DNA from: Candidatus Bathyarchaeota archaeon
GTDB taxonomy: Archaea; Thermoproteota; Bathyarchaeia; Bathyarchaeales; Bathycorpusculaceae
Assembly: GCA_963775895.1 (NCBI GenBank)
Contig: CAVZKL010000010.1
Location: 58,265-122,264, forward strand
DNA: 64,000 nt
Direction of reading: 5' to 3'
A program made the translations under genes and the position numbers. This document shows positions 1-64,000 of the stretch, in pieces (the first letter of the stretch is position 1; each line of letters begins with the position of its first letter). The notes below the pieces were generated by a model. It worked only from the letters and a program-made list of their open reading frames with translations. It was not told the DNA's origin and ran no database searches.

Positions 1-369
1 CTTGAGGCCTTCAGTGTCTCCGAGCTGATCTAACCATTTCAGCGCTTCGCGGGCTTTCTGCAGTACCAGGAGTCTTTCCTGATGGCTGCGTACGACCTGT
101 TCTATCGCTGTCAGTTCATGGAACGGGTTTGCGTCGAGGACTATGCTCAAGGAGCCGATTGAGATTTCTCCCAAGCTTTCTGACGTGGCCTTCTTGCCCG
201 CCAGTTTCATGACTACCTCATGTATCTTCTTCGATTTTTCGGCTAGCGCTCTGATATCGTCCAATCGACGTAAATACTCGCCTAGCCTACTTTTCGTTTC
301 GGAGATTTCTTTATCCATCGTTTCTGCAATTTCTTCTGCTGAACCGTACTCTTTTATTGCAACTGCCAT
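1..369 (-). CDS. Hypothetical helical/coiled-coil protein, runs off window start
   Basis: Open minus frame from ATG at 369 (MAVAIKEYGSAEEIAETMDKEISETKSRLGEYLRRLDDIRALAEK...) with GGAGGTG RBS at ~379-385. Confidence 0.7.
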   Translation of the reverse strand, partial: MAVAIKEYGSAEEIAETMDKEISETKSRLGEYLRRLDDIRALAEKSKKIHEVVMKLAGKKATSESLGEISIGSLSIVLDANPFHELTAIEQVVRSHQERLLVLQKAREALKWLDQLGDTEGLK

Positions 370-458
370 TTTTCATTACACCTCCAATTTTGGAAACAAA
401 GGGAAACTGGGGAACTTTTTTTTAACCCTACCCCCCAATTCGATACGCAAAGGGGAAA

Positions 459-894
459 CTAGCTGGGCGCTGTTGCAGTGTACAGGAATGGTTGCCTTTC
501 GATGATCTAGTTCGACTTGGTAGCTGTAGCCGTTGGCACAATCTGCAGTCGTGTATGTTCAATTACGTGTCCTGGTTGGCTGGTATGCTCGCGGCAGTCC
601 AAGCTGGGGTTGCCGTTGAAGACAGGTTTGGTCCATTGTTCATGTGACTTCGTTTATCGTGACTGGATTCGTGCCAGTGTTTTTGCAACGTTATGGTTAT
701 CAGGCTGTTGACTGCGCCGGTCTGGGAAATTGCAGGTTTGTGATGTTGACTTGCTCTGTTGCCATGAAGTTGAATGTTAGGGCTCCCATCCATGCTGCGA
801 CGGCGATGCTGACTGCGACTGTGACTGCGATGAGGATGATTGATGCTACTACGGGGCTTAGGGCTTTTCTGCTTTTGTTCATTTTTCTTTTCAT
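459..894 (-). CDS. Archaeal type IV pilin/archaellin-like protein (several frameshifts)
   Basis: Class III signal peptide RKA|LSPVVASIILIAVTVAVSIAV; continuation (NTGTNPVTINEV...NGYSYQVEL) is spread over several frames. Confidence 0.8.
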
Positions 895-1090
895 CCCTCC
901 TTTTGGGACTGGTATGTATGCTAGGGGAAGTGACAGATTTAAATCTTACGACTTACTACACCAGATTACTCATTTGCCAGAAACTGTAGAACACCAATAC
1001 TCTCAATCTCAGTACAAGCATCAGAATAACGATTAAAGAAACATCTGGGAAGAAAGTGTGCAACAGCAGCGATTACGTATGCTCGTAGGC

Positions 1091-1429
1091 TTACGATTCC
1101 AGTTGATCGAAAAACTCAAGCAAGAGCTTCGCGACTTTCTCGCCCAACTCCGTCTTCTTGTAGAGTTTCTTCAACGGATCGATCTTTTCGCTCTTAGCAA
1201 GGCCAAGCTGTTCAATCTCGATCATCCGCGCGCGGAAGGTTCCATCGCTTAAAGTCAACTTGTTTTCACGCATGAAATCCTTTGCTTCCTTCCATTTCCC
1301 GCGGTTCATGTGGAGCAGTAGTAAGCAGTCTATGGAATGGTCTTTTTCGAGCATCGCCTTTATCGCTGCCAACCTTTCATCCGTCAATACGTGTTTTGCC
1401 TTCTCCATTTCTCGATCTGTTTTCATCAT
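1091..1429 (-). CDS. Winged-helix DNA-binding protein
   Basis: LSDGTFRARMIEIEQLGLAKSEKIDPLKKLYKKTELGEKV wHTH pattern. Confidence 0.65.
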   Translation of the reverse strand: MMKTDREMEKAKHVLTDERLAAIKAMLEKDHSIDCLLLLHMNRGKWKEAKDFMRENKLTLSDGTFRARMIEIEQLGLAKSEKIDPLKKLYKKTELGEKVAKLLLEFFDQLES

Positions 1430-1648
1430 TACACCCGTTCTGTCATTTTCTGCTATCTGATTATACCGTACATCCTTAAAAGATTTAACCTATATTACGA
1501 TTTATGACTTATTATACCGTTTTATAGCTTAATGAAAATGGGCTGGAAATGGTGGACTTTGTTGCATGTGAAAGGTGTGGACCCTGCTCAGAATCCAAAC
1601 GTTAAATAGACAATTTGACGGTACACTTAGAAAGCTGCGAGTGGGAAG

Positions 1649-2938
1649 ATGCTGGATGTAAAGCTCATTCGAGAGAACCCCGAACTAGTCAGGACCAACT
1701 TGAGCAAGAGGGGAGATCCTCAAATTCTGAAAATGCTTGACGACCTGATCACTGGCGATCGCGATTGGCGTCAATCATTGACAAAACTCAACGATCTTCG
1801 GCACGAAAGAAGAAAGGCAACGGCCGACGTTGCTGTCGCAAAGAAGAAAGGCAAGACTGCGAACGATGAAATATCGAAAGCAAAGAACATCGACGCCGAA
1901 ATCACGAAGCTGGAAAAGCAGGTGGACGCGTTCGAACAGCAAATCCACGGCTACCTGATGCGTCTGCCAAACCTTCTCCACGAATCGGTTCCGTTTGGCA
2001 AGGATGAGAACGACAACGTTGAAGTGAAAAAGTGGGGCACCCCGCCGAAGTTCAGCTTCCCCGTAAAAGATCACATTGACTTGGGAACCAAACTGGACAT
2101 AATCGACATCGAAAGAGCGGGAAAAATCGCTGGATCAAGGTTTTTCTACCTGAAGGGAGCGGCTGTTCTTCTCGACATTGCTCTCGTCAACCTCGCGTTG
2201 GACGAGCTGTTCGCTAAAGGCTACACCGCGGTTGAGCCACCTTATTTCATGAGGAGAAAACCCTACGAAGGAGTCGTGGCTCTCAGCGATTTCGAAGACG
2301 TGCTCTACAAGATCGAAAACGAAGACCTTTACCTGATCGCCACTTCGGAGCATCCGATGGCCGCAATGTACATGGATGAAGTGTTAATGAGCGAAAATCT
2401 GCCTCTGAAACTTTGCGGATTCAGCACTAACTTCAGAAAAGAGGCTGGCGCACACGGAAAGGACACGCGTGGAGTGTTCCGCACTCATCAGTTCAACAAG
2501 ATCGAACAGTTCATTTTCTGCAAACCTGAAGACTCGTGGAAACTGCATGAAGAGCTCCTTCGGAACGCTGAAGACCTTGTGCAGAAACTCGGTCTGGCTT
2601 ATCGAGTCGTGAACGTTTGCACCGGCGACATCGGCACCGTCGCGGCGAAGAAGTATGATGTCGAAGCCTGGATGCCCGCGCAGAACGCGTACAGAGAAAT
2701 CATTTCTTGCAGTAACTGCACGGATTACCAGACAAGGAGACTGAACATCAAGTATCGGGACAAAGAGGGTGAAGCTCCGAAGGGATTTGTGCACACTCTG
2801 AACTCCACTGCTCTGGCCACTGGACGAACGATGGTTGCGCTGATCGAGAACTATCAGCAAGAAGACGGGTCAATAGTCATTCCTGAAGCTCTGAGGAAGT
2901 ACATGAGCGGTATAAAGAAAATAAGTGCAAAACGGTAA
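1649..2938 (+). CDS. serS: Seryl-tRNA synthetase
   Basis: MLDVKLIREN start, coiled-coil arm, LIATSEHP, FRKEAG, HQFNKIEQF, EIISCSNCTDYQ, HTLNSTA. Confidence 0.97.
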   Translation: MLDVKLIRENPELVRTNLSKRGDPQILKMLDDLITGDRDWRQSLTKLNDLRHERRKATADVAVAKKKGKTANDEISKAKNIDAEITKLEKQVDAFEQQIHGYLMRLPNLLHESVPFGKDENDNVEVKKWGTPPKFSFPVKDHIDLGTKLDIIDIERAGKIAGSRFFYLKGAAVLLDIALVNLALDELFAKGYTAVEPPYFMRRKPYEGVVALSDFEDVLYKIENEDLYLIATSEHPMAAMYMDEVLMSENLPLKLCGFSTNFRKEAGAHGKDTRGVFRTHQFNKIEQFIFCKPEDSWKLHEELLRNAEDLVQKLGLAYRVVNVCTGDIGTVAAKKYDVEAWMPAQNAYREIISCSNCTDYQTRRLNIKYRDKEGEAPKGFVHTLNSTALATGRTMVALIENYQQEDGSIVIPEALRKYMSGIKKISAKR

Positions 2939-2988
2939 ACCTTTTAATACTATGACGTGAACTCTCAAGCTGCATTCGGAGGATCAAC

Positions 2989-3597
2989 GTGTCTTCAAAG
3001 ACCAAGCGCGTTCGCGATAAGTGGCGAGGAAAAGCATGGTACATGGTGCTGTCTCCACCTTATTTCGGAAGCGTCGAATTGGGATCCGTGCCAGCGGAAG
3101 AGCCTGAGAAGCTGGTTGGAAGAGTGGTTGATTCGACACTTTATGACATTACGAATGATTTTGCTCACCAGTACTTGAAGATGCGTTTCCAGATAAACGA
3201 AGTCGATGGTAAGACTGCGAAGACGATGTTTAAGGGGCATGAGTATTCAAGAGATTATCTGCGCAGTCTCGTTCGGAGAAGGACGACGAAGGTTGACGGT
3301 CTTTTCGGCGTCATGACGAAAGACGGGTTCACGCTGAGAGTGGCCGTGAGTGCTTTCACGCTTTCGAGAATAAAGACTTCGCAGGAAAAAGTCGTGCGCG
3401 CGATCATGAACAGAATCATTAAGGAAAAAGCTGCGGCACTGACTATGGATCAGTTTGCGCAGGAGATGGTTCTCGGAAAGATCGCGTCGGACATATACAA
3501 CGAAGCGAAGAAGATTGCTCCTTTGAGGCACGTTGGGATTCGGGGTTCCAAGGTTGTGACACAGGCGTCGCAGCTGCAGGCTCCAGAGGCTGCCTAG
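2989..3597 (+). CDS. rps3ae: 30S ribosomal protein S3Ae (eS1)
   Basis: RDKWRGKAWY, GHEYSRDYLRSLVRRRTTKVD, KIAPLRHV. Confidence 0.95.
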   Translation: MSSKTKRVRDKWRGKAWYMVLSPPYFGSVELGSVPAEEPEKLVGRVVDSTLYDITNDFAHQYLKMRFQINEVDGKTAKTMFKGHEYSRDYLRSLVRRRTTKVDGLFGVMTKDGFTLRVAVSAFTLSRIKTSQEKVVRAIMNRIIKEKAAALTMDQFAQEMVLGKIASDIYNEAKKIAPLRHVGIRGSKVVTQASQLQAPEAA

Positions 3598-3600
3598 TTT

Positions 3601-4143
3601 TTAGGCTTTGAGGTTTTTCCCGTACTCAAACCCTTTTTCAAAAGCAGTCAAGTTTAGTTCTTCTGTACCCTTCGGTATGTTCTCCTTGATTGATTCTTTT
3701 ATGGAGTCTTCGTCCAGAAGTTTTGTTATGGAGACGAAAGCGCCGAGCATGACGATGTTTGCAACTATTCTCCTGCCCAGTTGATCCGCGATCTTTGTGG
3801 CTGGCACTCGATAGACCTTCACGTTCTCCAGTTTCTTTTCCTTGGGTATCATTTCGGAATCTATGATCAATGTTCCGCCCCGTTTGATGTCATCTGCGTA
3901 CTCGTTGTAAGCCTGTTGAGACATGACTACAAGCACGTCGGGTTGAACAACCTTCGGGAAGTCTATTTCTGCGTCAGAAATCACGACTTCAGACTTGCAG
4001 GCGCCTCCCCTCGATTCAGGACCATAAGATTGTGTTTGCACCGAATTTTTTCCTGCGTGTATCGATGCCGCGGCGGCTACTATGATTCCTGACTTGATTA
4101 TGCCTTGTCCGCCGAAGCCTGCGAACCTGACCTCGATTCTCAT
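3601..4143 (-). CDS. korC: 2-oxoacid:ferredoxin oxidoreductase gamma subunit
   Basis: FAGFGGQGII, QSYGPESRGG, ANIVMLGA. Confidence 0.9.
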   Translation of the reverse strand: MRIEVRFAGFGGQGIIKSGIIVAAAASIHAGKNSVQTQSYGPESRGGACKSEVVISDAEIDFPKVVQPDVLVVMSQQAYNEYADDIKRGGTLIIDSEMIPKEKKLENVKVYRVPATKIADQLGRRIVANIVMLGAFVSITKLLDEDSIKESIKENIPKGTEELNLTAFEKGFEYGKNLKA

Positions 4144-4144
4144 T

Positions 4145-4990
4145 TCAGCTCACCTTTTCAATCGCTTTTTCGTTGATCTTCGATATTTTCTCATGGAGCA
4201 GCTTCTCATAGCTGAGCTTCTCGATGTCCACGAACTCGCCGACCGGTATTTTGTCGGCGCCTATTTCGGCTTTCGCGGGGTCTGAGAAGTTTTCAACCAC
4301 GGATGCCCTCTTGAACCAGCTCATCATTTCAAGTCCCGAGCGCATCTTGTTGTGGCGGCCGTAGATTTCTGGACACTGCGTGAGCACTTCGACGAAGCAG
4401 AACCCTTCCTTCTGCATCATCTTTTTGATCGACTGCGTCAACCTTCGCACGTGCAGCGTGGTCCATCTGGCTACGTAGGTGGAACCTGAAGCAGCTGCCA
4501 GGTGCACGAGGTTGAAGGGGTGTTCGATGTTTCCGTAGGGACTCGTGGCGGTCAATGCTTCAAGCGGCGTCGTTGGGCCCTGCTGCCCTCCGGTCATGCC
4601 GTAGTTGAGGTTGTTGGCGCAGAGGACCTTTATTCCCATGTTTCTTCGTGCCGCGTGTATGAAGTGGTTTCCTCCTATCGCAAAGAGGTCACCGTCACCG
4701 CTTATGACCACAACTTCCAGTTCAGGGTTCGCCAGTTTCACTCCGGTGGCGAACGCCAACGCTCTTCCGTGCGTGGTGTGGAACGAGTCTGCGTTTACGT
4801 ATCCTGCTGTTCTTCCGATGCATCCGATTCCTGAGACTACGACGAGCTTGTCTAAGTCAAACTTCAACTCGTCTAGGGCATGGGTGAAACAGTTGAGCAC
4901 GATTCCGTTGCCGCAACCGGGGCACCAGATGTGGGGGATCACGTCGGCTCTTAGATACTTTGAAAACGGGTGTACTGTTTCCAGCGTCAT
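4145..4990 (-). CDS. korB: 2-oxoacid:ferredoxin oxidoreductase beta subunit (TPP-binding)
   Basis: WCPGCG, SGIGC, HTTHGR, GDGD...NN, YGMTGGQ. Confidence 0.92.
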   Translation of the reverse strand: MTLETVHPFSKYLRADVIPHIWCPGCGNGIVLNCFTHALDELKFDLDKLVVVSGIGCIGRTAGYVNADSFHTTHGRALAFATGVKLANPELEVVVISGDGDLFAIGGNHFIHAARRNMGIKVLCANNLNYGMTGGQQGPTTPLEALTATSPYGNIEHPFNLVHLAAASGSTYVARWTTLHVRRLTQSIKKMMQKEGFCFVEVLTQCPEIYGRHNKMRSGLEMMSWFKRASVVENFSDPAKAEIGADKIPVGEFVDIEKLSYEKLLHEKISKINEKAIEKVS

Positions 4991-6136
4991 TTAGCCGAGC
5001 CTCCTTATTCCTTCAAGGATCTCCATCGGTGTGTGCGGCTCCTCTCCGAGTTTGGAGAGAAAAGTCACTGGAGTCTCTTTTGCCACTCTCTCCACTTCTC
5101 GGACCAGTTGTCCGCAGTTCATTTCAGGGACGAGGATTCCGTGAACTTGTTTTGCGACTTTTGCCACGTTCTCGTCTGGGAATGGCCAGATCGTGATCAA
5201 CCTTAACAATCCTGCTTTGATTCCGTTTTCTCTTGCTTTTCTCACAGCGCTCAGTGCAGCACGGGCGACTATTCCGTAGGCGACGACCGCGACTTCCGCG
5301 TCGTCGAGCATGATCTCTTCAATCCTGATGATTTTGTTGGCGTTGTTCTGGATTTTTTGGCAGAGTCGATTGACAAGTTCGGACTGGACTCGAGAGCTCG
5401 AAGTCTTGGGATAACCGTTTTCGTCATGCGTTAAGCCTGTAGCATGGAAATGGTATCCCTCTCCGAAGCACGCCATAGGCGGAACCAGATCGGCATCGGG
5501 TTTGAAGGCTTTGTATTCTTCAGGAAGAACTTGAGGTTTTTTGCGGTTGATTATCTTGACTTTGTCCATGGGGGGGATCACGACTTTTTCCCACATGTGG
5601 CCAACGATTTCGTCTGCCATGAGCAGAGTGGGAACGCGGTAGGTTTCGCTGAGGTTGAAGGCTTCTATCGTCAGGTTGAACATCTCTTGCACGGAGGATG
5701 GGGTTAACGCTATGATTCCGTAGTCTCCGTGAGAGCCCCATTTTGCCTGCATGACATCCTGTTGTCCCGGCATCGTCGGCTGCCCAGTGCTCGGTCCGCC
5801 CCGCATGACATCCACGATCACGCAGGGAGCTTCCGTCATGACTGCGAGTCCTATGTTTTCCTGCATCAGACTGAAGCCCGGTCCCGACGTCGCGGTCATC
5901 GCCTTCAGCCCAGAGTAGGATGCGCCTATTATTGCTGCCATTGAAGCGATTTCATCCTCCATCTGAACGTATATTCCGCCGAGTTCAGGCAGTCGTTGAG
6001 ACAGATGTTCCGCGATTTCGGTTGCGGGCGTAATTGGGTAACCTGCGAAGAATCTGCAACCGGCGATCAGTGCGCCCTCAGCGCATGCCAGGTCGCCATT
6101 CATGAAATGCGGTCCGGTGAGTATGTTTTTTGGCAT
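4991..6136 (-). CDS. korA: 2-oxoacid:ferredoxin oxidoreductase alpha subunit
   Basis: FAGYPITPATE, QMEDEIAS, TSGPGFSLM, RGGPSTG. Confidence 0.92.
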   Translation of the reverse strand: MPKNILTGPHFMNGDLACAEGALIAGCRFFAGYPITPATEIAEHLSQRLPELGGIYVQMEDEIASMAAIIGASYSGLKAMTATSGPGFSLMQENIGLAVMTEAPCVIVDVMRGGPSTGQPTMPGQQDVMQAKWGSHGDYGIIALTPSSVQEMFNLTIEAFNLSETYRVPTLLMADEIVGHMWEKVVIPPMDKVKIINRKKPQVLPEEYKAFKPDADLVPPMACFGEGYHFHATGLTHDENGYPKTSSSRVQSELVNRLCQKIQNNANKIIRIEEIMLDDAEVAVVAYGIVARAALSAVRKARENGIKAGLLRLITIWPFPDENVAKVAKQVHGILVPEMNCGQLVREVERVAKETPVTFLSKLGEEPHTPMEILEGIRRLG

Positions 6137-6137
6137 T

Positions 6138-6422
6138 CTAATTCTCCTTCACTTTTTGATTCTTCTTTTCCTCCACGAAGATTGCGAAGTCTGGGCAGAC
6201 TGCGGTGCAGAAGCCGCACATTATGCATTTGCTTTCGTCCACGATTCTCGGAGGATGCACGCCTCTTGCGTTTATTTCATCAGACTCCTCGAGAACTTTT
6301 CGCGGGCAATACTCTATACAATATCCGCATCCTTTACACTGATCTTTAATCAAATGAATTTCGGCTTTCGTTTGCACCAGCTTTTCTTTGTCCAAGGGTG
6401 GGTGTCGAATTCTCTCGGGCAT
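6138..6422 (-). CDS. korD: 2x[4Fe-4S] ferredoxin, OFOR delta subunit
   Basis: CKGCGYCIEYCP and CIMCGFCTAVCP. Confidence 0.88.
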   Translation of the reverse strand: MPERIRHPPLDKEKLVQTKAEIHLIKDQCKGCGYCIEYCPRKVLEESDEINARGVHPPRIVDESKCIMCGFCTAVCPDFAIFVEEKKNQKVKEN

Positions 6423-6424
6423 TC

Positions 6425-8858
6425 CTAATTACCTTCCAAAGCTTTCTCGAACACTTTTTGGGCTTTCTCGATTTCTTCAGGCTTGACCTTTTCAACTATT
6501 GTCTTCATATCACGAATCTTCGTGGCAAATTTCTCGCCTTCCGCAGCTGAGGCCCACAGGAGTTGAAGTCGTTCCTTGTTCAGCCCGCTTTGCTCCATTT
6601 TTTTCCACATTCGTTCTACGCGTTTCTGCGTTTGAATGTTAGCGTTTATGTAGTGACAGTCTCCGATGTGACAGCCACTCACCAAGACGGCGGCGGCACC
6701 TCTGGCGAAGGCCCTTTCAATGAATTTGGTCGAGACTCTTCCTGAGCACATCGTTCTGATTATGCGCGCGTGCGGTGGATACTGCATTCTGCTCACTCCT
6801 GCGAAATCCGCGCCCGCGTAAGAGCACCAGTTGCAGCAGAAAGCAACGGTTTTCTTGTCTGCATCATGCTCGGTAACCGCGTCTATCTGTGCAATGATTT
6901 GTTCGTCCGTGAAATGACTCTGTGTTAAGGCCCCGAAGGTGCATTCGGCTGCGCACGTTCCACATCCGCCGCATGCGGCTTCGATCACTGTTACTCTTTT
7001 CTTGTCTTTGTCAAGCGTTATCGCGTTGTAGGGACAGACTTTAACGCACAATCCACAGGCTTTGCATTTCTCTGGGAAAGATATCGGCGTGATGGCTTCC
7101 ACGGTCACTTTTCCCTGTGCCATCAGTATGCCCGCGCGTCCCGCTGCCGCGCTCGCCTGGGTGACGCTGTCCTTGATGTCCTTAGGGCGACTCTGCACAG
7201 CCAGCGAAGAATATTCCGCCCGTTGCAGCGTCCACGGGTCTCAGTTTCGGATGAGCTTCCAGGAAGAACCCGTCTTGGTTCCTTGACAGCGTCAGCAACC
7301 GCTGGATCATTTCGCTGTCTTTTCTGGCTTCTAGACCAATCGAGAGGATCACCATGCCCGCGCTCGTCTTGTAGATTTCCTTTCTCAGGGTGTTTTCCCC
7401 GATCAGCCACAAGTCGTGAGTTCTCTTGTCCTCCTTTATCTCGGCTGGCAGTCCTCGGATGAAGACGACACCTTCTTTCCTGGCTCGTTTGTACAGGTCT
7501 TCGAAGCCTTTTCCGTAGGCTCTTATGTCAACGTAGAAGACGTAGATCTCGGTCTCGGGCCAGTGTTCTTTAATGAGCAGGCTGTCTTTGATGGTGTTCA
7601 TGCAGCAGACGTTGCTGCAGTAAAGTTTGCCACTCTTTTCTGAGCGTGAGCCGACACATTGGACGAATGCGACTCTTTTGGGGATTTGTTTGTCGCTGGG
7701 GCGAATGAGATGACCGCCTGACGGGCCGCCCGCGTTGATGAGTCTTTCAAATTCCAGTGACGTGATGACGTTTGGGAATTTGCCGTAGCCGTAATCGGGT
7801 AAGATGGAAGGGTCGAAGACGTCTGCGCCTGTTGCGACCACTATGGTGCCCACTTCTATTTCTTGAGTCTCAGGCTTCATTTCGAAGCTGATCGCTTGTC
7901 TTTCGCAGGCTTTTATGCACTTGTCGCAGACGACGACGCCGTCTTTGTTGAGGCAAAGGTTCATGTCGATTACGTACGTGGATGGAACTGCCTGTGCGAA
8001 AGGCGTGTAAATGCCGTGTCTAGTCGCCAGTCCAACGTCGAATTCGTTTGCAGTGACTATCGGACAGACTTTGACGCATTCTCCGCAGCCTGAGCAGTCT
8101 TTTGTTACGTATCGCGCCTTCTTCAACACTTTAACGTGGAAGTTTCCGATGTAGCCCTTCACTTCGGTGACTTCGCTGTTGGTCAAGAGTTCAACGTTTG
8201 GGTGATGACCCACGTCTGACATCTTTGGCGCCAGAATGCAAATCGAGCAGTCCATCGTGGGGAAAGTCTTGTCTATTCGCGCCATCATTCCGCCTATGCT
8301 CGGTTCTTTTTCAACCAAGTAGACTTTGTAACCCGTGTCTGCGAGATCAAGAGCAGCTTGAATGCCCGCCACTCCTGCGCCTATGACCAGCGTTCTTCGC
8401 GTTATCGGAACCTCTGCTTCTTCCGCGGGTTCGAGCAGGGTAGCTTTGGCCACCGCCATTTTCACTAGGTCTTTGGCCTTTTCCGTGGCAGCTTTGCGGT
8501 CGTAGAGGTGAACCCAACTGCAGTGTTCTCGGATGTTTGCCATCTCGAAAAGATACTTGTTCAACCCTGCATCTTCGCAAGCTTTCCTGAAGGTCGGCTC
8601 ATGAAGCCTCGGGGAACAGGAAGCAACGACAACTCGGTTGAGTTTGTGCTCCTTGATGTCTTTCTTTATTCCTGCTTGCCCTTGATCGGAGCAGGTGTAA
8701 CGATTGTCTTGAGCTAAGACGACGTGAGGAAGCCCAGCGGCGAATTTTGCCACTTCCTCGCAGTCGACGGAACCGGCGATGTTGAGACCGCAGTGACAAA
8801 CGTAGACGCCTATTCGAGGCTCGTCCTGCTTTGGTTCAGACTGTTGTTTCTCAGTCAC
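6425..8858 (-). CDS. hdrA: Heterodisulfide reductase subunit A fused to C-terminal MvhD domain (one frameshift near 7185)
   Basis: RIGVYVCHCG, CSPRLHEPTFR, ANIREHCSW, GAGVAG, KTFPTMDC, YCSNVCC, GCAESP/KDIKDSV across the shift, then MvhD FCCNWCSYAGAD, CSGRV, GCHIGDCHY. Confidence 0.92.
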
Positions 8859-8862
8859 TGGC

Positions 8863-10329
8863 TTAATCCTCCTTCATCGATTTCAGATAGTTTTCAATAG
8901 ATTCCGCGGCGCGTTTTCCATCGCGAATGGCCTCTATAACGGACGCAGGTCCGCTCACTGCATCGCCACCTCCGAAAAAGCCAGCAGCCGTGGTTTCCAT
9001 GGTCAACGGGTTGACCCAAAGCGTTCCATCGTCGTTGAGTTCAACGGCTTTGGGCAAGAAAGCCAAGTCCGGTACCTCACCTATCGCCAGAATCACTCTG
9101 TCCGCGTCGTGTTTGAATTCTGAGCCTTCTATAGGTATGGCTTTTTTGCGTCCACTTTCATCCGGTTCGTCAAGTTTCATTCGTACGCACTCGATGCCGC
9201 AGACTTTGTTATTGTCTCCCAGAATTTTCTTCGGAGAGACGAGAAACTCGATCTTTACTCCTTCATGCTCTGCTTCTTCAACTTCACGGGGGTTGGCAGG
9301 CATTTCATCCTTTGATCTTCGGTATAACACGGTTACTTCGGCCGCTCCAAGGCAACGAGCGGTTCTCGCCGCGTCAATAGCAACGTTGCCGCCTCCGATC
9401 ACGACGACTTTGTTGCCAACGTCAATCTTCTTGTCGAGGTTTGCGTCCCACAGGAAGTCAAGCGCGTAAGTCACGCCCTTTAATCCTGTGCCTTCCACCT
9501 TCAGTTTCTGGCTTTTGTGTGCTCCCGTGCTCACGAAGAAGGCTCTGTATCCTTCTTTCTTAAGGTCGTCAAAGGACATGTTCTTGCCGATTTCTGTGTT
9601 TGTTTTGAGTTCAACGCCGAGCGCTCGTATGAACTCTATTTCCTTGGCGACGAGTTTTTTCGGCAAGCGGTATTGAGGTATGCCTTTTCTGAGCATGCCA
9701 CCTGCTTCATGGAGAGCTTCGAAAACCGTAACATCGTATCGTTTTCGGCTCAATTCGTAGGCAGCTGCTAGTCCAGCTGGTCCAGAACCGATTACGGCAA
9801 CTTTCTGCTTTGACGATTTTGTTGTCTTGTCCTTCTTTTTTGTATCGAGCTGTTCCTCACGTAGTCTTTCAATCTTCTCGATGACTTCATCGGTTTTCAA
9901 TCCGGCTCTTTCTGGGTGATAACAGACGAGCGTCGCGACCAGTGGAAGGGGAACATTTTTCACGATTTTTTGAAGAGCTCGGTCGAATGCCTGAGTCTGC
10001 CCACGTTCGACGGCAGCTTTCCTCAGGGAAAGCAGTATCTCTGGCACTTTCAACCCTTGTGGGCACCGGTTGTAACATCGGTAGCACCACGCGCAAACCC
10101 AGATCGCCTCTGAACTCAGCGCTTCTTCAGGATTCGTGTATATGTCTTCAAGAAGTCTTCGGGGACCATACTCGTTTCCTAGCATCTCAGCCATTGAGCA
10201 ACTGGCCGTGCAGATGCCACATTCGAAGCAGTTCTTAAGCTTCTCGACGTCTAGGATTCGGTGACGAATTTCGCTTATTGTGGCTGTTGAGTTTTCCACG
10301 ATGGGTCCTACTGAATATTCGGTTGCCAA
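8863..10329 (-). CDS. HdrC-like 2x[4Fe-4S] domain fused to GltD/NfnB-like FAD/NAD(P) oxidoreductase
   Basis: CFECGICTASC and CAWCYRCYNRCP; then GSGPAGL, GIPQYRLP, GGGNVAID, YRR, GD...GP. Confidence 0.85.
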   Translation of the reverse strand: MATEYSVGPIVENSTATISEIRHRILDVEKLKNCFECGICTASCSMAEMLGNEYGPRRLLEDIYTNPEEALSSEAIWVCAWCYRCYNRCPQGLKVPEILLSLRKAAVERGQTQAFDRALQKIVKNVPLPLVATLVCYHPERAGLKTDEVIEKIERLREEQLDTKKKDKTTKSSKQKVAVIGSGPAGLAAAYELSRKRYDVTVFEALHEAGGMLRKGIPQYRLPKKLVAKEIEFIRALGVELKTNTEIGKNMSFDDLKKEGYRAFFVSTGAHKSQKLKVEGTGLKGVTYALDFLWDANLDKKIDVGNKVVVIGGGNVAIDAARTARCLGAAEVTVLYRRSKDEMPANPREVEEAEHEGVKIEFLVSPKKILGDNNKVCGIECVRMKLDEPDESGRKKAIPIEGSEFKHDADRVILAIGEVPDLAFLPKAVELNDDGTLWVNPLTMETTAAGFFGGGDAVSGPASVIEAIRDGKRAAESIENYLKSMKED

Positions 10330-10449
10330 AGATATAAAAGTTTACAAATGTAAAGGTTTTTTATGGACATCGAGGTTCGACTTGTCGTAAATACACATTT
10401 ATACGGTTTCATACACTAGACTACAATTCGAAAGGAGAAATCGTTCACT

Positions 10450-11484
10450 ATGGATCGAATAAAAGTCCTCGCTTACGGCGTCGGCGTCGTCGGCGGAATG
10501 ATCGCGAAATCTCTGCTGGAAAAGGAAGGCGTTGAGATCGTCGGCGCGGTTGATGTTGCCAAGGACAAGGTCGGCAAAGACCTAGGCGACGTTCTGGGGC
10601 TTCAAAAGAAGCTTGGCGTGACCGTTCGTGACAACCTCGGTTCTGCGCTTTCGAAAGCGAAGGCCGATGTCGCCGTACACGCCACTTCCTCGTACCTTAA
10701 AGCCACTTCTGCCCAGATCGCCACGATCGTTGAGCACGGTGTCAACGTTGTTTCAACGTGCGAAGAACTGTCTTACCCTTTTATTTCTGAACCCGAACTT
10801 GCCGCGCAGATTGATGCGCTCGCAAAGAAACACGACGTCACAGTTCTCGGGTCGGGAGTGAACCCGGGTTTTGTGATGGACACCCTCGTGATAGCGTTAA
10901 CGGCTCCTTGCCAGAGTGTTGAATCGATTCATGCAACCAGGGTGATGAACGCGGCAACAAGACGGTTGCCCTTCCAGAAGAAGATAGGAGCAGGCTTGTC
11001 AAAGCAGGAATTCGAAGAGGCGATCAAGCATAAACACATCACTGGGCACGTTGGACTTGAGCAGTCGATCGAGATGATTGCTGACGCTCTGGCGTGGAAG
11101 CTCGATACGATCGTGATTGAGCACGTTGAACCCGTGATAGCCAAGAAGTCGGTTCGAAGCAAGGACATACAAGTAAAAGCCGGAAATGCCGCAGGACTGA
11201 CGCAGAAAGCCAAGGGCATCATGAAAGGCAAAGAAGTCATAGTTTTGGATTTCCAAGCGTACATCGGAGCTGAAGAAGAGTGCGATGCAATTAGAATCAA
11301 AGGGGTCCCCGAGATCAATCAGAGAATCAGCCCGTGCGTACACGGCGACTTAGCAACGGTGGCCATGATCGTCAACGCAATTCCAAAAGTCATCAACGCT
11401 CCTGCTGGTTTGTTGACCATGAAAGACCTGCCTCTGCCGTCAGCGGTCGTTACAGACATGCGCAAGTACCTGAAAACATTCTGA
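10450..11484 (+). CDS. 2,4-diaminopentanoate dehydrogenase (Ord)-like NAD(P)-dependent amine dehydrogenase, DapB-like N-terminus
   Basis: GVGVVG Rossmann, NVVSTCEEL, GSGVNPGFVMD, GHVGL, GDLATVA..VNAIP. Confidence 0.8.
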   Translation: MDRIKVLAYGVGVVGGMIAKSLLEKEGVEIVGAVDVAKDKVGKDLGDVLGLQKKLGVTVRDNLGSALSKAKADVAVHATSSYLKATSAQIATIVEHGVNVVSTCEELSYPFISEPELAAQIDALAKKHDVTVLGSGVNPGFVMDTLVIALTAPCQSVESIHATRVMNAATRRLPFQKKIGAGLSKQEFEEAIKHKHITGHVGLEQSIEMIADALAWKLDTIVIEHVEPVIAKKSVRSKDIQVKAGNAAGLTQKAKGIMKGKEVIVLDFQAYIGAEEECDAIRIKGVPEINQRISPCVHGDLATVAMIVNAIPKVINAPAGLLTMKDLPLPSAVVTDMRKYLKTF

Positions 11485-11540
11485 CCCTCAAGAGTCGCAG
11501 CCTTTAAGAAATCCTGAAACTCTTCTTATCGTGATGTCCG

Positions 11541-11993
11541 ATGAAAAAGAAAGCCGGTGTTCATGAAAAAGGATCTTTCTCTCTCGCGGATCTGATTGAA
11601 AGCACCAAGAAGCAAACTGGTTTTGAAAAAGCCGGAGCAATAGGCATGTTCATAGGCGTAGTGCGCGGAACGACAGGTGGAGGCAAGGTTCAGAGGCTGG
11701 AGTTGCAGGCCTACGAGGAGAAAGCCGATGAAGTGCTCACCAATATCTGCAATGATCTGAAGAAAAAGCCGGGCATAATAGACGTGCAAATTCACCATTT
11801 GCTCGGCGATTTCGAAGTCGGTGAAGATCTCGTCTATGTCTCAGTTGCGGGAGGGCATCGGCAACAGATCTTTCCCGTTCTGGAAGAGGCAGTTGAGAGG
11901 TACAAGAAAGAGGCACCCATTTTCAAGAAAGAATTAGTCACAACTGACAAGGGCAACAAGGCTTACTGGACTGCAGAACGGCGCGATCAATAG
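11541..11993 (+). CDS. moaE: Molybdopterin synthase catalytic subunit
   Basis: GAIGMFIGVVR, H..G...VGE..V, KKEAPIFKKE. Confidence 0.9.
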   Translation: MKKKAGVHEKGSFSLADLIESTKKQTGFEKAGAIGMFIGVVRGTTGGGKVQRLELQAYEEKADEVLTNICNDLKKKPGIIDVQIHHLLGDFEVGEDLVYVSVAGGHRQQIFPVLEEAVERYKKEAPIFKKELVTTDKGNKAYWTAERRDQ

Positions 11994-12058
11994 TGCACCT
12001 TCACGACAGCAATAACTGATTGCGGCGGACAATGGAAGTTGAAGCGCTGAGGGCGTTA

Positions 12059-12472
12059 CTAGGGTCTAGGATGCCTTTTTTCAGCGACAACGACCAAGTA
12101 CAACGCGAAAGCTATGATTAAAGCTCCAACGAGTACGAAGAAGAACGCGGTCAAAACTTCAGCGCTGAAACCACTTGACAATAGGAGGTAAAGGAAGACT
12201 CCGAAGACAATCAGTATGGAACCGCCAACCAGTGGACCTAAGAGCATATGCTCATGTTTTTCCGTTTTCTCCCATTTTTCTTCCTTTTCGCTTTTCTCGG
12301 ATTGTCTTCTCTGTCTTCTGAATTCTCTTCTTTGGTCTCTCCATTCTCTGCGTCTTGCTCTCCATTCTTCTCGCCAATCTGCGGCCTGTTCCATCCGTAA
12401 AGATGCTCCACATTTTGGGCAGAATACCATTTTCTCGTCGACTTCTGACCCACACTTTGGACAATGAGGCAT
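12059..12472 (-). CDS. Zinc-ribbon membrane protein
   Basis: CPKCG...FCPKCG, charged helix, two TM segments. Confidence 0.8.
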   Translation of the reverse strand: MPHCPKCGSEVDEKMVFCPKCGASLRMEQAADWREEWRARRREWRDQRREFRRQRRQSEKSEKEEKWEKTEKHEHMLLGPLVGGSILIVFGVFLYLLLSSGFSAEVLTAFFFVLVGALIIAFALYLVVVAEKRHPRP

Positions 12473-12830
12473 AACTTCTTACTCCTACACGTTTAGGTGG
12501 GTAGCCCTCTTTGAACGTTTGAAGCCAATTGTCCACCTTCTTTCTTCAGCGTACCTGCGATCACCCCTGTAATCGATTTGTCGTCGCCATGAGAAGCGCC
12601 ATATGTGATTTTCCCTTTCACGTGCACCCCACCGAGTTGCTTGTTAGACTTCTTGTTTATCTCATTTTCGGCGCGTACTGAAGTTGAAGAAAGTCTTGAA
12701 GGAGCATCGTGTGAACAGAAATGGAAGCGAGACGCGTTGATCTGTCTATATAGATTAGTTAGTTTTCTATAGATTATTTGGGAATTCAATATAAGTCGGA
12801 TTCTCTTGCATTGTAGCTGAGGGCTGTGTA

Positions 12831-13036
12831 ATGCAGACGAAAAGCAAGAAAAGACGACATGAAGAGAAACTGAGTGAGCCGTGGTATTTCATCCACTTTT
12901 GAGGCTGATGTCCTCTATGACGAGACGATTGAGAAAAAGGGTTTCTCGTTCGATTTCAGATGACAAGGAAAAGGCGTCTTCGAGGTCCGAATTGATCGAT
13001 TGGTTCTTAGACATTGACCTGATGAAAGCCTATTGA
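12831..13036 (+). CDS. Possible small hypothetical protein (frameshifted)
   Basis: MQTKSKKRRHEEKLSEPWYFIHF / EADVLYDETIEKKGFSF / DDKEKASSRSELIDWFLDIDLMKAY readable only across shifts. Confidence 0.3.
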
Positions 13037-13193
13037 ACTTTTTTAGAATTGTCTCTTCGTTACCTTCGCATTTTCTTTGGAACTGTTGCCCAATCGCAGG
13101 TCCTACTATAGGATTTAGAGGATTTTTATGAAAGCGCGTTTAAGGAACACTTTTATCTCTTTGGGAAGCCCCTAATGTTTGAAGCGAAGGCAT

Positions 13194-13895
13194 ATGGATT
13201 TGAAGGAAGAGATAGAAAAAATGGCATTGCGCCTCGGGGCCGATGTTTTTGGAGTTGCTTCCGCTAAGGGGTTGGATGATGCTCCGTCGGGACATCGTCC
13301 CAGAGATGTTCTTCCAAATGCGAAATCTGTCATTGTTCTTGGGATGAAGATGCTCGATGCTCAAACGGACATTATACCCAGCGAAGGAGACTATTTTGCA
13401 GCATCCCCACGACAGGACATGTTCAGAGGACACAACACTCTCGTTTCACAGGAACTCGACAGGGTAGGATATTCCGTTGCGAGATTTCTTGAGAAGAAAG
13501 GGTTCAAAGCATATCATCAAATGGCTTCAACGGGAGGAACAGACCAACGCTATCTCACAGGTTTATTGTCGCTTAAGCACATGGCTGTTCAGGCTGGTCT
13601 TGGGGTTTTGGGTTACAACAGCTTGCTCATAACGCAACAGTACGGGCCTAGGGTGCGATTGGTTGCCATAGTGACCGACGCAGAAATGCAGCCTGATTCG
13701 CCCTTAAACAAGAATTTCTGTGAAAACTGCCCGAATCCATGCATGCCCTTGTGCCCAGCGAAGGCATTGAAGAAGCCAGGTCACGAGTTCGATTACGAAA
13801 TAAACAAGTTTGCGTGTAGTCAATATATAAGCACTCGACCAACATGCAGCATATGCCTGAAAGTGTGTCCAATAGGAAGCCAACGAGTTAAGTGA
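13194..13895 (+). CDS. QueG/reductive-dehalogenase-superfamily Fe-S protein
   Basis: SLKHMAVQAGLG, YGPRVRL..IVTD, CENCPNPCMPLCP, CSICLKVCP. Confidence 0.8.
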   Translation: MDLKEEIEKMALRLGADVFGVASAKGLDDAPSGHRPRDVLPNAKSVIVLGMKMLDAQTDIIPSEGDYFAASPRQDMFRGHNTLVSQELDRVGYSVARFLEKKGFKAYHQMASTGGTDQRYLTGLLSLKHMAVQAGLGVLGYNSLLITQQYGPRVRLVAIVTDAEMQPDSPLNKNFCENCPNPCMPLCPAKALKKPGHEFDYEINKFACSQYISTRPTCSICLKVCPIGSQRVK

Positions 13896-13906
13896 GCAAG
13901 AATCTT

Positions 13907-14491
13907 TCAGAAATGTTCGTATGAGACGATTTCACTGAGCTGTTTCCTACAAGGGGGGATCGGCTCAGTTTTTGCATATCCGAGCTGAACGATGCAGGCT
14001 ATTCTGTCTCTTTGGCTTGCGTTCAGAATACGTTTCAGTTTGTTTTCTTCGTTCCTGTTCAAAAATGTGTACACGCAGCTACCAAGTCCTTCATCCGTGG
14101 CGGCCAGCAGCATGTTCTCAACAGCCATCCAGACCGAGCCCAAAACAAGTTCACCCCTCATATTCTCTGGTAACTCGTAAAATACTGCGACAAGAATCGG
14201 GATATCTCTCATGCAGGACTTATCCCAAGATCCACCGCGAGCGGCAAGATATTTGGCTCGCGCAGGTGAGAATTGTCTCCAATGCTCCTTACTGAAGCTC
14301 GTGCAGTTACAAGCTATCTTCACCTTGATCTGAGGATTAGTGACGACTAGAAAATGCCAGGGCTGACAGTTGCCAGCCGAAGGAGCCAAACGCCCAGCCT
14401 CAAGCACTCTTCGTAGAGACTCTTCTGGAATAGCGTCTTTTTTGAATTTTCTGACGCTCCTTCGTTTGACGATTACTTCTTTGAATTCTAA
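13907..14491 (-). CDS. Nitroreductase family protein
   Basis: KRRSVRKF upstream of the called ORF, APSAGNCQPW, ENMLLAATDEGLGSC; expected start codon reads TTA 8 nt after GGAGG. Confidence 0.85.
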   Translation of the reverse strand, partial: LEFKEVIVKRRSVRKFKKDAIPEESLRRVLEAGRLAPSAGNCQPWHFLVVTNPQIKVKIACNCTSFSKEHWRQFSPARAKYLAARGGSWDKSCMRDIPILVAVFYELPENMRGELVLGSVWMAVENMLLAATDEGLGSCVYTFLNRNEENKLKRILNASQRDRIACIVQLGYAKTEPIPPCRKQLSEIVSYEHF

Positions 14492-14643
14492 CGCTGCTGC
14501 CTCCTCTCAAACCCATTATACGAAATTAGCTTACAAATCTGACGGAAAGACGCGCGAACTTGTTTCGCGTAACTCAAGGTTTGACCATGATGCCCCCTCT
14601 TCTCCTTACCATAATCGATAATCATGAACCACAAGTTAGACAT

Positions 14644-14898
14644 TTCAGTTGCCAACTAGTCTTATTCCCTGCTTAAGCATACCAGTGAGGTTATCCTTTA
14701 GGTCTTCAAAGCACGCGCTCAGCCGTTTCGCGTCTTCTTTGGACATGCCTTGCTGCATTAGCTGTTCTTCAAAAGCTTTCCTTGTTTTGCCAACTCTCCT
14801 GCCCAAAGTGAGGTACATCCAGAGAAAGACTGAGAGACATCCGAGCCAAGTGAGGAGAAGACTTTATTACCGCTGTGACCGTTGAAGCTGCGCTCATT
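14644..14898 (-). CDS. Small hypothetical protein (frameshifted)
   Basis: MSAASTVTAVIKSS.../FWMYLTLGRRVGKTRKAFEEQLMQQGMSKEDAKRL; apparent operon with neighbours. Confidence 0.55.
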
Positions 14899-14914
14899 TT
14901 TTGTCAACCTGCCA

Positions 14915-15299
14915 TTAGAGAAAGAAGGAAGTTATTCCTCTTCCTCATTCTTCTTCTGAAATCCTTTGCTGATGTTCTCTTTGATTTGTCTGCCTATTTC
15001 GTCTCCTTCGTCATGACTCCATCTGCCTCTCCCAGAGCTCCTGAGCATTTCGCCGAGGCTGGTAAATGTTCGCATGTATTCTTCCGTCATCTTAACGGCA
15101 ACTGTTCAGGTAGTCCACCGTCTTTCAGTTCCTTGTAGTATGCTGCCGCAGCTTTGCCCATGTTTCTTCCAGCCTCTTCAGAGAACACCGAGGAGAGTAT
15201 GCTTTTTATCATGGCAGGAAGTTCAGAGGAAACGACGCTGAGTATTTCTTTGATGTTTTCCGGTTCCATTTTTTCATGTTTGTGTTCATGTTGAGACAT
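14915..15299 (-). CDS. Hypothetical protein (frameshifted)
   Basis: MSQHEHKHEK...GKAAAAYYKELKDGGLPEQ/VKMTEEYMRTF; GAGGTGA RBS; 3' end approximate. Confidence 0.6.
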
Positions 15300-15367
15300 T
15301 TTCTTCACCTCAGAAACAATATAGGAGTGGTCACAGTAGTTAGGTGTTCTGTGCAAAAGTGACCAGT

Positions 15368-15811
15368 CTATTGGTCAGTCTTGTTAACTAACTCGTAAGT
15401 TGGAGCTTTACCTTCCTTTCTCAGCAGGATACCCTGTTCCTGCAACTTTTTCACTCTTTCGCGCACTATGCGCCTGCTTGCTTTTCCTCTCATCACAGTT
15501 ACTTGTCGTGTGATTGCCGAAATGTTCAAGGCTCCTTTGATGGCTATGGCTTGGATGATGCATCTTGAGATGTCATCTTGCGCAATGGGTTTATGGCGCA
15601 GGTATTTTTCGGCGTTCTTTAAACGTGCAGCGATCTTCAACGGTTCACCGTACATTCCTACACCTAGCCTAGCCAGTTCCAATGCAGGAGCCAACCCTTC
15701 ATATTCAGGTTTGTCGAGAATCAGTTTTTCAAGAAGATCGAGCCTGTAGATTATTTGATCGAGTTTCTTACTCAGTTCTTCTGCAGGGGGAGTGGAGTCT
15801 TTTCGGCTCAA
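15368..15811 (-). CDS. Winged-helix transcription regulator
   Basis: NISAITRQV...[19 protein letters not shown]...TYEL. Confidence 0.75.
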
Positions 15812-16083
15812 ATCTTTCTATGCTTTCCTTCAACAGCATTATCACTAGAGTGACATTTCTGTTTAATGGTTGACTATCCTTGTTCTACTTAGAAACGGAA
15901 CGACAGTCACACATGACTTAAGGCCAAAATCTGTTCTCTGCTGAAAAGAAGCAAAGCCAGCTACAGCGCGCGCTTGTACATGCCCAGATGCCATACGCTC
16001 AAGCTTATTCATCAGAAAGTCTATGCCACAACAGAATGTATTTGAGCGACAGTTTGACCTTGCTGATGGTCGAGGTTTCAGGA

Positions 16084-17208
16084 ATGCCTTCGAGTTCCAA
16101 AACAAACAGCGAACTTGACTTTGGCAAGGTTCTCAACAGTTCGTTGAATGTTTTCTTCAAGGAAGCGTTGCGAGTTGCCTTGACCCATCCTCGTCAGGCA
16201 GGGTTCTTCGTGCAGACGTTGAGATGGCAGAGAAAGGCAGCAAAGACACGACTGAATTGGGATAAGAAGGGAGTTCACGTTCCACCCATCATCGTACTGA
16301 GCGTGACAAGCAAATGTAACCTTCACTGCCAAGGCTGCTACCACCAAGCGTTGCGCAGCGCCTCCGAACCAGAAATGAGCGATGAAAGACTCGACGGATT
16401 AATCGCCGAAGCCAAAGAACTAGGTGTCTCTTTCATGGTAATCGGGGGAGGAGAACCGTTAACTCGTCCAATAATTCTGGATCTTGCAGAGAAGCATCCA
16501 GCGATCATGTTTCTAGTGTTTACGAACGGTCTTTTGATCGATGAAGCTGTGATCAAGAAAATGTCCAAGAACAGGAATATTGTTCCTTTAGTCAGTTTGG
16601 AAGGCTACGAAAACGACACGGACAAACGACGCGGAGCCGGCGTCTATAAGCAAGCATTGAACGCGATTGCCAAATTGAAAGAGAAGAATATCTTTTGGGG
16701 CAGTTCCTTGACTTTGACCCGAACCAACTTTGCAGACGTAACCGACGAGAACTTCATCAAAAGGTTAGTCGAGACCGGCTGCAAACTTTTCATGCTTGTC
16801 GAATACACTCCAGTCAAGAAAGGAACTGAGGACTGGGTACTCACATCTGAACAAAGAACGGAATTGTTAAGGAAAAGAGACTTGTTCCGAAAGAAGTACC
16901 CCGCCGTGTTCATCGCACTGCCTTGGGATGAAGAAGAGATAGGCGGATGCTTATCATCGGGAAGAGGATTCATCCACATCAGTGCAGAGGGAAACGTGGA
17001 ACCGTGCCCCTTCATTCCTTACTCGGACACAAATCTAAAGCACCTCTCACTTAAAGACGCGCTGCAGTCGAAGATGTTGAAAACAATACGGGAAAACCAT
17101 GGGCAGCTTGAGGAAACACACGGATGCGCCTTATGGGAAAAGAGAGAATGGGTGAAATCACTGACCAAAGAAACAAGAGACAACGTGAGCGGCAGACAGG
17201 ATTCGTAG
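16084..17208 (+). CDS. Radical SAM protein with SPASM/twitch-like C-terminus
   Basis: CNLHCQGC, GGGEP, FTNG, GCLSSGRGFIHI..EGNVEPCPF. Confidence 0.9.
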   Translation: MPSSSKTNSELDFGKVLNSSLNVFFKEALRVALTHPRQAGFFVQTLRWQRKAAKTRLNWDKKGVHVPPIIVLSVTSKCNLHCQGCYHQALRSASEPEMSDERLDGLIAEAKELGVSFMVIGGGEPLTRPIILDLAEKHPAIMFLVFTNGLLIDEAVIKKMSKNRNIVPLVSLEGYENDTDKRRGAGVYKQALNAIAKLKEKNIFWGSSLTLTRTNFADVTDENFIKRLVETGCKLFMLVEYTPVKKGTEDWVLTSEQRTELLRKRDLFRKKYPAVFIALPWDEEEIGGCLSSGRGFIHISAEGNVEPCPFIPYSDTNLKHLSLKDALQSKMLKTIRENHGQLEETHGCALWEKREWVKSLTKETRDNVSGRQDS

Positions 17209-17282
17209 ATCCAATAAATGACTTGGGCGTTAGCGCACGCTGGAAGGTTGACCTCGCTTCACTTTGCGCGCGCTTTTCCGTT

Positions 17283-18361
17283 TCATTTTTTCTGAAATTG
17301 CTGTTTCATCGCTGATTCTACAGTCATGTTTAGCACAATTTCCGCGATATCACTCGCATACTCGGCTGTTCTTCTGATACTCTCTATTATCAATCGTATA
17401 TTTGCGGCTTCATCGGCACCAATGTGCTGAGTAGCAGCGACCGCTTCCTTTTCAATTAACATAACTTCTCTGGTCTTTTCAATCACACTTTCAGCGAGGT
17501 CAAAGTCACATTGGAAAAGAGATTCGATTGCTTTTTCAAACATTGAAATTGATATCGAACTCATTTCAACAATTTTCTGCAAGATCTTCTCTATCGAGGT
17601 TTTTCTTCAACAGTAACACGTTTTCGGCTATGCTGGCGGCGTGGTCAGCCGTTCTTTCAACGGATTTTGTTACTAGTCGGTACCCGAGGCAGTCTCTCGC
17701 TGTGGTCAAACCTATGTCTTTAATGATTCTTGGGTCCTGTATCGCCATTTTGAGTTGGCGGACAATGTACAAATTGAATCTGTCGACTTCATTGTCCGTG
17801 GCGATGACATCTTTAGCGAGGATATGGTCAAGATTTTGTAATCCTGTTATCGCATCCTTATGCATTGACGCCGTTATTATGGACATTCTTCGCAAAGCAC
17901 TTTGAACCGATAGTTCAGGATAGCTTAGCAGGACTTGCAGCGTCAGTTCCGTTGGCGTGTCTATCACTATTTCCGTTCCCACGAGCAGGTCGCGGGCGAA
18001 AGATTTCAATGCGATGCGTTGTCTCGGAGAGAGCTGTTGCCCATCCTTGGCTTTGATGTGCATTATGTTGTAGCCAACCAAGTACGTAGAAACCGTTTTG
18101 CGTATCAAGGGGTCGGGCAGATCTTTTGGGGAGACTAGCGATGTGTGCTTCTTGCGGTTTCTCCTGCTTTGCCAAGTCTGGAGGCATCACCGACAAGGAT
18201 CCATCATCTTCGGTGCGAACAATAAGCGTATTGTTTTTCTTCAGTTGGTTGAGGGCTATCCACTTCTTGGGTAGCGAGATTATGTAAGTTGAGCCGCCCG
18301 TGAGTTGGAGCTTTCTAAGCTCCTCGGTTCGCTTGATTGATGTTGCGGTCAAAATGTGCAC
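17283..18361 (-). CDS. Phosphate uptake regulator, AbrB N-domain plus two PhoU repeats (two frameshifts)
   Basis: RKLQLTGGSTYIISLPKKW; DNEVDRF, VERTADHA; IRRTAEYASDIAE spread over three ORFs. Confidence 0.85.
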
Positions 18362-18403
18362 CTTCCACTAGTTTAGACAGTACTCTATTGTAAGTACTTT
18401 ATC

Positions 18404-18440
18404 TATATAGTTTATGGTGATTATGTGGAGAAACTATATA
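18404..18440. promoter_or_regulatory. 10-bp inverted repeat in the divergent regulator/pstS promoter
   Basis: TATATAGTTT-N17-AAACTATATA. Confidence 0.5.
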
Positions 18441-18491
18441 TGAATTAAAGTCTTCTTGGAGGCAAGAACAATCAAATAGATGTAAAGGAAG

Positions 18492-19600
18492 GTGAAAAAA
18501 CGAATTACAAAATACTAGTTCCAATAGTTGCAATTGCTATCATCGTAATAGGCGCATTCAGCTATCTGTCCCTGTCATCTCCAGCCCAAACGGTAACGCT
18601 AAACGGCTCAGGCGCCACATTTCCGTACCCGCTACTGGACGCTATGATTAAACAATACCAAACAGAAAAAACAAACGTTCAGATCAACTATCAACCGATT
18701 GGCAGCGGAGGAGGTATCTCCGCTCTTGAGGGCAAGACAGTCGACTTCGCTGCCTCAGACGCACCACTGGGGGCAGCTGACATGGCGAAAGCCCCAGGCT
18801 CACTCCATATCCCGGAAACAATCGGTGCCGTCACGGTAGCGTACAATCTGCCCGGTTTTCCTAATGGTCTTCATCTGACTGGTAAAGTTGTGGCCGACAT
18901 CTTCGCTGGCAACGTGACCACGTGGAACGATCCCGAGATCCAAAGCCTTAATTCAAACTTGACGTTGCCTGCCAAAAGCATTCTTATCGTTCATCGGTCT
19001 GATGGTTCCGGAACAACTTTCATCTTCACCGGCTACTTGAACGCGTCAAACAGCGCTGCTTGGCAATCGGCAAAAATCGGACAAGGGAAGACGGTCGCTT
19101 GGCCAGTGGGAATCGGCGCCAACGGTAATACTGGAGTGGCTAGTGTTGTCCAAGGAACGCAATACACGATTGGCTATGTCGAGTTGGCTTACGCGCTACA
19201 GAATAACATGACAGTGGCAGCGATTCAGAACCCAGCAGCTAACTGGGTTGTGCCTTCACTCAATACTATAGAGCTGGCAGTGCAATCAGGGGCTTCAAGC
19301 GGTCTACCGGCAGGCAATCAGAGTTGGTCAAACGTGAACCTTCTCAATGCTCCCGACCCGCAGGCATACCCGATCGTAAGCTTCACTTATCTCCTCGTAT
19401 ACCAGCAACTTGACACAATTTCAGGAATGACTCAGACTAAGGCAACAACCCTTGTGCAATTCCTTTGGTGGGTAGTACACGATGGTCAGCAGAACGCAAC
19501 CAGTCTGGCATATGTGCCGCTTCCGGCGAACGTAGTGCAAATAGATGAAGCCTCTATTCAATCGATAACTTTCAATGGACAACATCTACCAACAAGTTAA
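18492..19600 (+). CDS. pstS: Phosphate ABC transporter substrate-binding protein
   Basis: NGSGATFPYP upstream of the called ATG, GSGGG, RSDGSGTT, YPIVSFTY; start probably GTG 18492 with one A missing in the A-run. Confidence 0.92.
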
Positions 19601-19675
19601 GCAATGGTGTCAGAAATTGTCGAGAAGACAACCCAAGATCTCTTTTTCTTAATTTGATCTCAGTAAGGGCGAGGA

Positions 19676-20629
19676 ATGATTAATCTGGATATAAGATGGT
19701 CGAAAGACAGTCTGTTCAAAGTGTTAGCTGCTGTTCTCGCAGCTTCAGCTGCCGTAATTCTCCTAGTCACCGGATACACCCTTTTTACCGGATCACTGCC
19801 CGTTCTGCAACGGTCTGGGCTCTATTTTTTCATTGGGACACAATGGAACCCGGTCGTCGGCGAGATTTACGGTGCTCTTCCATACCTTCTTGGAACGCTT
19901 GTCACTGCGGGTATCGCGCTTGTTATTGGGGTGCCCTTGAGCCTTGGAATTGCGATCTTTCTCGTGGAGATGTGTCCAAGGACGCTAAGAGTGCCGATTT
20001 CTTACCTCGTGGATTTGCTCGCGGCAGTTCCCAGCGTTATATACGGACTTTGGGGTCTCTTCGTGTTCCGCTTTTGGATGCTTAATTACGTCGAAACCCC
20101 CCTGTCCACTTATCTAGGATGGTTTCCTGCGTTCAGCGGAACGCCTTTCGGCGGACTCAACGTGCTCACAGCCGGAATAATCTTGGCGATCATGATTATA
20201 CCCACGGTTTCGTCGGTCTCAAGGGAAGTCATTAAAGCGGTTCCCACCTCAATAAGGGAGGGAGCCTACAGCATCGGCGCAACAAAGTGGGAAGTCATCA
20301 GAAACTGGGTGCTGAGCTACGGCCGTTCCGGACTGTTTGGAGCAGTCATCCTGGGTCTAGGAAGAGCAGTCGGCGAGACGATGGCGGTGACAATGGTCAT
20401 CGGAAACACCATCGGTCCAGCTGCAATCCCCACTTCTCTTCTCAAAGCGAGCCAGACGATGTCATCTCTAATAGCCAACGACTTCTTGGAGACGACGCCG
20501 GCATCCCTCGAGCGAGCAGCGTACATAGGCGTCGGATTGGTTCTGCTCTTATTGAGTCTTGTTATAAACGTGCTCGCCCAGGTCATGGTGACTCGCGTTC
20601 TCAAGGTTAAGGGAGGCGCCGTAGAGTAG
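19676..20629 (+). CDS. pstC: Phosphate ABC transporter permease C
   Basis: LAAVPSVIYGLWG, GRAVGETMAV. Confidence 0.93.
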   Translation: MINLDIRWSKDSLFKVLAAVLAASAAVILLVTGYTLFTGSLPVLQRSGLYFFIGTQWNPVVGEIYGALPYLLGTLVTAGIALVIGVPLSLGIAIFLVEMCPRTLRVPISYLVDLLAAVPSVIYGLWGLFVFRFWMLNYVETPLSTYLGWFPAFSGTPFGGLNVLTAGIILAIMIIPTVSSVSREVIKAVPTSIREGAYSIGATKWEVIRNWVLSYGRSGLFGAVILGLGRAVGETMAVTMVIGNTIGPAAIPTSLLKASQTMSSLIANDFLETTPASLERAAYIGVGLVLLLLSLVINVLAQVMVTRVLKVKGGAVE

Positions 20630-21445
20630 ATGAATAGTTACGTCTACAGGAAGTTCAAGGATAAGCTCTTCTTCGTTCTCTGTCTAGTGTGCGTCATCAT
20701 CGGCGTTCTTCCTCTGGCAAGCATTCTCATCGAAGTCATCGTGAGAGGGGCCCCACAGCTTAGTATTCAGTTCATTACCCAAAACGAGTTTGGAGGTGGC
20801 ATTGGACCTGCGATACAGGGCACCTTGATTTTGATCGGACTAACTGGCCTCATTGGCATACCCGTCGGAGTTATGTCTGGAATCTACTTGGCCGAATACG
20901 GCAACAACAAATATGCTGCATCTATGAGAACGGTGAATGATGTACTCACGGAGTTTCCTTCCATAGTAGTGGGGATCACGGTCTCTATCGTTGTTCTCGG
21001 TCGCTATTCACCCCTTTTCGGCGCTATTGCACTTTCTTTCATCTTGATCCCAATAGTTGCGAGAACCACGGAAGAGTCACTGAAGCTTGTGCCGAACTCT
21101 ATTCGTGAAGCATCACTTGCGCTAGGAGTGCCCAGATGGAGAACCATAGTCAGCGTCGTCCTTCCAGATGCAAGAGCAGGTTTAGTGACAGGTACTCTTC
21201 TCGCCGTAGCCAGGATCGCGGGGGAAACTGCACCTTTGATTATGACGATTCTTGGCAATTCGTATTTCTTCCAAGGCTTCAGTCAACCTATGGATGCTCT
21301 TCCATTGAGGATTTTCAGAAATGCACTCCAACCAGACCCGAAAATCCAAGCGCAAGGCTGGGGAGCAGCTTTGATCCTACTTCTCATAGTCTTGGGGCTT
21401 AACATCAGTGTTAGAGTGGCCAGCAGGAGTCGACTCGGCAGGTGA
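20630..21445 (+). CDS. pstA: Phosphate ABC transporter permease A
   Basis: PSIVVG, REASLALG, ARIAGETAPL. Confidence 0.93.
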   Translation: MNSYVYRKFKDKLFFVLCLVCVIIGVLPLASILIEVIVRGAPQLSIQFITQNEFGGGIGPAIQGTLILIGLTGLIGIPVGVMSGIYLAEYGNNKYAASMRTVNDVLTEFPSIVVGITVSIVVLGRYSPLFGAIALSFILIPIVARTTEESLKLVPNSIREASLALGVPRWRTIVSVVLPDARAGLVTGTLLAVARIAGETAPLIMTILGNSYFFQGFSQPMDALPLRIFRNALQPDPKIQAQGWGAALILLLIVLGLNISVRVASRSRLGR

Positions 21446-21462
21446 GACGACAGAAATGAAAA

Positions 21463-22269
21463 ATGATGCTAGGTGTTGATGGGGCTCCCAGCGGGCAAGA
21501 CTCACTTCAAGCGAGCGAGAAGATGAAAAGCATAGCACTAAGTGCGTCGTTCGGCGCTAAACAGGCCTTGAAGGACATAAATCTCTCCATTAGAACAAAT
21601 TCCGTCACTGCCATCATCGGCCCATCAGGATGTGGAAAGTCAACGTTCGTACGGTGTCTCAACAGAATGCACGAGTTGGTTCCTGGCTCTAGCATGTCGG
21701 GACAAGTGCTTCTTGACGGAGAAGACATCTACGCTAGCGAAATCGACGCGGTTCAAATCCGTAGAAGAGTTGGGATGGTGTTCCAGAAACCCAATCCATT
21801 TCCCACTATGTCAATATACGACAACGTCGCAGCAGGGCTGAGGCTGGCCGGACTGAAGAAGGGAAGGAATCTGGACGATACCGTGAAACAGAGCCTCGAA
21901 CAGGTTACCCTGTGGGATGAGGTGAAGGATGACTTGAAGAAGCCTGGGACAAGCATCTCGGGAGGGCAGCAACAACGATTGTGCATTGCTCGCGCGATTG
22001 CGTTGCAGCCCGAAGTCATACTGATGGACGAACCGTGTTCAGCCCTTGACCCAATCGCGACCGCGAAGATCGAAGAATTGATAGTAGCACTGAAGCACGA
22101 CTATACGGTTGTGATCGTAACGCATAACATGCAGCAGGCCGCAAGAGTTTCAGATGTTACAGCTTTTCTTTATCTTGGTGAACTCATAGAATATGGACCC
22201 ACCGTAGAGATATTTGAGAACCCAAGAAGTGAGATCACGGAGAAATACATTACCGGCAAATTTGGTTAG
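21463..22269 (+). CDS. pstB: Phosphate ABC transporter ATPase
   Basis: [44 protein letters not shown]. Confidence 0.95.
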
Positions 22270-22279
22270 GTGAAGAAGA

Positions 22280-22919
22280 ATGACCAGACTACTTGATACA
22301 GGCTTAGAGGAGTTGGCGACGATTCTTCTGAGAATGGGCGAAGCAGCAGAGGAGAGCGTAAGAGTGTCAATAAGAGGTTTCATGAACGGCGGAGACCTTA
22401 GTGACGAGGTCAAAGAGCTTTCAGAGATGCTTGATACCATGAGCGTCACCGTTGAAGAAAAAGGCCTTCGAGCTGATAGTGAAATATCAACCAGTCGCAT
22501 CCGATCTCAGAATAATAAACTCTTACATTAAAATCGCTTACGACTTTCAGCGGTATGGCCGATACGCTTGGGACATATCCCTCACTCAGCAAAGATTTGT
22601 CGACTCTGAGCAGAGCGCTTATTCCAGAGATCTCATGGAAAAGTTGGCGGAAAAAGCCATGTACATGGTCCGAACGAGCGTAGAAGCCCTGAGAGACAAT
22701 GATGGAGATTTGGCGAAATCTCTAGGAGAGACAGAAAATGAGGTGGACAGCATGTATTCGGAGTATTTGACCAAATTGTCAAGAGCCCGTTTGAGTACGA
22801 GATGCTTGATCAGCAGTCTTCTTGTGGTCAGATACTTGGAAAGGATTGCTGACCACGCGACTTACATTGCCGAATCGATTTACTACATTGCAACTGGCAA
22901 GAAGATTATTCTCAGGTGA
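22280..22919 (+). CDS. phoU: PhoU phosphate signalling protein (frameshift at A-run ~22460)
   Basis: YQPVASDLR, ENEVD, LERIADHATYIAE. Confidence 0.9.
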
Positions 22920-22991
22920 AATTCGTGAGTCACATAAATTTAAGAAAGGTTATAAGCATACGACAAAAAAGTGTTAAGGGAGATGTAAATT

Positions 22992-23660
22992 TTGGAAAAG
23001 AGAAGTTATGCTTGGTTTGAGAAGCGCCGAAGAACAAAAGCCCTAGACCTAGCTCAGGAGCAGATAACGAAAGCCTTGGACACATTGACTCTGCTTCATC
23101 AGGCGGCTCAGAGTATCTCGCAGGGAAAGACGAAAGAGGCGATGACACGAATCCAAAACTTGTTCACGACTGAAGAAGAGGTAGACAGACTCAGAACGGA
23201 AGTCTTCAAAGAATTATCAAAGGGTGCAGCCCTGTTTGCTGACTACCGTGAAGACCTGTTACACCTTGTAAAAAGACTCGACACTCTCGCCGACGACGTG
23301 AAGGATGCGGCAAGATGTTTCGAGATGCTCTCGGAAGCTGAATTACCAGAAGAACTCTGTCAAAGCACGGTGCACATGACCGCAGCCTTGGTGGACTGCG
23401 GCTATGCTTTACGCGTGAGCATTGAGAAACTCACAGTAGCTCCAGCAGAAGCGATTGAGGGTTCAAAGAAAGTCGAAGAGATTGAGCATGGAATTGACGA
23501 AGAGTACCTGAGAACGAAAAAGTTGTTCGTCAAGTACGGCGCTAAAATGAACGCAGGCGCTTTGGTCATCTACGACGATCTGATCGAGTTCATTGAACAG
23601 GCCGCTGACATGTGCGCTGATACCGCAGACTACATCGTGATACTTTCCAGCCGGGACTAG
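22992..23660 (+). CDS. DUF47/PhoU-like phosphate transport regulator
   Basis: EEEVDRLR, REDLLHLVKRLD..AD, IEHGID, ADMCADTAD. Confidence 0.85.
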   Translation: MEKRSYAWFEKRRRTKALDLAQEQITKALDTLTLLHQAAQSISQGKTKEAMTRIQNLFTTEEEVDRLRTEVFKELSKGAALFADYREDLLHLVKRLDTLADDVKDAARCFEMLSEAELPEELCQSTVHMTAALVDCGYALRVSIEKLTVAPAEAIEGSKKVEEIEHGIDEEYLRTKKLFVKYGAKMNAGALVIYDDLIEFIEQAADMCADTADYIVILSSRD

Positions 23661-23808
23661 ACTACGATCGTAAACGAACGCCACGAGAGAAGCGATGCTA
23701 ACGAAATCTAACATTCTGCGACTGGCTCTTTGACACGCTGAACAAGGACGCTAACAGCTCTGCATGTAGCATAGATAAAAAAGCGGTTTTTCACTGTTTT
23801 ATGGTGAA

Positions 23809-24564
23809 GTGCATTCTGTGCCAAAGCTGATTGTCGGAAACAAGACTATTGAATGCAGCCTCATTATTTTCGACAAGGATGGCACCCTTGTCGATTATCG
23901 GACCGTAGATCTGGCGTTAGCAAAGGCTCGAAGAAAGAGCATAGAAATGGTTGTGGGCAAAGATGTTGCTGACCTCTGGGAAAGGGCCGTCGGCATAGAC
24001 ACGAAATCTGGGAAGATGGATTATCACGGGCCTCTGGCAACATTGCCTAGCAGAGATGAGGTATTGGTTACCGCAACTGCGTTCTACTTGAAGGGGCACT
24101 CTTGGGAAGACGCGAAAAATCTTGCTGAGAGAGCTTACGCTGAAGCCGATAAGTCTATGGAGCCGCCCTACGGTGCAGTGCTCTTGAAAGGTGTGGAAAA
24201 GACGTTGAAGAAACTCAAGGAACATGGACTTAAGTTGGCGATAGCTTCAACTGATGCACGCAGTCGCACGGTGACATCTTTCAAGATTTTGAAGGTCGAT
24301 CGGTTGTTTGATGTTTTTGTTGGACCTGAGGATGTTGCTAATGGCAAGCCTGCCCCTGACATGATATTGGAAATTCTCAAGCGAACGGATTGCAGTGCTC
24401 AGAATGCTGTTATGGTCGGTGATTCCCTGCAGGATATTAAGATGGGGAGAAACGCGGAGGTCCGAGCCTGCATAGGCGTGCTGACTGGAATAACCGCGCG
24501 AGCAGATCTTGAAAGATTAGCGGACGTCGTGATTGATTCAGTAGCACGGATTGACGTCTCTTAA
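23809..24564 (+). CDS. HAD-superfamily phosphatase
   Basis: FDKDGTL, GKPAPD, VGDS..D. Confidence 0.88.
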   Translation: MHSVPKLIVGNKTIECSLIIFDKDGTLVDYRTVDLALAKARRKSIEMVVGKDVADLWERAVGIDTKSGKMDYHGPLATLPSRDEVLVTATAFYLKGHSWEDAKNLAERAYAEADKSMEPPYGAVLLKGVEKTLKKLKEHGLKLAIASTDARSRTVTSFKILKVDRLFDVFVGPEDVANGKPAPDMILEILKRTDCSAQNAVMVGDSLQDIKMGRNAEVRACIGVLTGITARADLERLADVVIDSVARIDVS

Positions 24565-24659
24565 AACAGAAGACGATTGCTGCGCCGCGTCTTTCTGATT
24601 GAATGGTACCAGATTGAAGGAGAACGCCTTTAATAAATGGCGCAAGTCTATCATGGTTC

Positions 24660-25340
24660 ATGCGACTTGGCGTGCTCTTTTCAGGAGGCAAAGACTCGTG
24701 TTTAGCGTTGTACAAGTCGCTTCGTTTTCACGACATAGTCTGTTTGATCAGCCTAGTATCTCAAAATAAGGAGAGTTACATGTTTCATGTTCCCAATATC
24801 GAGATTACTAAGCAGCAAGCCGAAGCAATAGGATTACCACTGATTCAGAGAAAAACGAAAGGAGAAAAAGAGAAGGAACTGGTTGATCTTGAAAAGGCCA
24901 TCAGCGAGGCCAAAGCTACTTATGGGTTAGAGGGGATAGTTTCTGGCGCGGTTAGGTCGATTTATCAAACGACACGGATTCAGAGGATTTGCAGAAAGCT
25001 TCAACTGTGGTGTTTCAATCCTTTATGGTTAAAAGATGAGATTGAACTCTTGAATGAAATCGTTGAAAACGGTTTTGAAGTCATCATATCCGGTGTTTTT
25101 GCCTATCCTTTAGACAAGGAATTCTTGGGGAGCAAACTGAACAGAGCTATGATTCAAAGGCTCAAAAAACTAAAGCAAGAATACGGCATCAACCCCGCAG
25201 GCGAAGGAGGAGAGTTAGAGACCACGGTCACGGATGCTCCATTCTTCAAGAAAAAACTGGAAATAATCGATTATGATGTTTCGTACAAGGATTATGTGGG
25301 GACGTTCAAAATAGAAGAGCTAAGGCTAGTGGAAAAATGA
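24660..25340 (+). CDS. dph6: Diphthine--ammonia ligase (Dph6-like ATP pyrophosphatase)
   Basis: SGGKDS, SYMFH, PLW, GEGGELET. Confidence 0.88.
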   Translation: MRLGVLFSGGKDSCLALYKSLRFHDIVCLISLVSQNKESYMFHVPNIEITKQQAEAIGLPLIQRKTKGEKEKELVDLEKAISEAKATYGLEGIVSGAVRSIYQTTRIQRICRKLQLWCFNPLWLKDEIELLNEIVENGFEVIISGVFAYPLDKEFLGSKLNRAMIQRLKKLKQEYGINPAGEGGELETTVTDAPFFKKKLEIIDYDVSYKDYVGTFKIEELRLVEK

Positions 25341-25895
25341 TACTGATAATCAGCGTATGCTCGGACAGGCTTAGCTATTCTGAGTTCGTTAAGCCTGTTG
25401 AGGATATACTGAAAAAGGGCCAATGTCAAATTCCTCACGAAACATTACACGGAACTGAACCGCAATGACCTTGAAAAGGCAGAGAAGGCAATCATATGTG
25501 GAACGGCACTGAAGGATTTCAGGTATCTAGAAAACATTGATCAGTTTAATTGGCTGAAAGAATTCCTCAAGCCAATTCTGGGTATTTGTGCTGGGATGCA
25601 GCTTATTGCCGCTGTTTTCGGCAGCACTTTGGTTGAGAGCAAGAGAATCGGTCAATACAGGGTCAAAACCGTTGGAAAGAGTGGGCTAACCTCAAGGGTG
25701 GAGTTCCAATCTTATTTCTTGAATTCAAAAGCAGCAGAAGTAAATGATGCGTTTGACGTACTCAGCCAGGTCGGCAGCCTGCCTTGCATGATCAAGCACA
25801 AAGACAGAGAATACTATGGCTGTCTGTTCCATCCAGAAGTTCTGAATACAGAGATAATCGAGAACTTTGGAAGGTTGCAGTGCGCGTCAAATTGA
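25337..25895 (+). CDS. Class I glutamine amidotransferase (frameshifted), possible ammonia donor for Dph6
   Basis: PILGICAGMQ nucleophile elbow, FHPEV. Confidence 0.78.
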
Positions 25896-26084
25896 GCGAC
25901 TTAATGATGGAACAATAGAGTGTTAGCACGAGCGGATGCTGGGATCATGATGTTGAAAAACTTTTTTGCGGGACAAATCTGCAAACAATTCTGGGAAAAG
26001 GCTTGTCTCCTTTACGACCTAGACGCGCACGCGCTAAAACTTTACCCCCAAACCCCAAAACCCAACATACGACTTTTTGAAATA

Positions 26085-26559
26085 TTAGCGGGCGTGCATC
26101 TTCACGAGTGAAGTTACAGCTAACAGGAGCCCTGAACCTATCCATGAGATTGCTTTCAGCTCCCACGTCCAGTATTCCATGTAGTCCCAGATTGTGAGTG
26201 CCCTCACCCCAGGGTTCATGCTCCAACGATTTCGTCACTGTACAACCCTGAAGCAAGAAGGTAAGTAAACACTGCCCACAGAATGAGAAAGAAACTGAGC
26301 ATCAAAATCACTTTTGTTTCGGCATCTGTTGCCTCTCGCCTCAGGTACCCATACGATGTACAGGCCTATCCCGATTATCAAGAGTACCACTACCGAAGCG
26401 TTCAACGCTGTGACCAGCATAATAGGCAGAAGATAATTTGGAGTTCCAGTCAGCGGGAGCACTACCAAAGTAAGAACAACGAGGGACAATGCTGGCGTTA
26501 ACAAAATCAGAAGATAACCAACACGGAAATGTCGAATGGCCCCTCACCTCAATTTTCAC
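26085..26559 (-). CDS. Hypothetical membrane protein (multiple frameshifts) or pseudogene
   Basis: Hydrophobic segments split over ORFs 26341-26559, 26235-26504 and a third frame. Confidence 0.4.
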
Positions 26560-27042
26560 TTCTCTCTGTTCAATCTTAAACCTTTCTCGCTAGTATTTCC
26601 TGCACTTTTTGGAATTGTCAGCACACGCTAAGGTCAGTACTCCAAAATTTTGCGCTTGAAAGCGCGCGCTCAGGGAAAATCTTTTCACAAGAAAACGATG
26701 AAGCTGAGTTGGTAGACAAAGAAAATTCGTAACGAAGTTCCTTTATGCGTGAACCAAAACCTGAGCTACATTACCCAGCGCGCGCTCGTTACCAATGGTC
26801 TGGCCATCATGAAACACTTGTTGATAATTTGCGAAAACGTCCTTCCTTGAGTATGCGGGTTTTCCAGTTTCCAACTGAGCGCGCGCTAAGAGTCCGACCA
26901 AGGAAATCGAACATACCGAAGCCAAGTCGAAAAACGCCAAGACATAAATCCGCCTCTTTTTTTCTAGCGCGAACTACATTCGTCACAGATTGATTTTGGA
27001 AGCTTGCACAGGTTTAGCCTCAAGGCGAAGTTAAGCGCGTGC

Positions 27043-28917
27043 CTATTTGACCCTGAGGAGTCGAAGCGAGTTGAACATCACTAACAACGCGTTACTCTCA
27101 TGAATGATGCTAGCACTCAACGGCGTAACGACTCCCAAGGTTGCGAGAACAATACCGATGGCATTAACAACCAAGGCAAAGACAATGTTGAGCTTCACGA
27201 TGCGCATCGTTTCCTTACCGATCCTCAGAAGCTTCGGTATACCCTCAAGACGATTCGCCGCAAGAGTGATCCCAGCAGTCTCGACAGCAACATCTGTTCC
27301 AGTGAGACCCATAGCAACACCCACATCAGCAGTAGCGAGAGCAGGCGCATCATTAATCCCGTCACCCACCATAAGGACAACCCTCCCGTCCTGCTCAAGA
27401 CGTTTAACATAATTGACTTTTTCGGAGGGTAGTAAGTCGGAGATAACCTCGTCGACGCCGATCCGCTTTCCCACGGTCTCGGCGACTTCCTTGCGATCTC
27501 CAGTCAGCATTATTATCTTCCTTGCACCGTTTTTCCTCGCCTCAGCTATTACCTCAACGACACCATCTCTCAAAGTATCGGATATGAGGAGTGCCCCGAT
27601 GACCTTGTCGTCCTTAGCTACGAAGATGGTGGACTGTGTGACGCCTTCCCTTTCAACGTACGCCTTTGCCTCCTCCGAGATCACAACCCCCTTCTCCTTC
27701 AACAGCTTCTCATTACCGACAATAAGCTTCACCTTATCATGGGTGACACATATTCCGAGTCCTGGGACAACTTGGAACTCAGAACATGCCACCGGCTCCA
27801 GTCCTAAACTTTCAGCCTTTTTCAGGACCGCTCGAGCAAGAGGATGCTCAGAGTATCTCTCTGCAGCAGCTGCTAAGCTGAGTACGTCATCTTCCGAAGC
27901 ACCGTTGAAGCACCTAACCTCAGCAACTTCAAGCTGCCCCAGAGTCAGTGTGCCAGTCTTATCCATGACGATGGTGTCAACTTTACTTAGTTTCTGAAGG
28001 CTCTCACCATTCCTTACCAGTATTCCTTTTCGAGCCGAGTTCCCTATGCTCGCAGCTATCGCCATAGGGGTAGCCAACGTGAGCGCGCACGGGCACGAGA
28101 TTATGAACACCGATGCCATCCTCAAGGGTTCCTTCGTCAAGAAAAAGACGCTGAGACCGAGGAGGAGAATGACAGGTATGTAGTAGCCCGCGAACCTGTC
28201 AGCAAGCTTTACTATCGGAGATTGATGCTCCTTCGCTTCGTGAACCATCGTGATAATTCTGCCATAAGTGGTCTTCTCACCAACCACCTTAGCCTTAACA
28301 CGCAACGCGCCAAGCTCAACGATCGAGCCGCTCAGAACCTCGGATCCCACAGTTTTCTCAACAGGCATCGATTCGCCAGTCACGGATGACATGTTCACAG
28401 GCGCGCTTCCTTCCACCACCACGCCGTCAACGGGAATCATGCCGCCTGGCTTCACAACAACTATATCATCGACAAGAATCTCAGAGACGGGAACCTCAAC
28501 CTCATCGCCGTTCCGTATGACGAGAGCTGTCTTGGGGAAAGCCTCGATGAGCTTTTTTATGGCGTTTGAAGCCCTGTCGGAGACCAAGCCTTCCAGAACC
28601 TCACCTCCACCAAGCATAATAACAACCACGCATGCCGCCAAATATGCGCCTAACCAGATCGAGGTGATGATCGCAACCGTGGCGAGGAGGTCTATCCCGA
28701 AGACCCCCGATAGAAGAGCGCTCAGCGCGCTATGCCCAATGAAGATAACACCGAGCACCGCACCGAGAAGAGCCAAACTTGTGGATACATCAATCGGCAG
28801 CAGCGAGAAAAGCTGAGAGATCCAGCTAGCTGTTGCCATCGTGACAGTTGACGCAAGAAGCATGACTTTTTTCTTGTTAACCAATGAACCCACCGCAGAC
28901 AAACGGCATATGCACAA
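27043..28917 (-). CDS. P1B-type heavy-metal-translocating ATPase
   Basis: TGES, SCPCAL, DKTGTLT, SEHP, GDGINDAP, HE in last TM; true start probably ~28863-28881. Confidence 0.93.
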   Translation of the reverse strand: MCICRLSAVGSLVNKKKVMLLASTVTMATASWISQLFSLLPIDVSTSLALLGAVLGVIFIGHSALSALLSGVFGIDLLATVAIITSIWLGAYLAACVVVIMLGGGEVLEGLVSDRASNAIKKLIEAFPKTALVIRNGDEVEVPVSEILVDDIVVVKPGGMIPVDGVVVEGSAPVNMSSVTGESMPVEKTVGSEVLSGSIVELGALRVKAKVVGEKTTYGRIITMVHEAKEHQSPIVKLADRFAGYYIPVILLLGLSVFFLTKEPLRMASVFIISCPCALTLATPMAIAASIGNSARKGILVRNGESLQKLSKVDTIVMDKTGTLTLGQLEVAEVRCFNGASEDDVLSLAAAAERYSEHPLARAVLKKAESLGLEPVACSEFQVVPGLGICVTHDKVKLIVGNEKLLKEKGVVISEEAKAYVEREGVTQSTIFVAKDDKVIGALLISDTLRDGVVEVIAEARKNGARKIIMLTGDRKEVAETVGKRIGVDEVISDLLPSEKVNYVKRLEQDGRVVLMVGDGINDAPALATADVGVAMGLTGTDVAVETAGITLAANRLEGIPKLLRIGKETMRIVKLNIVFALVVNAIGIVLATLGVVTPLSASIIHESNALLVMFNSLRLLRVK

Positions 28918-29008
28918 CTGAAGCGAACCACGAAAATAGGAAAGCCATTGTCAACTTCTCAATCATAACTTACCAACTAGCTAGGACCAAGAGCAACTTC
29001 AGTTGATG

Positions 29009-29278
29009 CTAGAAGAGTTTTGATAGGGCTTCTCTGAGATCTGTGAGACTTTCATTAGCTTTTCCAGACTCTACTGCCGCAACCATACACGTCTCTATAT
29101 GATCCTCCAATATGATTCGAGCGACCTTGTCCAAAGCTGATCTCACTGCTGCTATCTGAATCAGAAGGTCAGAGCACCCTCGGTCCTCTTCAACCATTTT
29201 CCTAATGCCGTGGACATGCCCCTCTATCTTTGACAGTCTTTCATCCACAGTTTTCCTATTCTTGTGAACCGAATTCAT
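29009..29278 (-). CDS. csoR: CsoR/RcnR-family metal-sensing repressor
   Basis: RLSKIEGHVHGI..M, CSDLLIQIAAV, HIETC. Confidence 0.88.
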   Translation of the reverse strand: MNSVHKNRKTVDERLSKIEGHVHGIRKMVEEDRGCSDLLIQIAAVRSALDKVARIILEDHIETCMVAAVESGKANESLTDLREALSKLF

Positions 29279-29280
29279 AT

Positions 29281-29298
29281 ATATCCCCTCAGGGGGAG
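29281..29298. promoter_or_regulatory. Putative CsoR-type C/G-tract operator
   Basis: ATATCCCCTCAGGGGGAG between the TATA-like element and the csoR ATG. Confidence 0.5.
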
Positions 29299-29434
29299 GG
29301 GAGCCACTCATATAAACATTTTTCTTCGACCAAGCGATTTCGCGCGCGCTACCAAGTAGGTTGTAGTGCTGATTATTGAGACTGAAACGTTAAATTACAC
29401 AGTCTTTTGCTATGAATGCACTGCGAGTTAGGAA

Positions 29435-30127
29435 CTAGTAATATCTCTTTAACGGGTTTAGCTGATCTGTTGCCAATTTCACTTGCCGAGGAACTAGTAT
29501 GCCTCGCCAATCCACTCTAATGGTGCTCTTTCTGGAGCTTTTAATATTAACATTGTGCACATGAAGGGCGTAAGCCATTGCACGATCTTGGGGGTTCTCT
29601 ATCTGGAGCATTTGTTTTAGACTTAGGTGCTCGAAGACTCGGCGAATTGGGCGTAAAGAGTTGCCGTGGCAAGAGATAGCAACGTTACCAGGATTTTGTC
29701 GGAGCCATTCTTCAAGCTGCACCAGAAAGGGTAATGTTCGATTTTCAACCATCTTTAGGCTTTCTCCTTCTGGTGGTGGAAAATCGTAGCCTCGGTGAAT
29801 CTTGGCAAACCATTCAGGCCTTTCCATGGCAACCTTGATCTTGCTTTTACCTTGAAGCAAACCATAGCAACGTTCGATGAGCCGGTCGTCCGTGAAAACT
29901 GGAATTGGAGAATGCGTTTCAAGAACGATTTCAAGAGTTTTTCGAGCTCTCTTAAGGTGTGAGGTAAAAGCATAGTCAATCTTGTCTCGCCTGAGTTGTT
30001 TTGCAATCTCTTGTGCTTGCGAAAGTCCTTTCAAAGTAAGTTCTGGGTCGCGCCAGCCCGAGAATATTCCTCGGCTGTTATCAGTTGTCTCAGCATGTCT
30101 AAAAACAAACAACCTGCAAATCATCAA
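29435..30127 (-). CDS. gpmA: Histidine phosphatase family, likely dPGM phosphoglycerate mutase
   Basis: RHAET..N..G.FSGW.D, ERCYG.LQG, PPEGESL, HGNSLR. Confidence 0.8.
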   Translation of the reverse strand: MMICRLFVFRHAETTDNSRGIFSGWRDPELTLKGLSQAQEIAKQLRRDKIDYAFTSHLKRARKTLEIVLETHSPIPVFTDDRLIERCYGLLQGKSKIKVAMERPEWFAKIHRGYDFPPPEGESLKMVENRTLPFLVQLEEWLRQNPGNVAISCHGNSLRPIRRVFEHLSLKQMLQIENPQDRAMAYALHVHNVNIKSSRKSTIRVDWRGILVPRQVKLATDQLNPLKRYY

Positions 30128-30230
30128 CCGCTTCCTCCCGTAGGCGCTAATGCAATCTTCTAATAGAACATATTACTTTTCGCTCACTGTGAACACCCAG
30201 CCTGTTGAACTAAACACGGAGTATGAATAA

Positions 30231-31592
30231 GTGAAGAAAACAAAGATTATCTGTACAATCGGTCCGGCTAGTCTTTCTCGAAACACGCTTAAGAAAATGT
30301 ATCGCGCTGGAATGAACGGCGCCAGAATAAACACAGCTTATGGGACACTTGACCAGTACAGAGTTATCATTAGCAGTCTGCGAGAAGTGGCAGACATCCC
30401 AATAATCATCGATGTTAAGGGGCCTGAAATACGGCTCAAAACAAAAGACAGAAGGACTGTCAACAAAAGCGATATTCTTAAAGTAGGCAAAGACGAAAAA
30501 ATAAGCTTCAACAACAACATCTACGACGATGTGGATGTTGGTGATAACGTTCTTATTGACAATGGTAGGCTAAGAACGCAAGTCGTAGAAAAACAAAAAG
30601 GCGTATTGAAATTGCTTGCAACAACAAGCGGCGAAATAGACGACGGAAAAGGAATTAACATACCTAATAAAAAGTTCGCAGTTCCAACACTCTCAGGTAA
30701 AGATCTGGAAATAATAGATCTCGCAAAAGAGAAAGATGTTGAGTTCATAGCTCTTTCATTTACTAGAAATCCTGAAGACGTGAATAACCTGAAGAAGGTG
30801 ACCAATGGGTTCAAAGGCGCAATCATCGCAAAGATCGAGAATTCCGAAGGTGTCGACAAATTCGATGAAATTCTTGACGTTGCAGACGGAATCATGGTGG
30901 CAAGGGGCGACCTAGGAGTTGAAATAGAACCTGAAAAGGTCCCACATATCCAGAAATTAATAATCAGAAAATGCAATCAGAAGGGAAAGATCGTTGTGAC
31001 GGCAACAGAAATGCTTGAATCCATGACTTACCAGCCAATGCCCACCAGAGCTGAAGTCAGCGATGTTGCCAACGCAATCTTGGATGGAACGGAAGCGACA
31101 ATGCTTTCTGGAGAGACGGCAATAGGGCAGTACCCTGTAGAATCCGTCTTGATGATGTCCAAAATAGCGAACGAAACTGAAAAGTCAGTAGAAGGACAAG
31201 TTGAAGGCGAAGGATTCATCAACATCTCAGACACAATAAGCAAGGCAGTTCAAAGAATATGCCAAGAAATGCCCGTAGGCAAAGTTGTCACGCTAACCAG
31301 GTCAGGCTACACGGCTCGGATGATTTCAAGATTCAAGATTCTTCAACCGATAATCGCCGTTACGCCGAACAACCTTGTCAAGAAACAACTTGAACTGTCG
31401 TTTGGTGTCTACCCAGTGCACATTGATTACCTTAAAGAAGATGACCACATTCGGACAACTGCAAACAAGCTTCATGCAATGGGCCTCATCGGTGACCAAG
31501 ACACAATTCTTTTCACCGCAGCCTTCAGAACCTCCAAACCACATTCTAGCAATCTTATTGAGATACACAACATCAGGGAACTCGCCTGTTGA
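30231..31592 (+). CDS. pyk: Pyruvate kinase
   Basis: KTKIICTIGPAS, IAKIEN, MVARGDLGVE, PTRAEVSDVANA, MLSGETA. Confidence 0.96.
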   Translation: MKKTKIICTIGPASLSRNTLKKMYRAGMNGARINTAYGTLDQYRVIISSLREVADIPIIIDVKGPEIRLKTKDRRTVNKSDILKVGKDEKISFNNNIYDDVDVGDNVLIDNGRLRTQVVEKQKGVLKLLATTSGEIDDGKGINIPNKKFAVPTLSGKDLEIIDLAKEKDVEFIALSFTRNPEDVNNLKKVTNGFKGAIIAKIENSEGVDKFDEILDVADGIMVARGDLGVEIEPEKVPHIQKLIIRKCNQKGKIVVTATEMLESMTYQPMPTRAEVSDVANAILDGTEATMLSGETAIGQYPVESVLMMSKIANETEKSVEGQVEGEGFINISDTISKAVQRICQEMPVGKVVTLTRSGYTARMISRFKILQPIIAVTPNNLVKKQLELSFGVYPVHIDYLKEDDHIRTTANKLHAMGLIGDQDTILFTAAFRTSKPHSSNLIEIHNIRELAC

Positions 31593-31833
31593 CTGAAACA
31601 TAACAGACTCCCCAAGTTGACTGGCGTGAACATTCAAACCACCGTCCATGCAAGAGTTAGAAAGGAATTGCTGGAAGTCGCGTGAAGAAGAAACGAAAGA
31701 AAAGGAAAAAAGGGGCTAACCTGCAAGAAAAAACGGCTTCACCTTGAAGAGGGCTCTATTGATCTAGGAGATGTACGGTCGGCGTGGAAAAACCAAAAGC
31801 GTAATCTCTTCTGAACGCTGATGTAATGGGGAC

Positions 31834-33114
31834 ATGGAGGAAGAACCTTTGAGAATTGGTTTCTTTGTGTGGGAATATCCACCACAACTCACAGGCGGAC
31901 TTGGAACTTACGCAGAATACATAACCCGCGAGTTTGTCGAGTTGGGGCACGATGTCACCGTTTTCACCCTCAATCCTGGGAATCTTAAAACAACGGAGAT
32001 GCTGAAGGGAGTGGAAGTTCATCGTCCGATGATTGCTGATGCGAGCAACGTCTTTCCAATGTTCGTTGCGGAAGATCTGGTAAAATGGGGAACAAACATT
32101 CGCTTTTTTAGTGATATCTTCATCTACAATGTCCTAAGCGCGACTAAATTCATCAATGGGCTAATCAGGAAAGAAGGTTATAAATTCAACGTGGTCTGTG
32201 TTCATGATTGGCTAAGCAGCATTGCAGGCATCATAGTTAAGAATGAAACAAGTATTCCAGTGGTCTTTCACGTTCACAGCACTGAATGGGGAAGAAGTGG
32301 AGGGCAGGGTTCCCAAGTAGTTTCACATCTTGAGCAGGCGACAGCGCAATTAGCGAACAAAGTGATCACTGTGAGTAATGCAATGAGGGATGACCTGACT
32401 CGCCATGGTTGGAATGAATCTAAGATCAACGTCGTCTGGAATGGCGTTGACCCAGAGCGTTACAACCCGAAAAACTGTAAACAAGAAGAAATCGATGAAA
32501 TAAGAAGAAAATATGAGATACCAAAAGATTGGAATTTGCTGCTGTTTGTTGGCAGACTAACGTGGGTCAAGAGCATCAGAAACTTAATACAAGCTCTTCC
32601 GATGGTTTTAAAGGAGTATCCGAAAACCAAGCTTGTAATTCTAGGTAAAGGGGAAGAACAACAGGACATATTGGAGATGGCAAGCAGACTCGCTGTCAAG
32701 GAGAACGTCATTTGTCGATTTGAGTTTATCCCTGAAGACGAAAGAATTCTGCATTATGCGAGCGCGGACGTCTGCATATTTCCATCAGTATACGAGCCGT
32801 TTGGAATAGTAAGCCTCGAAGCGATGGCCATGGAGAAACCAATAGTAGTCGGTGCTCACGGAGTGGTTGGGTTCCGAGAGCAAGTCGTATCTTCTGGTCC
32901 TGACCAAACAGGAATTCACGTCAACGGTGAAGACCCTGCTGACATAGCCTGGGGGATAGAAGAGGTGTTAAGAGACCCAAAGAGGGCCAAAGCTTGGGGC
33001 GAAAACGGTCGAAAAAGAGTTCTTGATCTTTTCACTTGGAGAAAAGCTGCAGAGCAAACAATTGACGTATACAAGTCACTTGTGAGCGATAAGAGCGAAA
33101 ACGATACTTTCTGA
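31834..33114 (+). CDS. GT4 glycosyltransferase (glycogen/alpha-glucan synthase-like)
   Basis: WEYPP..GGLG, HDW, HSTEWGR, PSVYEPFGIVSLEAM. Confidence 0.9.
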   Translation: MEEEPLRIGFFVWEYPPQLTGGLGTYAEYITREFVELGHDVTVFTLNPGNLKTTEMLKGVEVHRPMIADASNVFPMFVAEDLVKWGTNIRFFSDIFIYNVLSATKFINGLIRKEGYKFNVVCVHDWLSSIAGIIVKNETSIPVVFHVHSTEWGRSGGQGSQVVSHLEQATAQLANKVITVSNAMRDDLTRHGWNESKINVVWNGVDPERYNPKNCKQEEIDEIRRKYEIPKDWNLLLFVGRLTWVKSIRNLIQALPMVLKEYPKTKLVILGKGEEQQDILEMASRLAVKENVICRFEFIPEDERILHYASADVCIFPSVYEPFGIVSLEAMAMEKPIVVGAHGVVGFREQVVSSGPDQTGIHVNGEDPADIAWGIEEVLRDPKRAKAWGENGRKRVLDLFTWRKAAEQTIDVYKSLVSDKSENDTF

Positions 33115-33143
33115 CTGAAAACTCAAGAGAGGAAACATCTCAA

Positions 33144-33290
33144 TTGGAACGATCGTCATCCTACAGATCCGGTCTTACAACTGCTGAGGCAGAGAAGCGA
33201 CTTAAGGAATACGGACATAACGAGATTCCCGAAAAAGGAGTCAGCTCATTGCGAAAGTCTCTAGGCTACTTCTGGAGTCTATTCCCTGGA
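33144..33290 (+). pseudogene. 5' fragment of a P-type (plasma-membrane H+-type) ATPase
   Basis: GLTTAEAEKRLKEYGHNEIPEK (Cation_ATPase_N) then YFW..IPW, ending abruptly at GCGCGCGCTA. Confidence 0.75.
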
Positions 33291-33383
33291 GCGCGCGCTA
33301 CATGGTCGAAAGTTATAAATAATATACAGTCACAGAAAGGAAGTTTCAATCTTGGACTGAAAAGTTTCGGCAGATGAAAAGAA

Positions 33384-34634
33384 ATGTCGGTGAACTCCGG
33401 AGACACCGCGTGGATGATGGTTGCGACGGGGCTCGTCATGCTCATGACGCCCGCTCTAGGATTCTTCTATGGAGGACTCGTCAGAAGAAAAAACATTGCC
33501 AATACGATAGTGCAGTGTTTTGCCATTTTTGCCGTCGTAAGCTTGGTTTGGACTCTCTGGGGCTACAGCCTCGCATTCGGCACGTCAATTAACGGTTACA
33601 TCGGAAATCTGGACAAGGTGCTTTTGAACAATGTCGGTGTGATGACTCCGACAGCCGAAAAATTCGGAGCACCGGGAATCACAGAAATGCTCTACTACGC
33701 TTTTCAACTGATGTTCGCGGCCATCACGCCGGCCTTGATCGTGGGAGCATTCGCTGAAAGAATAAAGTTTCGTTCACTGCTCATCTTCACCGTACTTTGG
33801 TCAACCGTTGTCTATGCCCCGATCGCACATTGGGTATGGAACCCCAATGGCTGGATCCATACGCTTGGGGCCATCGACTTCGCAGGCGGCACGGTAGTGC
33901 ACGTGTCGGCTGGAGTTACTGCTTTGGCCGCAGCCATCGTTGTGGGACCGCGACTGAAACGCGAGAACATAGAAGGAAAGCCAAGCAACGTTCCGTTCGT
34001 AATTCTGGGCGCAGCTTTGTTGTGGTTTGGATGGTTCGGCTTCAATGCAGGCAGCGCCCTGTCCGCCAGTCCTCTTGCCGTAAGCGCCCTCGTGGTAACC
34101 AACCTGTCTGCAGCCGCTGCAGCGGTGAGCTACATGATTGTTGATACGCTCATGAAGGGCAAGCCTTCTGCAACGGGCGTCGCAATCGGCGCTGTCTGCG
34201 GACTCGTAGCAATAACCCCGGCTTCCGGCTTTGTCACTCCGGCTTCAGCTATCATCATAGGTTTGGTGGCAGGCGTGATATCTAATCTCGTCTCGACATG
34301 GCGGACTCGCACACGTTTGGACGACACATTAGATGTTTTCGCATGCCACGGAGTGAGCGGAATATGGGGTTCAATAGCTACAGGACTGTTCGCGACGACT
34401 GCGGTGAATTCGTTGGGCAAGAACGGATTGTTTTACGGAAATCCAAGCCAGTTCCTCGTTCAAATCGAAGCGGTCTTGGTCGTCATAGTATTTGCCTTCA
34501 CCGTATCTTTTGTTCTTCTCAAAATCGTCAACGTGTTCTCTAAGCTTAGAGTGACTTCGGAAGAAGAGGAACGGGGACTTGACCTAAGCCAGCACGGAGA
34601 GGAAGCATACGTTCCATCAGACACAGCTTCCTAA
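33384..34634 (+). CDS. amtB: Ammonium transporter
   Basis: GDTAW, FYGG, DFAGGTVVH, LWFGWFGFNAGS, DDTLDVFACHG, GLD..QHGE. Confidence 0.96.
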   Translation: MSVNSGDTAWMMVATGLVMLMTPALGFFYGGLVRRKNIANTIVQCFAIFAVVSLVWTLWGYSLAFGTSINGYIGNLDKVLLNNVGVMTPTAEKFGAPGITEMLYYAFQLMFAAITPALIVGAFAERIKFRSLLIFTVLWSTVVYAPIAHWVWNPNGWIHTLGAIDFAGGTVVHVSAGVTALAAAIVVGPRLKRENIEGKPSNVPFVILGAALLWFGWFGFNAGSALSASPLAVSALVVTNLSAAAAAVSYMIVDTLMKGKPSATGVAIGAVCGLVAITPASGFVTPASAIIIGLVAGVISNLVSTWRTRTRLDDTLDVFACHGVSGIWGSIATGLFATTAVNSLGKNGLFYGNPSQFLVQIEAVLVVIVFAFTVSFVLLKIVNVFSKLRVTSEEEERGLDLSQHGEEAYVPSDTAS

Positions 34635-34744
34635 ATACTCGCATACGTGATTGATCAGAAATCTTTGCGTTTCGCAATTTCATACAAAGAAAGAAAAGGC
34701 GAGAGACTCGCCACGTGGATACTTTGCTTCTTTAAGACTTCAGT

Positions 34745-35032
34745 TTAGTCTTTCTGCAGCGTTATTTCCATTGTAGAAACCATTCGTGCGCTGTTCTCCC
34801 CTTCCCTAGGGGGCATTTGCTCTGTGCCGATCGCGATCTTCGAGACTTTCAGGTCTTTGAGGAAGCGGCTTCTCGTTATTTCAGCAACGTCAACCGCTGT
34901 CGTAATAGCTTGTCCTCGTGCCTTCAACGTTATTTCTTTGGCATTACCCGCGGATAGGCTCGTTATGATCGCCAAGACGTAGCTCATTGCTGGTTTCCTT
35001 CCAATGAAAACAATCTTCGAATTCTCCGACAT
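34745..35032 (-). CDS. albA: Chromatin protein Alba
   Basis: FIGRKPAMSYV, KARGQAITTAVDVAE, VSTMEI. Confidence 0.93.
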   Translation of the reverse strand: MSENSKIVFIGRKPAMSYVLAIITSLSAGNAKEITLKARGQAITTAVDVAEITRSRFLKDLKVSKIAIGTEQMPPREGENSARMVSTMEITLQKD

Positions 35033-35289
35033 TTTTCTTCACTCCTTTTTTTGGTTGTTATGTGTGTAGCGTTGTGTCTCTGTCTACATGTTCTGAACAG
35101 AACGCTACCGCGCGATTATAATGCACAAGTCTCCTTTATAAATCCGCTGAAAACAATGTTCTATTTCATTCCTCTATGACAAGCTCCAACACGCTTTACC
35201 AACGCCTGTTTTAGTAGCGACCGTGCAAAAAGGCTATGTTCTTGAACGCGCCTGTTGCAGAATGCACGACTGAATGCTGGAGAAGCAAC

Positions 35290-35976
35290 TTGAACGTAAA
35301 GGGAATAATGATCGACTACGGCGACACCCTAGCGTACACCGACGAAGCAGCCAACAAAGTGCATGACAAAAAGGTGCTCTCAATCTTGAGAAAACACGGC
35401 TACGCGCTAGGTCCAGAACACGTGGACTCGACGTTTGCAGCACTCTACAGAAGTAGTTCAACAGGCGAAATGAAAGACCTTCGAGAATTCTACTCCATCT
35501 TTCTAAGAAAGCTCAACGTACCAGAAGAGAAAGCGCTGATAAATCAGCTCATCGAAGCACGAAACCGCCTCTACGTCCCCGCGGTCAAACTGTACGATGG
35601 AGCAATCCAGACTCTTTCAACTCTTCAGAAAAAGTACGCGCTGGCACTAGTGTCCAACTGCGCCGTAGGAACGATCGACATAATAAAGTCCCTAGGACTC
35701 ACAAAGTATTTTGACCAAATCGTTCTCTCCTACGAAATCGGAATCAGAAAACCCGACAAACGAATCTACCTCGAAACTCTTCGAAGAATCCAACTCCCGG
35801 CTGACGAATGCATGTTCGTTGCGGATGAAATCAGCGACTTGGAAGGAGCACGATCCGTTGGAATCATAACGATGCTGGTGCACCAAGGATCAAACACGCT
35901 CAGCGAAGCCCAGAACCCTGATTTCAAACCCGACTTTGAATGCGACCACATATCGCAGATCACCGAATATCTCTAG
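35290..35976 (+). CDS. HAD-superfamily hydrolase
   Basis: DYGDTL, VSN, KPD, ADEISD. Confidence 0.85.
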   Translation: MNVKGIMIDYGDTLAYTDEAANKVHDKKVLSILRKHGYALGPEHVDSTFAALYRSSSTGEMKDLREFYSIFLRKLNVPEEKALINQLIEARNRLYVPAVKLYDGAIQTLSTLQKKYALALVSNCAVGTIDIIKSLGLTKYFDQIVLSYEIGIRKPDKRIYLETLRRIQLPADECMFVADEISDLEGARSVGIITMLVHQGSNTLSEAQNPDFKPDFECDHISQITEYL

Positions 35977-36053
35977 ACAAGAACTAGTAGCGCGCGCAGA
36001 GAATTCAAGCACAGACACATCCCCAAAACAGAGACACCCAAAGGCCCGCAGAA

Positions 36054-36138
36054 CATATTTGGATCCTAATATTCATGATACATTGAAACCGAGGAGGGGA
36101 GGTACACAATAAGCTTTTTTTCAGCGAATAAACCTTCA
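36054..36138 (-). repeat. ~85-bp dispersed non-coding element, copy 1 (inverted)
   Basis: Reverse complement matches copies 2 and 3 except in the C/T tract. Confidence 0.95.
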
Positions 36139-36206
36139 GCGCACCCAACCCACAATAAACCCATGACCTCCTAGCTCGCGCGCGCGGTTCAACGCCGTCC
36201 AGCGTT

Positions 36207-37124
36207 CTACGGAACGGCTAGGTCTTTTCTTCCCACCCTCGCCAACCCGTTTGAACGTCTTTGAACGATGAACGGGATAACCGCCTCAACAAACAAGAAA
36301 GCAAGCGTGCCATAAACAACCCCGCCGATAACGTCCACGACATAATGCTCCCCGAGATACACCGTGCTAAACCACACGCCGAACGGAAGAACAAGCACGG
36401 GCAACGCCTTCACTCTCACTATCTTGAACGCGTACAACGAGATCAACCACGGATACATCGCATGAAGACTCGGAAACGCAGCGAAAGGATTAGACTGAAC
36501 AAAATCGAAGATCGTGCGATAAAAAGGCACACCCAAGTGCTGATCCAACTGAAACAAGACACGAGTAGCCTTAACCCCAAACCACGGAGGCGCCACCGGA
36601 TAGAAAAGGAAAGTGATCAAAGCCGCATACGTCCCGACGACAAGAGTCAGAGTGTACCCCCCATAGTTCTTGGGATAAAACTTCCACAAAACGAACGCAA
36701 AAGTCACCGGAAGTACAAAATGCAAAGAATAAAAAAAAGCTCCCATATAATCCAGGAAAGGACTTCTAAAATACTGCTGCAGCACGAGAGTCGGAATCGA
36801 ACCGAACAATCGCAAATCAGCATTTATAGGCCAAGTAACATGCACAGCTCCCGAAAGACTGGGAATCAACCCGTAAAAAGCTTCATAACCCAACAGAAGC
36901 GCCACAAAAGGAAACCAATCCTTCACAAAACGGCGACTCCTCCTATCGTACGCAGCGTACATGAAAAAACACAACACAATGATCTCAGGCCCAGGAATCA
37001 CCCCATAGGCCAGACAAAAAACCAGCAAAATCGCCACAAAAACAGCCGGAACCCCAACAGTCAAGATGCGTGAAAAACGCTCCTCAGATCCCCCGCCAGA
37101 TTCTGATACGGTTTCTTTGTTCAT
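36207..37124 (-). CDS. PAP2/IPC-synthase-like membrane phosphatase or phosphotransferase
   Basis: YPVAPPW, AAFPSLH, EHYVVDVIGG; multiple TMs. Confidence 0.88.
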   Translation of the reverse strand: MNKETVSESGGGSEERFSRILTVGVPAVFVAILLVFCLAYGVIPGPEIIVLCFFMYAAYDRRSRRFVKDWFPFVALLLGYEAFYGLIPSLSGAVHVTWPINADLRLFGSIPTLVLQQYFRSPFLDYMGAFFYSLHFVLPVTFAFVLWKFYPKNYGGYTLTLVVGTYAALITFLFYPVAPPWFGVKATRVLFQLDQHLGVPFYRTIFDFVQSNPFAAFPSLHAMYPWLISLYAFKIVRVKALPVLVLPFGVWFSTVYLGEHYVVDVIGGVVYGTLAFLFVEAVIPFIVQRRSNGLARVGRKDLAVP

Positions 37125-37423
37125 GGAGTTTTCACGCTCGCTTTTCGGGGATGCCAGCCACCTCGTTAGGCAACTTTTCGGACAAACGCAACTTTGACCC
37201 AAACCAGTTCACGTTCAACAACCATCGTCTATTAAACAGTTTCTCAGAATCAGACCAAACTCCACGTCACGAACGTGCGCGCAGGGATTCAAAGACTATC
37301 AAGAAAACAACACCCTGAAACAACCAGATTCCTCTCGACAAACTCCATGAAAGTCAAACCTCACCATCCCAACGCACATCAACCAAAAGTTTATACCAAC
37401 TATGAACTCTTGCTCTAGACGAA

Positions 37424-38320
37424 ATGACAGTCCAGATTTCACCATTCAATCAAGAACACGCGTCCTCCATCGCTACCCTCCTGAATGAAGAGTACAAGAA
37501 TACGTACGAATTCATCCCCTTCGACGAAAAGACGGTCCTATCCCACATCAAGAAACACGGTCTCAAAATTCTCGTGGCGGAAGAAAGAGGCAAACTGAGG
37601 GGTCTAATCGCAACTCACCCCGAGGAACACTCGGAAGAGAGCATACACTGGCTTGCTGCTCAGAAAGGAAATGACCACGCAAGCATCGAGAACATGCTGA
37701 TCAGAGAAGTTGAGGAAAACGCCAAAGGAGACACTGTTTCAACGATGGTTGACGAAGGAAGCCCAAGAATCAACGACTGGATTGACCGCGGCTACGTTCT
37801 CCAGCCAGGGTTTCAACGCATGTCTGCAAAACTGAACAACCTGAAACCTGTTCCGGAGGTAGCCGAAAACATCACGTTACGAAGTCTAAATGCGAGCGAA
37901 GAAGAAAAACTAGTCGCAGTGATCAACGCAGGGTTCGGATGGCCAAGGCTGGAGCCCGGAGCCCTTCAAGCTTGGAAAACTGAAGATCCACCGTTCAGTG
38001 AAGAGTGGGTCCAAGTCGCAGAGGTCAACGCGAGATTCGTATCAGCAGTCGTGGCCAGGCCGGACACTGATTACGCAAGGTATTTCGGACTGAAAAGAGG
38101 CTATCTTGGTCCAGCCGCCACTCTTCCAGATTTTCGGAACAAGCACCTTGCATCAGCACTCACAGCTCAGGCAATGAACTTTCTATTCCGAAAAGGAATG
38201 GAATCCGTAAGGCTCGGAACTTCTGAGCAGAACGCCTCTTCAATTGCTTTGCTCACGAGTCTCGGCTTTCAAGTGGACAACGTCAGAAAGATCCTCCGCA
38301 AGAAGCTAAGAAACACTTGA
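37424..38320 (+). CDS. Tandem GNAT acetyltransferase
   Basis: PDFRNKHLASAL, N.SSIAL..SLGF. Confidence 0.8.
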   Translation: MTVQISPFNQEHASSIATLLNEEYKNTYEFIPFDEKTVLSHIKKHGLKILVAEERGKLRGLIATHPEEHSEESIHWLAAQKGNDHASIENMLIREVEENAKGDTVSTMVDEGSPRINDWIDRGYVLQPGFQRMSAKLNNLKPVPEVAENITLRSLNASEEEKLVAVINAGFGWPRLEPGALQAWKTEDPPFSEEWVQVAEVNARFVSAVVARPDTDYARYFGLKRGYLGPAATLPDFRNKHLASALTAQAMNFLFRKGMESVRLGTSEQNASSIALLTSLGFQVDNVRKILRKKLRNT

Positions 38321-38491
38321 TTTTAAAGCAAGCCACTCGGAGGCAATTGACAAAAGGATACGAAAGTTAGAAGCCAAAATTCCATCTCACTCGCACACCA
38401 ATTGATTCAGACACAGCTGCACTAATTGTCGCTCAAAGCAACAAGCATATGAATTGAAGTACGAAACTTCTAGTGTCGTGATACGAAATGG

Positions 38492-39688
38492 GTGCAGCGA
38501 GACCACGTTAAGCTGCTGATTGGACTTTCTCTCATAATTATCATTGTCTCGGCCGTGGCTGCGTGGCATTTCTTACTCACTTCCTCTAACAGACCGTTTC
38601 TCTGGAAACAGGAGAGTGTTTTCGGCTTTGACAATTTCGGAACATCAACCTACAAAGACAACGTGCTCTACGCCCCTTCAAAAGGCAACAACAAAGTCTA
38701 CGCCATAAACGCTTCAAACGGCGGTGTCATCTGGAGTCAAGAAGTGAGACAGTGCGACGGATCCCCGTACATCGACACAGACGTGATATACGTCGGTGAA
38801 TGCTCGGGTCCCAACGGCGAACCAACGCCCGCCCCCGAGGCAATGGCTCTCAAAAAAGACTCGGGCGAAGTAGAATGGTCCTTTGTCGAACCAAGCGACA
38901 CGCCATGGGTCGGTTCACCAGTGGTCAACGGTGAACTCGTTTATTACACCAGCCTAGGCACTGGAATCTACGCTCTGAACAAGACCAACGGAAATCCAGT
39001 GTGGCATCAGAATGTAGGAAAAGTGGTGTGTTCAGCAGCTTACGACAACGGATTGGTCTTTGTTTCAGCCAACGACCCTCCGGGGCAATACGCGTTCAGC
39101 GCTATGAATGGAGAAATCGTTTGGAATGAAAGCTATGGCTCTTCATGGGACTCTTCGCCTGTGGTCTATGAAGGAACGGTAGTTCAAGTTGCAGGAAACG
39201 TGACAAGAAAACAATATTCAACCTTCGTCTTAAACGAGACAACTGGACAACTAATCAGAAGATTCGAGGGAAGAGGTGGACAAAGCACCCCTCTGGTCCA
39301 TGGCGGCGAGATATTCATTCCAAGCCAAAACTGCGCAATATGGACTTACGACCTTACAACTGGAACAGAACTGTGGCACACCACAAACCTTACAACCAGC
39401 ACACCTAACCTTCTCCGTCCAGACCTGAGCTATTGTAGCCCATTGATTGCAAATGGTACAATCTACTATCAGTCGCTGAGTGGAACGTTCTACGCAATTG
39501 ATGAGAAAACCGGAAACACAATCTGGTCCCGAGAACTCGGAAGCGACGGGTTTGGTAGCCCCAGCGTCGGGGATGGCAAGGTTTTTATCACTAATGATTC
39601 TGCACTGTACGCCTTTGAAATAGCCACCATCAGCAGTGAATGGACAATGTTCTGCAAAAACAGTTTTCACCAGAGCTTTGCTGGATGA
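38492..39688 (+). CDS. Membrane-anchored PQQ-like (BamB-type) beta-propeller protein
   Basis: N-terminal TM; repeated YALN..NG..VW / SP(V/L) motifs. Confidence 0.85.
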   Translation: MQRDHVKLLIGLSLIIIIVSAVAAWHFLLTSSNRPFLWKQESVFGFDNFGTSTYKDNVLYAPSKGNNKVYAINASNGGVIWSQEVRQCDGSPYIDTDVIYVGECSGPNGEPTPAPEAMALKKDSGEVEWSFVEPSDTPWVGSPVVNGELVYYTSLGTGIYALNKTNGNPVWHQNVGKVVCSAAYDNGLVFVSANDPPGQYAFSAMNGEIVWNESYGSSWDSSPVVYEGTVVQVAGNVTRKQYSTFVLNETTGQLIRRFEGRGGQSTPLVHGGEIFIPSQNCAIWTYDLTTGTELWHTTNLTTSTPNLLRPDLSYCSPLIANGTIYYQSLSGTFYAIDEKTGNTIWSRELGSDGFGSPSVGDGKVFITNDSALYAFEIATISSEWTMFCKNSFHQSFAG

Positions 39689-39866
39689 GGCACTTAACGC
39701 GCGTTTGACAGCGCAGACCGGACCCGATCTTTGCTTTGACAGCGTTCATTCTTGCCATACTTGCCAGAGTCGCGATGACAAATAAGATGTCGTTGATACC
39801 GAAAAGCACTGCTTTCACGCCCTTACAGGCTTTCAAGCAGACCACTCCGGCGCGCGCAAGATGCTT

Positions 39867-40844
39867 TCATGAAAGATACTTCAAGGCCGCTGCGACAGCG
39901 CCGTAAAGGACGACATCTTCGCCCAAAGGCGTGACCATTATTTTGGGAATTCTGTTTATGGCATAGTCCTTGACATGTTTTTTGATGGGAGATAGAACCG
40001 CGTCCTTGTTCTTCAAAGTCACGGTTCCCCCAACTGTGATTAGGGATGGATCGTACGCGTTGATGGCTGTTGCGAACCCCATAGCGTTGAGCAATCCTAT
40101 TTCACTGACCAGTTTACGAGACAGCGTGTCTCCTCCCTTGGCTGCCTCAAAGAGATTCGCTGCAGTCAGGTCTGACAGGTCAAGTCCACGTTTCCTTGTC
40201 AACGCACTTTCTCTTGCGGTTCTATCGGGCAGTTCTTTCACTCTCATTCGAACGTAATTTGGGATGTTTCGCCCGGAGCAGTAGCCTTCCCAGTGGCCTC
40301 GCCGTCCGCAACCGCAGGTCAATCTGCCTTCACAATCGATCACAAAATGTCCGACTTCATGGCCATTGCCATCTTTTCCCAGGAGAAGGGTCCCATTTTC
40401 GATGATTCCGCCGCCTATGCCAGTACTGATTGTTATGTAAACAAAGTTGTCGTGCCCTTTCGCAGCTCCAAACTTGTGTTCGCCCAATGCTGCGCCTGCG
40501 CAGTCGTTGATCAGGCATGAAGGCACACCCAGCTCCTCCGTAATTGGTCTGGTCAGGAGTACACGTTGGAAGGGCAGGTTCGGGGGATGAATGAGTACTC
40601 CGTCTTCCTGAACGAGTGGACCTGCTGACGCTATGCCCACACCCGCCATCGTTTTCGCATCAAAGCCATGCTTGCTGCACAAGAAGCGTATGAGCCGAAC
40701 CATCTGTTTGCTAATGGCTTCTGAACTCGTGATGTCAACTCTCTCTTGCGCCCTCGCTACGAAGTTACCCGCTTCATCTGCAAGGACCACTCTTACCCAC
40801 GTGCCTCCGAGATCTACTCCTACCCAGCGTCTAGTTCCAATCAC
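39867..40844 (-). CDS. ROK-family sugar kinase (glucokinase-like)
   Basis: GVDLGGT, ND...ALGE, STGIGGG, EVGH, CGCG..GHWE. Confidence 0.9.
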   Translation of the reverse strand: MIGTRRWVGVDLGGTWVRVVLADEAGNFVARAQERVDITSSEAISKQMVRLIRFLCSKHGFDAKTMAGVGIASAGPLVQEDGVLIHPPNLPFQRVLLTRPITEELGVPSCLINDCAGAALGEHKFGAAKGHDNFVYITISTGIGGGIIENGTLLLGKDGNGHEVGHFVIDCEGRLTCGCGRRGHWEGYCSGRNIPNYVRMRVKELPDRTARESALTRKRGLDLSDLTAANLFEAAKGGDTLSRKLVSEIGLLNAMGFATAINAYDPSLITVGGTVTLKNKDAVLSPIKKHVKDYAINRIPKIMVTPLGEDVVLYGAVAAALKYLS

Positions 40845-40874
40845 TTTTCATCACTCCATGCGATGATTTGATCA

Positions 40875-41530
40875 TCATCCGCAACACACTTGGTAGTTCT
40901 TTATGAAACGGCTAAAGGTCTTAACTTTTCTTGTGCTTCGCATGGAAAAAGCAGAATAGGTTATAGCGTCCTTCGAAAATACTGATTGATGACGTGTCGG
41001 AGTGACTAAGCGATTCCTCGTTCTTTTCTTGCCGCTTGTGCACACTCGACGTTTACGGCTTTGGCCAAGCCGCCTGAACTCTTCGTCGGTCATCCATTCA
41101 GTCTTGAGATAGTTGCAGATTCTCTTCTCACCCAGACCGAGACGTCTTGCTTCTTCGACGGCAGCCCTATACGCTTCGACTTCTGTTGGTCTCTCAACGT
41201 ATTCGAAATTGTGATCAAAGAGTTGCTTGCCTTCCATAAACTGTCTAACGTGGACGAGTTCGTGGACAATGTCAAGGTAAATGTCTGTTCTGTTGCCCTT
41301 GCTCAGATAGTCTGCGCTGATTATCATGTGACCGTCGACTTCGCTCACTCCCATGTAGCCTCTTCGTCCAACAAACTCCACTCTCAGTTTCGCCAGCACC
41401 GTATCGGTGTTGTCTCCGAAAATCTTTCTTACGGCCCCGATTCTCTCGAAACCCTTGAAATAATCCGTAAAAGGATAGGTTGCTACTGGAGCTTTGCGGG
41501 TTATGTAGACGTTTAGTCGTGGAGTTATGG
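40875..41530 (-). CDS. Hypothetical protein with zincin-like HEXXH; ends uncertain
   Basis: VHELVHVRQF...EVEAY; frame stays open ~130 nt upstream of the called start. Confidence 0.65.
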
Positions 41531-41659
41531 CGTTTGATCCTCCTTGCCTTTTTGCGTCAACAGAGAGAGTAGACTAGTAAAGTTTATCCTTTCGTATAAG
41601 TCTTCAGAATCGACTGTCAACGTTCAAGGAAGGTTAAGGTTATCGCGTTTCACGTAAAA

Positions 41660-42484
41660 GTGATGTCAAAGAGGGACTTCCCCTTCGCGGTTGCAGCAAC
41701 TGACAAAATGGGCTGGGGTTTGTCAGAACAGGATTTCGAATTCTCTTTGGAGCTTGAGCCGGAAGGATGTTTCGTGCTTCTTGACGATTCTGAAAGAATA
41801 GGTTTAGCCACCACCGTCAGCTTCGGCACAGTGGCGTGGTTCGGAAACCTTGTTGTCAGTGAAGACAGGAGAAACAGGGGCGCAGGATCAACCCTCGTAA
41901 ACCATGCACTGAAGTACTTGAGAAGCAGAGGCGTGAAAACTGTGGGATTGTACGCCTACAAGGAAAGAATCCATTTTTATGGAAGACTCGGGTTTCAGTC
42001 TGATTCCGAGTTTTTAGTTCTGAAAGGAACAGGTTTCGCTTCCAAACCAAAAGCGATCGCCAGAAGAGTCTTTGAAGAAGACCTCGATAAGATAATGGAT
42101 TTTGACTGCTCCTGCTTGGGTGCTTCAAGGAGAAAAATGCTTGCCCCGATAATCTCGGACTCGGACAACCTGTGTTACGCAGCGTATGAAGAGGGCAGAG
42201 TCTCTGGCTACGCAGTGGCCAAGGTGTTCGATGGAATGGTGGAGCTGGGACCGCTGTTGTGTGTGAAGGGGAAAGAAAAACTCGCGGTTGAGCTTCTGAA
42301 AACGATGCTGAATGAACTCTGCGGTAGTGAAATCTCCCTGTTTGCCCCCGTGGAGGAAACCTCTATTATCTCAATGCTTAAGAAAGGGGGTTTTCGAGAA
42401 AGCTTCAGGGTTCAAAGGATGTTCTTTGGACCGCCCGTCGTGAGTGATTGCGTCTACTTGGCCGAATCTTTGGAGAGAGGTTGA
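41660..42484 (+). CDS. GNAT acetyltransferase (YitH-like)
   Basis: RNRGAGSTL, FYGRLGF, LGPL. Confidence 0.82.
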   Translation: MMSKRDFPFAVAATDKMGWGLSEQDFEFSLELEPEGCFVLLDDSERIGLATTVSFGTVAWFGNLVVSEDRRNRGAGSTLVNHALKYLRSRGVKTVGLYAYKERIHFYGRLGFQSDSEFLVLKGTGFASKPKAIARRVFEEDLDKIMDFDCSCLGASRRKMLAPIISDSDNLCYAAYEEGRVSGYAVAKVFDGMVELGPLLCVKGKEKLAVELLKTMLNELCGSEISLFAPVEETSIISMLKKGGFRESFRVQRMFFGPPVVSDCVYLAESLERG

Positions 42485-42491
42485 TGATGAG

Positions 42492-43868
42492 ATGTCAGTA
42501 AACTTGTGCGCGATAATTTTGGAAGATTTCCTCAAAAACTCGTGGAGTTGCGTTGAAACATTAGTTAAAGGGTTGGACGTGTTTAAGGAGGAGAAACGAA
42601 AACCTGTCGAGTTGTACTGGTTTAAGAATGGACAGAAAACGAGCGTCACACACGATGGTTCACGATTCTTTTTGAGATGCTCCGTGGAATACGCGAACCC
42701 TCAGCTTACGGTGGAGGATGTTCAGGGCATAATCGCGACGCGACTGCTTGAAGTCACGGCTGACTATTATCATCAGCATGGTTTGCATCCGCCGACTCCT
42801 CAGGAAGCGGAGGAGATTTGTGCGTTGCTCAAGCAGCCCTCTTCTGGGATGGTCGTGCCGTTTCTGCTGAACACTGATGACATCGAGGCAGATCGGTATT
42901 CGATGAACCCGCTCAAAGAATCGATAGTTGAGAGCGGACAGAGCGCTTTGCCTGCGGCGGCCGTTAAGACGGATGGTCTCAGGGTGGACGAGAAGTTTCT
43001 TCAGAAGTATGAGGGCTCGCTTTTCTGCATCGGCGAAATTGACAGCATAGAGAGGCATCTGAAGTCGGGCGTCAGCTACGTGGACATGGTGGACGCTGTC
43101 AAGTACGAACATCTGGCGAAACTGTCAGAGTCGTTCGGTATTGACCTTTGCATCCATTCGGTGCGTCTGCCGCTGACCGCTTTGCAGAGAGAGGATTCTG
43201 CTGGTCTGCTTCATCACATCGTGAGAGAGACTCACAGAGATTATCAGGCTGTTGAAAGTGTTTACAGGTGCATGGGAAGAAGCATGAAGAACCTGTCGAC
43301 GCTTCTGACTGTTCCACACTCTCCGAAGGGTTACGGGTCGAAGCGTGCGGCAAGAGGGAGGATATATTTTGATGGAAGTAGGCTCAAGAGCGTCAAGGTG
43401 GATTATAAGACTACTTTGTTGTATCCGAACGCGATTGACCCGGCGGATGTGAGCGTGGCGAAGGCTGATGACAGTTTTACGGTGGAGGGTGACAGGCTTG
43501 TGAACTACAGTTTTAAGGAGACGCCTTCTTCGCCGCAGTTCTTCTTGTATTCTTTGGCGTCGCCGGAAGATGCGGTTGTGTGGCATGGCATCGGAGCCTT
43601 CGGCGCCTCAGAACTGCTGAAGAGCTACACGACAACGCGGATGGCTTGCTCGTCGGGGTTGCTGCTCAAGGATCTGGCGGAGAAGTATGGGGTCCAAGTG
43701 AGAATTCCGTTGCAGTTCAACTTGGTTCCGAAGTATATCTGGTTCCACCCTGTGCACCGCAACATAGACGCGAGCATAGGCTGCGTTCAAAACTTGAAAG
43801 ATCTTGCGGACATTGGCATGAGAATGGAGTACTTGCCGACGGAACAGTATATTAGGAAACAAGAGTAA
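42492..43868 (+). CDS. Hypothetical protein (~458 aa), no family recognised
   Basis: Long intact ORF with host-like codon skew, tightly packed between neighbours. Confidence 0.8.
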   Translation: MSVNLCAIILEDFLKNSWSCVETLVKGLDVFKEEKRKPVELYWFKNGQKTSVTHDGSRFFLRCSVEYANPQLTVEDVQGIIATRLLEVTADYYHQHGLHPPTPQEAEEICALLKQPSSGMVVPFLLNTDDIEADRYSMNPLKESIVESGQSALPAAAVKTDGLRVDEKFLQKYEGSLFCIGEIDSIERHLKSGVSYVDMVDAVKYEHLAKLSESFGIDLCIHSVRLPLTALQREDSAGLLHHIVRETHRDYQAVESVYRCMGRSMKNLSTLLTVPHSPKGYGSKRAARGRIYFDGSRLKSVKVDYKTTLLYPNAIDPADVSVAKADDSFTVEGDRLVNYSFKETPSSPQFFLYSLASPEDAVVWHGIGAFGASELLKSYTTTRMACSSGLLLKDLAEKYGVQVRIPLQFNLVPKYIWFHPVHRNIDASIGCVQNLKDLADIGMRMEYLPTEQYIRKQE

Positions 43869-43880
43869 GAGGGTGTTTCC

Positions 43881-44489
43881 ATGTTGTTCAAGCAGATCAA
43901 GTATCGTGGCGACAACTTCTCTTACATCATTGCTGACGAGGGGACGAAAGAAGCTGTGGTGGTTGATCCGAGTTATAACGAAGATGCGTTGACGTTGTTT
44001 ATTAAAGATCAGAAGTTGAAGCTTGGTTACATTATTGACACGCATGGTCATGGGGATCACACTGCTGGGAATGATGGTCTGAAACGGGCTTTTGGAGCGA
44101 AGGTCGTTGCCCACAAGGTGTCTAGAATTGAGAAGGACGTGTCGGTTGTTGAAGGAGACGTTTTGAAAGTGGGGAAGGTAACGATCAAGGTGCTTCACAC
44201 GCCGGGGCACACGGCGGACAGCATTTGTCTGCTCGTTGACGGAAAGGTACTGACTGGAGACACGCTCTTCATCGGTGAGTGCGGAAGGACTGATCTTCCG
44301 GGCGGAAGCCCTGGGGACATGTACCGCAGCCTTGGCAAGCTCAAGAAGTTGGATGATGGGGTTGAGGTGTATCCGGGTCACGATTACGGACGGAAACCGT
44401 ACTCGACGATGGGTGAGGAGAAGCGTACAAACTATACGCTTGAGAATCGGACTCTGGAGGAGTTCTTGGAGTTCATGTCGAAACCTTAG
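43881..44489 (+). CDS. Metallo-beta-lactamase fold hydrolase (glyoxalase II/ETHE1-like)
   Basis: THGHGDH, TPGHT, TGDTLF, PGHDY. Confidence 0.9.
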   Translation: MLFKQIKYRGDNFSYIIADEGTKEAVVVDPSYNEDALTLFIKDQKLKLGYIIDTHGHGDHTAGNDGLKRAFGAKVVAHKVSRIEKDVSVVEGDVLKVGKVTIKVLHTPGHTADSICLLVDGKVLTGDTLFIGECGRTDLPGGSPGDMYRSLGKLKKLDDGVEVYPGHDYGRKPYSTMGEEKRTNYTLENRTLEEFLEFMSKP

Positions 44490-44578
44490 GCTTTAGGTTG
44501 TTGGGTGTGGATGGGGATGATCACCTTTATTATGAACGTGTTGGCTAGAACTCAGGCACTGAGCGGCGAGCGTTGGTT

Positions 44579-46013
44579 ATGGCTGGCAAGACGTTTTCGT
44601 ACACGATAGAACCAGAGATTCCTGCGTCCTACATGGGCAGTCTATTGGATTTTGTCTATCAGAAGTACGTGCAGCCTCAGCAGAAGCGGTTTGCTGATGT
44701 TTCCAGGTCTGAAGATTGATGGGTATCCGACGTTGAGCTTCGTCGTTTTGGATGGATCTGGGAAGAGAAGCGTGGAAGTGAGGGTGAAGGGCAGCAAACC
44801 GTTGCAGCTGAGTATCACGCCGGTTGGGGAGAATGTGGGTGAAGAGGCTGCGGATCAGGTTAGGCAGGACATTCTGATCACGGCGGAGATGTTTGAGGAG
44901 AAGGTGAGGGAGAGCACGTTGTTTTTTGCTTGGCGAGAGGGCGAGGAGATCGTTCCGGAGAAGTCTTTTGGAAAGGGAAACAAGTCGTTGAACCGCATTT
45001 TTCTTGAGACTCAGGTCCTTCTTGCTATTATATTCATTACGCTGGGCATTTTCTTGTTCTATTTCCTCGGCGTGTACACTCCGATTGTTCTGCTGGCGTT
45101 TCAGTTTGTTTTCGTGGTGTATTCGCCGAAGATCATTGAGAGGACGTCGGATTGGCACATTACGAAGGAGAATCCGATTATTCATTTGCTTGAGTACAGT
45201 TTGCCTTTTGAGGAGCATGACAGTTTTAGGCAGAAGTATCCTCCGGAGAAGATTGCTGAGATCAAGAGGGACGTGTATGCGGAGACGATTGCTAAGAACG
45301 GGGAGGTTGACTGTGAGACGACTGGGCGGATTTTTAATAAGTATGGGTTTGCGTGTAGTCCGGAGAACTTGTCTGTTAAGAAGGTGAACGTTTATGAGCT
45401 TGTTAAGAAGGTTGCGGACAAGTTTCATTTTAAGGTTCCGAAGATCGTTGTGTCGAACACGTTGGCTCCGAACGCGGCGGCCACTGGGCCGAGTCCGGGT
45501 CGTGGGTTGGTTTTGATCACCACTGGGGCTCTTGTGCAGTTGGAGGAGGATGAGCTTCTGAGTGTTCTGGGGCACGAGTTTGGTCATTTGAGGGGGCGTG
45601 ATCCGTTCTGGCTGTACGGGTTGTCCGCGGTTCAGTATCTTCTTTGGTTCTACGTGATCTTCGGGTTCTTTCCCACGAGTTCGTTCCTTCTTCTTATCAT
45701 TTACTTCTGGGTGCTGTCGACTATAACGTATTTCATCGCGAAGTTTTTTGAGGCGAGGGCTGATTTGACGTCGGCGATCGTGATGGGGCAGCCGAACATT
45801 CTTGCGAACGCTCTGGAAGAGATCGGGTTCAAGAGACTGCTGATTGAGCGGGTTCCGTCTTACCGTATTCAGGAGTGGATCAGTTTTGATCCGCATCCGC
45901 CGATTTATTTCAGGGTTAACCGTCTGAGAAAGTTCAAGGAGGGCACCGTGGTCAAGCATCCGCTGTGGCAGTCGGCCAGCGAGGTGACGAGGGGCTTCTT
46001 GAGCAGCCTGTGA
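44579..46013 (+). CDS. M48 (HtpX-like) membrane zinc metalloprotease (frameshift near 44710)
   Basis: PNAAATG, HEFGH, EARAD, HPP...R. Confidence 0.88.
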
Positions 46014-46017
46014 GTTG

Positions 46018-46106
46018 AGGTTTATTCGCTGAAAAAAAGCTTATTGTGTACCTCCCCCTCCTCGGTTTCAATGTATCATGAATATTAGGATCCAAATATG
46101 CCCGGT
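46018..46106 (+). repeat. ~85-bp dispersed non-coding element, copy 2
   Basis: AGGTTTATTCGCTGAAAAAAAGCTTATTGTGTACC-(C/T tract)-CGGTTTCAATGTATCATGAATATTAGGATCCAAATATGCCCGGT. Confidence 0.95.
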
Positions 46107-46235
46107 GTGGCTTAGCGCGCGCTGTGGTGAAGGTTGCCTGGGAAGAGAGATAGAGAATAGTTCTGGAGCGTCTTTTTCCGTAGGTGGACTCCGTTGACTT
46201 TCGTGGAGAAGGAGTGGGAGTGAGGAAGTTGATTG

Positions 46236-46622
46236 CTAATTCTTAGACCACTTGTATGCGTACCAGACAATTAGGGCTGAAAACACGATTCCGAAGACAG
46301 AGTTTATCGCAAGAACGGATTGGTATTCCAGATATTGTAGCAGAACGACTATTACGAGGACAACATAGACTGTCCCTGTGATAATGTTTGTCCAACGATT
46401 CGCTTTGTCTTTCAGAGTTTGGGAAAGGAAAGCCATGATCAACGGAACCAAGAATACGATTGAGAGCAATAACAAATATGCTGGTCCTATTGGCTCACCT
46501 CTTTTTACACCGGACCTAATCTGGTCTATCACACCTGGCTCGTAGAACTCCAATAATGTCGAGGCTAGCCCACTCACTGCATTAATTAGCCACAAGACAG
46601 AAAGCCTTGTCTTCAAAGCCAA
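46236..46622 (-). CDS. Small membrane protein (DUF6326-like)
   Basis: LKTRLSVLW, PLIMAFLS..LKDKANRWTNII, LIVWYAYKW. Confidence 0.7.
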   Translation of the reverse strand: MALKTRLSVLWLINAVSGLASTLLEFYEPGVIDQIRSGVKRGEPIGPAYLLLLSIVFLVPLIMAFLSQTLKDKANRWTNIITGTVYVVLVIVVLLQYLEYQSVLAINSVFGIVFSALIVWYAYKWSKN

Positions 46623-46816
46623 ATCCTCCGTGGCCTATCACCTCCGTTTTCCCTTTTTACGTCATTTCTATGATGTGATTTCAAGTTGTATTAATAGTCT
46701 AAGAAAGATCTCTCCATCATCCAAGTCCCGAAGAGTTGACAGAAACCGTAAATCAAGAATAGACGGGGGAAAATCAGCTCAAAAGGGCTGATAGGAGATA
46801 AATCTGCAGTGTTTTG

Positions 46817-47263
46817 TCACTCTGGAAAGAGTTTCTTTGCTTTCTCTGTGGGTTCGATCACACCTATTTGTTTGAGGAAATCCAGCATGTCACGAATTGA
46901 CTTTCTCTCCACAACCTTGCCATCAGCTATACGCCAGATACCGACACCTGTGTATGTGATCTTCTTACCAGTGGGAGGGAATGTGATCCCGAATAGGTTC
47001 CATTCGCCCGTGTGCGTCCCCGTAACCTTGAAGTGAACCCACACCTTATCCTCTTCAGCGATTATGTCCTCAATGGTCTCAGAGTAATCTGGAAAGCCTT
47101 TGATGAACATAGCCTCGGATTTCTTGAAACTATCCAGACCCTGTAACTGAAGTGTGTGGTCAACGAAATCAGATGCGATAAAACTGTCCAGTAGGGCTAG
47201 GTCATGCTTGTTGAAAGCTTCAAACAAACCTTGAATGATAGCCTTATTCTTTTCCAATGACAC
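46817..47263 (-). CDS. SnoaL-like ester cyclase (NTF2 fold)
   Basis: NKAII, FPD..ETIEDIIAEEDKVW, GTHTGE, PPTGK. Confidence 0.85.
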   Translation of the reverse strand: MSLEKNKAIIQGLFEAFNKHDLALLDSFIASDFVDHTLQLQGLDSFKKSEAMFIKGFPDYSETIEDIIAEEDKVWVHFKVTGTHTGEWNLFGITFPPTGKKITYTGVGIWRIADGKVVERKSIRDMLDFLKQIGVIEPTEKAKKLFPE

Positions 47264-47348
47264 AGAGCATCCCCTTACTATCAATCCTGTGGTTCAGCTA
47301 TGACTTTTCCGTGCGCGCTACATGATTTTTGCAGAACTGGTTTGGCCG

Positions 47349-50300
47349 TTATCTTTCTCCTTTGAGCCAACCCTTGATTCCCAGTTCCTTGACCGTTATG
47401 CTTATTGGTTTAGGCTCAATGATTTTCTCCTTGCCATTTTCATCGAGGTACACTACTTTCGGTTTTATGTAAAACGTGCCCTGGATCTTTGGTGTCAGTG
47501 AGAGCCGGATTTCCTCTCTTTTCAGCGGGTCAAGCTGCTTTTCCTTCATGTTGAGGCAATCGCCTTCGATGCGGTAAGATTCAGGTTTCTTCGTTGTTGC
47601 GAAACCTTCTGGCATGATTTCTGTGATCCTGGTTAGCAAAATGGCTCCTTCTTTGCGCTTGTTTGTAAGCTCTATTTCGAGATCGAGGCTCTCGCCGATC
47701 TTTAGTTCTTGCGGGGTGACCATGATTTTGCATTGGACTTCAGCTTGCTGAATGCTTTTTGGACCAGCCGTTCTTTCAGACATTTGGGTTGGAGAAGAGT
47801 GCAAGACCTCGATCAAGTTCATTGTTTTCTCCACGTCTTTTTTGGCGCCCATCTTCTGGAATATTTCTAACGCTTGGTTAAGGAGAGCATTGGCTTTTTC
47901 ATTGTCGCCTTCTTGGGCTCTTTCTACATACATTCGAGCAAACTCAAAGAGAATCAGCTTGGCAAACCAGTACATGTTCCAACGTCTTTCACCTAGAACC
48001 TCGAACTCGTGGAGACTCTTTTCAAAATGCTTGATAGATTCTTCCCACTTCTTCTGAGCGCGAAACAGCCTTGCTGTCACTGCATCCGCAGAGGCGATTA
48101 GATTTTTGTCTTCTTTTTCGAGAGCATACTTGCGCAGGTCGTCAATCAGGTTCTGGGCTTTTCGAATTCTCCAAGCTCTATGTACTCAGAAGCAACAAAG
48201 TCGGAGACGCCCATTTGCCAGGATTTTGCCCCATGTCTTTCAATGACTTCGTACGCTTTTTCGACGAATTCCTTTGCTTTAGCGAATTCCCCTCTGTCAA
48301 AATACAACCATCCGTACATTCCGAAAGCGGAGGCAAGTGATTGAAAATCGTCTAGTCTTTGAGAAATGTTCAATGCTTCCTTATAGTATTGTTCGCTCCT
48401 GTCCCATTCTCCGAGTATCTGGTGAATAGTTCCGAGCTCACGCAGTGACCAGTTAAGTAGAAGCATGTTGCCGGATTTCCGATTCAACGCAGTTGCCTCT
48501 TCTGCCAAGGCAACTGCTTTGTTCAAATCTCCCATGCCTGAGTATCTATATGCCAGATGCTGACCAATCAAAGCCGTCCATTCAACGGTGCCCTACTTTT
48601 TTTGCCAGCTCGAATGCTTTCTGAAGGTATTCCAAGCGTTTTTCATTTTCTTCTGTTGGAAACCAAACGGCAAGGTCGTCGTAAGCCCACACGGCAGTTT
48701 CCATATAGCCGTTATCGAGTGCTATTGTCAAAGCTCTTTCAAAGCATTCAAGGGCTTTCTTTCTGTTTCCAAGCCAAGAAAAGATCTCTCCCAACGGCAT
48801 GTACGAATGTGCCAGAACTTCATGAGCGTTCAATTTCTTGGCAAGTTCCACGGCTTTCTCACCTAAAGAAAGAGCTTCAGTCATGTTTCCGGTAGCCCCC
48901 ATGCTAACCATGCCCGCCATGTCTTCGTACAGACTTGCCAATTCAACGCTTTCGGGCTCGGTTTCCAAGATTTTCAAAGCTTTTTGATGATGTTCTTCAG
49001 CCCTTTCTTTGTTGCCCAAATTGCTCCAAAGAAGGTTCGCTATTTTGCGATGCAGTCTTGCAGATGTTTCTTTTTCGTTGAGCTGTCTTGCTAAGGGCAA
49101 GGCATCATTCCAGTACTTTATGCTCACGTCGTATTCGCCAACAAGTCTTTTCGTGTCTCCAAGCCTCTCAAGAACGTTCTTCTTCTCCTTGAGCTCGCCC
49201 TCTTTCTCCTCAAGAAGTTTAAGTGCAGACTGAAGGTATGAGGTAGCTTCGCTGTTTGCAAAAATCTTTGCAGCCTTGTCTCCGGCCTTCAGGAAGTAGT
49301 CAAGCGCCTTGTCCTTGTCTCCGCTTTCAAGGAAGTGTGAAGCCAGTTCACCAAGGTGTTCATCAATCTTCTTAGCGTAGACTTTTTCCAGGGCAGCTCC
49401 CACAACCCCGTGGAGCTTCTTCCGCTTCAAGAGACTGACTCCTTCGTACACGACGTCTCTCACCAATATGTCGGCAAACGAACAGACGCCTTCTCCACGA
49501 ACCTCCCTTTCCTTGATGAAACCAGTCTTCAGCATTTTGTCAATCGATTCAAGCAGTTTGTTTTCTTCAATGCCTGTGAGTGCGCACATTGCTTCTAAGG
49601 TGAAATCGTTTCCAACAAAGGAAGCCAAAGTTAGAACGTTCTGGCTTTCTTCATCCAGTCGGTCTAGTCTTGCTTTTATGACGCTCTTCACCGTTTCGGG
49701 AAACTCGATCGTGGAGACTTCCTTGATTTTCCACTTGTTCTCCTCGCGGTAGATGACTTCCTCTTCCTTTAGAGATCTGATCACTTCCTCGGCGAAGAAC
49801 GGGTTGCCTCTTGTCTTCTCGTAGACAGCTTTGCAGAAGTCTGTTGGAACATCATCCTGCTCCAAGATGCTCTTGACCATCTCTGAAACATCGTTAAGGG
49901 ACATTCGCTTCAGCTGAATTGACTGAGGCAACCGTTCTCTGTTCAATTCCGTCAGAACAGGAGACAAAGGGTGCTTGGCATCAATGTCAGTGCTACGATA
50001 GGCTCCTAGAAGAAGCAGAGGCGTCTTTTGAACGCCGCGGGCCATGTAGTGCAAAAGCAGGAGTGAAGACGGATCGGTCCATTGCAGATCGTCAAGAACC
50101 ACTAATAACGGAGTCTCTCTGGAAATGTTGGTGATGAACTGGGAAACTGCTTCAAAGAGCCTGTTTTGCTCTTGCTCGGGGCTTATCGGAAAGGACTGAG
50201 GGATTGTCCTAAGCTTCTGGCTAAGCTCTGGAACGAGCTTGGCAACTTCAGCTGGATAGAAGCCGATAACTCTGTACAATTGTTCTGGGCTACTGTTCTC

Positions 50301-50609
50301 TAGATAGTCTCTGATGACTTCGCTCCATAGAATGTATGGTGGAACGCCGTCCATTCTGAACAGTGCTGGGCATCTGCCATAAAGGACCTGCATTCCTCGC
50401 AGGTGTGCGTAGGCTCTTAGCTCTCTTGCGAGTCTTGTTTTGCCGATTCCGGCCTCACCGTAAAGAAACACGAGCCCGCCCTCGCCCTGAATCGTCCTGT
50501 CGACTGCTTCTTTCAGAAGTTTCATTTCTTCGACTCTGTCGATGAGCGGAATCTCCCTTGCAGCGATGGGACGGGGACTCGGAATGCGGCCGCGTTCAAG
50601 TGACGTCAA
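47349..50609 (-). CDS. STAND-type AAA ATPase with TPR array and C-terminal beta-sandwich domain (two frameshifts)
   Basis: GEAGIGKT, DDLQW.D, GNPFF, ARLDRL, TPR-like repeats over ORFs 48582-50609, 48146-48571 and 47349-48080. Confidence 0.87.
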
Positions 50610-50761
50610 GAAGACTTCTCCACATCAACTTGTCAATAACATATTATTAGATTCTACGTTCTTATCGCTTGTGGAAGAACATCTAATTCAATCCCCAGCT
50701 GCAACTGCTAAGAATGAACAAGTGAAGACTGATAGAAAAGAAAACTGGAAGGCGTTCGGGT

Positions 50762-51160
50762 TTAGATGGTGAGTACTCTGTAGTTGTCGTCTCTTAGGTA
50801 GTCGGTCAGCTGTTTGCCCATGTACTTGACTTCTATGCCAAGCCGCTTCAGGTCGTCTGAAACTCCGTATAGGTCTGTGCATTTTTTGCATGCCTGCAGT
50901 TTGATGCCTGCCTCTTTCATGTCGACAATGTGCTCTTGTAATTCCTTGTCTTCGGCGAGTAGCTTGGATGAGGGTCCCCACACGATTAACGTAACGTTTT
51001 TCCATCCCCACTTGAAGCGTTTCGAATTGAAAGTGTACATGAACGCCATTTTCAACGCTACTTCTCTGTCTCCGCTCGTCCACAGCACGACCAGCTCATC
51101 TGGTTTAGAAGAGTTTTTGCCCTTGGCATGTTCTTTTTTGCTCAAATTCATTCCCTTCAT
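50762..51160 (-). CDS. DsrE/DsrF-like protein
   Basis: LWTSGDREVA, WGPS, ACKKC, YMG..LT. Confidence 0.8.
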   Translation of the reverse strand: MKGMNLSKKEHAKGKNSSKPDELVVLWTSGDREVALKMAFMYTFNSKRFKWGWKNVTLIVWGPSSKLLAEDKELQEHIVDMKEAGIKLQACKKCTDLYGVSDDLKRLGIEVKYMGKQLTDYLRDDNYRVLTI

Positions 51161-51224
51161 CTTTCTAGGTAAACGAATAACACGTTTTAAACTTGTGTTT
51201 AGCTATAACTTTTCCGCAACATCG

Positions 51225-51431
51225 TTAGGTTTGTTTGTCTGGTTCTACCCTAACGCTAAGAGGTCCGATCCCGGCAAGAGATGGCAAGATGTGTGATAAT
51301 AGTTGCTCAGCACTGAGTAGCCGAACTTTGCCGTTTGGATTGGTTTGTGTCCAACCATTCTTCTCTTTATGGTATCTTTGTATATAGCCATGTTTGGTTG
51401 TGGTGTAGATTGTGCACTCATTATTTTTCAA
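51225..51431 (-). CDS. Small hypothetical protein
   Basis: GGTGA RBS, own promoter-like box, SAEQLLSHILP motif. Confidence 0.6.
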   Translation of the reverse strand: MKNNECTIYTTTKHGYIQRYHKEKNGWTQTNPNGKVRLLSAEQLLSHILPSLAGIGPLSVRVEPDKQT

Positions 51432-51577
51432 CTGAATTCACCAATCCAAACAGTCACTTTTGGTTCAGCTAAGCTTTTCCGCAAAACCGAAAACTTAGGC
51501 TAACAAGGAATATGTCAAAACTGTTAAACATGGAAACACGCCATAGATTAGAAGTGGCGGGGTGTGAAAAGAGAAAC

Positions 51578-52138
51578 ATGGCTGTGGAAGAGAAGCATCC
51601 AAAAAACCAGATAACTCTGAACCCGATCAGAAGACTATTTGGCAGGTTTGAAAACCCTCAAGAACATGTTAGACCCTATGTCGCTAGCGGTCAGGTTGTC
51701 GCTGACATTGGTTGTGGGTCGGGTTACTATACGCTCGCTTTGGCTGAATGCGTTGGTCCAGAAGGAAGAGTGTACGCTGTTGACTTGAATGAAAAGGCTA
51801 TTCGCACGTTGGAAAAGAAGGCGGATATGTTCGGTTACCACAACATCGAAGCACACGCTTCATCTGCGACAGACCTGAGTTTCATAAAAGACAGGTCGAT
51901 TGACTTCGTTCTTGCCAATGGACTATTGTGCGTAATGGCTGGCAACAGACAGTCAGCCGTGAACGAAATAAAACGCATAATCAAACCAAATGGAAAAGCG
52001 TATCTCAGCTTAGGTTCGCCGCCGCCTCTTGGTCATGTGAATCGGGTGGAGTGGGAGAAAATACTTGAAGGGTTTAGAGTTGAACGAAGGGGCGGTTTTC
52101 TCCAAAAGTGGGCTCTGGTGTCAGCAAAACAACAGTAA
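51578..52138 (+). CDS. Class I SAM-dependent methyltransferase
   Basis: DIGCGSG, VGPEGRVYAVD, RIIKPNG. Confidence 0.87.
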   Translation: MAVEEKHPKNQITLNPIRRLFGRFENPQEHVRPYVASGQVVADIGCGSGYYTLALAECVGPEGRVYAVDLNEKAIRTLEKKADMFGYHNIEAHASSATDLSFIKDRSIDFVLANGLLCVMAGNRQSAVNEIKRIIKPNGKAYLSLGSPPPLGHVNRVEWEKILEGFRVERRGGFLQKWALVSAKQQ

Positions 52139-52175
52139 ACCTGTGTTTGTTAGGGAAGTTCTATCCCAAACCCTT

Positions 52176-52481
52176 CTATTTCTTGCTTTCAGCTTCTATG
52201 CCAAGAAAATGCTTAGCCACAACGAGATGCATAGCTGGAACTATGGCATGCAGACCAGCAAAGATTGCCAGCAGTAACCAAATCATTGGTTGTAGGACAA
52301 GAGTGGTGTTCAAAGCGTCACCAATGATTCCTAACGCAGCGAATAGAAAGCTAAGGTACGAACTGACGCTACTAGCCATCGCACATCTTCTAATCTCAGC
52401 TTTTACGTGCTCACGGTTCTTGAAAGGTTGGTTTTGTAAATTGCTTGCCATATTGGACATCACCCCCTTTTCTTTCTTCAA
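52176..52481 (-). CDS. Small two-TM hypothetical protein
   Basis: Hydrophobic segments, own promoter-like box. Confidence 0.6.
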   Translation of the reverse strand: MKKEKGVMSNMASNLQNQPFKNREHVKAEIRRCAMASSVSSYLSFLFAALGIIGDALNTTLVLQPMIWLLLAIFAGLHAIVPAMHLVVAKHFLGIEAESKK

Positions 52482-52778
52482 TATCGAGTGAACTAATGTC
52501 TTTTCGGTTCTGCTATAACTTTTCCCCCAAACCCAAAACTGCGTTTACGCTTCCTCAACCATCTATACTCTCATACGCGTGCGCTTCCGCCACGACCCGT
52601 TCCATACAAATGCTGATATCTCCATACCCACAGTGTGTGCTATAGGTTTTTAGGATCGATCTCCCTATATGAATAGTGGGAGAAGATCGCTCAGTTGAGG
52701 GGGCTCACGTGCTGACGATGGCATCTCCTCGGTTGCGGGTGATGGCGGGTGCTGGGAGTGTTTGAGTCTTCAGTCAAA

Positions 52779-54105
52779 TTGAAGAAAACGGTGTTGCTTC
52801 TCTTCGTCGCATCCATTTCACTTACATTGGTCTGCACACCTACGATAGTCGTGAAAGGACGCGAAGAAGGAGCGTACAGTTTAGGAGTCTACTCTGAATC
52901 CAGTTGCATCTATCCCTTCCGTTTCAACTTCTTGGCTCTTAACAGGGGGGACGCAAAGAACGTCACTGCGTACCTGAGAAACGATGGAACTGAAAACGTG
53001 ACTGAAATCACGACGACAGCTTGGTCTTGGAGTCCGCCTTCGGCCGCAGAGTACGTGGGGTTGACGCTTGACTGTGGCAGTCAGTTTCTTCAGCCCAGTG
53101 ATGTGACGGATGGTACGTTTACGATTCACGCGTACGAGAATGCCTCGTTAGGCTCATTCACTTTTCTCCTTGACGTAGATGCCCACTATGGCGCTGTAAT
53201 TTTCACTAAAACGCTCATTGTGGATGGTTACATAGCTGAGCCTCATCCCGTGTTCTCCGTGTTTTCCGATCATGGAAGCCCGACCCCGTCCGTTGGAGAC
53301 CACACCTACAATTCTTGGGACAGTATAATGTGTTCGGTCGCGCCCGTTGTGGAAGAGAATGGGCTTTATTGGGCTTGCACAGGGTACAACGGTACGGGCA
53401 CGATTGAAGGAACCAGTAGCTTTTGGGCTGCATTTTTCCCGATACTCGAAAACTCCAGCATCACGTTCAACTGGCAACAGATTCCCTCGTTCAACACGAC
53501 TCTAACCTTCTCGCGAGCCTCTTACTCGTATGTGGCAGCAGAAGCGTTCAACGTGACAGTCGTCGCGCAGAACGTCAAGAATCTGCAAGCATGGCAGATA
53601 GGGTTAAGCTACGATCCCAACATCCTCGAATACGTAAACGTGTCGATCCCTTCGGACAACGTTTTCCAGGGTCACGACGTGCAATTGCTGGGGCCTGACA
53701 CCAGCGTTCCAGGCTACGTAGTGTTAGGGTTGGGACCAACACCAGAAGACCTCTTCTCGGTTAATGGGTCTGGCAAGTTGTGCACGTTCACTTTCGTTGG
53801 CAAGAGTCCTGGCAACTCGTCACTAACTCTCTCGAATTTCGGCCTTTGACACCTTTCTGTTGAACGCTTCTGTGAATGACATTCGTTTCATGGTTGGAAA
53901 CAGCTGTGCGAGCTCTGTCAAATTCCACGGCGACGTTAACAAGGACGGAGTCGTCAACATGAGAGACGTCAGCGAAGCGCTATTGGCATTCAACTCCTTC
54001 CCAGGCACGAACAGATGGAACGCCAATGCAGACTTGGACAACAACGATCACGTCGACATGAGAGACATAGTCATGATAATCGTCAACTTCAACAAGCACG
54101 AGTAA
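52779..54105 (+). CDS. Secreted surface protein with cohesin and dockerin domains (frameshift ~53845)
   Basis: Signal peptide; FNVTV...LSYDPNILE...GSGKLCTFTF cohesin; DVNKDGVVNMRD...DLDNNDHVDMRD dockerin. Confidence 0.82.
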
Positions 54106-54150
54106 GCCACGCGCGCGCTAAGCCTGTGTCTCGACTAACTGCGTTTGCCA

Positions 54151-54242
54151 TGAAGGTTTATTCGCTGAAAAAAAGCTTATTGTGTACCCTACCCTCCTCG
54201 GTTTCAATGTATCATGAATATTAGGATCCAAATATGCCCGGT
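54151..54242 (+). repeat. ~85-bp dispersed non-coding element, copy 3
   Basis: Matches copy 2 apart from the C/T tract. Confidence 0.95.
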
Positions 54243-54375
54243 AAAGGATGTTCGGCGAGCGCGCGCTGCTTACAAGCTTCACCGCATTCTAGGTGTGCGC
54301 TGGCAGTGGCTTCAACGTTACACGAAGGTGTGGAAAAGATTTATTAGAACGAAGTTAGGATTGTCGGTGCGGGTC

Positions 54376-55422
54376 ATGGAGACCCAAATAAGCGAGATTC
54401 AGAAACCCGAAAGAGACGCAAAACAAATTCGTATTGACCTTTTGAAGACCACAAAGGACAGGCACAGGCTTCTCGCCAAACCGGAACTGCACGCGATTGT
54501 GAAGATTGAGTCAAGTCTGCTGAAAGGTGCCAGAGAATACTTCGAAAAGCAGGGCTTCAGTGAAATCGTCGTTCCCCACATGACGAAGGCAACGGGGGCA
54601 TGCGAAAACATCGCAACGATGTTTGAAATAGACTATTTTGGACCCAAAAGGTACCTGAGCCAAACCGCACAACTCTACTTGGAAGTTCTAACACCGTTCT
54701 TGGACAAAGTGTGGTGCACTGGACCCAGTTTTCGCGCAGAACCGATAGCCGACGAACGACACTTGACTGAATTCACTCTGATCGAACTGGAATTCGCAGG
54801 AGGCTTTGAGCAACTTCTGCAACACGTTGAAAACGTAATATGTTCGATGATCGACTCTGCACTCAGGGAAAGCGCCAAAGAGCTCACTTTCCTCAACGCT
54901 GACACAGAAAGACTCAGAGGAATCAGAAGACCTTTCCAAAGAATGTCATACACAAAGGCTGTCGAACTGCTCTCAGACTTTCAGGTCGAATGGGGCGACG
55001 ATCTTAAGAGCGCTCATGAAAAGTTGCTCGTAACACTCACTGGCAATCAACCGCTTTTCATCACGCACTTCCCAAAGACCATGAAGTTCTTCAACATGAG
55101 AGAAAACGACGAAAACCCAGCGATTGTTAACAGCGCAGATTTACTGCTGCCTTCAAGCGGCGAAGCAGTCGGCGCAGCCGAAAGAGAGTACAGATACGAA
55201 AAACTTCGTCAGAGACTACAAGGCTCCTCGATGTTCAGACAGCTTGTCGAAAAAGGCGGAAGCATCGAAGACTTCGGATGGTACCTTGAATTCTACGAAA
55301 ACCATGGGATCCCGCACTCTGGATGCGGCATCGGCCTGAACAGGATCACACAATTCGTGCTAAACACGGATGACATAAGAGCAACAACAGCCTTTCCAAT
55401 GAACCGGGAGTCCATTCTGTAA
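54376..55422 (+). CDS. asnA: Archaeal asparagine synthetase A (AsnRS-like catalytic core without anticodon domain)
   Basis: YLSQTAQLY, FRAE...RHLTEFT, GAAERE, HSGCGIGL.R; no OB-fold. Confidence 0.78.
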   Translation: METQISEIQKPERDAKQIRIDLLKTTKDRHRLLAKPELHAIVKIESSLLKGAREYFEKQGFSEIVVPHMTKATGACENIATMFEIDYFGPKRYLSQTAQLYLEVLTPFLDKVWCTGPSFRAEPIADERHLTEFTLIELEFAGGFEQLLQHVENVICSMIDSALRESAKELTFLNADTERLRGIRRPFQRMSYTKAVELLSDFQVEWGDDLKSAHEKLLVTLTGNQPLFITHFPKTMKFFNMRENDENPAIVNSADLLLPSSGEAVGAAEREYRYEKLRQRLQGSSMFRQLVEKGGSIEDFGWYLEFYENHGIPHSGCGIGLNRITQFVLNTDDIRATTAFPMNRESIL

Positions 55423-55586
55423 GACCATTTCCCCATTTTTTTCTTTGATTGAACACTGAAACACGTTATTCCACTATTTTGGAGAATTCTCCCGCAACCC
55501 CGACTTTCTTCTGAGTCGTTGGGTGTACTACGTCTGGTTTGTCAACCTTTGAAGAACGGTGTGACCGTTTGGAAACGCTTATAAGT

Positions 55587-55611
55587 ATGAAGTATTGTTC
55601 ATATGAACAAT
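55587..55611. promoter_or_regulatory. ArsR/SmtB-type operator
   Basis: ATGAA-N6-TTCAT overlapping the perfect palindrome ATTGTTCATATGAACAAT, just after TATA-like CTTATAAG. Confidence 0.7.
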
Positions 55612-55632
55612 GTGTCATGTGAGTTGACGTGG

Positions 55633-56007
55633 ATGAAGCGAGGACTATCTGAGACGTGTTATGTGTTCTTTAAGGTTCTGGCAAATCCGACAAGACTGGC
55701 TATTCTGGAAGCCTTGCGCGATAGGTCAAGAAGTGTTACGGAAATTGCGGAAAGTCTCAAGCAAGAACAAAGCATGATTTCTCATAATCTTAAAGCTCTG
55801 GAAAGATGCAGGTTTGTTTTCTCTGAAAGGAAGGCAAAACAGCGTATCTATTCACTGAACCGCGAAACAATAGAACCCTTGTTCAAGTTGTTCATTAACC
55901 ATTCTCAAAAGTACTGTCCGACGGGCGGTAAATGTCTCACTGAAAAGGGGCTGAGACGACTGAGAAAGAAGCAAGCTTCCGTTCAGCTTCATGTGACTCA
56001 TGAATGA
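55633..56007 (+). CDS. ArsR/SmtB-family regulator
   Basis: FFKVLANPTRLAIL, SVTEIAE, QSMISHNLK.L. Confidence 0.9.
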   Translation: MKRGLSETCYVFFKVLANPTRLAILEALRDRSRSVTEIAESLKQEQSMISHNLKALERCRFVFSERKAKQRIYSLNRETIEPLFKLFINHSQKYCPTGGKCLTEKGLRRLRKKQASVQLHVTHE

Positions 56008-56020
56008 CAATGGAGGTGAT

Positions 56021-56197
56021 ATGATGAGTAAAGATAAAATGAAGATGTTCACTTGCCCAGCATGCGGATGGACCGTCAAAACGCCATGGGGAGAAAATGA
56101 CATAATGGACCACGCCATGATGCACTCGAAGAATCATCATACTGAAATGATGAACACCCCGAAATCGGAACTAATGAAGTTGATAAAGGACGCATAG
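56021..56197 (+). CDS. DUF1059-like small metal-binding protein
   Basis: FTCPACGW...H...H..HH. Confidence 0.65.
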   Translation: MMSKDKMKMFTCPACGWTVKTPWGENDIMDHAMMHSKNHHTEMMNTPKSELMKLIKDA

Positions 56198-56277
56198 ATC
56201 AATCATGCTGTGGACAACATAGCTCGTGATAACACAGAACGCGACAAGTGCACAAGATGTTGAGGAGGTGAGAAGGT

Positions 56278-56541
56278 TTGATCTTCGTAAGTTTTGGGAG
56301 GTTTAAGAAGAAGCCAAGCAAGGAAACGTCGGCCGGAGTAACAAGAATGCTTGACGAGGCCAAAAAACACGGTATCAAGATTCGGGGATTCTACTGGACT
56401 CTGGGACGCTATGATACGGTTATGATACTTGAAGCCCCCGACGAGAAAGTGGCCATGGAAATGTCCATCGAAGCGGCCGATGTGGTAGCGACTGAAACGA
56501 TGGTAGCTATCCCAAGGGAAGAAGCAATCAAGCTCCTTTAA
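56278..56541 (+). CDS. GYD domain protein
   Basis: YWTLGRYD.V..EAPD. Confidence 0.85.
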   Translation: MIFVSFGRFKKKPSKETSAGVTRMLDEAKKHGIKIRGFYWTLGRYDTVMILEAPDEKVAMEMSIEAADVVATETMVAIPREEAIKLL

Positions 56542-56586
56542 GGAACAAGGATTGCAGCATAAGACCGGGAGGGAGGTGAAAAAATC

Positions 56587-57033
56587 ATGTCGAAAAACCT
56601 GCAGAAGCCAGAAGAGCATCATGAGGAACTGGTGAATGGGCTCTACGATCAGATGAAGATGATCCTTGACTCGTCGGAGCAGCCGATCGACATTTACTTG
56701 GACGACAATCACAAGGTCTGTAACGGCAGATTCGCCGCTCTCCTAGGTTACAAATCGCCGAAGGAATGGGCTGACGTTAAGGGATTCCTAGATCCCTTTG
56801 TAAGCGAGAAAAGTCAGGGAACCGTATCTTCGACCTACTGGGATGCTATGAAGAAGATGATTGGCTCGACTATACAAGTGACTTGGAAGAAGAAAGATGG
56901 CGGAACCATTGATTCAACGGTCATATTCGTACCCGTGGCCTACCAAGGGCACCTTTTCGCAGTTCACTTCGTGTCCAAGGTTGCCCTTGATGGCGACAAA
57001 TCTACGTTAAGAACCTTGACAAATAGCCATTGA
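56587..57033 (+). CDS. PAS-like small protein
   Basis: CNGRFAALLGY, KKKDG. Confidence 0.6.
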   Translation: MSKNLQKPEEHHEELVNGLYDQMKMILDSSEQPIDIYLDDNHKVCNGRFAALLGYKSPKEWADVKGFLDPFVSEKSQGTVSSTYWDAMKKMIGSTIQVTWKKKDGGTIDSTVIFVPVAYQGHLFAVHFVSKVALDGDKSTLRTLTNSH

Positions 57034-57166
57034 TGGTTTCTACAAATGGTTCTTCCAGCTTTATGTCGTAATGTTCTGCCAAAACGAACATAGCGCGCGC
57101 ACTGGCTGTGCGGGTTGGAAAAACTCTTAGCTTCGGTTCGGCATTGTTTGTGTGAATGGTTGGTAG

Positions 57167-58536
57167 TTGATGATTCGTCTGGGCTTTGACAAGGGAACTC
57201 TGGTTTTGCACGGGCAGGTGGGTACTCCTTACGGAGTATGGGATCCTAGGGTGAATTGTTACCGAATCAAGGCCATGTATTATCGTGAGGTGCTGGCGTA
57301 TCTGAGGGAGAGCAGGCTTGATTTTGTGGATGAGGTTCCTTGTCTTCCGCCTCTGGAATCGTTGAAGGATGTTGTGAAGCTGCGGCCGTACCAGAGTGAA
57401 GCGTTGGAGAGGTGGCGTCTTGCGGGTTTGAGGGGGATTCTGGTGTTGCCGACGGCTGCTGGAAAAACCTACATTGCCTTGAAAGCCATAAGCAGTTTGA
57501 GAACTCAGGCGTTGATCGTTGTTCCGACGTTGGATCTGATAGATCAGTGGAGGGCGCGTGTGCAAGAGTATTTGGGCGTGGACGCTGGAGCCGTGGGCGG
57601 GGGAGAGTGCAAGGTGAAGATGGTAACGGTTTCGACGTACGATTCTGCCTACATTCAGGCTGAGCAGTTGGGAAACAGGTTCATGTTCTTGATTTTCGAC
57701 GAGACTCATCATCTGGCGTCACCGAATTACTTGCAGATAGCTGAGATGTACATCGCACCGTACCGCATGGGGTTGACGGCGACTCTGGAGAGGAGCGACG
57801 AGAGACATGAGCTTCTTCCCAGCTTGATAGGGGATCTGATCTACACGGTGGACGTGGAGACGCTTGCAGGCAAGCATCTCTCGCCGTACTCGCATGAGAA
57901 AGTGTACGTGAACTTGACGTCTGACGAGCAGCAGACGTACGATGCTGAGATGGGCAAGTTTAGGGGTTACTTGAGAGAGAAGGGCATCACGCTGAGGAGC
58001 GCTGAGGATTTCCAGAGGTTCATAATGATCACTGGCAGAGACCGCCTTGCCAGAGAGGCTCTTCTCGCCAGAAACCGAGCCTTGAAGGTTGCTTTGAACT
58101 CTGAAGCAAAACTGGACTATCCTAGCCGAGCAGCTGAATGAGTACAAGGATGAGAAGATCCTGATATTCACTTTGCACAACGATCTCGTGTATGCCATAA
58201 GTCGCAGGTTCCTTTTGCCGGCGTTGACGTACCAGACGCCCAAGGAGGAGCGACGCGAGATAATGGAGAATTTCAGGAGCGGAAAGTACAGGATAATAGT
58301 GACTTCTCAGGTTCTTGACGAGGGAGTGGATGTTCCGGACGCTTCGGTCGGGTTTATTCTGAGCGGAACCGGAAGCACGAGAGAGTACATTCAGCGACTC
58401 GGGAGACTGCTCGAGAAAAGTCGAGGGCAAAAAGGCCAAGATCGTTGAGATAGTGTCGAGAGAAACGGTGGAAGTGAGGACGAGCCGCAGACGCGTGGCA
58501 AAGCGAGTTCCAGGCGAAAGTCATGCTGCCCAGTGA
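57167..58536 (+). CDS. xpb: XPB/Rad25-like SF2 helicase (two frameshifts)
   Basis: LRPYQ, PTAAGKT, DETHH, GLTAT, DEGVDVP, IQRLGR. Confidence 0.88.
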
Positions 58537-60100
58537 ACTTCTCGCGGTGTGGAAAAGGAAAGGTGCGATCACCCCTCGGTACGCGAGGCTTTCTCCGGAG
58601 AACCTGGAAGTTTCCAGCATCCTCATCGATGCTTACAAGCGGCATTTGGGCGAGAGGAAGAAGGAGATCAAACGGGTCGTCGTCGAACTTGAGGATTATG
58701 GTTATGAGTACCGTTTCGTCAGAGGTTTATCTTTGCTTCTTGACAGGAGAAGCAGTTTCAGGCGTGACAGTCGCGGTGACTCCGTTAAGCTTAGGAGAAC
58801 GATTTACGAGGCAACTGGAAAGCTGGGCCCGCCGACAACGTTTGAAGACAGAAGACGGATAGTGGAGTCGGTTGCGTCGGAGTTGAAGTTGACGGCGGAG
58901 GTTGTTGAGGAGCTTTTGTACGCTGACTTGGACCTTGAGCTGATCCTTGACGCTTTTGAACCGCCATCACCGGAAGAGCTGCTGAAACAGTACAACCTGA
59001 GCCTGACGCAGACGCTCATGTTCGACTCAACCGAGATGAGTTTCACGTCAACGGGCAACTGGCAACGCATCTTCCACTCCATCAAGAGAGCAGGGTTGAT
59101 CTACGACATCACTCGGAACGGAAGCTTTCGAGTGCACATAGACGGACCGGGCAGCCTGTTCAAGCTCACGAGAAGGTACGGGACATCCATAGCCAAGCTT
59201 ATCCCGGTCGTTGTTTCAAGCCCAGACTGGAAGATAGAGGCTAAGATACTGTGGAAGTACACGAACGAGATATGCGATTTCAAGCTTGAATGCTCAAAAC
59301 ACGGTGCACTGTTGAAGAAGCAACACGCGGAATCTGTGACTTATGACAGCGCGGTCGAGGAGGATTTTGCTTTGCGTTTTAACGCGTTGGACTCGGGGTG
59401 GCAGCTGAAGAGGGAGCCGGAGCCGATCGTGGCCGGCAAACGAGTGATCATACCGGACTTCTCCCTGGAAAGAGACGGGCTGAAAGTGTTCTTGGAAATC
59501 ATCGGGTTCTGGACTGCGGAGTACTTGAAGCGCAAGGTTGAGAAACTGAGCCTGGTCGACGTTGACATGCTCTTGGCGGTCGATGAGACGTTGGCCTGCG
59601 AGAAAGTTACAAACCTGGAGAAACAGGGAAAACGTGTGATCTACTTCCGTAATAAGATCCCGCTTGCGCCGATCCTGCGTTATCTGCAGGAAGCTTTTCA
59701 AGAAGTACGGGCGAAGCAGATCGAAGTTCTGGGGAACCTGCCCATAACGTTCACGGAGCCCATGGTTAGCTTCAAGGAGTTTGCCGCTAGAATCGGCACG
59801 TCGGTGGAAGCTGCAAAGTATGCTTTAACCGCGAAGAAACCAGAAGGATACGTGATTCTGGACGACGGCCTGGTCAGAATGGACAAGGTGGAACAGGTCA
59901 AGAAGAGAATAGACGAGTACATGAGCCTGAAAGGGCATCTGCCGTACTCGGAGGCAGCGAAAATAATGGAAGATGAGCAGATCAGTGACATGAACACGCT
60001 TTTGACGGCGCTGGGGTACAGAATCCTGTGGCACGGAATCAGCGATGAACAGGCCGAAGTGATCAGAAACAGCAACCAAACGTCTGAGACGCAAACGTAG
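58523..60100 (+). CDS. bax1: Bax1 (DUF790) endonuclease
   Basis: MLPSELL, YADL, YNLSL.Q, GP.SLF...YG, REPEP..IPDF, EIIGFWT.EY. Confidence 0.88.
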   Translation: MLPSELLAVWKRKGAITPRYARLSPENLEVSSILIDAYKRHLGERKKEIKRVVVELEDYGYEYRFVRGLSLLLDRRSSFRRDSRGDSVKLRRTIYEATGKLGPPTTFEDRRRIVESVASELKLTAEVVEELLYADLDLELILDAFEPPSPEELLKQYNLSLTQTLMFDSTEMSFTSTGNWQRIFHSIKRAGLIYDITRNGSFRVHIDGPGSLFKLTRRYGTSIAKLIPVVVSSPDWKIEAKILWKYTNEICDFKLECSKHGALLKKQHAESVTYDSAVEEDFALRFNALDSGWQLKREPEPIVAGKRVIIPDFSLERDGLKVFLEIIGFWTAEYLKRKVEKLSLVDVDMLLAVDETLACEKVTNLEKQGKRVIYFRNKIPLAPILRYLQEAFQEVRAKQIEVLGNLPITFTEPMVSFKEFAARIGTSVEAAKYALTAKKPEGYVILDDGLVRMDKVEQVKKRIDEYMSLKGHLPYSEAAKIMEDEQISDMNTLLTALGYRILWHGISDEQAEVIRNSNQTSETQT

Positions 60101-60169
60101 CACAGCGCGTGCTGAAGCGATTTCTCCAAACGCTCAATCAAACTCGATTATTTCCGCAAATGAAGCTTT

Positions 60170-60188
60170 TGGTGGGTCGCCGGGATTT
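60170..60188 (-). other. tRNA 3'-end remnant (att-like), Pro-like
   Basis: Minus strand AAATCCCGGCGACCCACCA = half T-loop, T-stem, acceptor 3' strand and CCA. Confidence 0.55.
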
Positions 60189-60304
60189 AGCGCGCGGAGA
60201 TGTCCCCCGCTTTTTCCCCTTTTTGCTGCCGAGACTCAGGGGTAAAGTTTTAGCGCTCTGAGGCTATATAGAACTTCTAAAGGATATGCTTCAAGGTTGT
60301 CGCT

Positions 60305-61051
60305 ATGACTTGTATAATTGGAGTGGTTTGCAAAGATGGAATAGTGATGGTCGGCGATAGGAAGGTAAAAGCTGATGAAAGAGCCACATATCAGAATAAG
60401 ATAATTCCTGTAAAGAAGTATGGTAATTTAGTGGTGGCAGCTTCAGGAATAGTAGATGTTCGAGAGAAATTCATTCAGGATATAAAGAATCTGCCCGCTC
60501 TATTGAGAGAAAAAGTACTCAAGAAGGACCCGTCGAGAGGATTTGTAGGACTGGTGGAAGACATTGCTCATAGGCTGTGGGAGATTTACAAGCCTCGATA
60601 CGAAGCCGAGTACATAGATTATGAGAATGATGCTCTTGGGGCGTTCGTTTGTCAAAAAGAGGAGGGGAGTCGACCATCTCTCTACTGTGTCGACTCGGTA
60701 GGAATCTCAAGCAGGGTGGATGACTATATGGTTTTGGGGTCAGGCGAACCATATGCACATACTATTTTGAAACCATGCTACCAAAAGGGGGCAGTCATGG
60801 ACAGGATAGCTGCGATTGGAGCATTTATCATCCTTCTGGTGGACTATTGGAAGATTGATGAATCAATCGGCATAGAAGAGAATGGTAATGCCCAAATATG
60901 GAAATTCCCCAACAAATCGGACCCATATGAAGTACGCGGCGCGGAACTCGAAGAAATCATGAGACAGGCGCGTGAATTATTGCAAAGATTCAGTGTCTTT
61001 CTCTTGATAGGAGAAATGCCGTCAGAGATAGCACACATGTTGGAGAAGTAA
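60305..61051 (+). CDS. Stand-alone proteasome-beta-like Ntn hydrolase
   Basis: M-TCIIG..CKDGIVMVGDRK, K, SG, LGSG; Thr directly after Met. Confidence 0.75.
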   Translation: MTCIIGVVCKDGIVMVGDRKVKADERATYQNKIIPVKKYGNLVVAASGIVDVREKFIQDIKNLPALLREKVLKKDPSRGFVGLVEDIAHRLWEIYKPRYEAEYIDYENDALGAFVCQKEEGSRPSLYCVDSVGISSRVDDYMVLGSGEPYAHTILKPCYQKGAVMDRIAAIGAFIILLVDYWKIDESIGIEENGNAQIWKFPNKSDPYEVRGAELEEIMRQARELLQRFSVFLLIGEMPSEIAHMLEK

Positions 61052-61083
61052 GCACTGCTGATGCAGAATATGCTACTGCTGTC

Positions 61084-63153
61084 GTGAAATGGTTGCCTTC
61101 ATCTTACGTCTGCCACACCTGTGGTAAGATATACTCTTCGGAAGAGTACTGGAACAATCGGTTTTGTAGCGTCTGTGGGACATTCTTGTTGCCCCAGAGA
61201 AAGGCTTCGGCGTTTCTCAGAAGAAGTGGTTATGGCGTGAAGCTCAAGGATACGAAGAGCGGCGTGCTTCCTGAAGACTATGAGATGCGAAAAGGTCAGA
61301 TGGAGTTTATTCAAGAGGCCGCGAGAGCCATTAGGAGTAAAGAGATTTTTGTTGGAAGTGCTCCTTGTGGAATCGGCAAATCCCTTGCGTCGCTGCTTGC
61401 GATTTTGCCTGAGCTCGGAGAAAACAGGTTGATGATTTGTTTCAGAACCAGAAGTCAGCTGCACATATATCTTAAGGAGCTGAGGGCGCTCTCGAGAGAT
61501 CTTTGCTGCGTTTCCTTCTTCAGCAAACAAGATATGTGTCCGTTGAAGAAGGGGGGTGATCTGTCTTATTTTGAGTTTTTCGAAGAGTGCAGGAGACTTA
61601 AGGAGAACTGCGAATCTTCTGCTAAGCCCTTCTGCAAATTCTTTATGAGCATTCTGAAGGATGAGAGAGAGGCGGAAGATTTGGCTCGGGACTGTGCGCA
61701 TAGAATTCTCGCGCCGGAAGAGTCGGTCGAGTTCATGTTCAGAAGAGGGTTCTGCGCCTACGAAGCCTTGAAGACGATTCTGCCCAAGGCGAACGTTTTT
61801 CTCGGAACGTACCACTACGCCTTTGATCCGGCCATTAGGAAATCGATGCTGAAGAGTTTCGGAGTTAACGCTTCCAACGTCTATTTAATCGTTGATGAGG
61901 CTCACAACCTGCCAGCCTTCGCCAGAGAATTGCTTTCCGACCAGTTGACGGAGGGCACGGTTGAAAGAGCCTTGAAGGAAACTGAGATTTTCGAACACGA
62001 ATCGTCTGCATCAGTCAAAGAACATCTGCAGGTTCTCATGAAAGAGGTTTTTCAACGTGCGCAATCCATTTTGAAGGCTGAAGATCTGAGGCTGCTTAAC
62101 CCTCAAGAACTCAGCGATTTGTTTGTGGCCAACAACGGTGCGTCGGGTCCCGAAGTTGCGAGTGTCCTTCAAGAATACGGGGAGTACGTGAAAAAGAAGC
62201 GGCTTGAGTCTGGTTCCGAGAGGATTTCGAGCTACAACTATCGAATCGGCGTATTCATGGAGAGCTTTTTCAGCAATGTTGGGTCAAAACACGTGCATCT
62301 GATTGAAAGAGACCGGCATGGTCGGGTTGCGTTGGAGGTCAGAAGCCTTGACGGAAGAGAAATCGTCGATCCAGTTCTGAGGGAAGCAAGAGGAGCGGTT
62401 CTCATGAGCGGTTTTCTGTCTCCGCTAACCGTTTACAGAGACCTGATGCTCTACAGCTCGGACAATGTTTGTCTGAAAGAGTTTGACTCTCCCTTTCCGC
62501 GGATGAACAGGCTGATACTGGCAGCTGAGGACGTGTCGTCAGAGTTTAAGAAGAGAACGGACGTGATGCTTGAAAAATGGAAGAGTTACGTTGAAGCCAT
62601 TTCGCGGGCTACTCAAGGCAATTTGGCGGTTTTCTTCACGAGCTACGGGCTGATGCATGAAGTTTCAGGGTTGATTAAGACAAACAGAAGGACGATTATG
62701 GAGGAACAGGGCACGAGAAGAAATGAGGTGATTGAGAAGCTGAGAAGCTCGTCGAACAACGTTCTTTACGGAGTCATGGGGGCCAAACTGAGTGAAGGAA
62801 TGGACTACCCCGGAAACATCCTCAAATGCGTCGTGGCTGTGGGATTACCGTTGGCAACATGGAATGCCTATGAAGAATCGCTCATCGATTATCTCGAACA
62901 GCAGTTTCCGGGGAAAGGGAGAACCTACGCCTATTTGACCCCAGCCATACTGCGACTCATTCAGGCTTGCGGGCGCGTTCACAGGTCAGCAGAAGACAGA
63001 GGCTGCATAGTGATGCTGGACGAACGCGTCACCCAGCCCCACGTCAAACGACAACTTCCAGGCTACTATCAAAAAGAGATGATAACAGTCCGAAATCCAT
63101 CTGATTGCGGCGAAAAAATAGAGAGTTTCTGGAACTCCCCTCGCAGGCTTTAA
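61084..63153 (+). CDS. xpd: XPD/Rad3/DinG Fe-S helicase with N-terminal zinc ribbon
   Basis: CHTC..CSVC; R.GQ, APCGIGKS, DEAHNL, SEGMD, QACGRVHR. Confidence 0.87.
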   Translation: MKWLPSSYVCHTCGKIYSSEEYWNNRFCSVCGTFLLPQRKASAFLRRSGYGVKLKDTKSGVLPEDYEMRKGQMEFIQEAARAIRSKEIFVGSAPCGIGKSLASLLAILPELGENRLMICFRTRSQLHIYLKELRALSRDLCCVSFFSKQDMCPLKKGGDLSYFEFFEECRRLKENCESSAKPFCKFFMSILKDEREAEDLARDCAHRILAPEESVEFMFRRGFCAYEALKTILPKANVFLGTYHYAFDPAIRKSMLKSFGVNASNVYLIVDEAHNLPAFARELLSDQLTEGTVERALKETEIFEHESSASVKEHLQVLMKEVFQRAQSILKAEDLRLLNPQELSDLFVANNGASGPEVASVLQEYGEYVKKKRLESGSERISSYNYRIGVFMESFFSNVGSKHVHLIERDRHGRVALEVRSLDGREIVDPVLREARGAVLMSGFLSPLTVYRDLMLYSSDNVCLKEFDSPFPRMNRLILAAEDVSSEFKKRTDVMLEKWKSYVEAISRATQGNLAVFFTSYGLMHEVSGLIKTNRRTIMEEQGTRRNEVIEKLRSSSNNVLYGVMGAKLSEGMDYPGNILKCVVAVGLPLATWNAYEESLIDYLEQQFPGKGRTYAYLTPAILRLIQACGRVHRSAEDRGCIVMLDERVTQPHVKRQLPGYYQKEMITVRNPSDCGEKIESFWNSPRRL

Positions 63154-63265
63154 AAAATCTCGCCCGTAGCACACGCGGAATTGATGGCTCAGAATCTTTT
63201 CGATTTCTACAGAACCAAAGCATAAAGCGTCAATTATTTTTATTTGAATGATTACAATCAGTGTT

Positions 63266-63771
63266 ATGAGTGAGTACATTCTCGCAAGGAACAAGTTCAA
63301 GCCATATGAAAGAGTGAAATTTCTGCTCATCGCTGAGTCTCCTCCTGCTTCTGGAGGATATTTCTATTTCGACTGGACAACCGGAAAGGATAGCCTTTTC
63401 AGGGAGACAATGAAAGCACTGGTCTGTTTCCAGAAGATCAAGAAAATGTCAAAGGGTTTCGATAAGAGACCTTTGCTGAAAGAGTTTCAGTCGCAAGGCT
63501 TCTTCGTTGTTGATGTATGTTATGAGCCCGTTGATAAGCTGCAAACCAGAGAGAAAAGACGTTATCACAAGGAAATTCCAAGACTAATCGCTGACACACG
63601 GAAGTTGGATCCTGAAGGAATTGTTATCGTGAAATCTAGCTATATTTGCTTCTGTGAAAGAGGGACTTGATAAAGCCGGCCTTGGCAAAAAGATTCTAAG
63701 TGAGAGAGCTACCATTTCCGTCTCATGGCAACCAGAAGATTTATCGACAGATGTTAAGAGAGCTGACGTGA
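63266..63771 (+). CDS. Uracil-DNA glycosylase-superfamily-like protein (frameshifted)
   Basis: LLIAESPP..GGYFY at N-terminus and PFPSHGNQ at C-terminus. Confidence 0.6.
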
Positions 63772-64000
63772 CCTCTTTGATGCGCGCGCTACAGCTGCAG
63801 CCAGGCGCTCAGGGGCTTTAAGTCTTGTGTCACGATCAGCGGTTAACTGTCTCTACGATATAGAGACACTTGCACGCTGTTTTCCCATGTCTTAAGCTTC
63901 CCTGGATCTTAAGCGGTGTAATAAGTCGTGAGGACACGACTTCACGGGTTTCCACGCCCTATTCGAAGCCTTCGAAATGGAAAAACTTGGAAAACCACGA

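Follow-up and report, generated by a model that had tools for sequence, protein, structure and literature searches.

The octamer GCGCGCGC is on balance probably a break-and-join site that is used repeatedly in the variable genome of this Bathyarchaeia lineage, and the evidence supports the motif as a junction, target or scar site. The octamer would delimit, at one end or at both, segments of 0.2–6 kb (genes, gene fragments or non-coding pieces) that are cut, copied, inserted or lost, and it would therefore come to separate modules unrelated to each other, in most cases a short way past a stop codon, a position in which it would be harmless. Bathyarchaeia are abundant, uncultured archaea whose genome change is little understood. 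About half of each compared genome is mosaic DNA, the pieces of which are common between species at an identity above that of most core genes, and the 8-bp word marks many seams of this mosaic.

In the 64-kb window, i.e. the whole stretch of 64,000 nucleotides that was analysed, the octamer occurs 15 times (starts at 15966, 17266, 26662, 26778, 26879, 29342, 33291, 35990, 36178, 39850, 46115, 54111, 54259, 57093 and 63782), compared to 0.59 copies expected from dinucleotide shuffles, with a largest shuffle count of 3 and none of 100 shuffles reaching 15. Eight copies are part of the 10-mer GCGCGCGCTA/TAGCGCGCGC, for which 0.07 occurrences are expected (largest 1). All of these octamers and 10-mers had been listed in an earlier sequence-only reading and were recovered at the same places, as was the absence of the octamer from the first 15.9 kb, no perfect copy being found in the window upstream of 15966. 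Ten near-matches named there fared less uniformly: eight correspond to one-mismatch sites no more than 2 nt away (17233, 26025, 27035, 37275, 47311, 52577, 60105 and 60190), while 26965 and 39697 exceed one mismatch. By gene calls from crude ORF scoring, 14 of the 15 sites lie outside coding sequences, as had been proposed. The remaining site (54259..54266) lies 45 nt within the longest ORF 54214-55422, the first 54 codons of which look spurious because an internal Met is present at codon 55 and the Pfam match runs from residue 80; the site would thus precede the probable true start of a class II tRNA-synthetase-like gene (Met55) by about 110 nt. The earlier label "accessory region" is fair as well. 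With orthology based on a single genome pair, 16/18 ORFs in positions 1–15900 have an ortholog in the related genome G001 and 10/17 adjacencies are kept, compared to 26/50 ORFs and 11/49 adjacencies in positions 15901–64000. Scans of the window for tRNAs and Rfam families returned nothing, no Rfam family reaching the threshold.

The host genome G000 (1.77 Mb, 48% GC), from a soil archaeon, contains 254 sites, which amount to 508 on both strands compared to 39.7 expected under an order-3 Markov model. This 12.8-fold excess makes GCGCGCGC the most over-represented of all 8-mers, and the enrichment suspected from the window thus holds against a higher-order background. All ten other genomes of the genus carry 29–464 copies each, compared to 0–7 copies in 18 of 20 more distant relatives, the other two having 14 (G012) and 53 (G024). 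Among 201 genomes sampled from the class, 14 genomes spread over four families are motif-rich, as picked by eye with a forward count of at least 90 and a forward/control ratio of at least 1.6. In G001, the sites (about 430 runs) are dispersed across the whole variable genome.

The conserved sequence extends no further than 2 nt of flank (432 oriented flanks of 216 eight-base sites). These weak symmetric flanks, with A before and T after the octamer and then T/A, would fit recognition by a dimeric protein. Exactly 8 nt long are 216/234 runs, and intergenic alternating G/C runs of lengths 6 to 11 number 133, 78, 131, 72, 20 and 0, with a secondary peak at 8–9 and none of 11 or more. The run length is fixed and slippage is therefore not indicated; a dinucleotide microsatellite was ruled out by this distribution, and a MITE or REP-type repeat by the unconserved flanks. 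By itself, the octamer is unable to fold into a stem-loop. An 80-nt repeat, one copy of which lies 15 nt from the TAGCGCGCGC site at 46113..46122 (minus strand, convergent region), was rejected as motif carrier, a perfect motif being present within ~100 nt in just 5/36 copies. Conceivably, a TA-targeting cut-and-paste element with GCGC ends could leave the motif as an excision footprint (TA+GCGC+GCGC+TA), in line with the eight TA-containing 10-mers in the window and the preference for T then A on the flanks. Yet TA is found on both sides at 14/234 sites and on neither side at 146/234, the DNA on either side of a site is unrelated instead of contiguous, and G001 harbors no multi-copy element of IS size, its largest repeats being a 6-kb tandem duplication and single pairs. 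Such a footprint is hence a highly doubtful origin.

Although ORFs cover 81% of G000, 204/254 sites are intergenic and 41/254 lie within ORFs. Density peaks at 2.28 per kb in the first 10 nt past stop codons and is lowest 0–60 nt upstream of starts (0.2–0.5 per kb), and among intergenic regions it follows the order convergent (1.15), tandem (0.55) and divergent (0.36 per kb). The TAG of TAGCGCGCGC even serves as the stop codon of nine genes. These preferences, together with the palindrome and its symmetric A/T flanks, are what may be expected if the octamer were a functional signal located at the 3' ends of genes or in the spaces between them, for instance the binding site of a dimeric protein acting as insulator, silencer of newly acquired genes or factor-dependent terminator. 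Such a signal would matter mainly for accessory genes, and its coincidence with junctions would arise merely because gene ends are module ends. However, none of 45 convergent and 68 divergent intergenic regions with conserved adjacency in G000 contains the motif, even though terminators or boundaries would be needed there too. An intrinsic terminator was rejected: TTTTT follows within 60 nt of the stop in 6/71 motif-bearing gene ends compared to 175/1034 others, so that the T5 tract is rarer with the motif. A functional signal is accordingly regarded as unlikely, also in view of the junction data described below.

The distribution over conserved and broken synteny is more telling. With G000 as reference, the motif is present in 2/401 intergenic regions of conserved adjacency (0.06 per kb), in 18/181 at broken adjacencies and in 142/792 that adjoin ORFs without ortholog; with G001 as reference, the tally of motif-bearing intergenic regions reads 7/383, 0/67 ("near"), 6/29, 26/134 and 258/1170. 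Overall, conserved synteny has 0.06–0.14 sites per kb, as opposed to 0.4–1.0 at broken adjacencies or beside ortholog-less neighbours, and in 25-kb bins of G001 motif count and ortholog fraction are inversely correlated (Spearman -0.54, p 2e-8). The unequal densities in coding and intergenic DNA and in core and variable DNA on which the earlier proposal depended are thus real. They would also arise if mutation or repair were biased, as has been suggested for HIP1 or in the form of very-short-patch repair tied to a methylase, and the motif accumulated where selection is weak, i.e. in non-conserved intergenic DNA. This would suit the patchy, lineage-specific motif-rich state, the accumulation in proportion to intergenic length (counts per region are Poisson, without added clustering of sites) and the excess of transitions among intergenic one-mismatch variants (452 compared to 254 expected; transversions 417 compared to 416). 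Biased mutation is nevertheless improbable. A drive by an m5C methylase (PF00145) and very-short-patch repair was rejected, since PF00145 is missing in G000 and in 8/10 other genomes of the genus and present in only 2/10. Moreover, 13 kb of conserved divergent intergenic DNA with zero motifs would be left unexplained, as would the homology ends of near-identical copies. Two sites with orthologs in the sister-species contig L204 point the same way: at the TAGCGCGCGC site 35988..35997 (minus strand, 13 nt past a HAD gene stop) two octamer positions are changed in L204, and at the GCGCGCGC site 36178..36185 (21 nt past a PAP2 gene stop) two transitions are found, both in gap-free alignments. These differences are substitutions away from the motif, with no sign of convergence. 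Motif copies decay through C>T and G>A changes, and this erosion by transitions, with no constraint seen, likewise speaks against a functional signal.

Pieces of the variable DNA are shared between species. An island in G001 starts with a PF00589 tyrosine recombinase gene, followed by GT4, flavodoxin, GNAT, CxxCxxCC, VTT and SSB-like genes on both strands, with the motif between nearly every pair. Its modules are present in other genomes of the genus at 86–94% identity, compared to ~70% for most core matches, and its segment borders, as read by eye, lie mostly at perfect or decayed motifs; the motif is missing at many module borders. The richness of these modules in a genus-specific word might suggest a DNA-uptake or "kin" tag, whereby tagged fragments are preferentially taken up or recombined and DNA exchanged within the genus becomes enriched. 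Known DNA uptake sequences do tag DNA for preferential uptake, but they are enriched in core DNA and genes, opposite to the conserved syntenic core seen here, which is devoid of the motif. As a tag would also not account for exact homology ends at the word, this explanation is very improbable.

Such homology ends support the break-and-join reading. Among HSPs with an identity of 95% or more and a length of 200 bp or more, the motif was found within -10 to +15 nt of recent duplication ends in 8/32 cases (G001) and 7/34 cases (G000), compared to 0.75 (largest 3) and 1.0 (largest 5), respectively, for random positions 0–30 nt past stops. Copies of 95–100% identity thus lose homology abruptly at the motif well over a stop-proximal control, which is not expected from a functional signal, and breakpoints coincide with the motif as the sequence-only reading had predicted. 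Among recent duplication ends, no more than roughly one in five to one in four carries the motif. The proportion is 27/222 (G001) and 9/79 (G000) for copies of 85–95% identity and 6/432 and 0/35 for those of 78–85%; for older duplicates, part of the coincidence may be positional because the motif and homology ends both favour gene ends. Inspection of 42 boundary pairs by eye revealed ~12 with the motif or a one-mismatch version in both copies and homology ending at its far edge, as well as ~24 with the motif in one copy only, 0–5 nt past the homology end. Pseudogene fragments display a similar association: a motif was found no more than 3 nt away from 20 fragment ends, compared to 9 expected, and 17/20 are internal truncations. 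Truncated gene fragments that abut the motif are a further argument against a functional signal.

Several junctions can be followed in the window itself. A radical SAM/SPASM gene (15988..17208, plus strand; Pfam), which has no reciprocal-best ortholog in G001, is bracketed by two motif copies. The site at 15966..15973 forms the left border of the segment: homology to G005 begins at query position 969, within this site, and a G008 fragment begins 6 nt past it. At the right, the site 17266..17273 lies in a convergent intergenic region with two stop codons 57 nt and 9 nt away, and flank homology to G001 and G008 starts 7 nt past it. In G001 the left and right flanks are separated by 126 kb, and in G008 by ~427 kb; in three genomes, the segment has its borders at motifs with different neighbours in each. 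The G005 equivalents of both sites are two-mismatch versions, and this sharing in decayed form at 79% identity counts in favour of a functional signal. A 1516-bp segment with a PQQ beta-propeller gene that has no RBH in G001 (38340..39855) is replaced in L204 by 18 unrelated nt, as determined by blastn and sequence reading, a difference compatible with either insertion or deletion. Its right border falls within the GCGCGCGC site 39850..39857, which is located in a convergent region 9 nt past a ROK gene stop. Templating of the 18-nt filler from the window was rejected, no match being found there at up to three mismatches. Further upstream, an 81-nt segment (33209..33289) is missing in contigs from two further studies (runs X1 and X5, joint 33208>33290), and this strain-level gap ends 1 nt before the GCGCGCGCTA site at 33291..33300 (plus strand), upstream of an ammonium transporter gene. 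The same motif cuts off a pseudogene fragment with the N-terminal 58 residues of an H+-ATPase-like protein (33114..33287, plus strand), which matches residues 8-62 of G001 protein b1777 (45% identity, E 5e-11, tblastn); the remainder of the gene was sought elsewhere in the genome and not found. In G001, a segment at 869105-870336 ends in a motif, in place of a 28-nt linker that is kept in G009, G002, G005 and a G001 paralog. These are the three indels adjoining a motif that were seen between strains or species. The earlier proposal of a crossover site, target or scar of module insertion and deletion is hence supported as regards junctions but does not extend to simple indels inside conserved blocks, where the motif was present at 0/124 empty sites, in no case on both borders, and target-site duplication was rejected (0/124).

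How a break-and-join site might operate is suggested by the homology ends. Because homology either spans the whole motif to its far edge or stops 0–5 nt before a complete motif, we infer that both products of a break keep the complete octamer. A nuclease or integrase could make staggered cuts, one at each outer edge of the palindrome, with the ends then being filled in; a fragment captured in this way would have a copy on either side, so that sites would increase in number with every event and be carried between species along with the modules. Possibly, although this is put forward tentatively, a putative nuclease or integrase that cuts the outer edges of GCGCGCGC thus constitutes a self-propagating archaeal cut-and-join system, in which fill-in turns fragments into site-flanked modules. 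It would represent a cassette system with an 8-bp site, but without attC, terminal inverted repeats or a known transposase, whose modules move within and between species, and the patchy occurrence of motif-rich genomes in four or more Bathyarchaeia families would trace horizontal spread of the enzyme.

The searches tied no recombinase, HUH/RAYT transposase or GCGCGC methylase, as had been envisaged earlier, to the motif. Matches to Y1/RAYT (PF01797) occurred in none of five motif-rich genomes (G000, G001, G008, G219 and G080), with a positive control in 6/14 reference genomes, and the cut-off for TnpB was reached in none of the five. A restriction-modification target would call for a cognate methyltransferase and endonuclease throughout the lineage; of the methylase families covered, PF00145 is patchy, as described above, and N4/N6 methylases showed no consistent pattern across genomes, PF01555 giving a weak partial match only, in G000 and G005. 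Tyrosine recombinase copy number is high in large genomes of the genus, yet also in motif-poor genomes, and the motif-rich bins of G001 are spread chromosome-wide, mostly without PF00589 matches. Cas1/casposase was likewise dismissed: the genus has mostly broken Cas1 fragments, intact genes occur in other genera, and no link to the motif emerged. Ku/LigD is encoded in 8/11 genomes of the genus compared to 1/20 others; as a partner, end joining by Ku/LigD was rejected, since in the class sample (n=201) Ku is found in 3/14 motif-rich and 52/187 other genomes.

Among known systems, attC, REP and HIP1 are the closest analogues, and their tested defining features fail here, except that the motif shares with HIP1 the 8-bp top over-represented palindrome. 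Integron cassettes are similar in that unrelated small genes form arrays, each followed by a recombination-associated site, with modules common to several species; integrons have reportedly been found in archaea. An attC is a 57–141-bp imperfect inverted repeat with conserved core sites. Instead of a folded site of 60–140 bp, a bare 8-bp palindrome without conserved arms is observed here, and instead of a single co-oriented array beside an integrase, sites appear scattered through the variable genome, among genes of either orientation. Furthermore, the junctions show nibbling and truncated genes, which are not produced by site-specific recombination. REP/BIME/REPIN sequences also form hundreds of extragenic GC-rich palindromic copies that are enriched past gene ends and between convergent genes. 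A REP/REPIN is a 20–40-nt imperfect palindrome that forms a hairpin and is associated with a RAYT transposase, whereas the conserved unit here is 8–10 nt, unable to fold alone, and no Y1/RAYT gene was found in the five motif-rich genomes searched. REPs are known insertion targets (PMC1525189). HIP1 of cyanobacteria (GCGATCGC) resembles the motif as a GC-rich, lineage-specific palindrome with no settled function. HIP1 is, however, common in coding sequence and has a CGATCG methylase associated with it, in contrast to the mostly intergenic copies (204/254), motif-free conserved regions and inconsistent methylases observed here. In Acinetobacter plasmids, accessory-gene modules are bounded in varied contexts by pdif, a short repeated 28-bp XerC/D site with two arms; here, just 8–10 bp are defined and junctions are imprecise. 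Finally, yeast mitochondrial GC clusters are likewise short, GC-rich, palindromic and intergenic, and these mobile sequences mark the junctions of recombination and deletion events, but they are 30–50-bp elements with their own families in an AT-rich organelle, unlike 8 bp in an archaeal chromosome of 48% GC. The portions covered of the literature on the octamer in archaea, on palindromic, intergenic or mobile sequences of Bathyarchaeia and on archaeal highly iterated palindromes contained no description of the motif. If a dedicated enzyme indeed cuts or integrates at the word, Archaea would have a route for exchanging gene modules that is new, and the enzyme could possibly serve as an 8-bp-specific tool. 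If there is none, the motif would still be of practical use as a marker, both of the variable genome and of rearrangements that took place recently in these metagenome-assembled genomes.

The other copies in the window occupy comparable surroundings. Three of them (26662..26669, 26778..26785 and the GCGCGCGCTA site 26879..26888, plus strand; all sequence matches) lie within one 931-nt gene-free stretch. Further GCGCGCGCTA sites on the plus strand are located at 29342..29351, between the end of a histidine-phosphatase gene and the start of a 100-aa ORF, at 54111..54120, 5 nt past a stop codon, and at 63782..63791, 111 nt past a 140-aa ORF and close to the contig end. The TAGCGCGCGC site at 57091..57100 (minus strand) forms the upstream border of a conserved XPB-91aa-Bax1 cluster, and in five of eight motif-dense related loci compared (L007, L040, L035, L024 and L008) a motif is likewise found 82–743 nt upstream of XPB, next to unrelated upstream genes.

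The octamer GCGCGCGC, an 8-bp palindrome, marks the boundaries of DNA segments that were recently copied, inserted or lost in the variable part of the genome. Its accumulation in the window, as noticed in the sequence-only reading, is confirmed: all 15 positions listed there carry the exact octamer, compared with 0.59 expected and a maximum of 3 in dinucleotide-preserving shuffles, and the 10-mer with TA is present at the eight positions named for it (0.07 expected). The first perfect copy of the window starts at 15966, with none before. Eight of the ten near-matches are one-mismatch sites, while those at 26965 and 39697 are not. The octamers were also said to lie outside coding sequences, which holds for 14 of the 15 when measured against our own ORF calls; the exception at 54259 lies within ORF 54214-55422, where it falls in the dubious first 54 codons, upstream of a Met at codon 55 and of a Pfam match that begins at residue 80. 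The label “accessory region” is likewise apt. Positions 1-15900 are core-like, with an ortholog for 16 of 18 ORFs and 10 of 17 adjacencies kept, and the remainder is a mosaic (26 of 50 ORFs, 11 of 49 adjacencies). Genes of the window include XPB, Bax1, XPD, pyruvate kinase and an ammonium transporter, and scans of the window for tRNAs and Rfam families gave no match.

The source genome (G000; 1.77 Mb, 28 contigs, 48% GC), in which the window forms the last 64 kb of contig C10, contains 254 octamers in 234 runs, whose length is 8 nt in 216 cases, 10 nt in 17 and 14 nt in one. Against an order-3 Markov background, 508 both-strand counts compare with 39.7 expected, and GCGCGCGC is the most over-represented 8-mer of G000; it is therefore a feature of the genome and not only of the window. 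Long-read metagenome runs also contain the species, at about 98% identity. Copy numbers range from 29 to 464 in the 10 other genomes of the genus; the maximum is reached in the single-contig genome G001 (2,346,764 bp), where 388 of the 464 octamers lie outside ORFs. Among 20 more distant relatives, 18 have 0-7 octamers, G012 has 14 and G024 has 53. Across 201 sampled Bathyarchaeia genomes, 14 were judged by eye to be motif-rich (forward count ≥90 and ≥1.6-fold that of a reversed-word control). As these are spread over four families, the motif-rich state is patchy. Octamer numbers equal to or above that of G000 are reached in other lineages, where G080 (a single contig), G089, G105 and G219 harbor 601, 373, 325 and 262 octamers, respectively, with the reversed-word control well below.

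Each strand of the motif is preferably followed on its 3′ side by T (0.51) and then A (0.41), and information further out amounts to at most 0.03 bits, which led us to reject a part of a longer repeat. Slippage was dismissed on account of the fixed run length in intergenic DNA, where alternating G/C runs of 6 to 11 nt number 133, 78, 131, 72, 20 and 0, respectively. A separate 80-nt repeat occurs in the window at 36054-36134 and, on the minus strand, at 46018-46100 and 54151-54236. Of its 36 copies in G000 (about 88-100% identity), only five lie about 100 nt or less from a perfect octamer, and its 45-50-nt cores are found in most genomes of the genus. Some copies show a TATA-like box, GGAGG and ATG, and the repeat, for which neither an Rfam match nor a fold signal was obtained, may represent a mobile promoter or leader.

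By our own scoring, G000 comprises 1874 ORFs covering 81% of the genome. Outside these lie 204 of the 254 octamers, nine straddle an ORF end and 41 lie inside, many of them near an end. Octamer density is 1.15 per kb in convergent, 0.53-0.56 in tandem and 0.36 in divergent regions; normalized for available positions, it reaches 2.28 per kb within 10 nt past stop codons and 0.2-0.5 in the 60 nt upstream of starts. From this gene-end placement alone, a 3′-end signal looked the likeliest reading, in keeping with the density peak right after stop codons, the convergent excess and the TAG of TAGCGCGCGC, which serves as the stop codon of nine genes. However, conserved convergent and divergent regions also need terminators and boundaries, and where the flanking genes are adjacent orthologs in both G000 and G001, the motif is missing from all 45 convergent and all 68 divergent G000 regions. 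A generic transcription signal therefore misfits. A T-tract terminator was rejected because T5 tracts are rarer after gene ends with the motif (6/71) than after those without (175/1034).

The genome-wide synteny comparison is based on this one genome pair, with gene calls and orthology from our own rough procedures (1154 reciprocal best hits, median identity 74%), and reveals that the motif is unequally distributed between conserved and variable DNA. In G000, it occurs in 2 of 401 intergenic regions with conserved adjacency (0.06 per kb) versus 142 of 792 with at least one flanking ORF lacking an ortholog; the corresponding values for G001 are 7/383 and 258/1170. Regions with orthologs two to three genes apart contain it in 1/58 (G000) and 0/67 (G001) cases, those with broken adjacency in 18/181 and 6/29, and G001 regions whose orthologs lie on different G000 contigs, a class not applicable to G000, in 26/134. 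Orthologs are present for 15 of 50 genes with a motif within 30 nt downstream, compared with 618 of 1055 other genes, and in 25-kb bins of G001 motif count and ortholog fraction are anticorrelated (Spearman -0.54).

The sequence-only reading had proposed that the motif is the crossover or target site, or the scar, of module insertion and deletion. This junction inference is supported by duplication ends, pseudogene fragments and indels at the motif. When G001 and G000 are compared with themselves, homology of duplicated segments often breaks off at a motif, defined as lying -10 to +15 nt from the end of a matching segment pair of at least 200 bp. For pairs of 95-100% identity, this applies to 8/32 ends in G001 and 7/34 in G000, whereas random positions in the 30 nt after stops gave 0.75 (largest 3) and 1.0 (largest 5), respectively. 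The counts are 27/222 and 9/79 at 85-95% identity, and 6/432 and 0/35 for old paralogs of 78-85%. Divergence cannot account for identity that falls off entirely from about 98%, so these are true junctions. Among 42 boundary pairs read and classified by eye, about 12 have the motif or a one-mismatch form in both copies, with divergence at its far edge, and about 24 have it in one copy only, 0-5 nt past the homology end; in one family, three copies possess module-to-motif tails of differing length. Of the ends of intergenic pseudogene fragments, 20 lie no more than 3 nt from a motif (9 expected), and 17 of these are internal truncations. Speaking against the junction model, just one-fifth to one-quarter of the ends of recent duplications bear the motif, and it was involved in none of 124 simple indels within conserved blocks. 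G001 also contains a 6-kb tandem duplication of 99.95% identity (2096997-2108976) and, around 1,059-1,070 kb, a stretch with few genes and internal repeats.

For several events the other state is known. Window positions 33209-33289 are missing in contigs of two other studies, and the gap stops 1 nt before motif 33291; a pseudogene corresponding to residues 8-62 of an H+-ATPase-like protein ends just before the same motif, at 33287. L204, a sister-species contig from a metagenome (about 90-92% identical), aligns to 42959-39856 and 38339-35604, with 18 unrelated nt in place of 1516 bp carrying a PQQ propeller gene. The break lies inside motif 39850, of which the first GC is shared, and the change may be either an insertion or a deletion. 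In G001, 1232 bp (869105-870336) with a motif at the end directly against the flank replace a 28-nt linker. The linker is retained in G009, G002, G005 and one G001 paralog, and the insertion is hence the derived state. Motifs 15966 and 17266 lie on either side of the radical-SAM gene at 15988-17208, whose left and right neighbors are separated by 126 kb in G001 and by about 427 kb in G008. Motif 15966, inside which homology to G005 begins, has a counterpart with two mismatches in G005, next to different upstream DNA, and a truncated G008 copy begins 6 nt past the position of the motif and shows a near-motif as well as a tail shorter by 8 nt. The trio of XPB, a 91-aa ORF and Bax1 (57167-60100) is conserved in every relative examined (loci L004-L040), as is a promoter-like block that precedes XPB by about 40 nt, while the genes on both sides differ. 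In a comparison of eight motif-dense related loci, five have a motif 82-743 nt upstream of XPB and three have one 60-250 nt downstream of Bax1.

The sites also decay. The L204 counterparts of sites 35990 and 36178 align without gaps and have two substitutions each. In intergenic DNA of both genomes, one-mismatch variants arising by transition number 452 versus 254 expected (2.2-3.5-fold at internal positions), whereas those arising by transversion show no excess (417 versus 416), and it follows that copies are made perfect and then decay. Many borders of G001-island modules bear decayed forms. These modules recur in other genomes of the genus in differing order at 86-94% identity, more than most core matches, which lie at roughly 70%. 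At 29435-31592 (G001 115262-117416), the paired genes for histidine phosphatase and pyruvate kinase have 81-83% nucleotide identity to G001, G002 and G008, again far more than most other core matches (roughly 70%).

Mechanistically, each side of a break would retain the full octamer, which would fit a palindrome that is cut in a staggered manner at its outer edges and then filled in; a captured fragment would carry an octamer copy at either end, so that the site multiplies, and the symmetric flanks would suit a dimeric protein. The arrangement works like a cassette or module system as in integrons, but no attC-like structure was found for the motif. The pdif modules constitute another system of similar arrangement. 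REP and HIP1 are likewise hyperabundant palindromes; however, RAYT, as well as TnpB, is absent from the five motif-rich genomes searched, and the motif lacks the in-gene abundance of HIP1 and a consistent methylase, the methylase families searched in the genus being absent or inconsistent and none tied to the motif. Tyrosine recombinases are also found in motif-poor genomes. Most Cas1 copies of the genus are broken, with fragments or in-frame stops at C1:8615-8770 in G000 and at 227778, 862528, 2026633 and 2258379 in G001; a 67-aa zinc-ribbon ORF accompanies some fragments, and intact Cas1 genes are kept in other genera of the order. No enzyme for the motif was thus identified among the RAYT, TnpB, methylase, Cas1, tyrosine recombinase and Ku/LigD candidates, and titles and abstract openings in the literature yielded no description of it. 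We classify the motif as a variant of site-associated module shuffling.

A complete end-joining operon encoding a LigD primase-polymerase, Ku, an ATP ligase, a 3′-phosphoesterase and a DUF72 protein is present in G000 (contig C22, about 26.6-30.5 kb; locus L287, 5653-9453) and in G001 (locus L288). It looked genus-linked among close relatives, yet was rejected as the explanation of the motif, given that Ku occurs in 3 of 14 motif-rich versus 52 of 187 other genomes. The operon may nevertheless do the joining in this genus. The ligase, a single 464-aa ORF in G001, is broken up into two overlapping ORFs in G000. At L287 2191-5107, a gene for a class I tRNA synthetase that has a leucyl-type editing domain is divided into ORFs of 408 and 565 aa, reflecting either a frameshift or an assembly error, and several P-type ATPase genes of G000 likewise align in pieces. 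The presence of Ku in 55 of the 201 sampled Bathyarchaeia genomes is worth recording beside the only 19 archaeal Ku sequences in OrthoDB that are reported in PMC11936186.

Follow-up and report, generated by a model that had tools for sequence, protein, structure and literature searches.

The DNA analyzed here is a 64,000-nucleotide stretch (the window) of a 1.77 Mb Bathyarchaeia MAG, and it contains three copies of a short non-coding element, two of which face outward from a segment of about ten kilobases. The features of the locus are as follows.

35990-35997, 36178-36185, 46115-46122, 54111-54118 and 54259-54266, no strand assigned: GCGCGCGC, a genome-wide intergenic motif
36054..36138, minus strand: element copy 1, with the core 36-mer at 36054-36089 and the near-palindrome at 36055-36072
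36090-36138, minus strand: left half of copy 1, with TTTATT, a GCTG-A7-AGC hairpin-like motif and CTTATT
36139..46017, no strand assigned: segment between the outward-facing copies 1 and 2, with a G+T gradient and an inverted block
46018..46100, plus strand: element copy 2, with the left half at 46018-46064, the core at 46065-46100 and the near-palindrome at 46082-46099
54154..54236, plus strand: element copy 3, with the core at 54201-54236 and the near-palindrome at 54218-54235

A sequence-only reading of the window had described three near-identical elements, and all three are real and lie where it placed them. Copy 2 (46018-46106) and copy 3 (54154-54242) are 97% identical across 89 nt, and copy 1 pairs with both as inverted arms of 40-59 nt at 90-100% identity. 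The differences between the three, said to fall mainly in a C/T tract, lie in that tract and in an A-run. The core 36-mer reads GTTTCAATG...AAATATG. The conserved module is about 50 nt long and consists of a C-rich tract followed by TMGG, TTTCAAYGTAYCRTGA, an 18-bp palindrome and a final G. The palindrome, correctly described as near-perfect, is ATATTAGGATCCAAATAT here and is perfect over 18 bp, ATATTTGGATCCAAATAT, in most relatives. Copy 2 begins 5 nt past the stop codon of an M48 peptidase ORF (44652-46013). Copy 3 has a dockerin-domain ORF (53860-54105) on one side and a class II tRNA-synthetase-like gene on the other; this gene has a conserved promoter of its own, with TATA at ~54340, and a start codon at 54376, each of them downstream of the copy.

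Genome-wide, the three copies belong to a set of 36 near-identical ones at no more than three substitutions (21 exact, 13 with one, one with two and one with three), distributed over 19 of the 28 contigs. The copies are ~85-95 nt long and all 36 lie outside the gene calls of our own crude gene model. Since a reversed-pattern control gave no match in 101 genomes, the copy number far exceeds chance. A conserved core of ~45-50 nt is present in 9 of the genus's 10 genomes and is 87-98% identical among genus members, whose coding DNA is only ~70% identical; across the taxonomic family the element has a patchy distribution, in 9 of 101 genomes and 7 of 70 genera. All 36 copies carry ATTAGG where most copies of the relatives have ATTTGG, a uniformity that indicates concerted evolution. 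Element copies are absent at orthologous sites in relatives, gene order relative to these is broken 10-20 nt or less from the copies, and comparison with five relatives shows the block from approximately 39890 to 46008 to be inverted relative to the flank at 34681-35183. No clean empty site was found, even between contigs C2 and C16, which are 90-93% identical and part 27 nt ahead of the element, and the ~70% identity of the relatives is too low for an exact empty site. The element is dispersed and probably mobile at the DNA level, and the intact core in long-kept orthologous copies suggests a host-level function as well.

The motif GCGCGCGC, previously linked to the copies, does occur near all three of them in the window. 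This proximity is coincidental: a core is found within 300 nt of just 8 occurrences, and only 4 of the 36 copies have one within 100 nt downstream (by eye). With 254 occurrences against 18.5 expected, 213 of them outside gene calls, it is a separate motif and not a part of the element.

Three identities had been offered for the element, the first being a solitary CRISPR repeat unit with its own leader, or an RNA derived from one. Because the element starts with TTTCAAT, its reverse strand ends ATTGAAAC, like the ATTGAAAG that ends the reversed repeat of an array beside Cas1 in the relative G004; the 36-nt length and the internal palindrome are likewise those of a CRISPR repeat, and Cas1 is found in 7 of 11 genomes of the genus, a fragment in this genome included. 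However, the G004 repeat, GCTTTCAATTCCCTCTAATTGGGATTTCTCGATGAAC, compared by eye, shares only TTTCAAT with the element, and the likeness of the 37-mer to the genus's own CRISPR repeat ends there. The element is never arrayed, with a single copy in each of the 21 stretches found in 185,579 species genomes; it has no match in viral contigs, and a crude k-mer scan of this genome for a CRISPR array found none. The sole Cas1 trace in the whole assembly is a 22-bit fragment on contig C1. On the window's contig the Cas1 search gave nothing, which agrees, for Cas1, with the earlier statement that the window lacks cas genes. With every copy solitary, no Cas1 beyond that fragment and a sequence unlike that of the genus repeat, the CRISPR candidate was rejected; it is close to refuted, and we regard it as extremely improbable.

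The second identity, a dispersed sRNA or mobile promoter cassette, fares better in that the element is dispersed, probably mobile and has a promoter-like left half. The sequence of this half, AAAAAGCTTATTGTG, is very similar to the conserved promoter found at the neighboring synthetase-like gene, GAAAAGATTTATTAG, and at its orthologues, AAAAAGCTTATTAGG. As a family of small-RNA genes with a promoter in the left half of each copy, the element would encode a short RNA with a conserved, unstructured C/U-rich 5' module (CCUCC, anti-Shine-Dalgarno-like) and a variable tail ending at a T-run. TTTATT marks the start of conservation and TCTTATC-type boxes lie upstream in relatives; inspection by eye shows four or more consecutive T in the 50 nt downstream of roughly half the copies, and at one orthologous locus a small hairpin and T-run are kept in three species despite differing sequence. 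Among 250 upstream regions of this genome, 35 have a Shine-Dalgarno-like motif at -15 to -11, and TATA-like hexamers are only weakly enriched at -60 to -31. The orientation of the element is random relative to flanking genes, which favors independent RNA genes and counts against the broader proposal.

Several results weigh against such an RNA. The Rfam 15 covariance search that had been suggested gave no match at gathering score within the window and nothing on the element at E up to 10, and on neither strand do the copies fold better than shuffled sequence (35 copies; mean z +0.66 and -0.23), so that a structured RNA was rejected. The distance from TATA to core differs by ~11 nt between subtypes, the left half is not conserved in relatives, and 36 near-identical genes would be an odd requirement for a single RNA module. 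The proposed micro-ORF MYHEY* exists in this genome and is not conserved: variants read MYREY, and its start or stop codon is lost in relatives. A conserved small ORF was rejected, as the copies have no consistent one. Transcription also leaves unexplained the strand bias described below. Transcription-associated damage is in excess on the non-template strand; forward transcripts would need start sites kilobases upstream and would read roughly half the neighboring genes in antisense, and reverse transcripts would presumably bias the opposite strand. A small-RNA gene family is therefore considered unlikely.

The third identity, an att site, finds indirect support in tRNA-Cys sequences near the copies of relatives, although the core and the duplicated att sequence are distinct. 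At the true tRNA-Cys gene, and again at 5 further loci found in G001, G008 and G005, copies are preceded at a distance of 43-55 nt by the 22-mer that forms the 3' end of tRNA-Cys. G002 has two of these 22-mers, each with 0 mismatches to the pattern, one on either side of a ~150-nt insert that holds the element, and the flank past the second matches the native tRNA-Cys flank of the present genome. The duplicated tRNA end was seen in G002 only and is absent for the window copies. The copies could accordingly be passive integration scars, remnants of the arm beside attP of an integrative element, with the core a set of binding sites for a tyrosine integrase and its helper proteins. The 22-mer at no fewer than six loci in four relatives, the att-like duplication of G002 and the 10 tyrosine-recombinase matches (PF00589) in the assembly are consistent with this. 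However, the copies of this genome lack the 22-mer except at the true tRNA-Cys locus, no integrase gene is closer than ~2.8 kb to a copy, no transposase or integrase consistently adjoins the copies, and the copy number, the pairing and the polar tracts are left unexplained; as a full account, a passive arm remnant is very unlikely.

Other classes of mobile DNA were compared. In the 88.8%-complete assembly there is no match to the Y1 transposase (PF01797) or to reverse transcriptase (PF00078), and none above cut-off to TnpB (PF07282), with one hit of 21.7 bits; an IS200/IS605-derived element (PATE) or TnpB guide-RNA end was rejected on the first and last of these results, and a diversity-generating retroelement or retro-conversion on the second. 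Paralogous loci have only 55-156 nt in common, with no ORF. MITEs and CIME-like remnants, the latter being cis-mobilizable remnants of integrative elements, are like this element short, non-coding, multi-copy, intergenic and devoid of their own gene, and vary strongly in copy number among related genomes; one version of the element is bounded by duplicated tRNA 3' ends, another shared feature. Unlike them, the element has no terminal inverted repeats within the unit and no target-site duplication in the flanks of paired copies compared by eye. It also differs in that its core is conserved across species at orthologous loci, its copies pair outward around kilobases of housekeeping genes, and they are tied to polar mutation tracts.

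The pairing is evident from the order of the copies. Among 17 pairs of neighbors, 10 are in (-,+) order, forming outward-facing inverted pairs 4.1-25.8 kb apart, and 3 are in (+,-) order, at 49-113 kb. A V-shaped G+T gradient is present in 8 of the 10 (-,+) intervals, while (+,+) and (+,-) intervals are flat and two (-,-) intervals are skewed without a V shape. Across 36139..46017, plus-strand G+T climbs nearly linearly from 33-36% to 60-62%.

This gradient is the local form of a bias on the strand that carries the element. In successive 500-nt steps upstream, G+T on that strand is 0.607, 0.606, 0.581 and 0.563, and upstream values exceed 0.5 in 29-33 of 35 loci, against a mean of 0.502 (sd 0.053) for 500-nt windows of the genome. 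The richness extends at least 2 kb 5' of the copies and is strongest at third codon positions whichever way the genes run, with 0.609 in co-oriented genes (n=36), 0.284 in opposite-oriented genes (n=49) and 0.451 genome-wide. Lineage-specific A>G, C>T and C>G changes underlie it and increase towards the element. In four bins nearing copy 2, A>G/T>C counts are 23/13, 43/7, 44/1 and 64/4, C>T/G>A counts are 28/12, 29/8, 33/5 and 61/1, and C>G/G>C reaches 17/0. Substitution counts at the NrdD locus are 52/9, 43/9 and 18/4, and the NrdD orthologues of three relatives that lack the element are unskewed. The alignments behind such counts are at ~70% identity, and the outgroups G001 and G002, 93.5% identical to each other, are not independent. 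The signature fits, indirectly, polar single-stranded DNA 5' of the element, as would be expected of a chi-like or nick site. Changes since the split of C2 and C16 have no asymmetry, so the process is not visibly ongoing.

The association between tracts and copies is incomplete. While 21 of 58 strongly skewed tracts finish at an element of matching polarity, 35-37 end without a matching canonical one; some of the latter are integrase-linked islands, one has a matching copy inside, and near another lies just a copy on the opposite strand. Skew is weak or absent at about 14 of the 36 copies, among them the three that relatives share. Among relatives, G009 has the same polarity, with upstream means of 0.54-0.59 and a clear signal at 4 loci out of 7, G004 has little skew, and G001 and G005 have none at 21 canonical copies. 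In G005, the stretch orthologous to the window segment has a uniform skew, and the element at its end is just a degenerate, partial one. The unmatched tracts, the G005 segment and the unskewed copies of G001 and G005 would all be expected if another process made the tracts and the element merely inserted, in fixed orientation, in or beside DNA that is often single-stranded. Such a lack of causal link is distinctly unlikely, because elements lie at the 3' end of tracts rather than anywhere inside, because the bias is maximal beside the element and declines with distance, and because the NrdD and M48 tracts are lineage-specific and coincide with copies absent from relatives.

A replication site could also produce polarity, if the element acted as a polar barrier to forks or bounded a local initiation zone, the DNA 5' of it being persistently replicated one way with a long-exposed lagging-strand template. 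An excess of G and T is typical of the leading strand, and its sign here would place a leading strand moving towards the element; the linear and V-shaped gradients between pairs fit as well. Archaeal origin recognition boxes contain GAAAC plus a G-string, and the conserved palindrome with its asymmetric part may loosely resemble them. The magnitude, however, is far beyond ordinary replication skew (third-position G+T of 0.61 versus 0.28), the copies of G001 and G005 have no effect, asymmetry is absent since the C2/C16 split, and 36 barriers per 1.8 Mb seem implausible. We consider this origin of the tracts quite improbable.

Known systems of strand asymmetry resemble the tracts in different respects. 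Chi sites, read by RecBCD or AddAB, are polar sites of 5-8 nt that occur about every 5 kb, co-oriented with replication; 5' of them the strand bearing the site is turned into a long single-stranded 3' tail, and the effect weakens over kilobases. The geometry of the element's tracts is the same, but the element is 50-95 nt long with 36 copies, and RecBCD is not known from archaea. In vertebrate mitochondrial DNA, A>G and C>T build up on the strand that stays single-stranded as a consequence of the regular replication mode. That gradient likewise is strongest at synonymous sites and linear with position, whereas the element tracts are local (2-10 kb), lineage-specific and apparently episodic. 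For kataegis, two reports (PMC6786661, PMC11230362) describe strand-coordinated C>T and C>G over kilobases beside rearrangement breakpoints, and treat such a one-strand excess as a mark of damage to long single-stranded DNA, as in resected breaks and break-induced replication. The tracts share these coordinated changes over kilobases, but differ in that A>G is as common as C>T, no TpC-type context was seen, and the changes have become fixed in a prokaryotic lineage, where a single specific repeat anchors them.

The best explanation, which we hold tentatively and at a little less than even confidence, is that the copies form a family of short non-coding DNA elements acting at the DNA level, each a cis site of mobile-element origin at a place where the strand it lies on was once single-stranded. 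The module most likely arose as a cis site adjoining the attachment site of a tRNA-Cys-targeting integrative mobile element and would now persist as small, non-autonomous remnants of MITE or CIME type, of which one subtype, with a ~45-nt left half, has multiplied here to most of the 36 copies. New copies would be tied to events that expose the element-bearing strand 5' of the element, single-stranded over up to several kilobases. The simplest such event would be a break or nick immediately 3' of the element, after which the complementary strand would be lost 5'-to-3' and recombinational repair would follow, in which 3' tails may prime copying of the element from another copy. What the data show directly is the copy number, the conservation, the solitary state, the pairing, the polarity, gradient and lineage-specificity of the mutation bias, and the link to the tRNA-Cys 22-mer; we infer single-stranded DNA as the cause, the break or nick, the copying route and any protein partner. 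The outcome would be A>G, C>T and C>G scars, coordinated by strand and weaker farther from the element, and outward-facing inverted pairs around segments of 4-26 kb, accompanied by inversions and gene-order breaks.

A more specific form is possible, though on balance doubtful: elements would mark out, or be joined to, both ends of linear pieces of the chromosome, 4-26 kb in length, whose two 3' tails were long and single-stranded before the pieces recombined back, sometimes inverted. Such fragments might arise in break repair, each 3' tail copying the element from another copy, or by exchange and uptake of fragments cut at elements, the 3' end entering first. If true, a process not described before would shuffle and hypermutate housekeeping-gene cassettes in an archaeon, with kataegis-like scars anchored at one mobile-element-derived repeat.

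The window, at C10:58265-122264 of the assembly G000, carries a non-coding repeat of about 85-95 nt, with a left half and a 36-mer core that holds an 18-bp near-palindrome and ends in AAATATG. Its three copies lie where the sequence-only reading placed them, and span, from left half to core:

36054-36138, minus strand, copy 1 of the element
46018-46100, plus strand, copy 2 of the element
54154-54236, plus strand, copy 3 of the element

Over 89 nt, copies 2 and 3 share 97% identity, and copy 1, on the minus strand, is 90-100% identical to them. The genome-wide search proposed in that reading found 36 core copies in the whole assembly (G000; 1.77 Mb, 28 contigs, 88.8% complete, 3.5% contaminated), spread over 19 of the 28 contigs with 20 on one strand and 16 on the other. 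Relative to the 36-mer core, 21 copies have no substitution, 13 have one, one has two and one has three. Alignment of these copies gives a conserved block of about 85-95 nt that runs from TTATTCGCTG to AAATATG and ends sharply; the flank beyond it falls into loose subfamilies, such as those with CACGCGTGCGG... and CCCGGTGCAGGATGTT.... Seven copies have GCTGTTTTTTCAGCC and most others GCTGAAAAAAAGC, which amounts to a hairpin with a flipped loop. Contigs assembled from four DNA runs end at or within elements, as a repeat would predict; none of the joints listed for these contigs bypasses an element, and the elements in them differ only in the length of an A-run.

The short motif GCGCGCGC, which had been tied to the element copies, occurs in the window at the following positions:

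35990, GCGCGCGC
36178, GCGCGCGC
46115, GCGCGCGC
54111, GCGCGCGC
54259, GCGCGCGC

Of all occurrences of the motif only 8 are 300 nt or less from a core, and its inclusion in the element is rejected. The motif is found 254 times in G000 against 18.5 expected (CGCGCGCG, 152 times), 213 times outside our own gene calls and usually as (T)AGCGCGCGCT(A) directly 3' of stop codons; it clusters in regions that also carry integrase genes (e.g. C10:42-53 kb, C23 and C11:2-8 kb, on contigs of G000). No other GC-rich 8-mer palindrome is enriched in G000. GCGCGCGC is a motif separate from the element.

The element is tied to polar mutation tracts of the single-strand type, and this tie is unusual and reproducible. 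On the element's strand, that is the strand reading the core towards AAATATG, G+T in successive 500-nt steps upstream (5') of the element is 0.607, 0.606, 0.581 and 0.563, compared with a mean of 0.502 (sd 0.053) for genome-wide 500-nt windows, and it exceeds 0.5 in 29-33 of 35 loci. Downstream, G+T is 0.569 in the first 500 nt and about 0.50 further out. A protein or codon-usage effect as the source of this bias is ruled out by splitting third-position G+T by gene orientation: within 2.5 kb upstream it is 0.609 in co-oriented genes (n=36) and 0.284 in opposite-oriented genes (n=49), with 0.451 for all 1,691 genes. Strongly skewed tracts, defined as at least 1 kb with G+T >=0.60 or <=0.40, number 58 and total 133.5 kb; an element of matching polarity stands at the end of 21 of them and 35-37 are without a matching canonical element there, and the skew is weak or absent at about 14 of the 36 copies. 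Skewed tracts of G000 without a canonical element at their end include:

C15:25000-43750, skewed tract
C18:56750-61250, skewed tract
C18:96500-105000, skewed tract
C23:15250-22500, skewed tract
C11:6000-8000, skewed tract

Several of these tracts adjoin tyrosine-recombinase or tRNA genes and are likely integrated elements. No common motif was found at the tract ends.

Substitutions were polarised at sites where three outgroups agree, in alignments of about 70% identity; two of these outgroups, the genus members G001 and G002, share 93.5% identity. Towards copy 2, over four bins, A>G/T>C counts are 23/13, 43/7, 44/1 and 64/4, C>T/G>A counts are 28/12, 29/8, 33/5 and 61/1, and C>G/G>C counts are 8/3, 6/4, 17/0 and 11/2. 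At the NrdD locus the same three ratios are 52/9, 43/9 and 18/4 near the element and 23/17, 22/13 and 4/5 farther away. No skew is seen in the orthologues of the NrdD 3' region from G001, G002 and G005, nor in those of the window segment from G001 and G002. In G005, a third relative, the opposite strand of the same window block is affected (T>C 109 vs A>G 31; G>A 168 vs C>T 47; G>C 60 vs C>G 4), and the 3' end of this tract bears only a degenerate partial element. The copies of G009 have the same polarity as those of G000, with upstream means of 0.54-0.59, clear in 4 of 7 loci; in G004 the polarity is barely visible (0.53), and 21 copies in G001 and G005 show no skew. Changes between C2 and C16, two contigs of G000 that are 90-93% identical, have no asymmetry, and therefore the bias is older than their split.

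Damage to single-stranded DNA leaves one strand with an excess of A>G, C>T and C>G changes, above all at synonymous sites. Two published studies ascribe strand-coordinated C>T and C>G changes to damage in long single-stranded DNA (PMC6786661, PMC11230362). A deaminase-type context was rejected, as TpC is not preferred; A>G changes are somewhat more frequent after an A and less frequent after a G. Lost deamination repair as the reason for the visible bias was likewise rejected, since Endonuclease V and UDG are present in G000 and throughout the genus. In three genus genomes (G000 C21:9109-9558, G004:C176:1766-2209 and G003:C4:10820-11254) no more than about 0.9-1.6 kb separates the UDG gene from an element copy, a nearness that may be subclade gene order or chance.

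Among the 17 pairs of neighbouring copies on one contig, 10 face outward (-,+) with their ATATG ends pointing away from each other, 4.1-25.8 kb apart; the others are three (+,-) pairs 49-113 kb apart, two (+,+) and two (-,-). A V-shaped gradient is found in 8 of the 10 (-,+) intervals, running from 33-36% to 60-62% in the window interval; no gradient is present in the (+,+) and (+,-) intervals, and the two (-,-) intervals have a skew but no V. Compared with all five relatives examined, the window block at about 39890-46008, which falls between copies 1 and 2, has the opposite orientation with respect to the flank at 34681-35183; the right breakpoint of this inversion lies within about 10 nt of copy 2. 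On C16, the gene order common with three relatives stops about 15 nt before a copy. C2 and C16 have housekeeping genes in common, and may represent two strains binned together or a segment that was duplicated recently; a comparison of the two revealed no empty site. Their similar stretch (C2:4697-12761 and C16:1905-10817, about 8 kb at 90-93% identity) carries PyrI, PyrB and an NrdD split into two ORFs on both contigs, and is equally skewed on both.

The 37-mer had been read as a CRISPR-like repeat, for which no support was found. The element stands in single copies everywhere, and a crude array scan of the whole genome found no array with it as the repeat in G000. Comparison with a CRISPR repeat of the clade, that of G004 beside Cas1, gave TTTCAAT as the only part in common. 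An exact IUPAC search for the core in one genome per species (185,579 species) returned 21 stretches with one copy in each, 20 of them titled Bathyarchaeia or Bathyarchaeota and one from an Acidiferrales MAG contig, and a search of viral contigs returned no match. The single exact match outside Bathyarchaeia (L043, DASPPK010000053.1, in a MAG titled Candidatus Acidiferrales bacterium) may reflect either mis-binning of the contig or a transfer. Cas1 is found in 7 of the 11 genus genomes, and in G000 just as a 22-bit fragment that is not on the contig of the window. As to the arrays themselves, the one in G004 (L050, G004:C24:1-250) adjoins a full-length Cas1, and its repeat GCTTTCAATTCCCTCTAATTGGGATTTCTCGATGAAC recurs every 75 nt. 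In several other genus genomes Cas1 is present only as fragments or as copies interrupted by stop codons. The crude scan also returned a four-copy direct repeat of short period at G000 C16:33746-33890, with the 18-mer TTTGTTGGTGTATGAGTG spaced at about 48 nt.

The suggestion that the element yields an RNA is likewise not supported. The Rfam search put forward with it gave no match for the element at gathering score nor at E up to 10, alifold on 35 copies found no structured RNA, and on neither strand does the folding energy differ from that of shuffled controls (mean z +0.66 and -0.23, computed on 35 of the 36 copies because a contig end truncates the remaining one). A protein starting at the terminal ATG was rejected, as the ORFs there have 3-129 codons (median 26) with no common sequence or family; the micro-ORF is lost in relatives. 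A promoter for downstream genes was rejected too: by gene calls from our own dicodon model, the downstream gene points the same way as the element in 15 of 35 cases and the opposite way in 20, and for the upstream gene the counts are 18 and 17, respectively. The synthetase-like gene 3' of copy 3 possesses a conserved promoter and a start of its own, and its orthologous loci are without the element.

The element is probably a DNA-level repeat of mobile-element origin. In G001, G008 and G005 elements are preceded, at a distance of 43-55 nt, by a repeat of the 3'-terminal 22 nt of tRNA-Cys, both at the true tRNA gene and at five other loci. At one locus of G002 (L010, G002:C4:23329-23515), the tRNA-Cys gene is followed by about 150 nt holding the element and then by a second 22-mer, and the flank beyond the latter is the native tRNA-Cys flank of G000. 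L010 is a miniature insert between att-like repeats, and this layout is the signature of site-specific integration. The paralogous loci have only 55-156 nt in common and no ORF, and would therefore be small non-autonomous remnants. Of the 24 predicted tRNAs of G000, only 2 have a copy at 1.5 kb or less. Clustering of the ORFs within 4 kb of copies gave no transposase-like family, no Y1 transposase, TnpB or reverse transcriptase scored above cut-off in G000, and no integrase gene adjoins an element copy; thus neither ORF clustering near copies nor enzyme searches in G000 found a partner enzyme. The sole enriched ORF cluster near copies, built by single linkage, has 31 ORFs; 12 of them are no farther than 4 kb from a copy, where about 5 would be expected. 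A dockerin domain is present in one member and a PQQ-like beta-propeller in another; 29 members are elsewhere in the genome and two are in the window:

38492-39688, member of the 31-ORF cluster
53860-54105, member of the 31-ORF cluster

A cohesin-like ORF is located at 52749-53849 in the window.

Among relatives, the core (a C-rich tract, TMGG and TTTCAAYGTAYCRTGAATATTWGGATCCAAATATG) is found in 9 of the 10 other genus genomes with 3-13 matches apiece. When up to 3 mismatches are allowed, 9 of the 101 family genomes sampled contain it, from 7 of 70 genera, the backwards control giving 0. The cores are 87-98% identical across the genus, though coding DNA is only about 70% identical to that of G000; the left half differs among species and loci. 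Some copies are orthologous: C17_164020 has counterparts in G005 and G009 that share its downstream gene region, G001 has a copy at the same place and in the same orientation as C17_46445, and the copy behind tRNA-Cys is common to G001, G002 and G008. G010 has a related copy behind a degenerate tRNA-like fragment. The palindrome reads ATTAGG in all 36 copies of G000 and ATTTGG in most copies of the relatives; this uniformity in G000 indicates either concerted evolution or co-evolution with a putative binding factor.

The geometry of the bias is constant: the element-bearing strand is affected on the 5' side of the element, maximally beside it and fading with distance. This is compatible with a break or nick just 3' of the element followed by 5'-to-3' removal of the complementary strand, with the recombining-in of single-stranded DNA whose 3' end would lie at the element, or with stalling of the fork at the element. 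Rolling-circle displacement, 5'-first transfer from the element and transcription from within it do not appear to fit, because each would predict the other strand or side. The outward pairs, with their V-shaped gradients, resemble linear fragments in which both 3' tails were exposed; each tail might prime copying of the element from another copy. Such tail-primed copying would explain the orientation rule, the common bits of downstream flank, the inversions and the episodic nature, as well as the lack of inverted termini and of target duplications.

A plain dispersed repeat is routine; the fixed geometry is the unusual part. In housekeeping genes A>G, C>T and C>G changes have altered one strand over kilobase tracts with the element at the 3' end, and outward pairs bracket V-shaped gradients and, in the window, an inversion. 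A literature search brought up no prokaryotic case of mutation tracts that are strand-coordinated and anchored at a sequence. The finding also warns against taking a locally skewed composition or odd codon usage in MAGs as necessarily a sign of foreign DNA. If the element truly marks the production of long single-stranded DNA, it would be a cis site whose protein partner could be sought, and would offer a handle on recombination, DNA exchange or break repair, and local hypermutation in an uncultured lineage of archaea.
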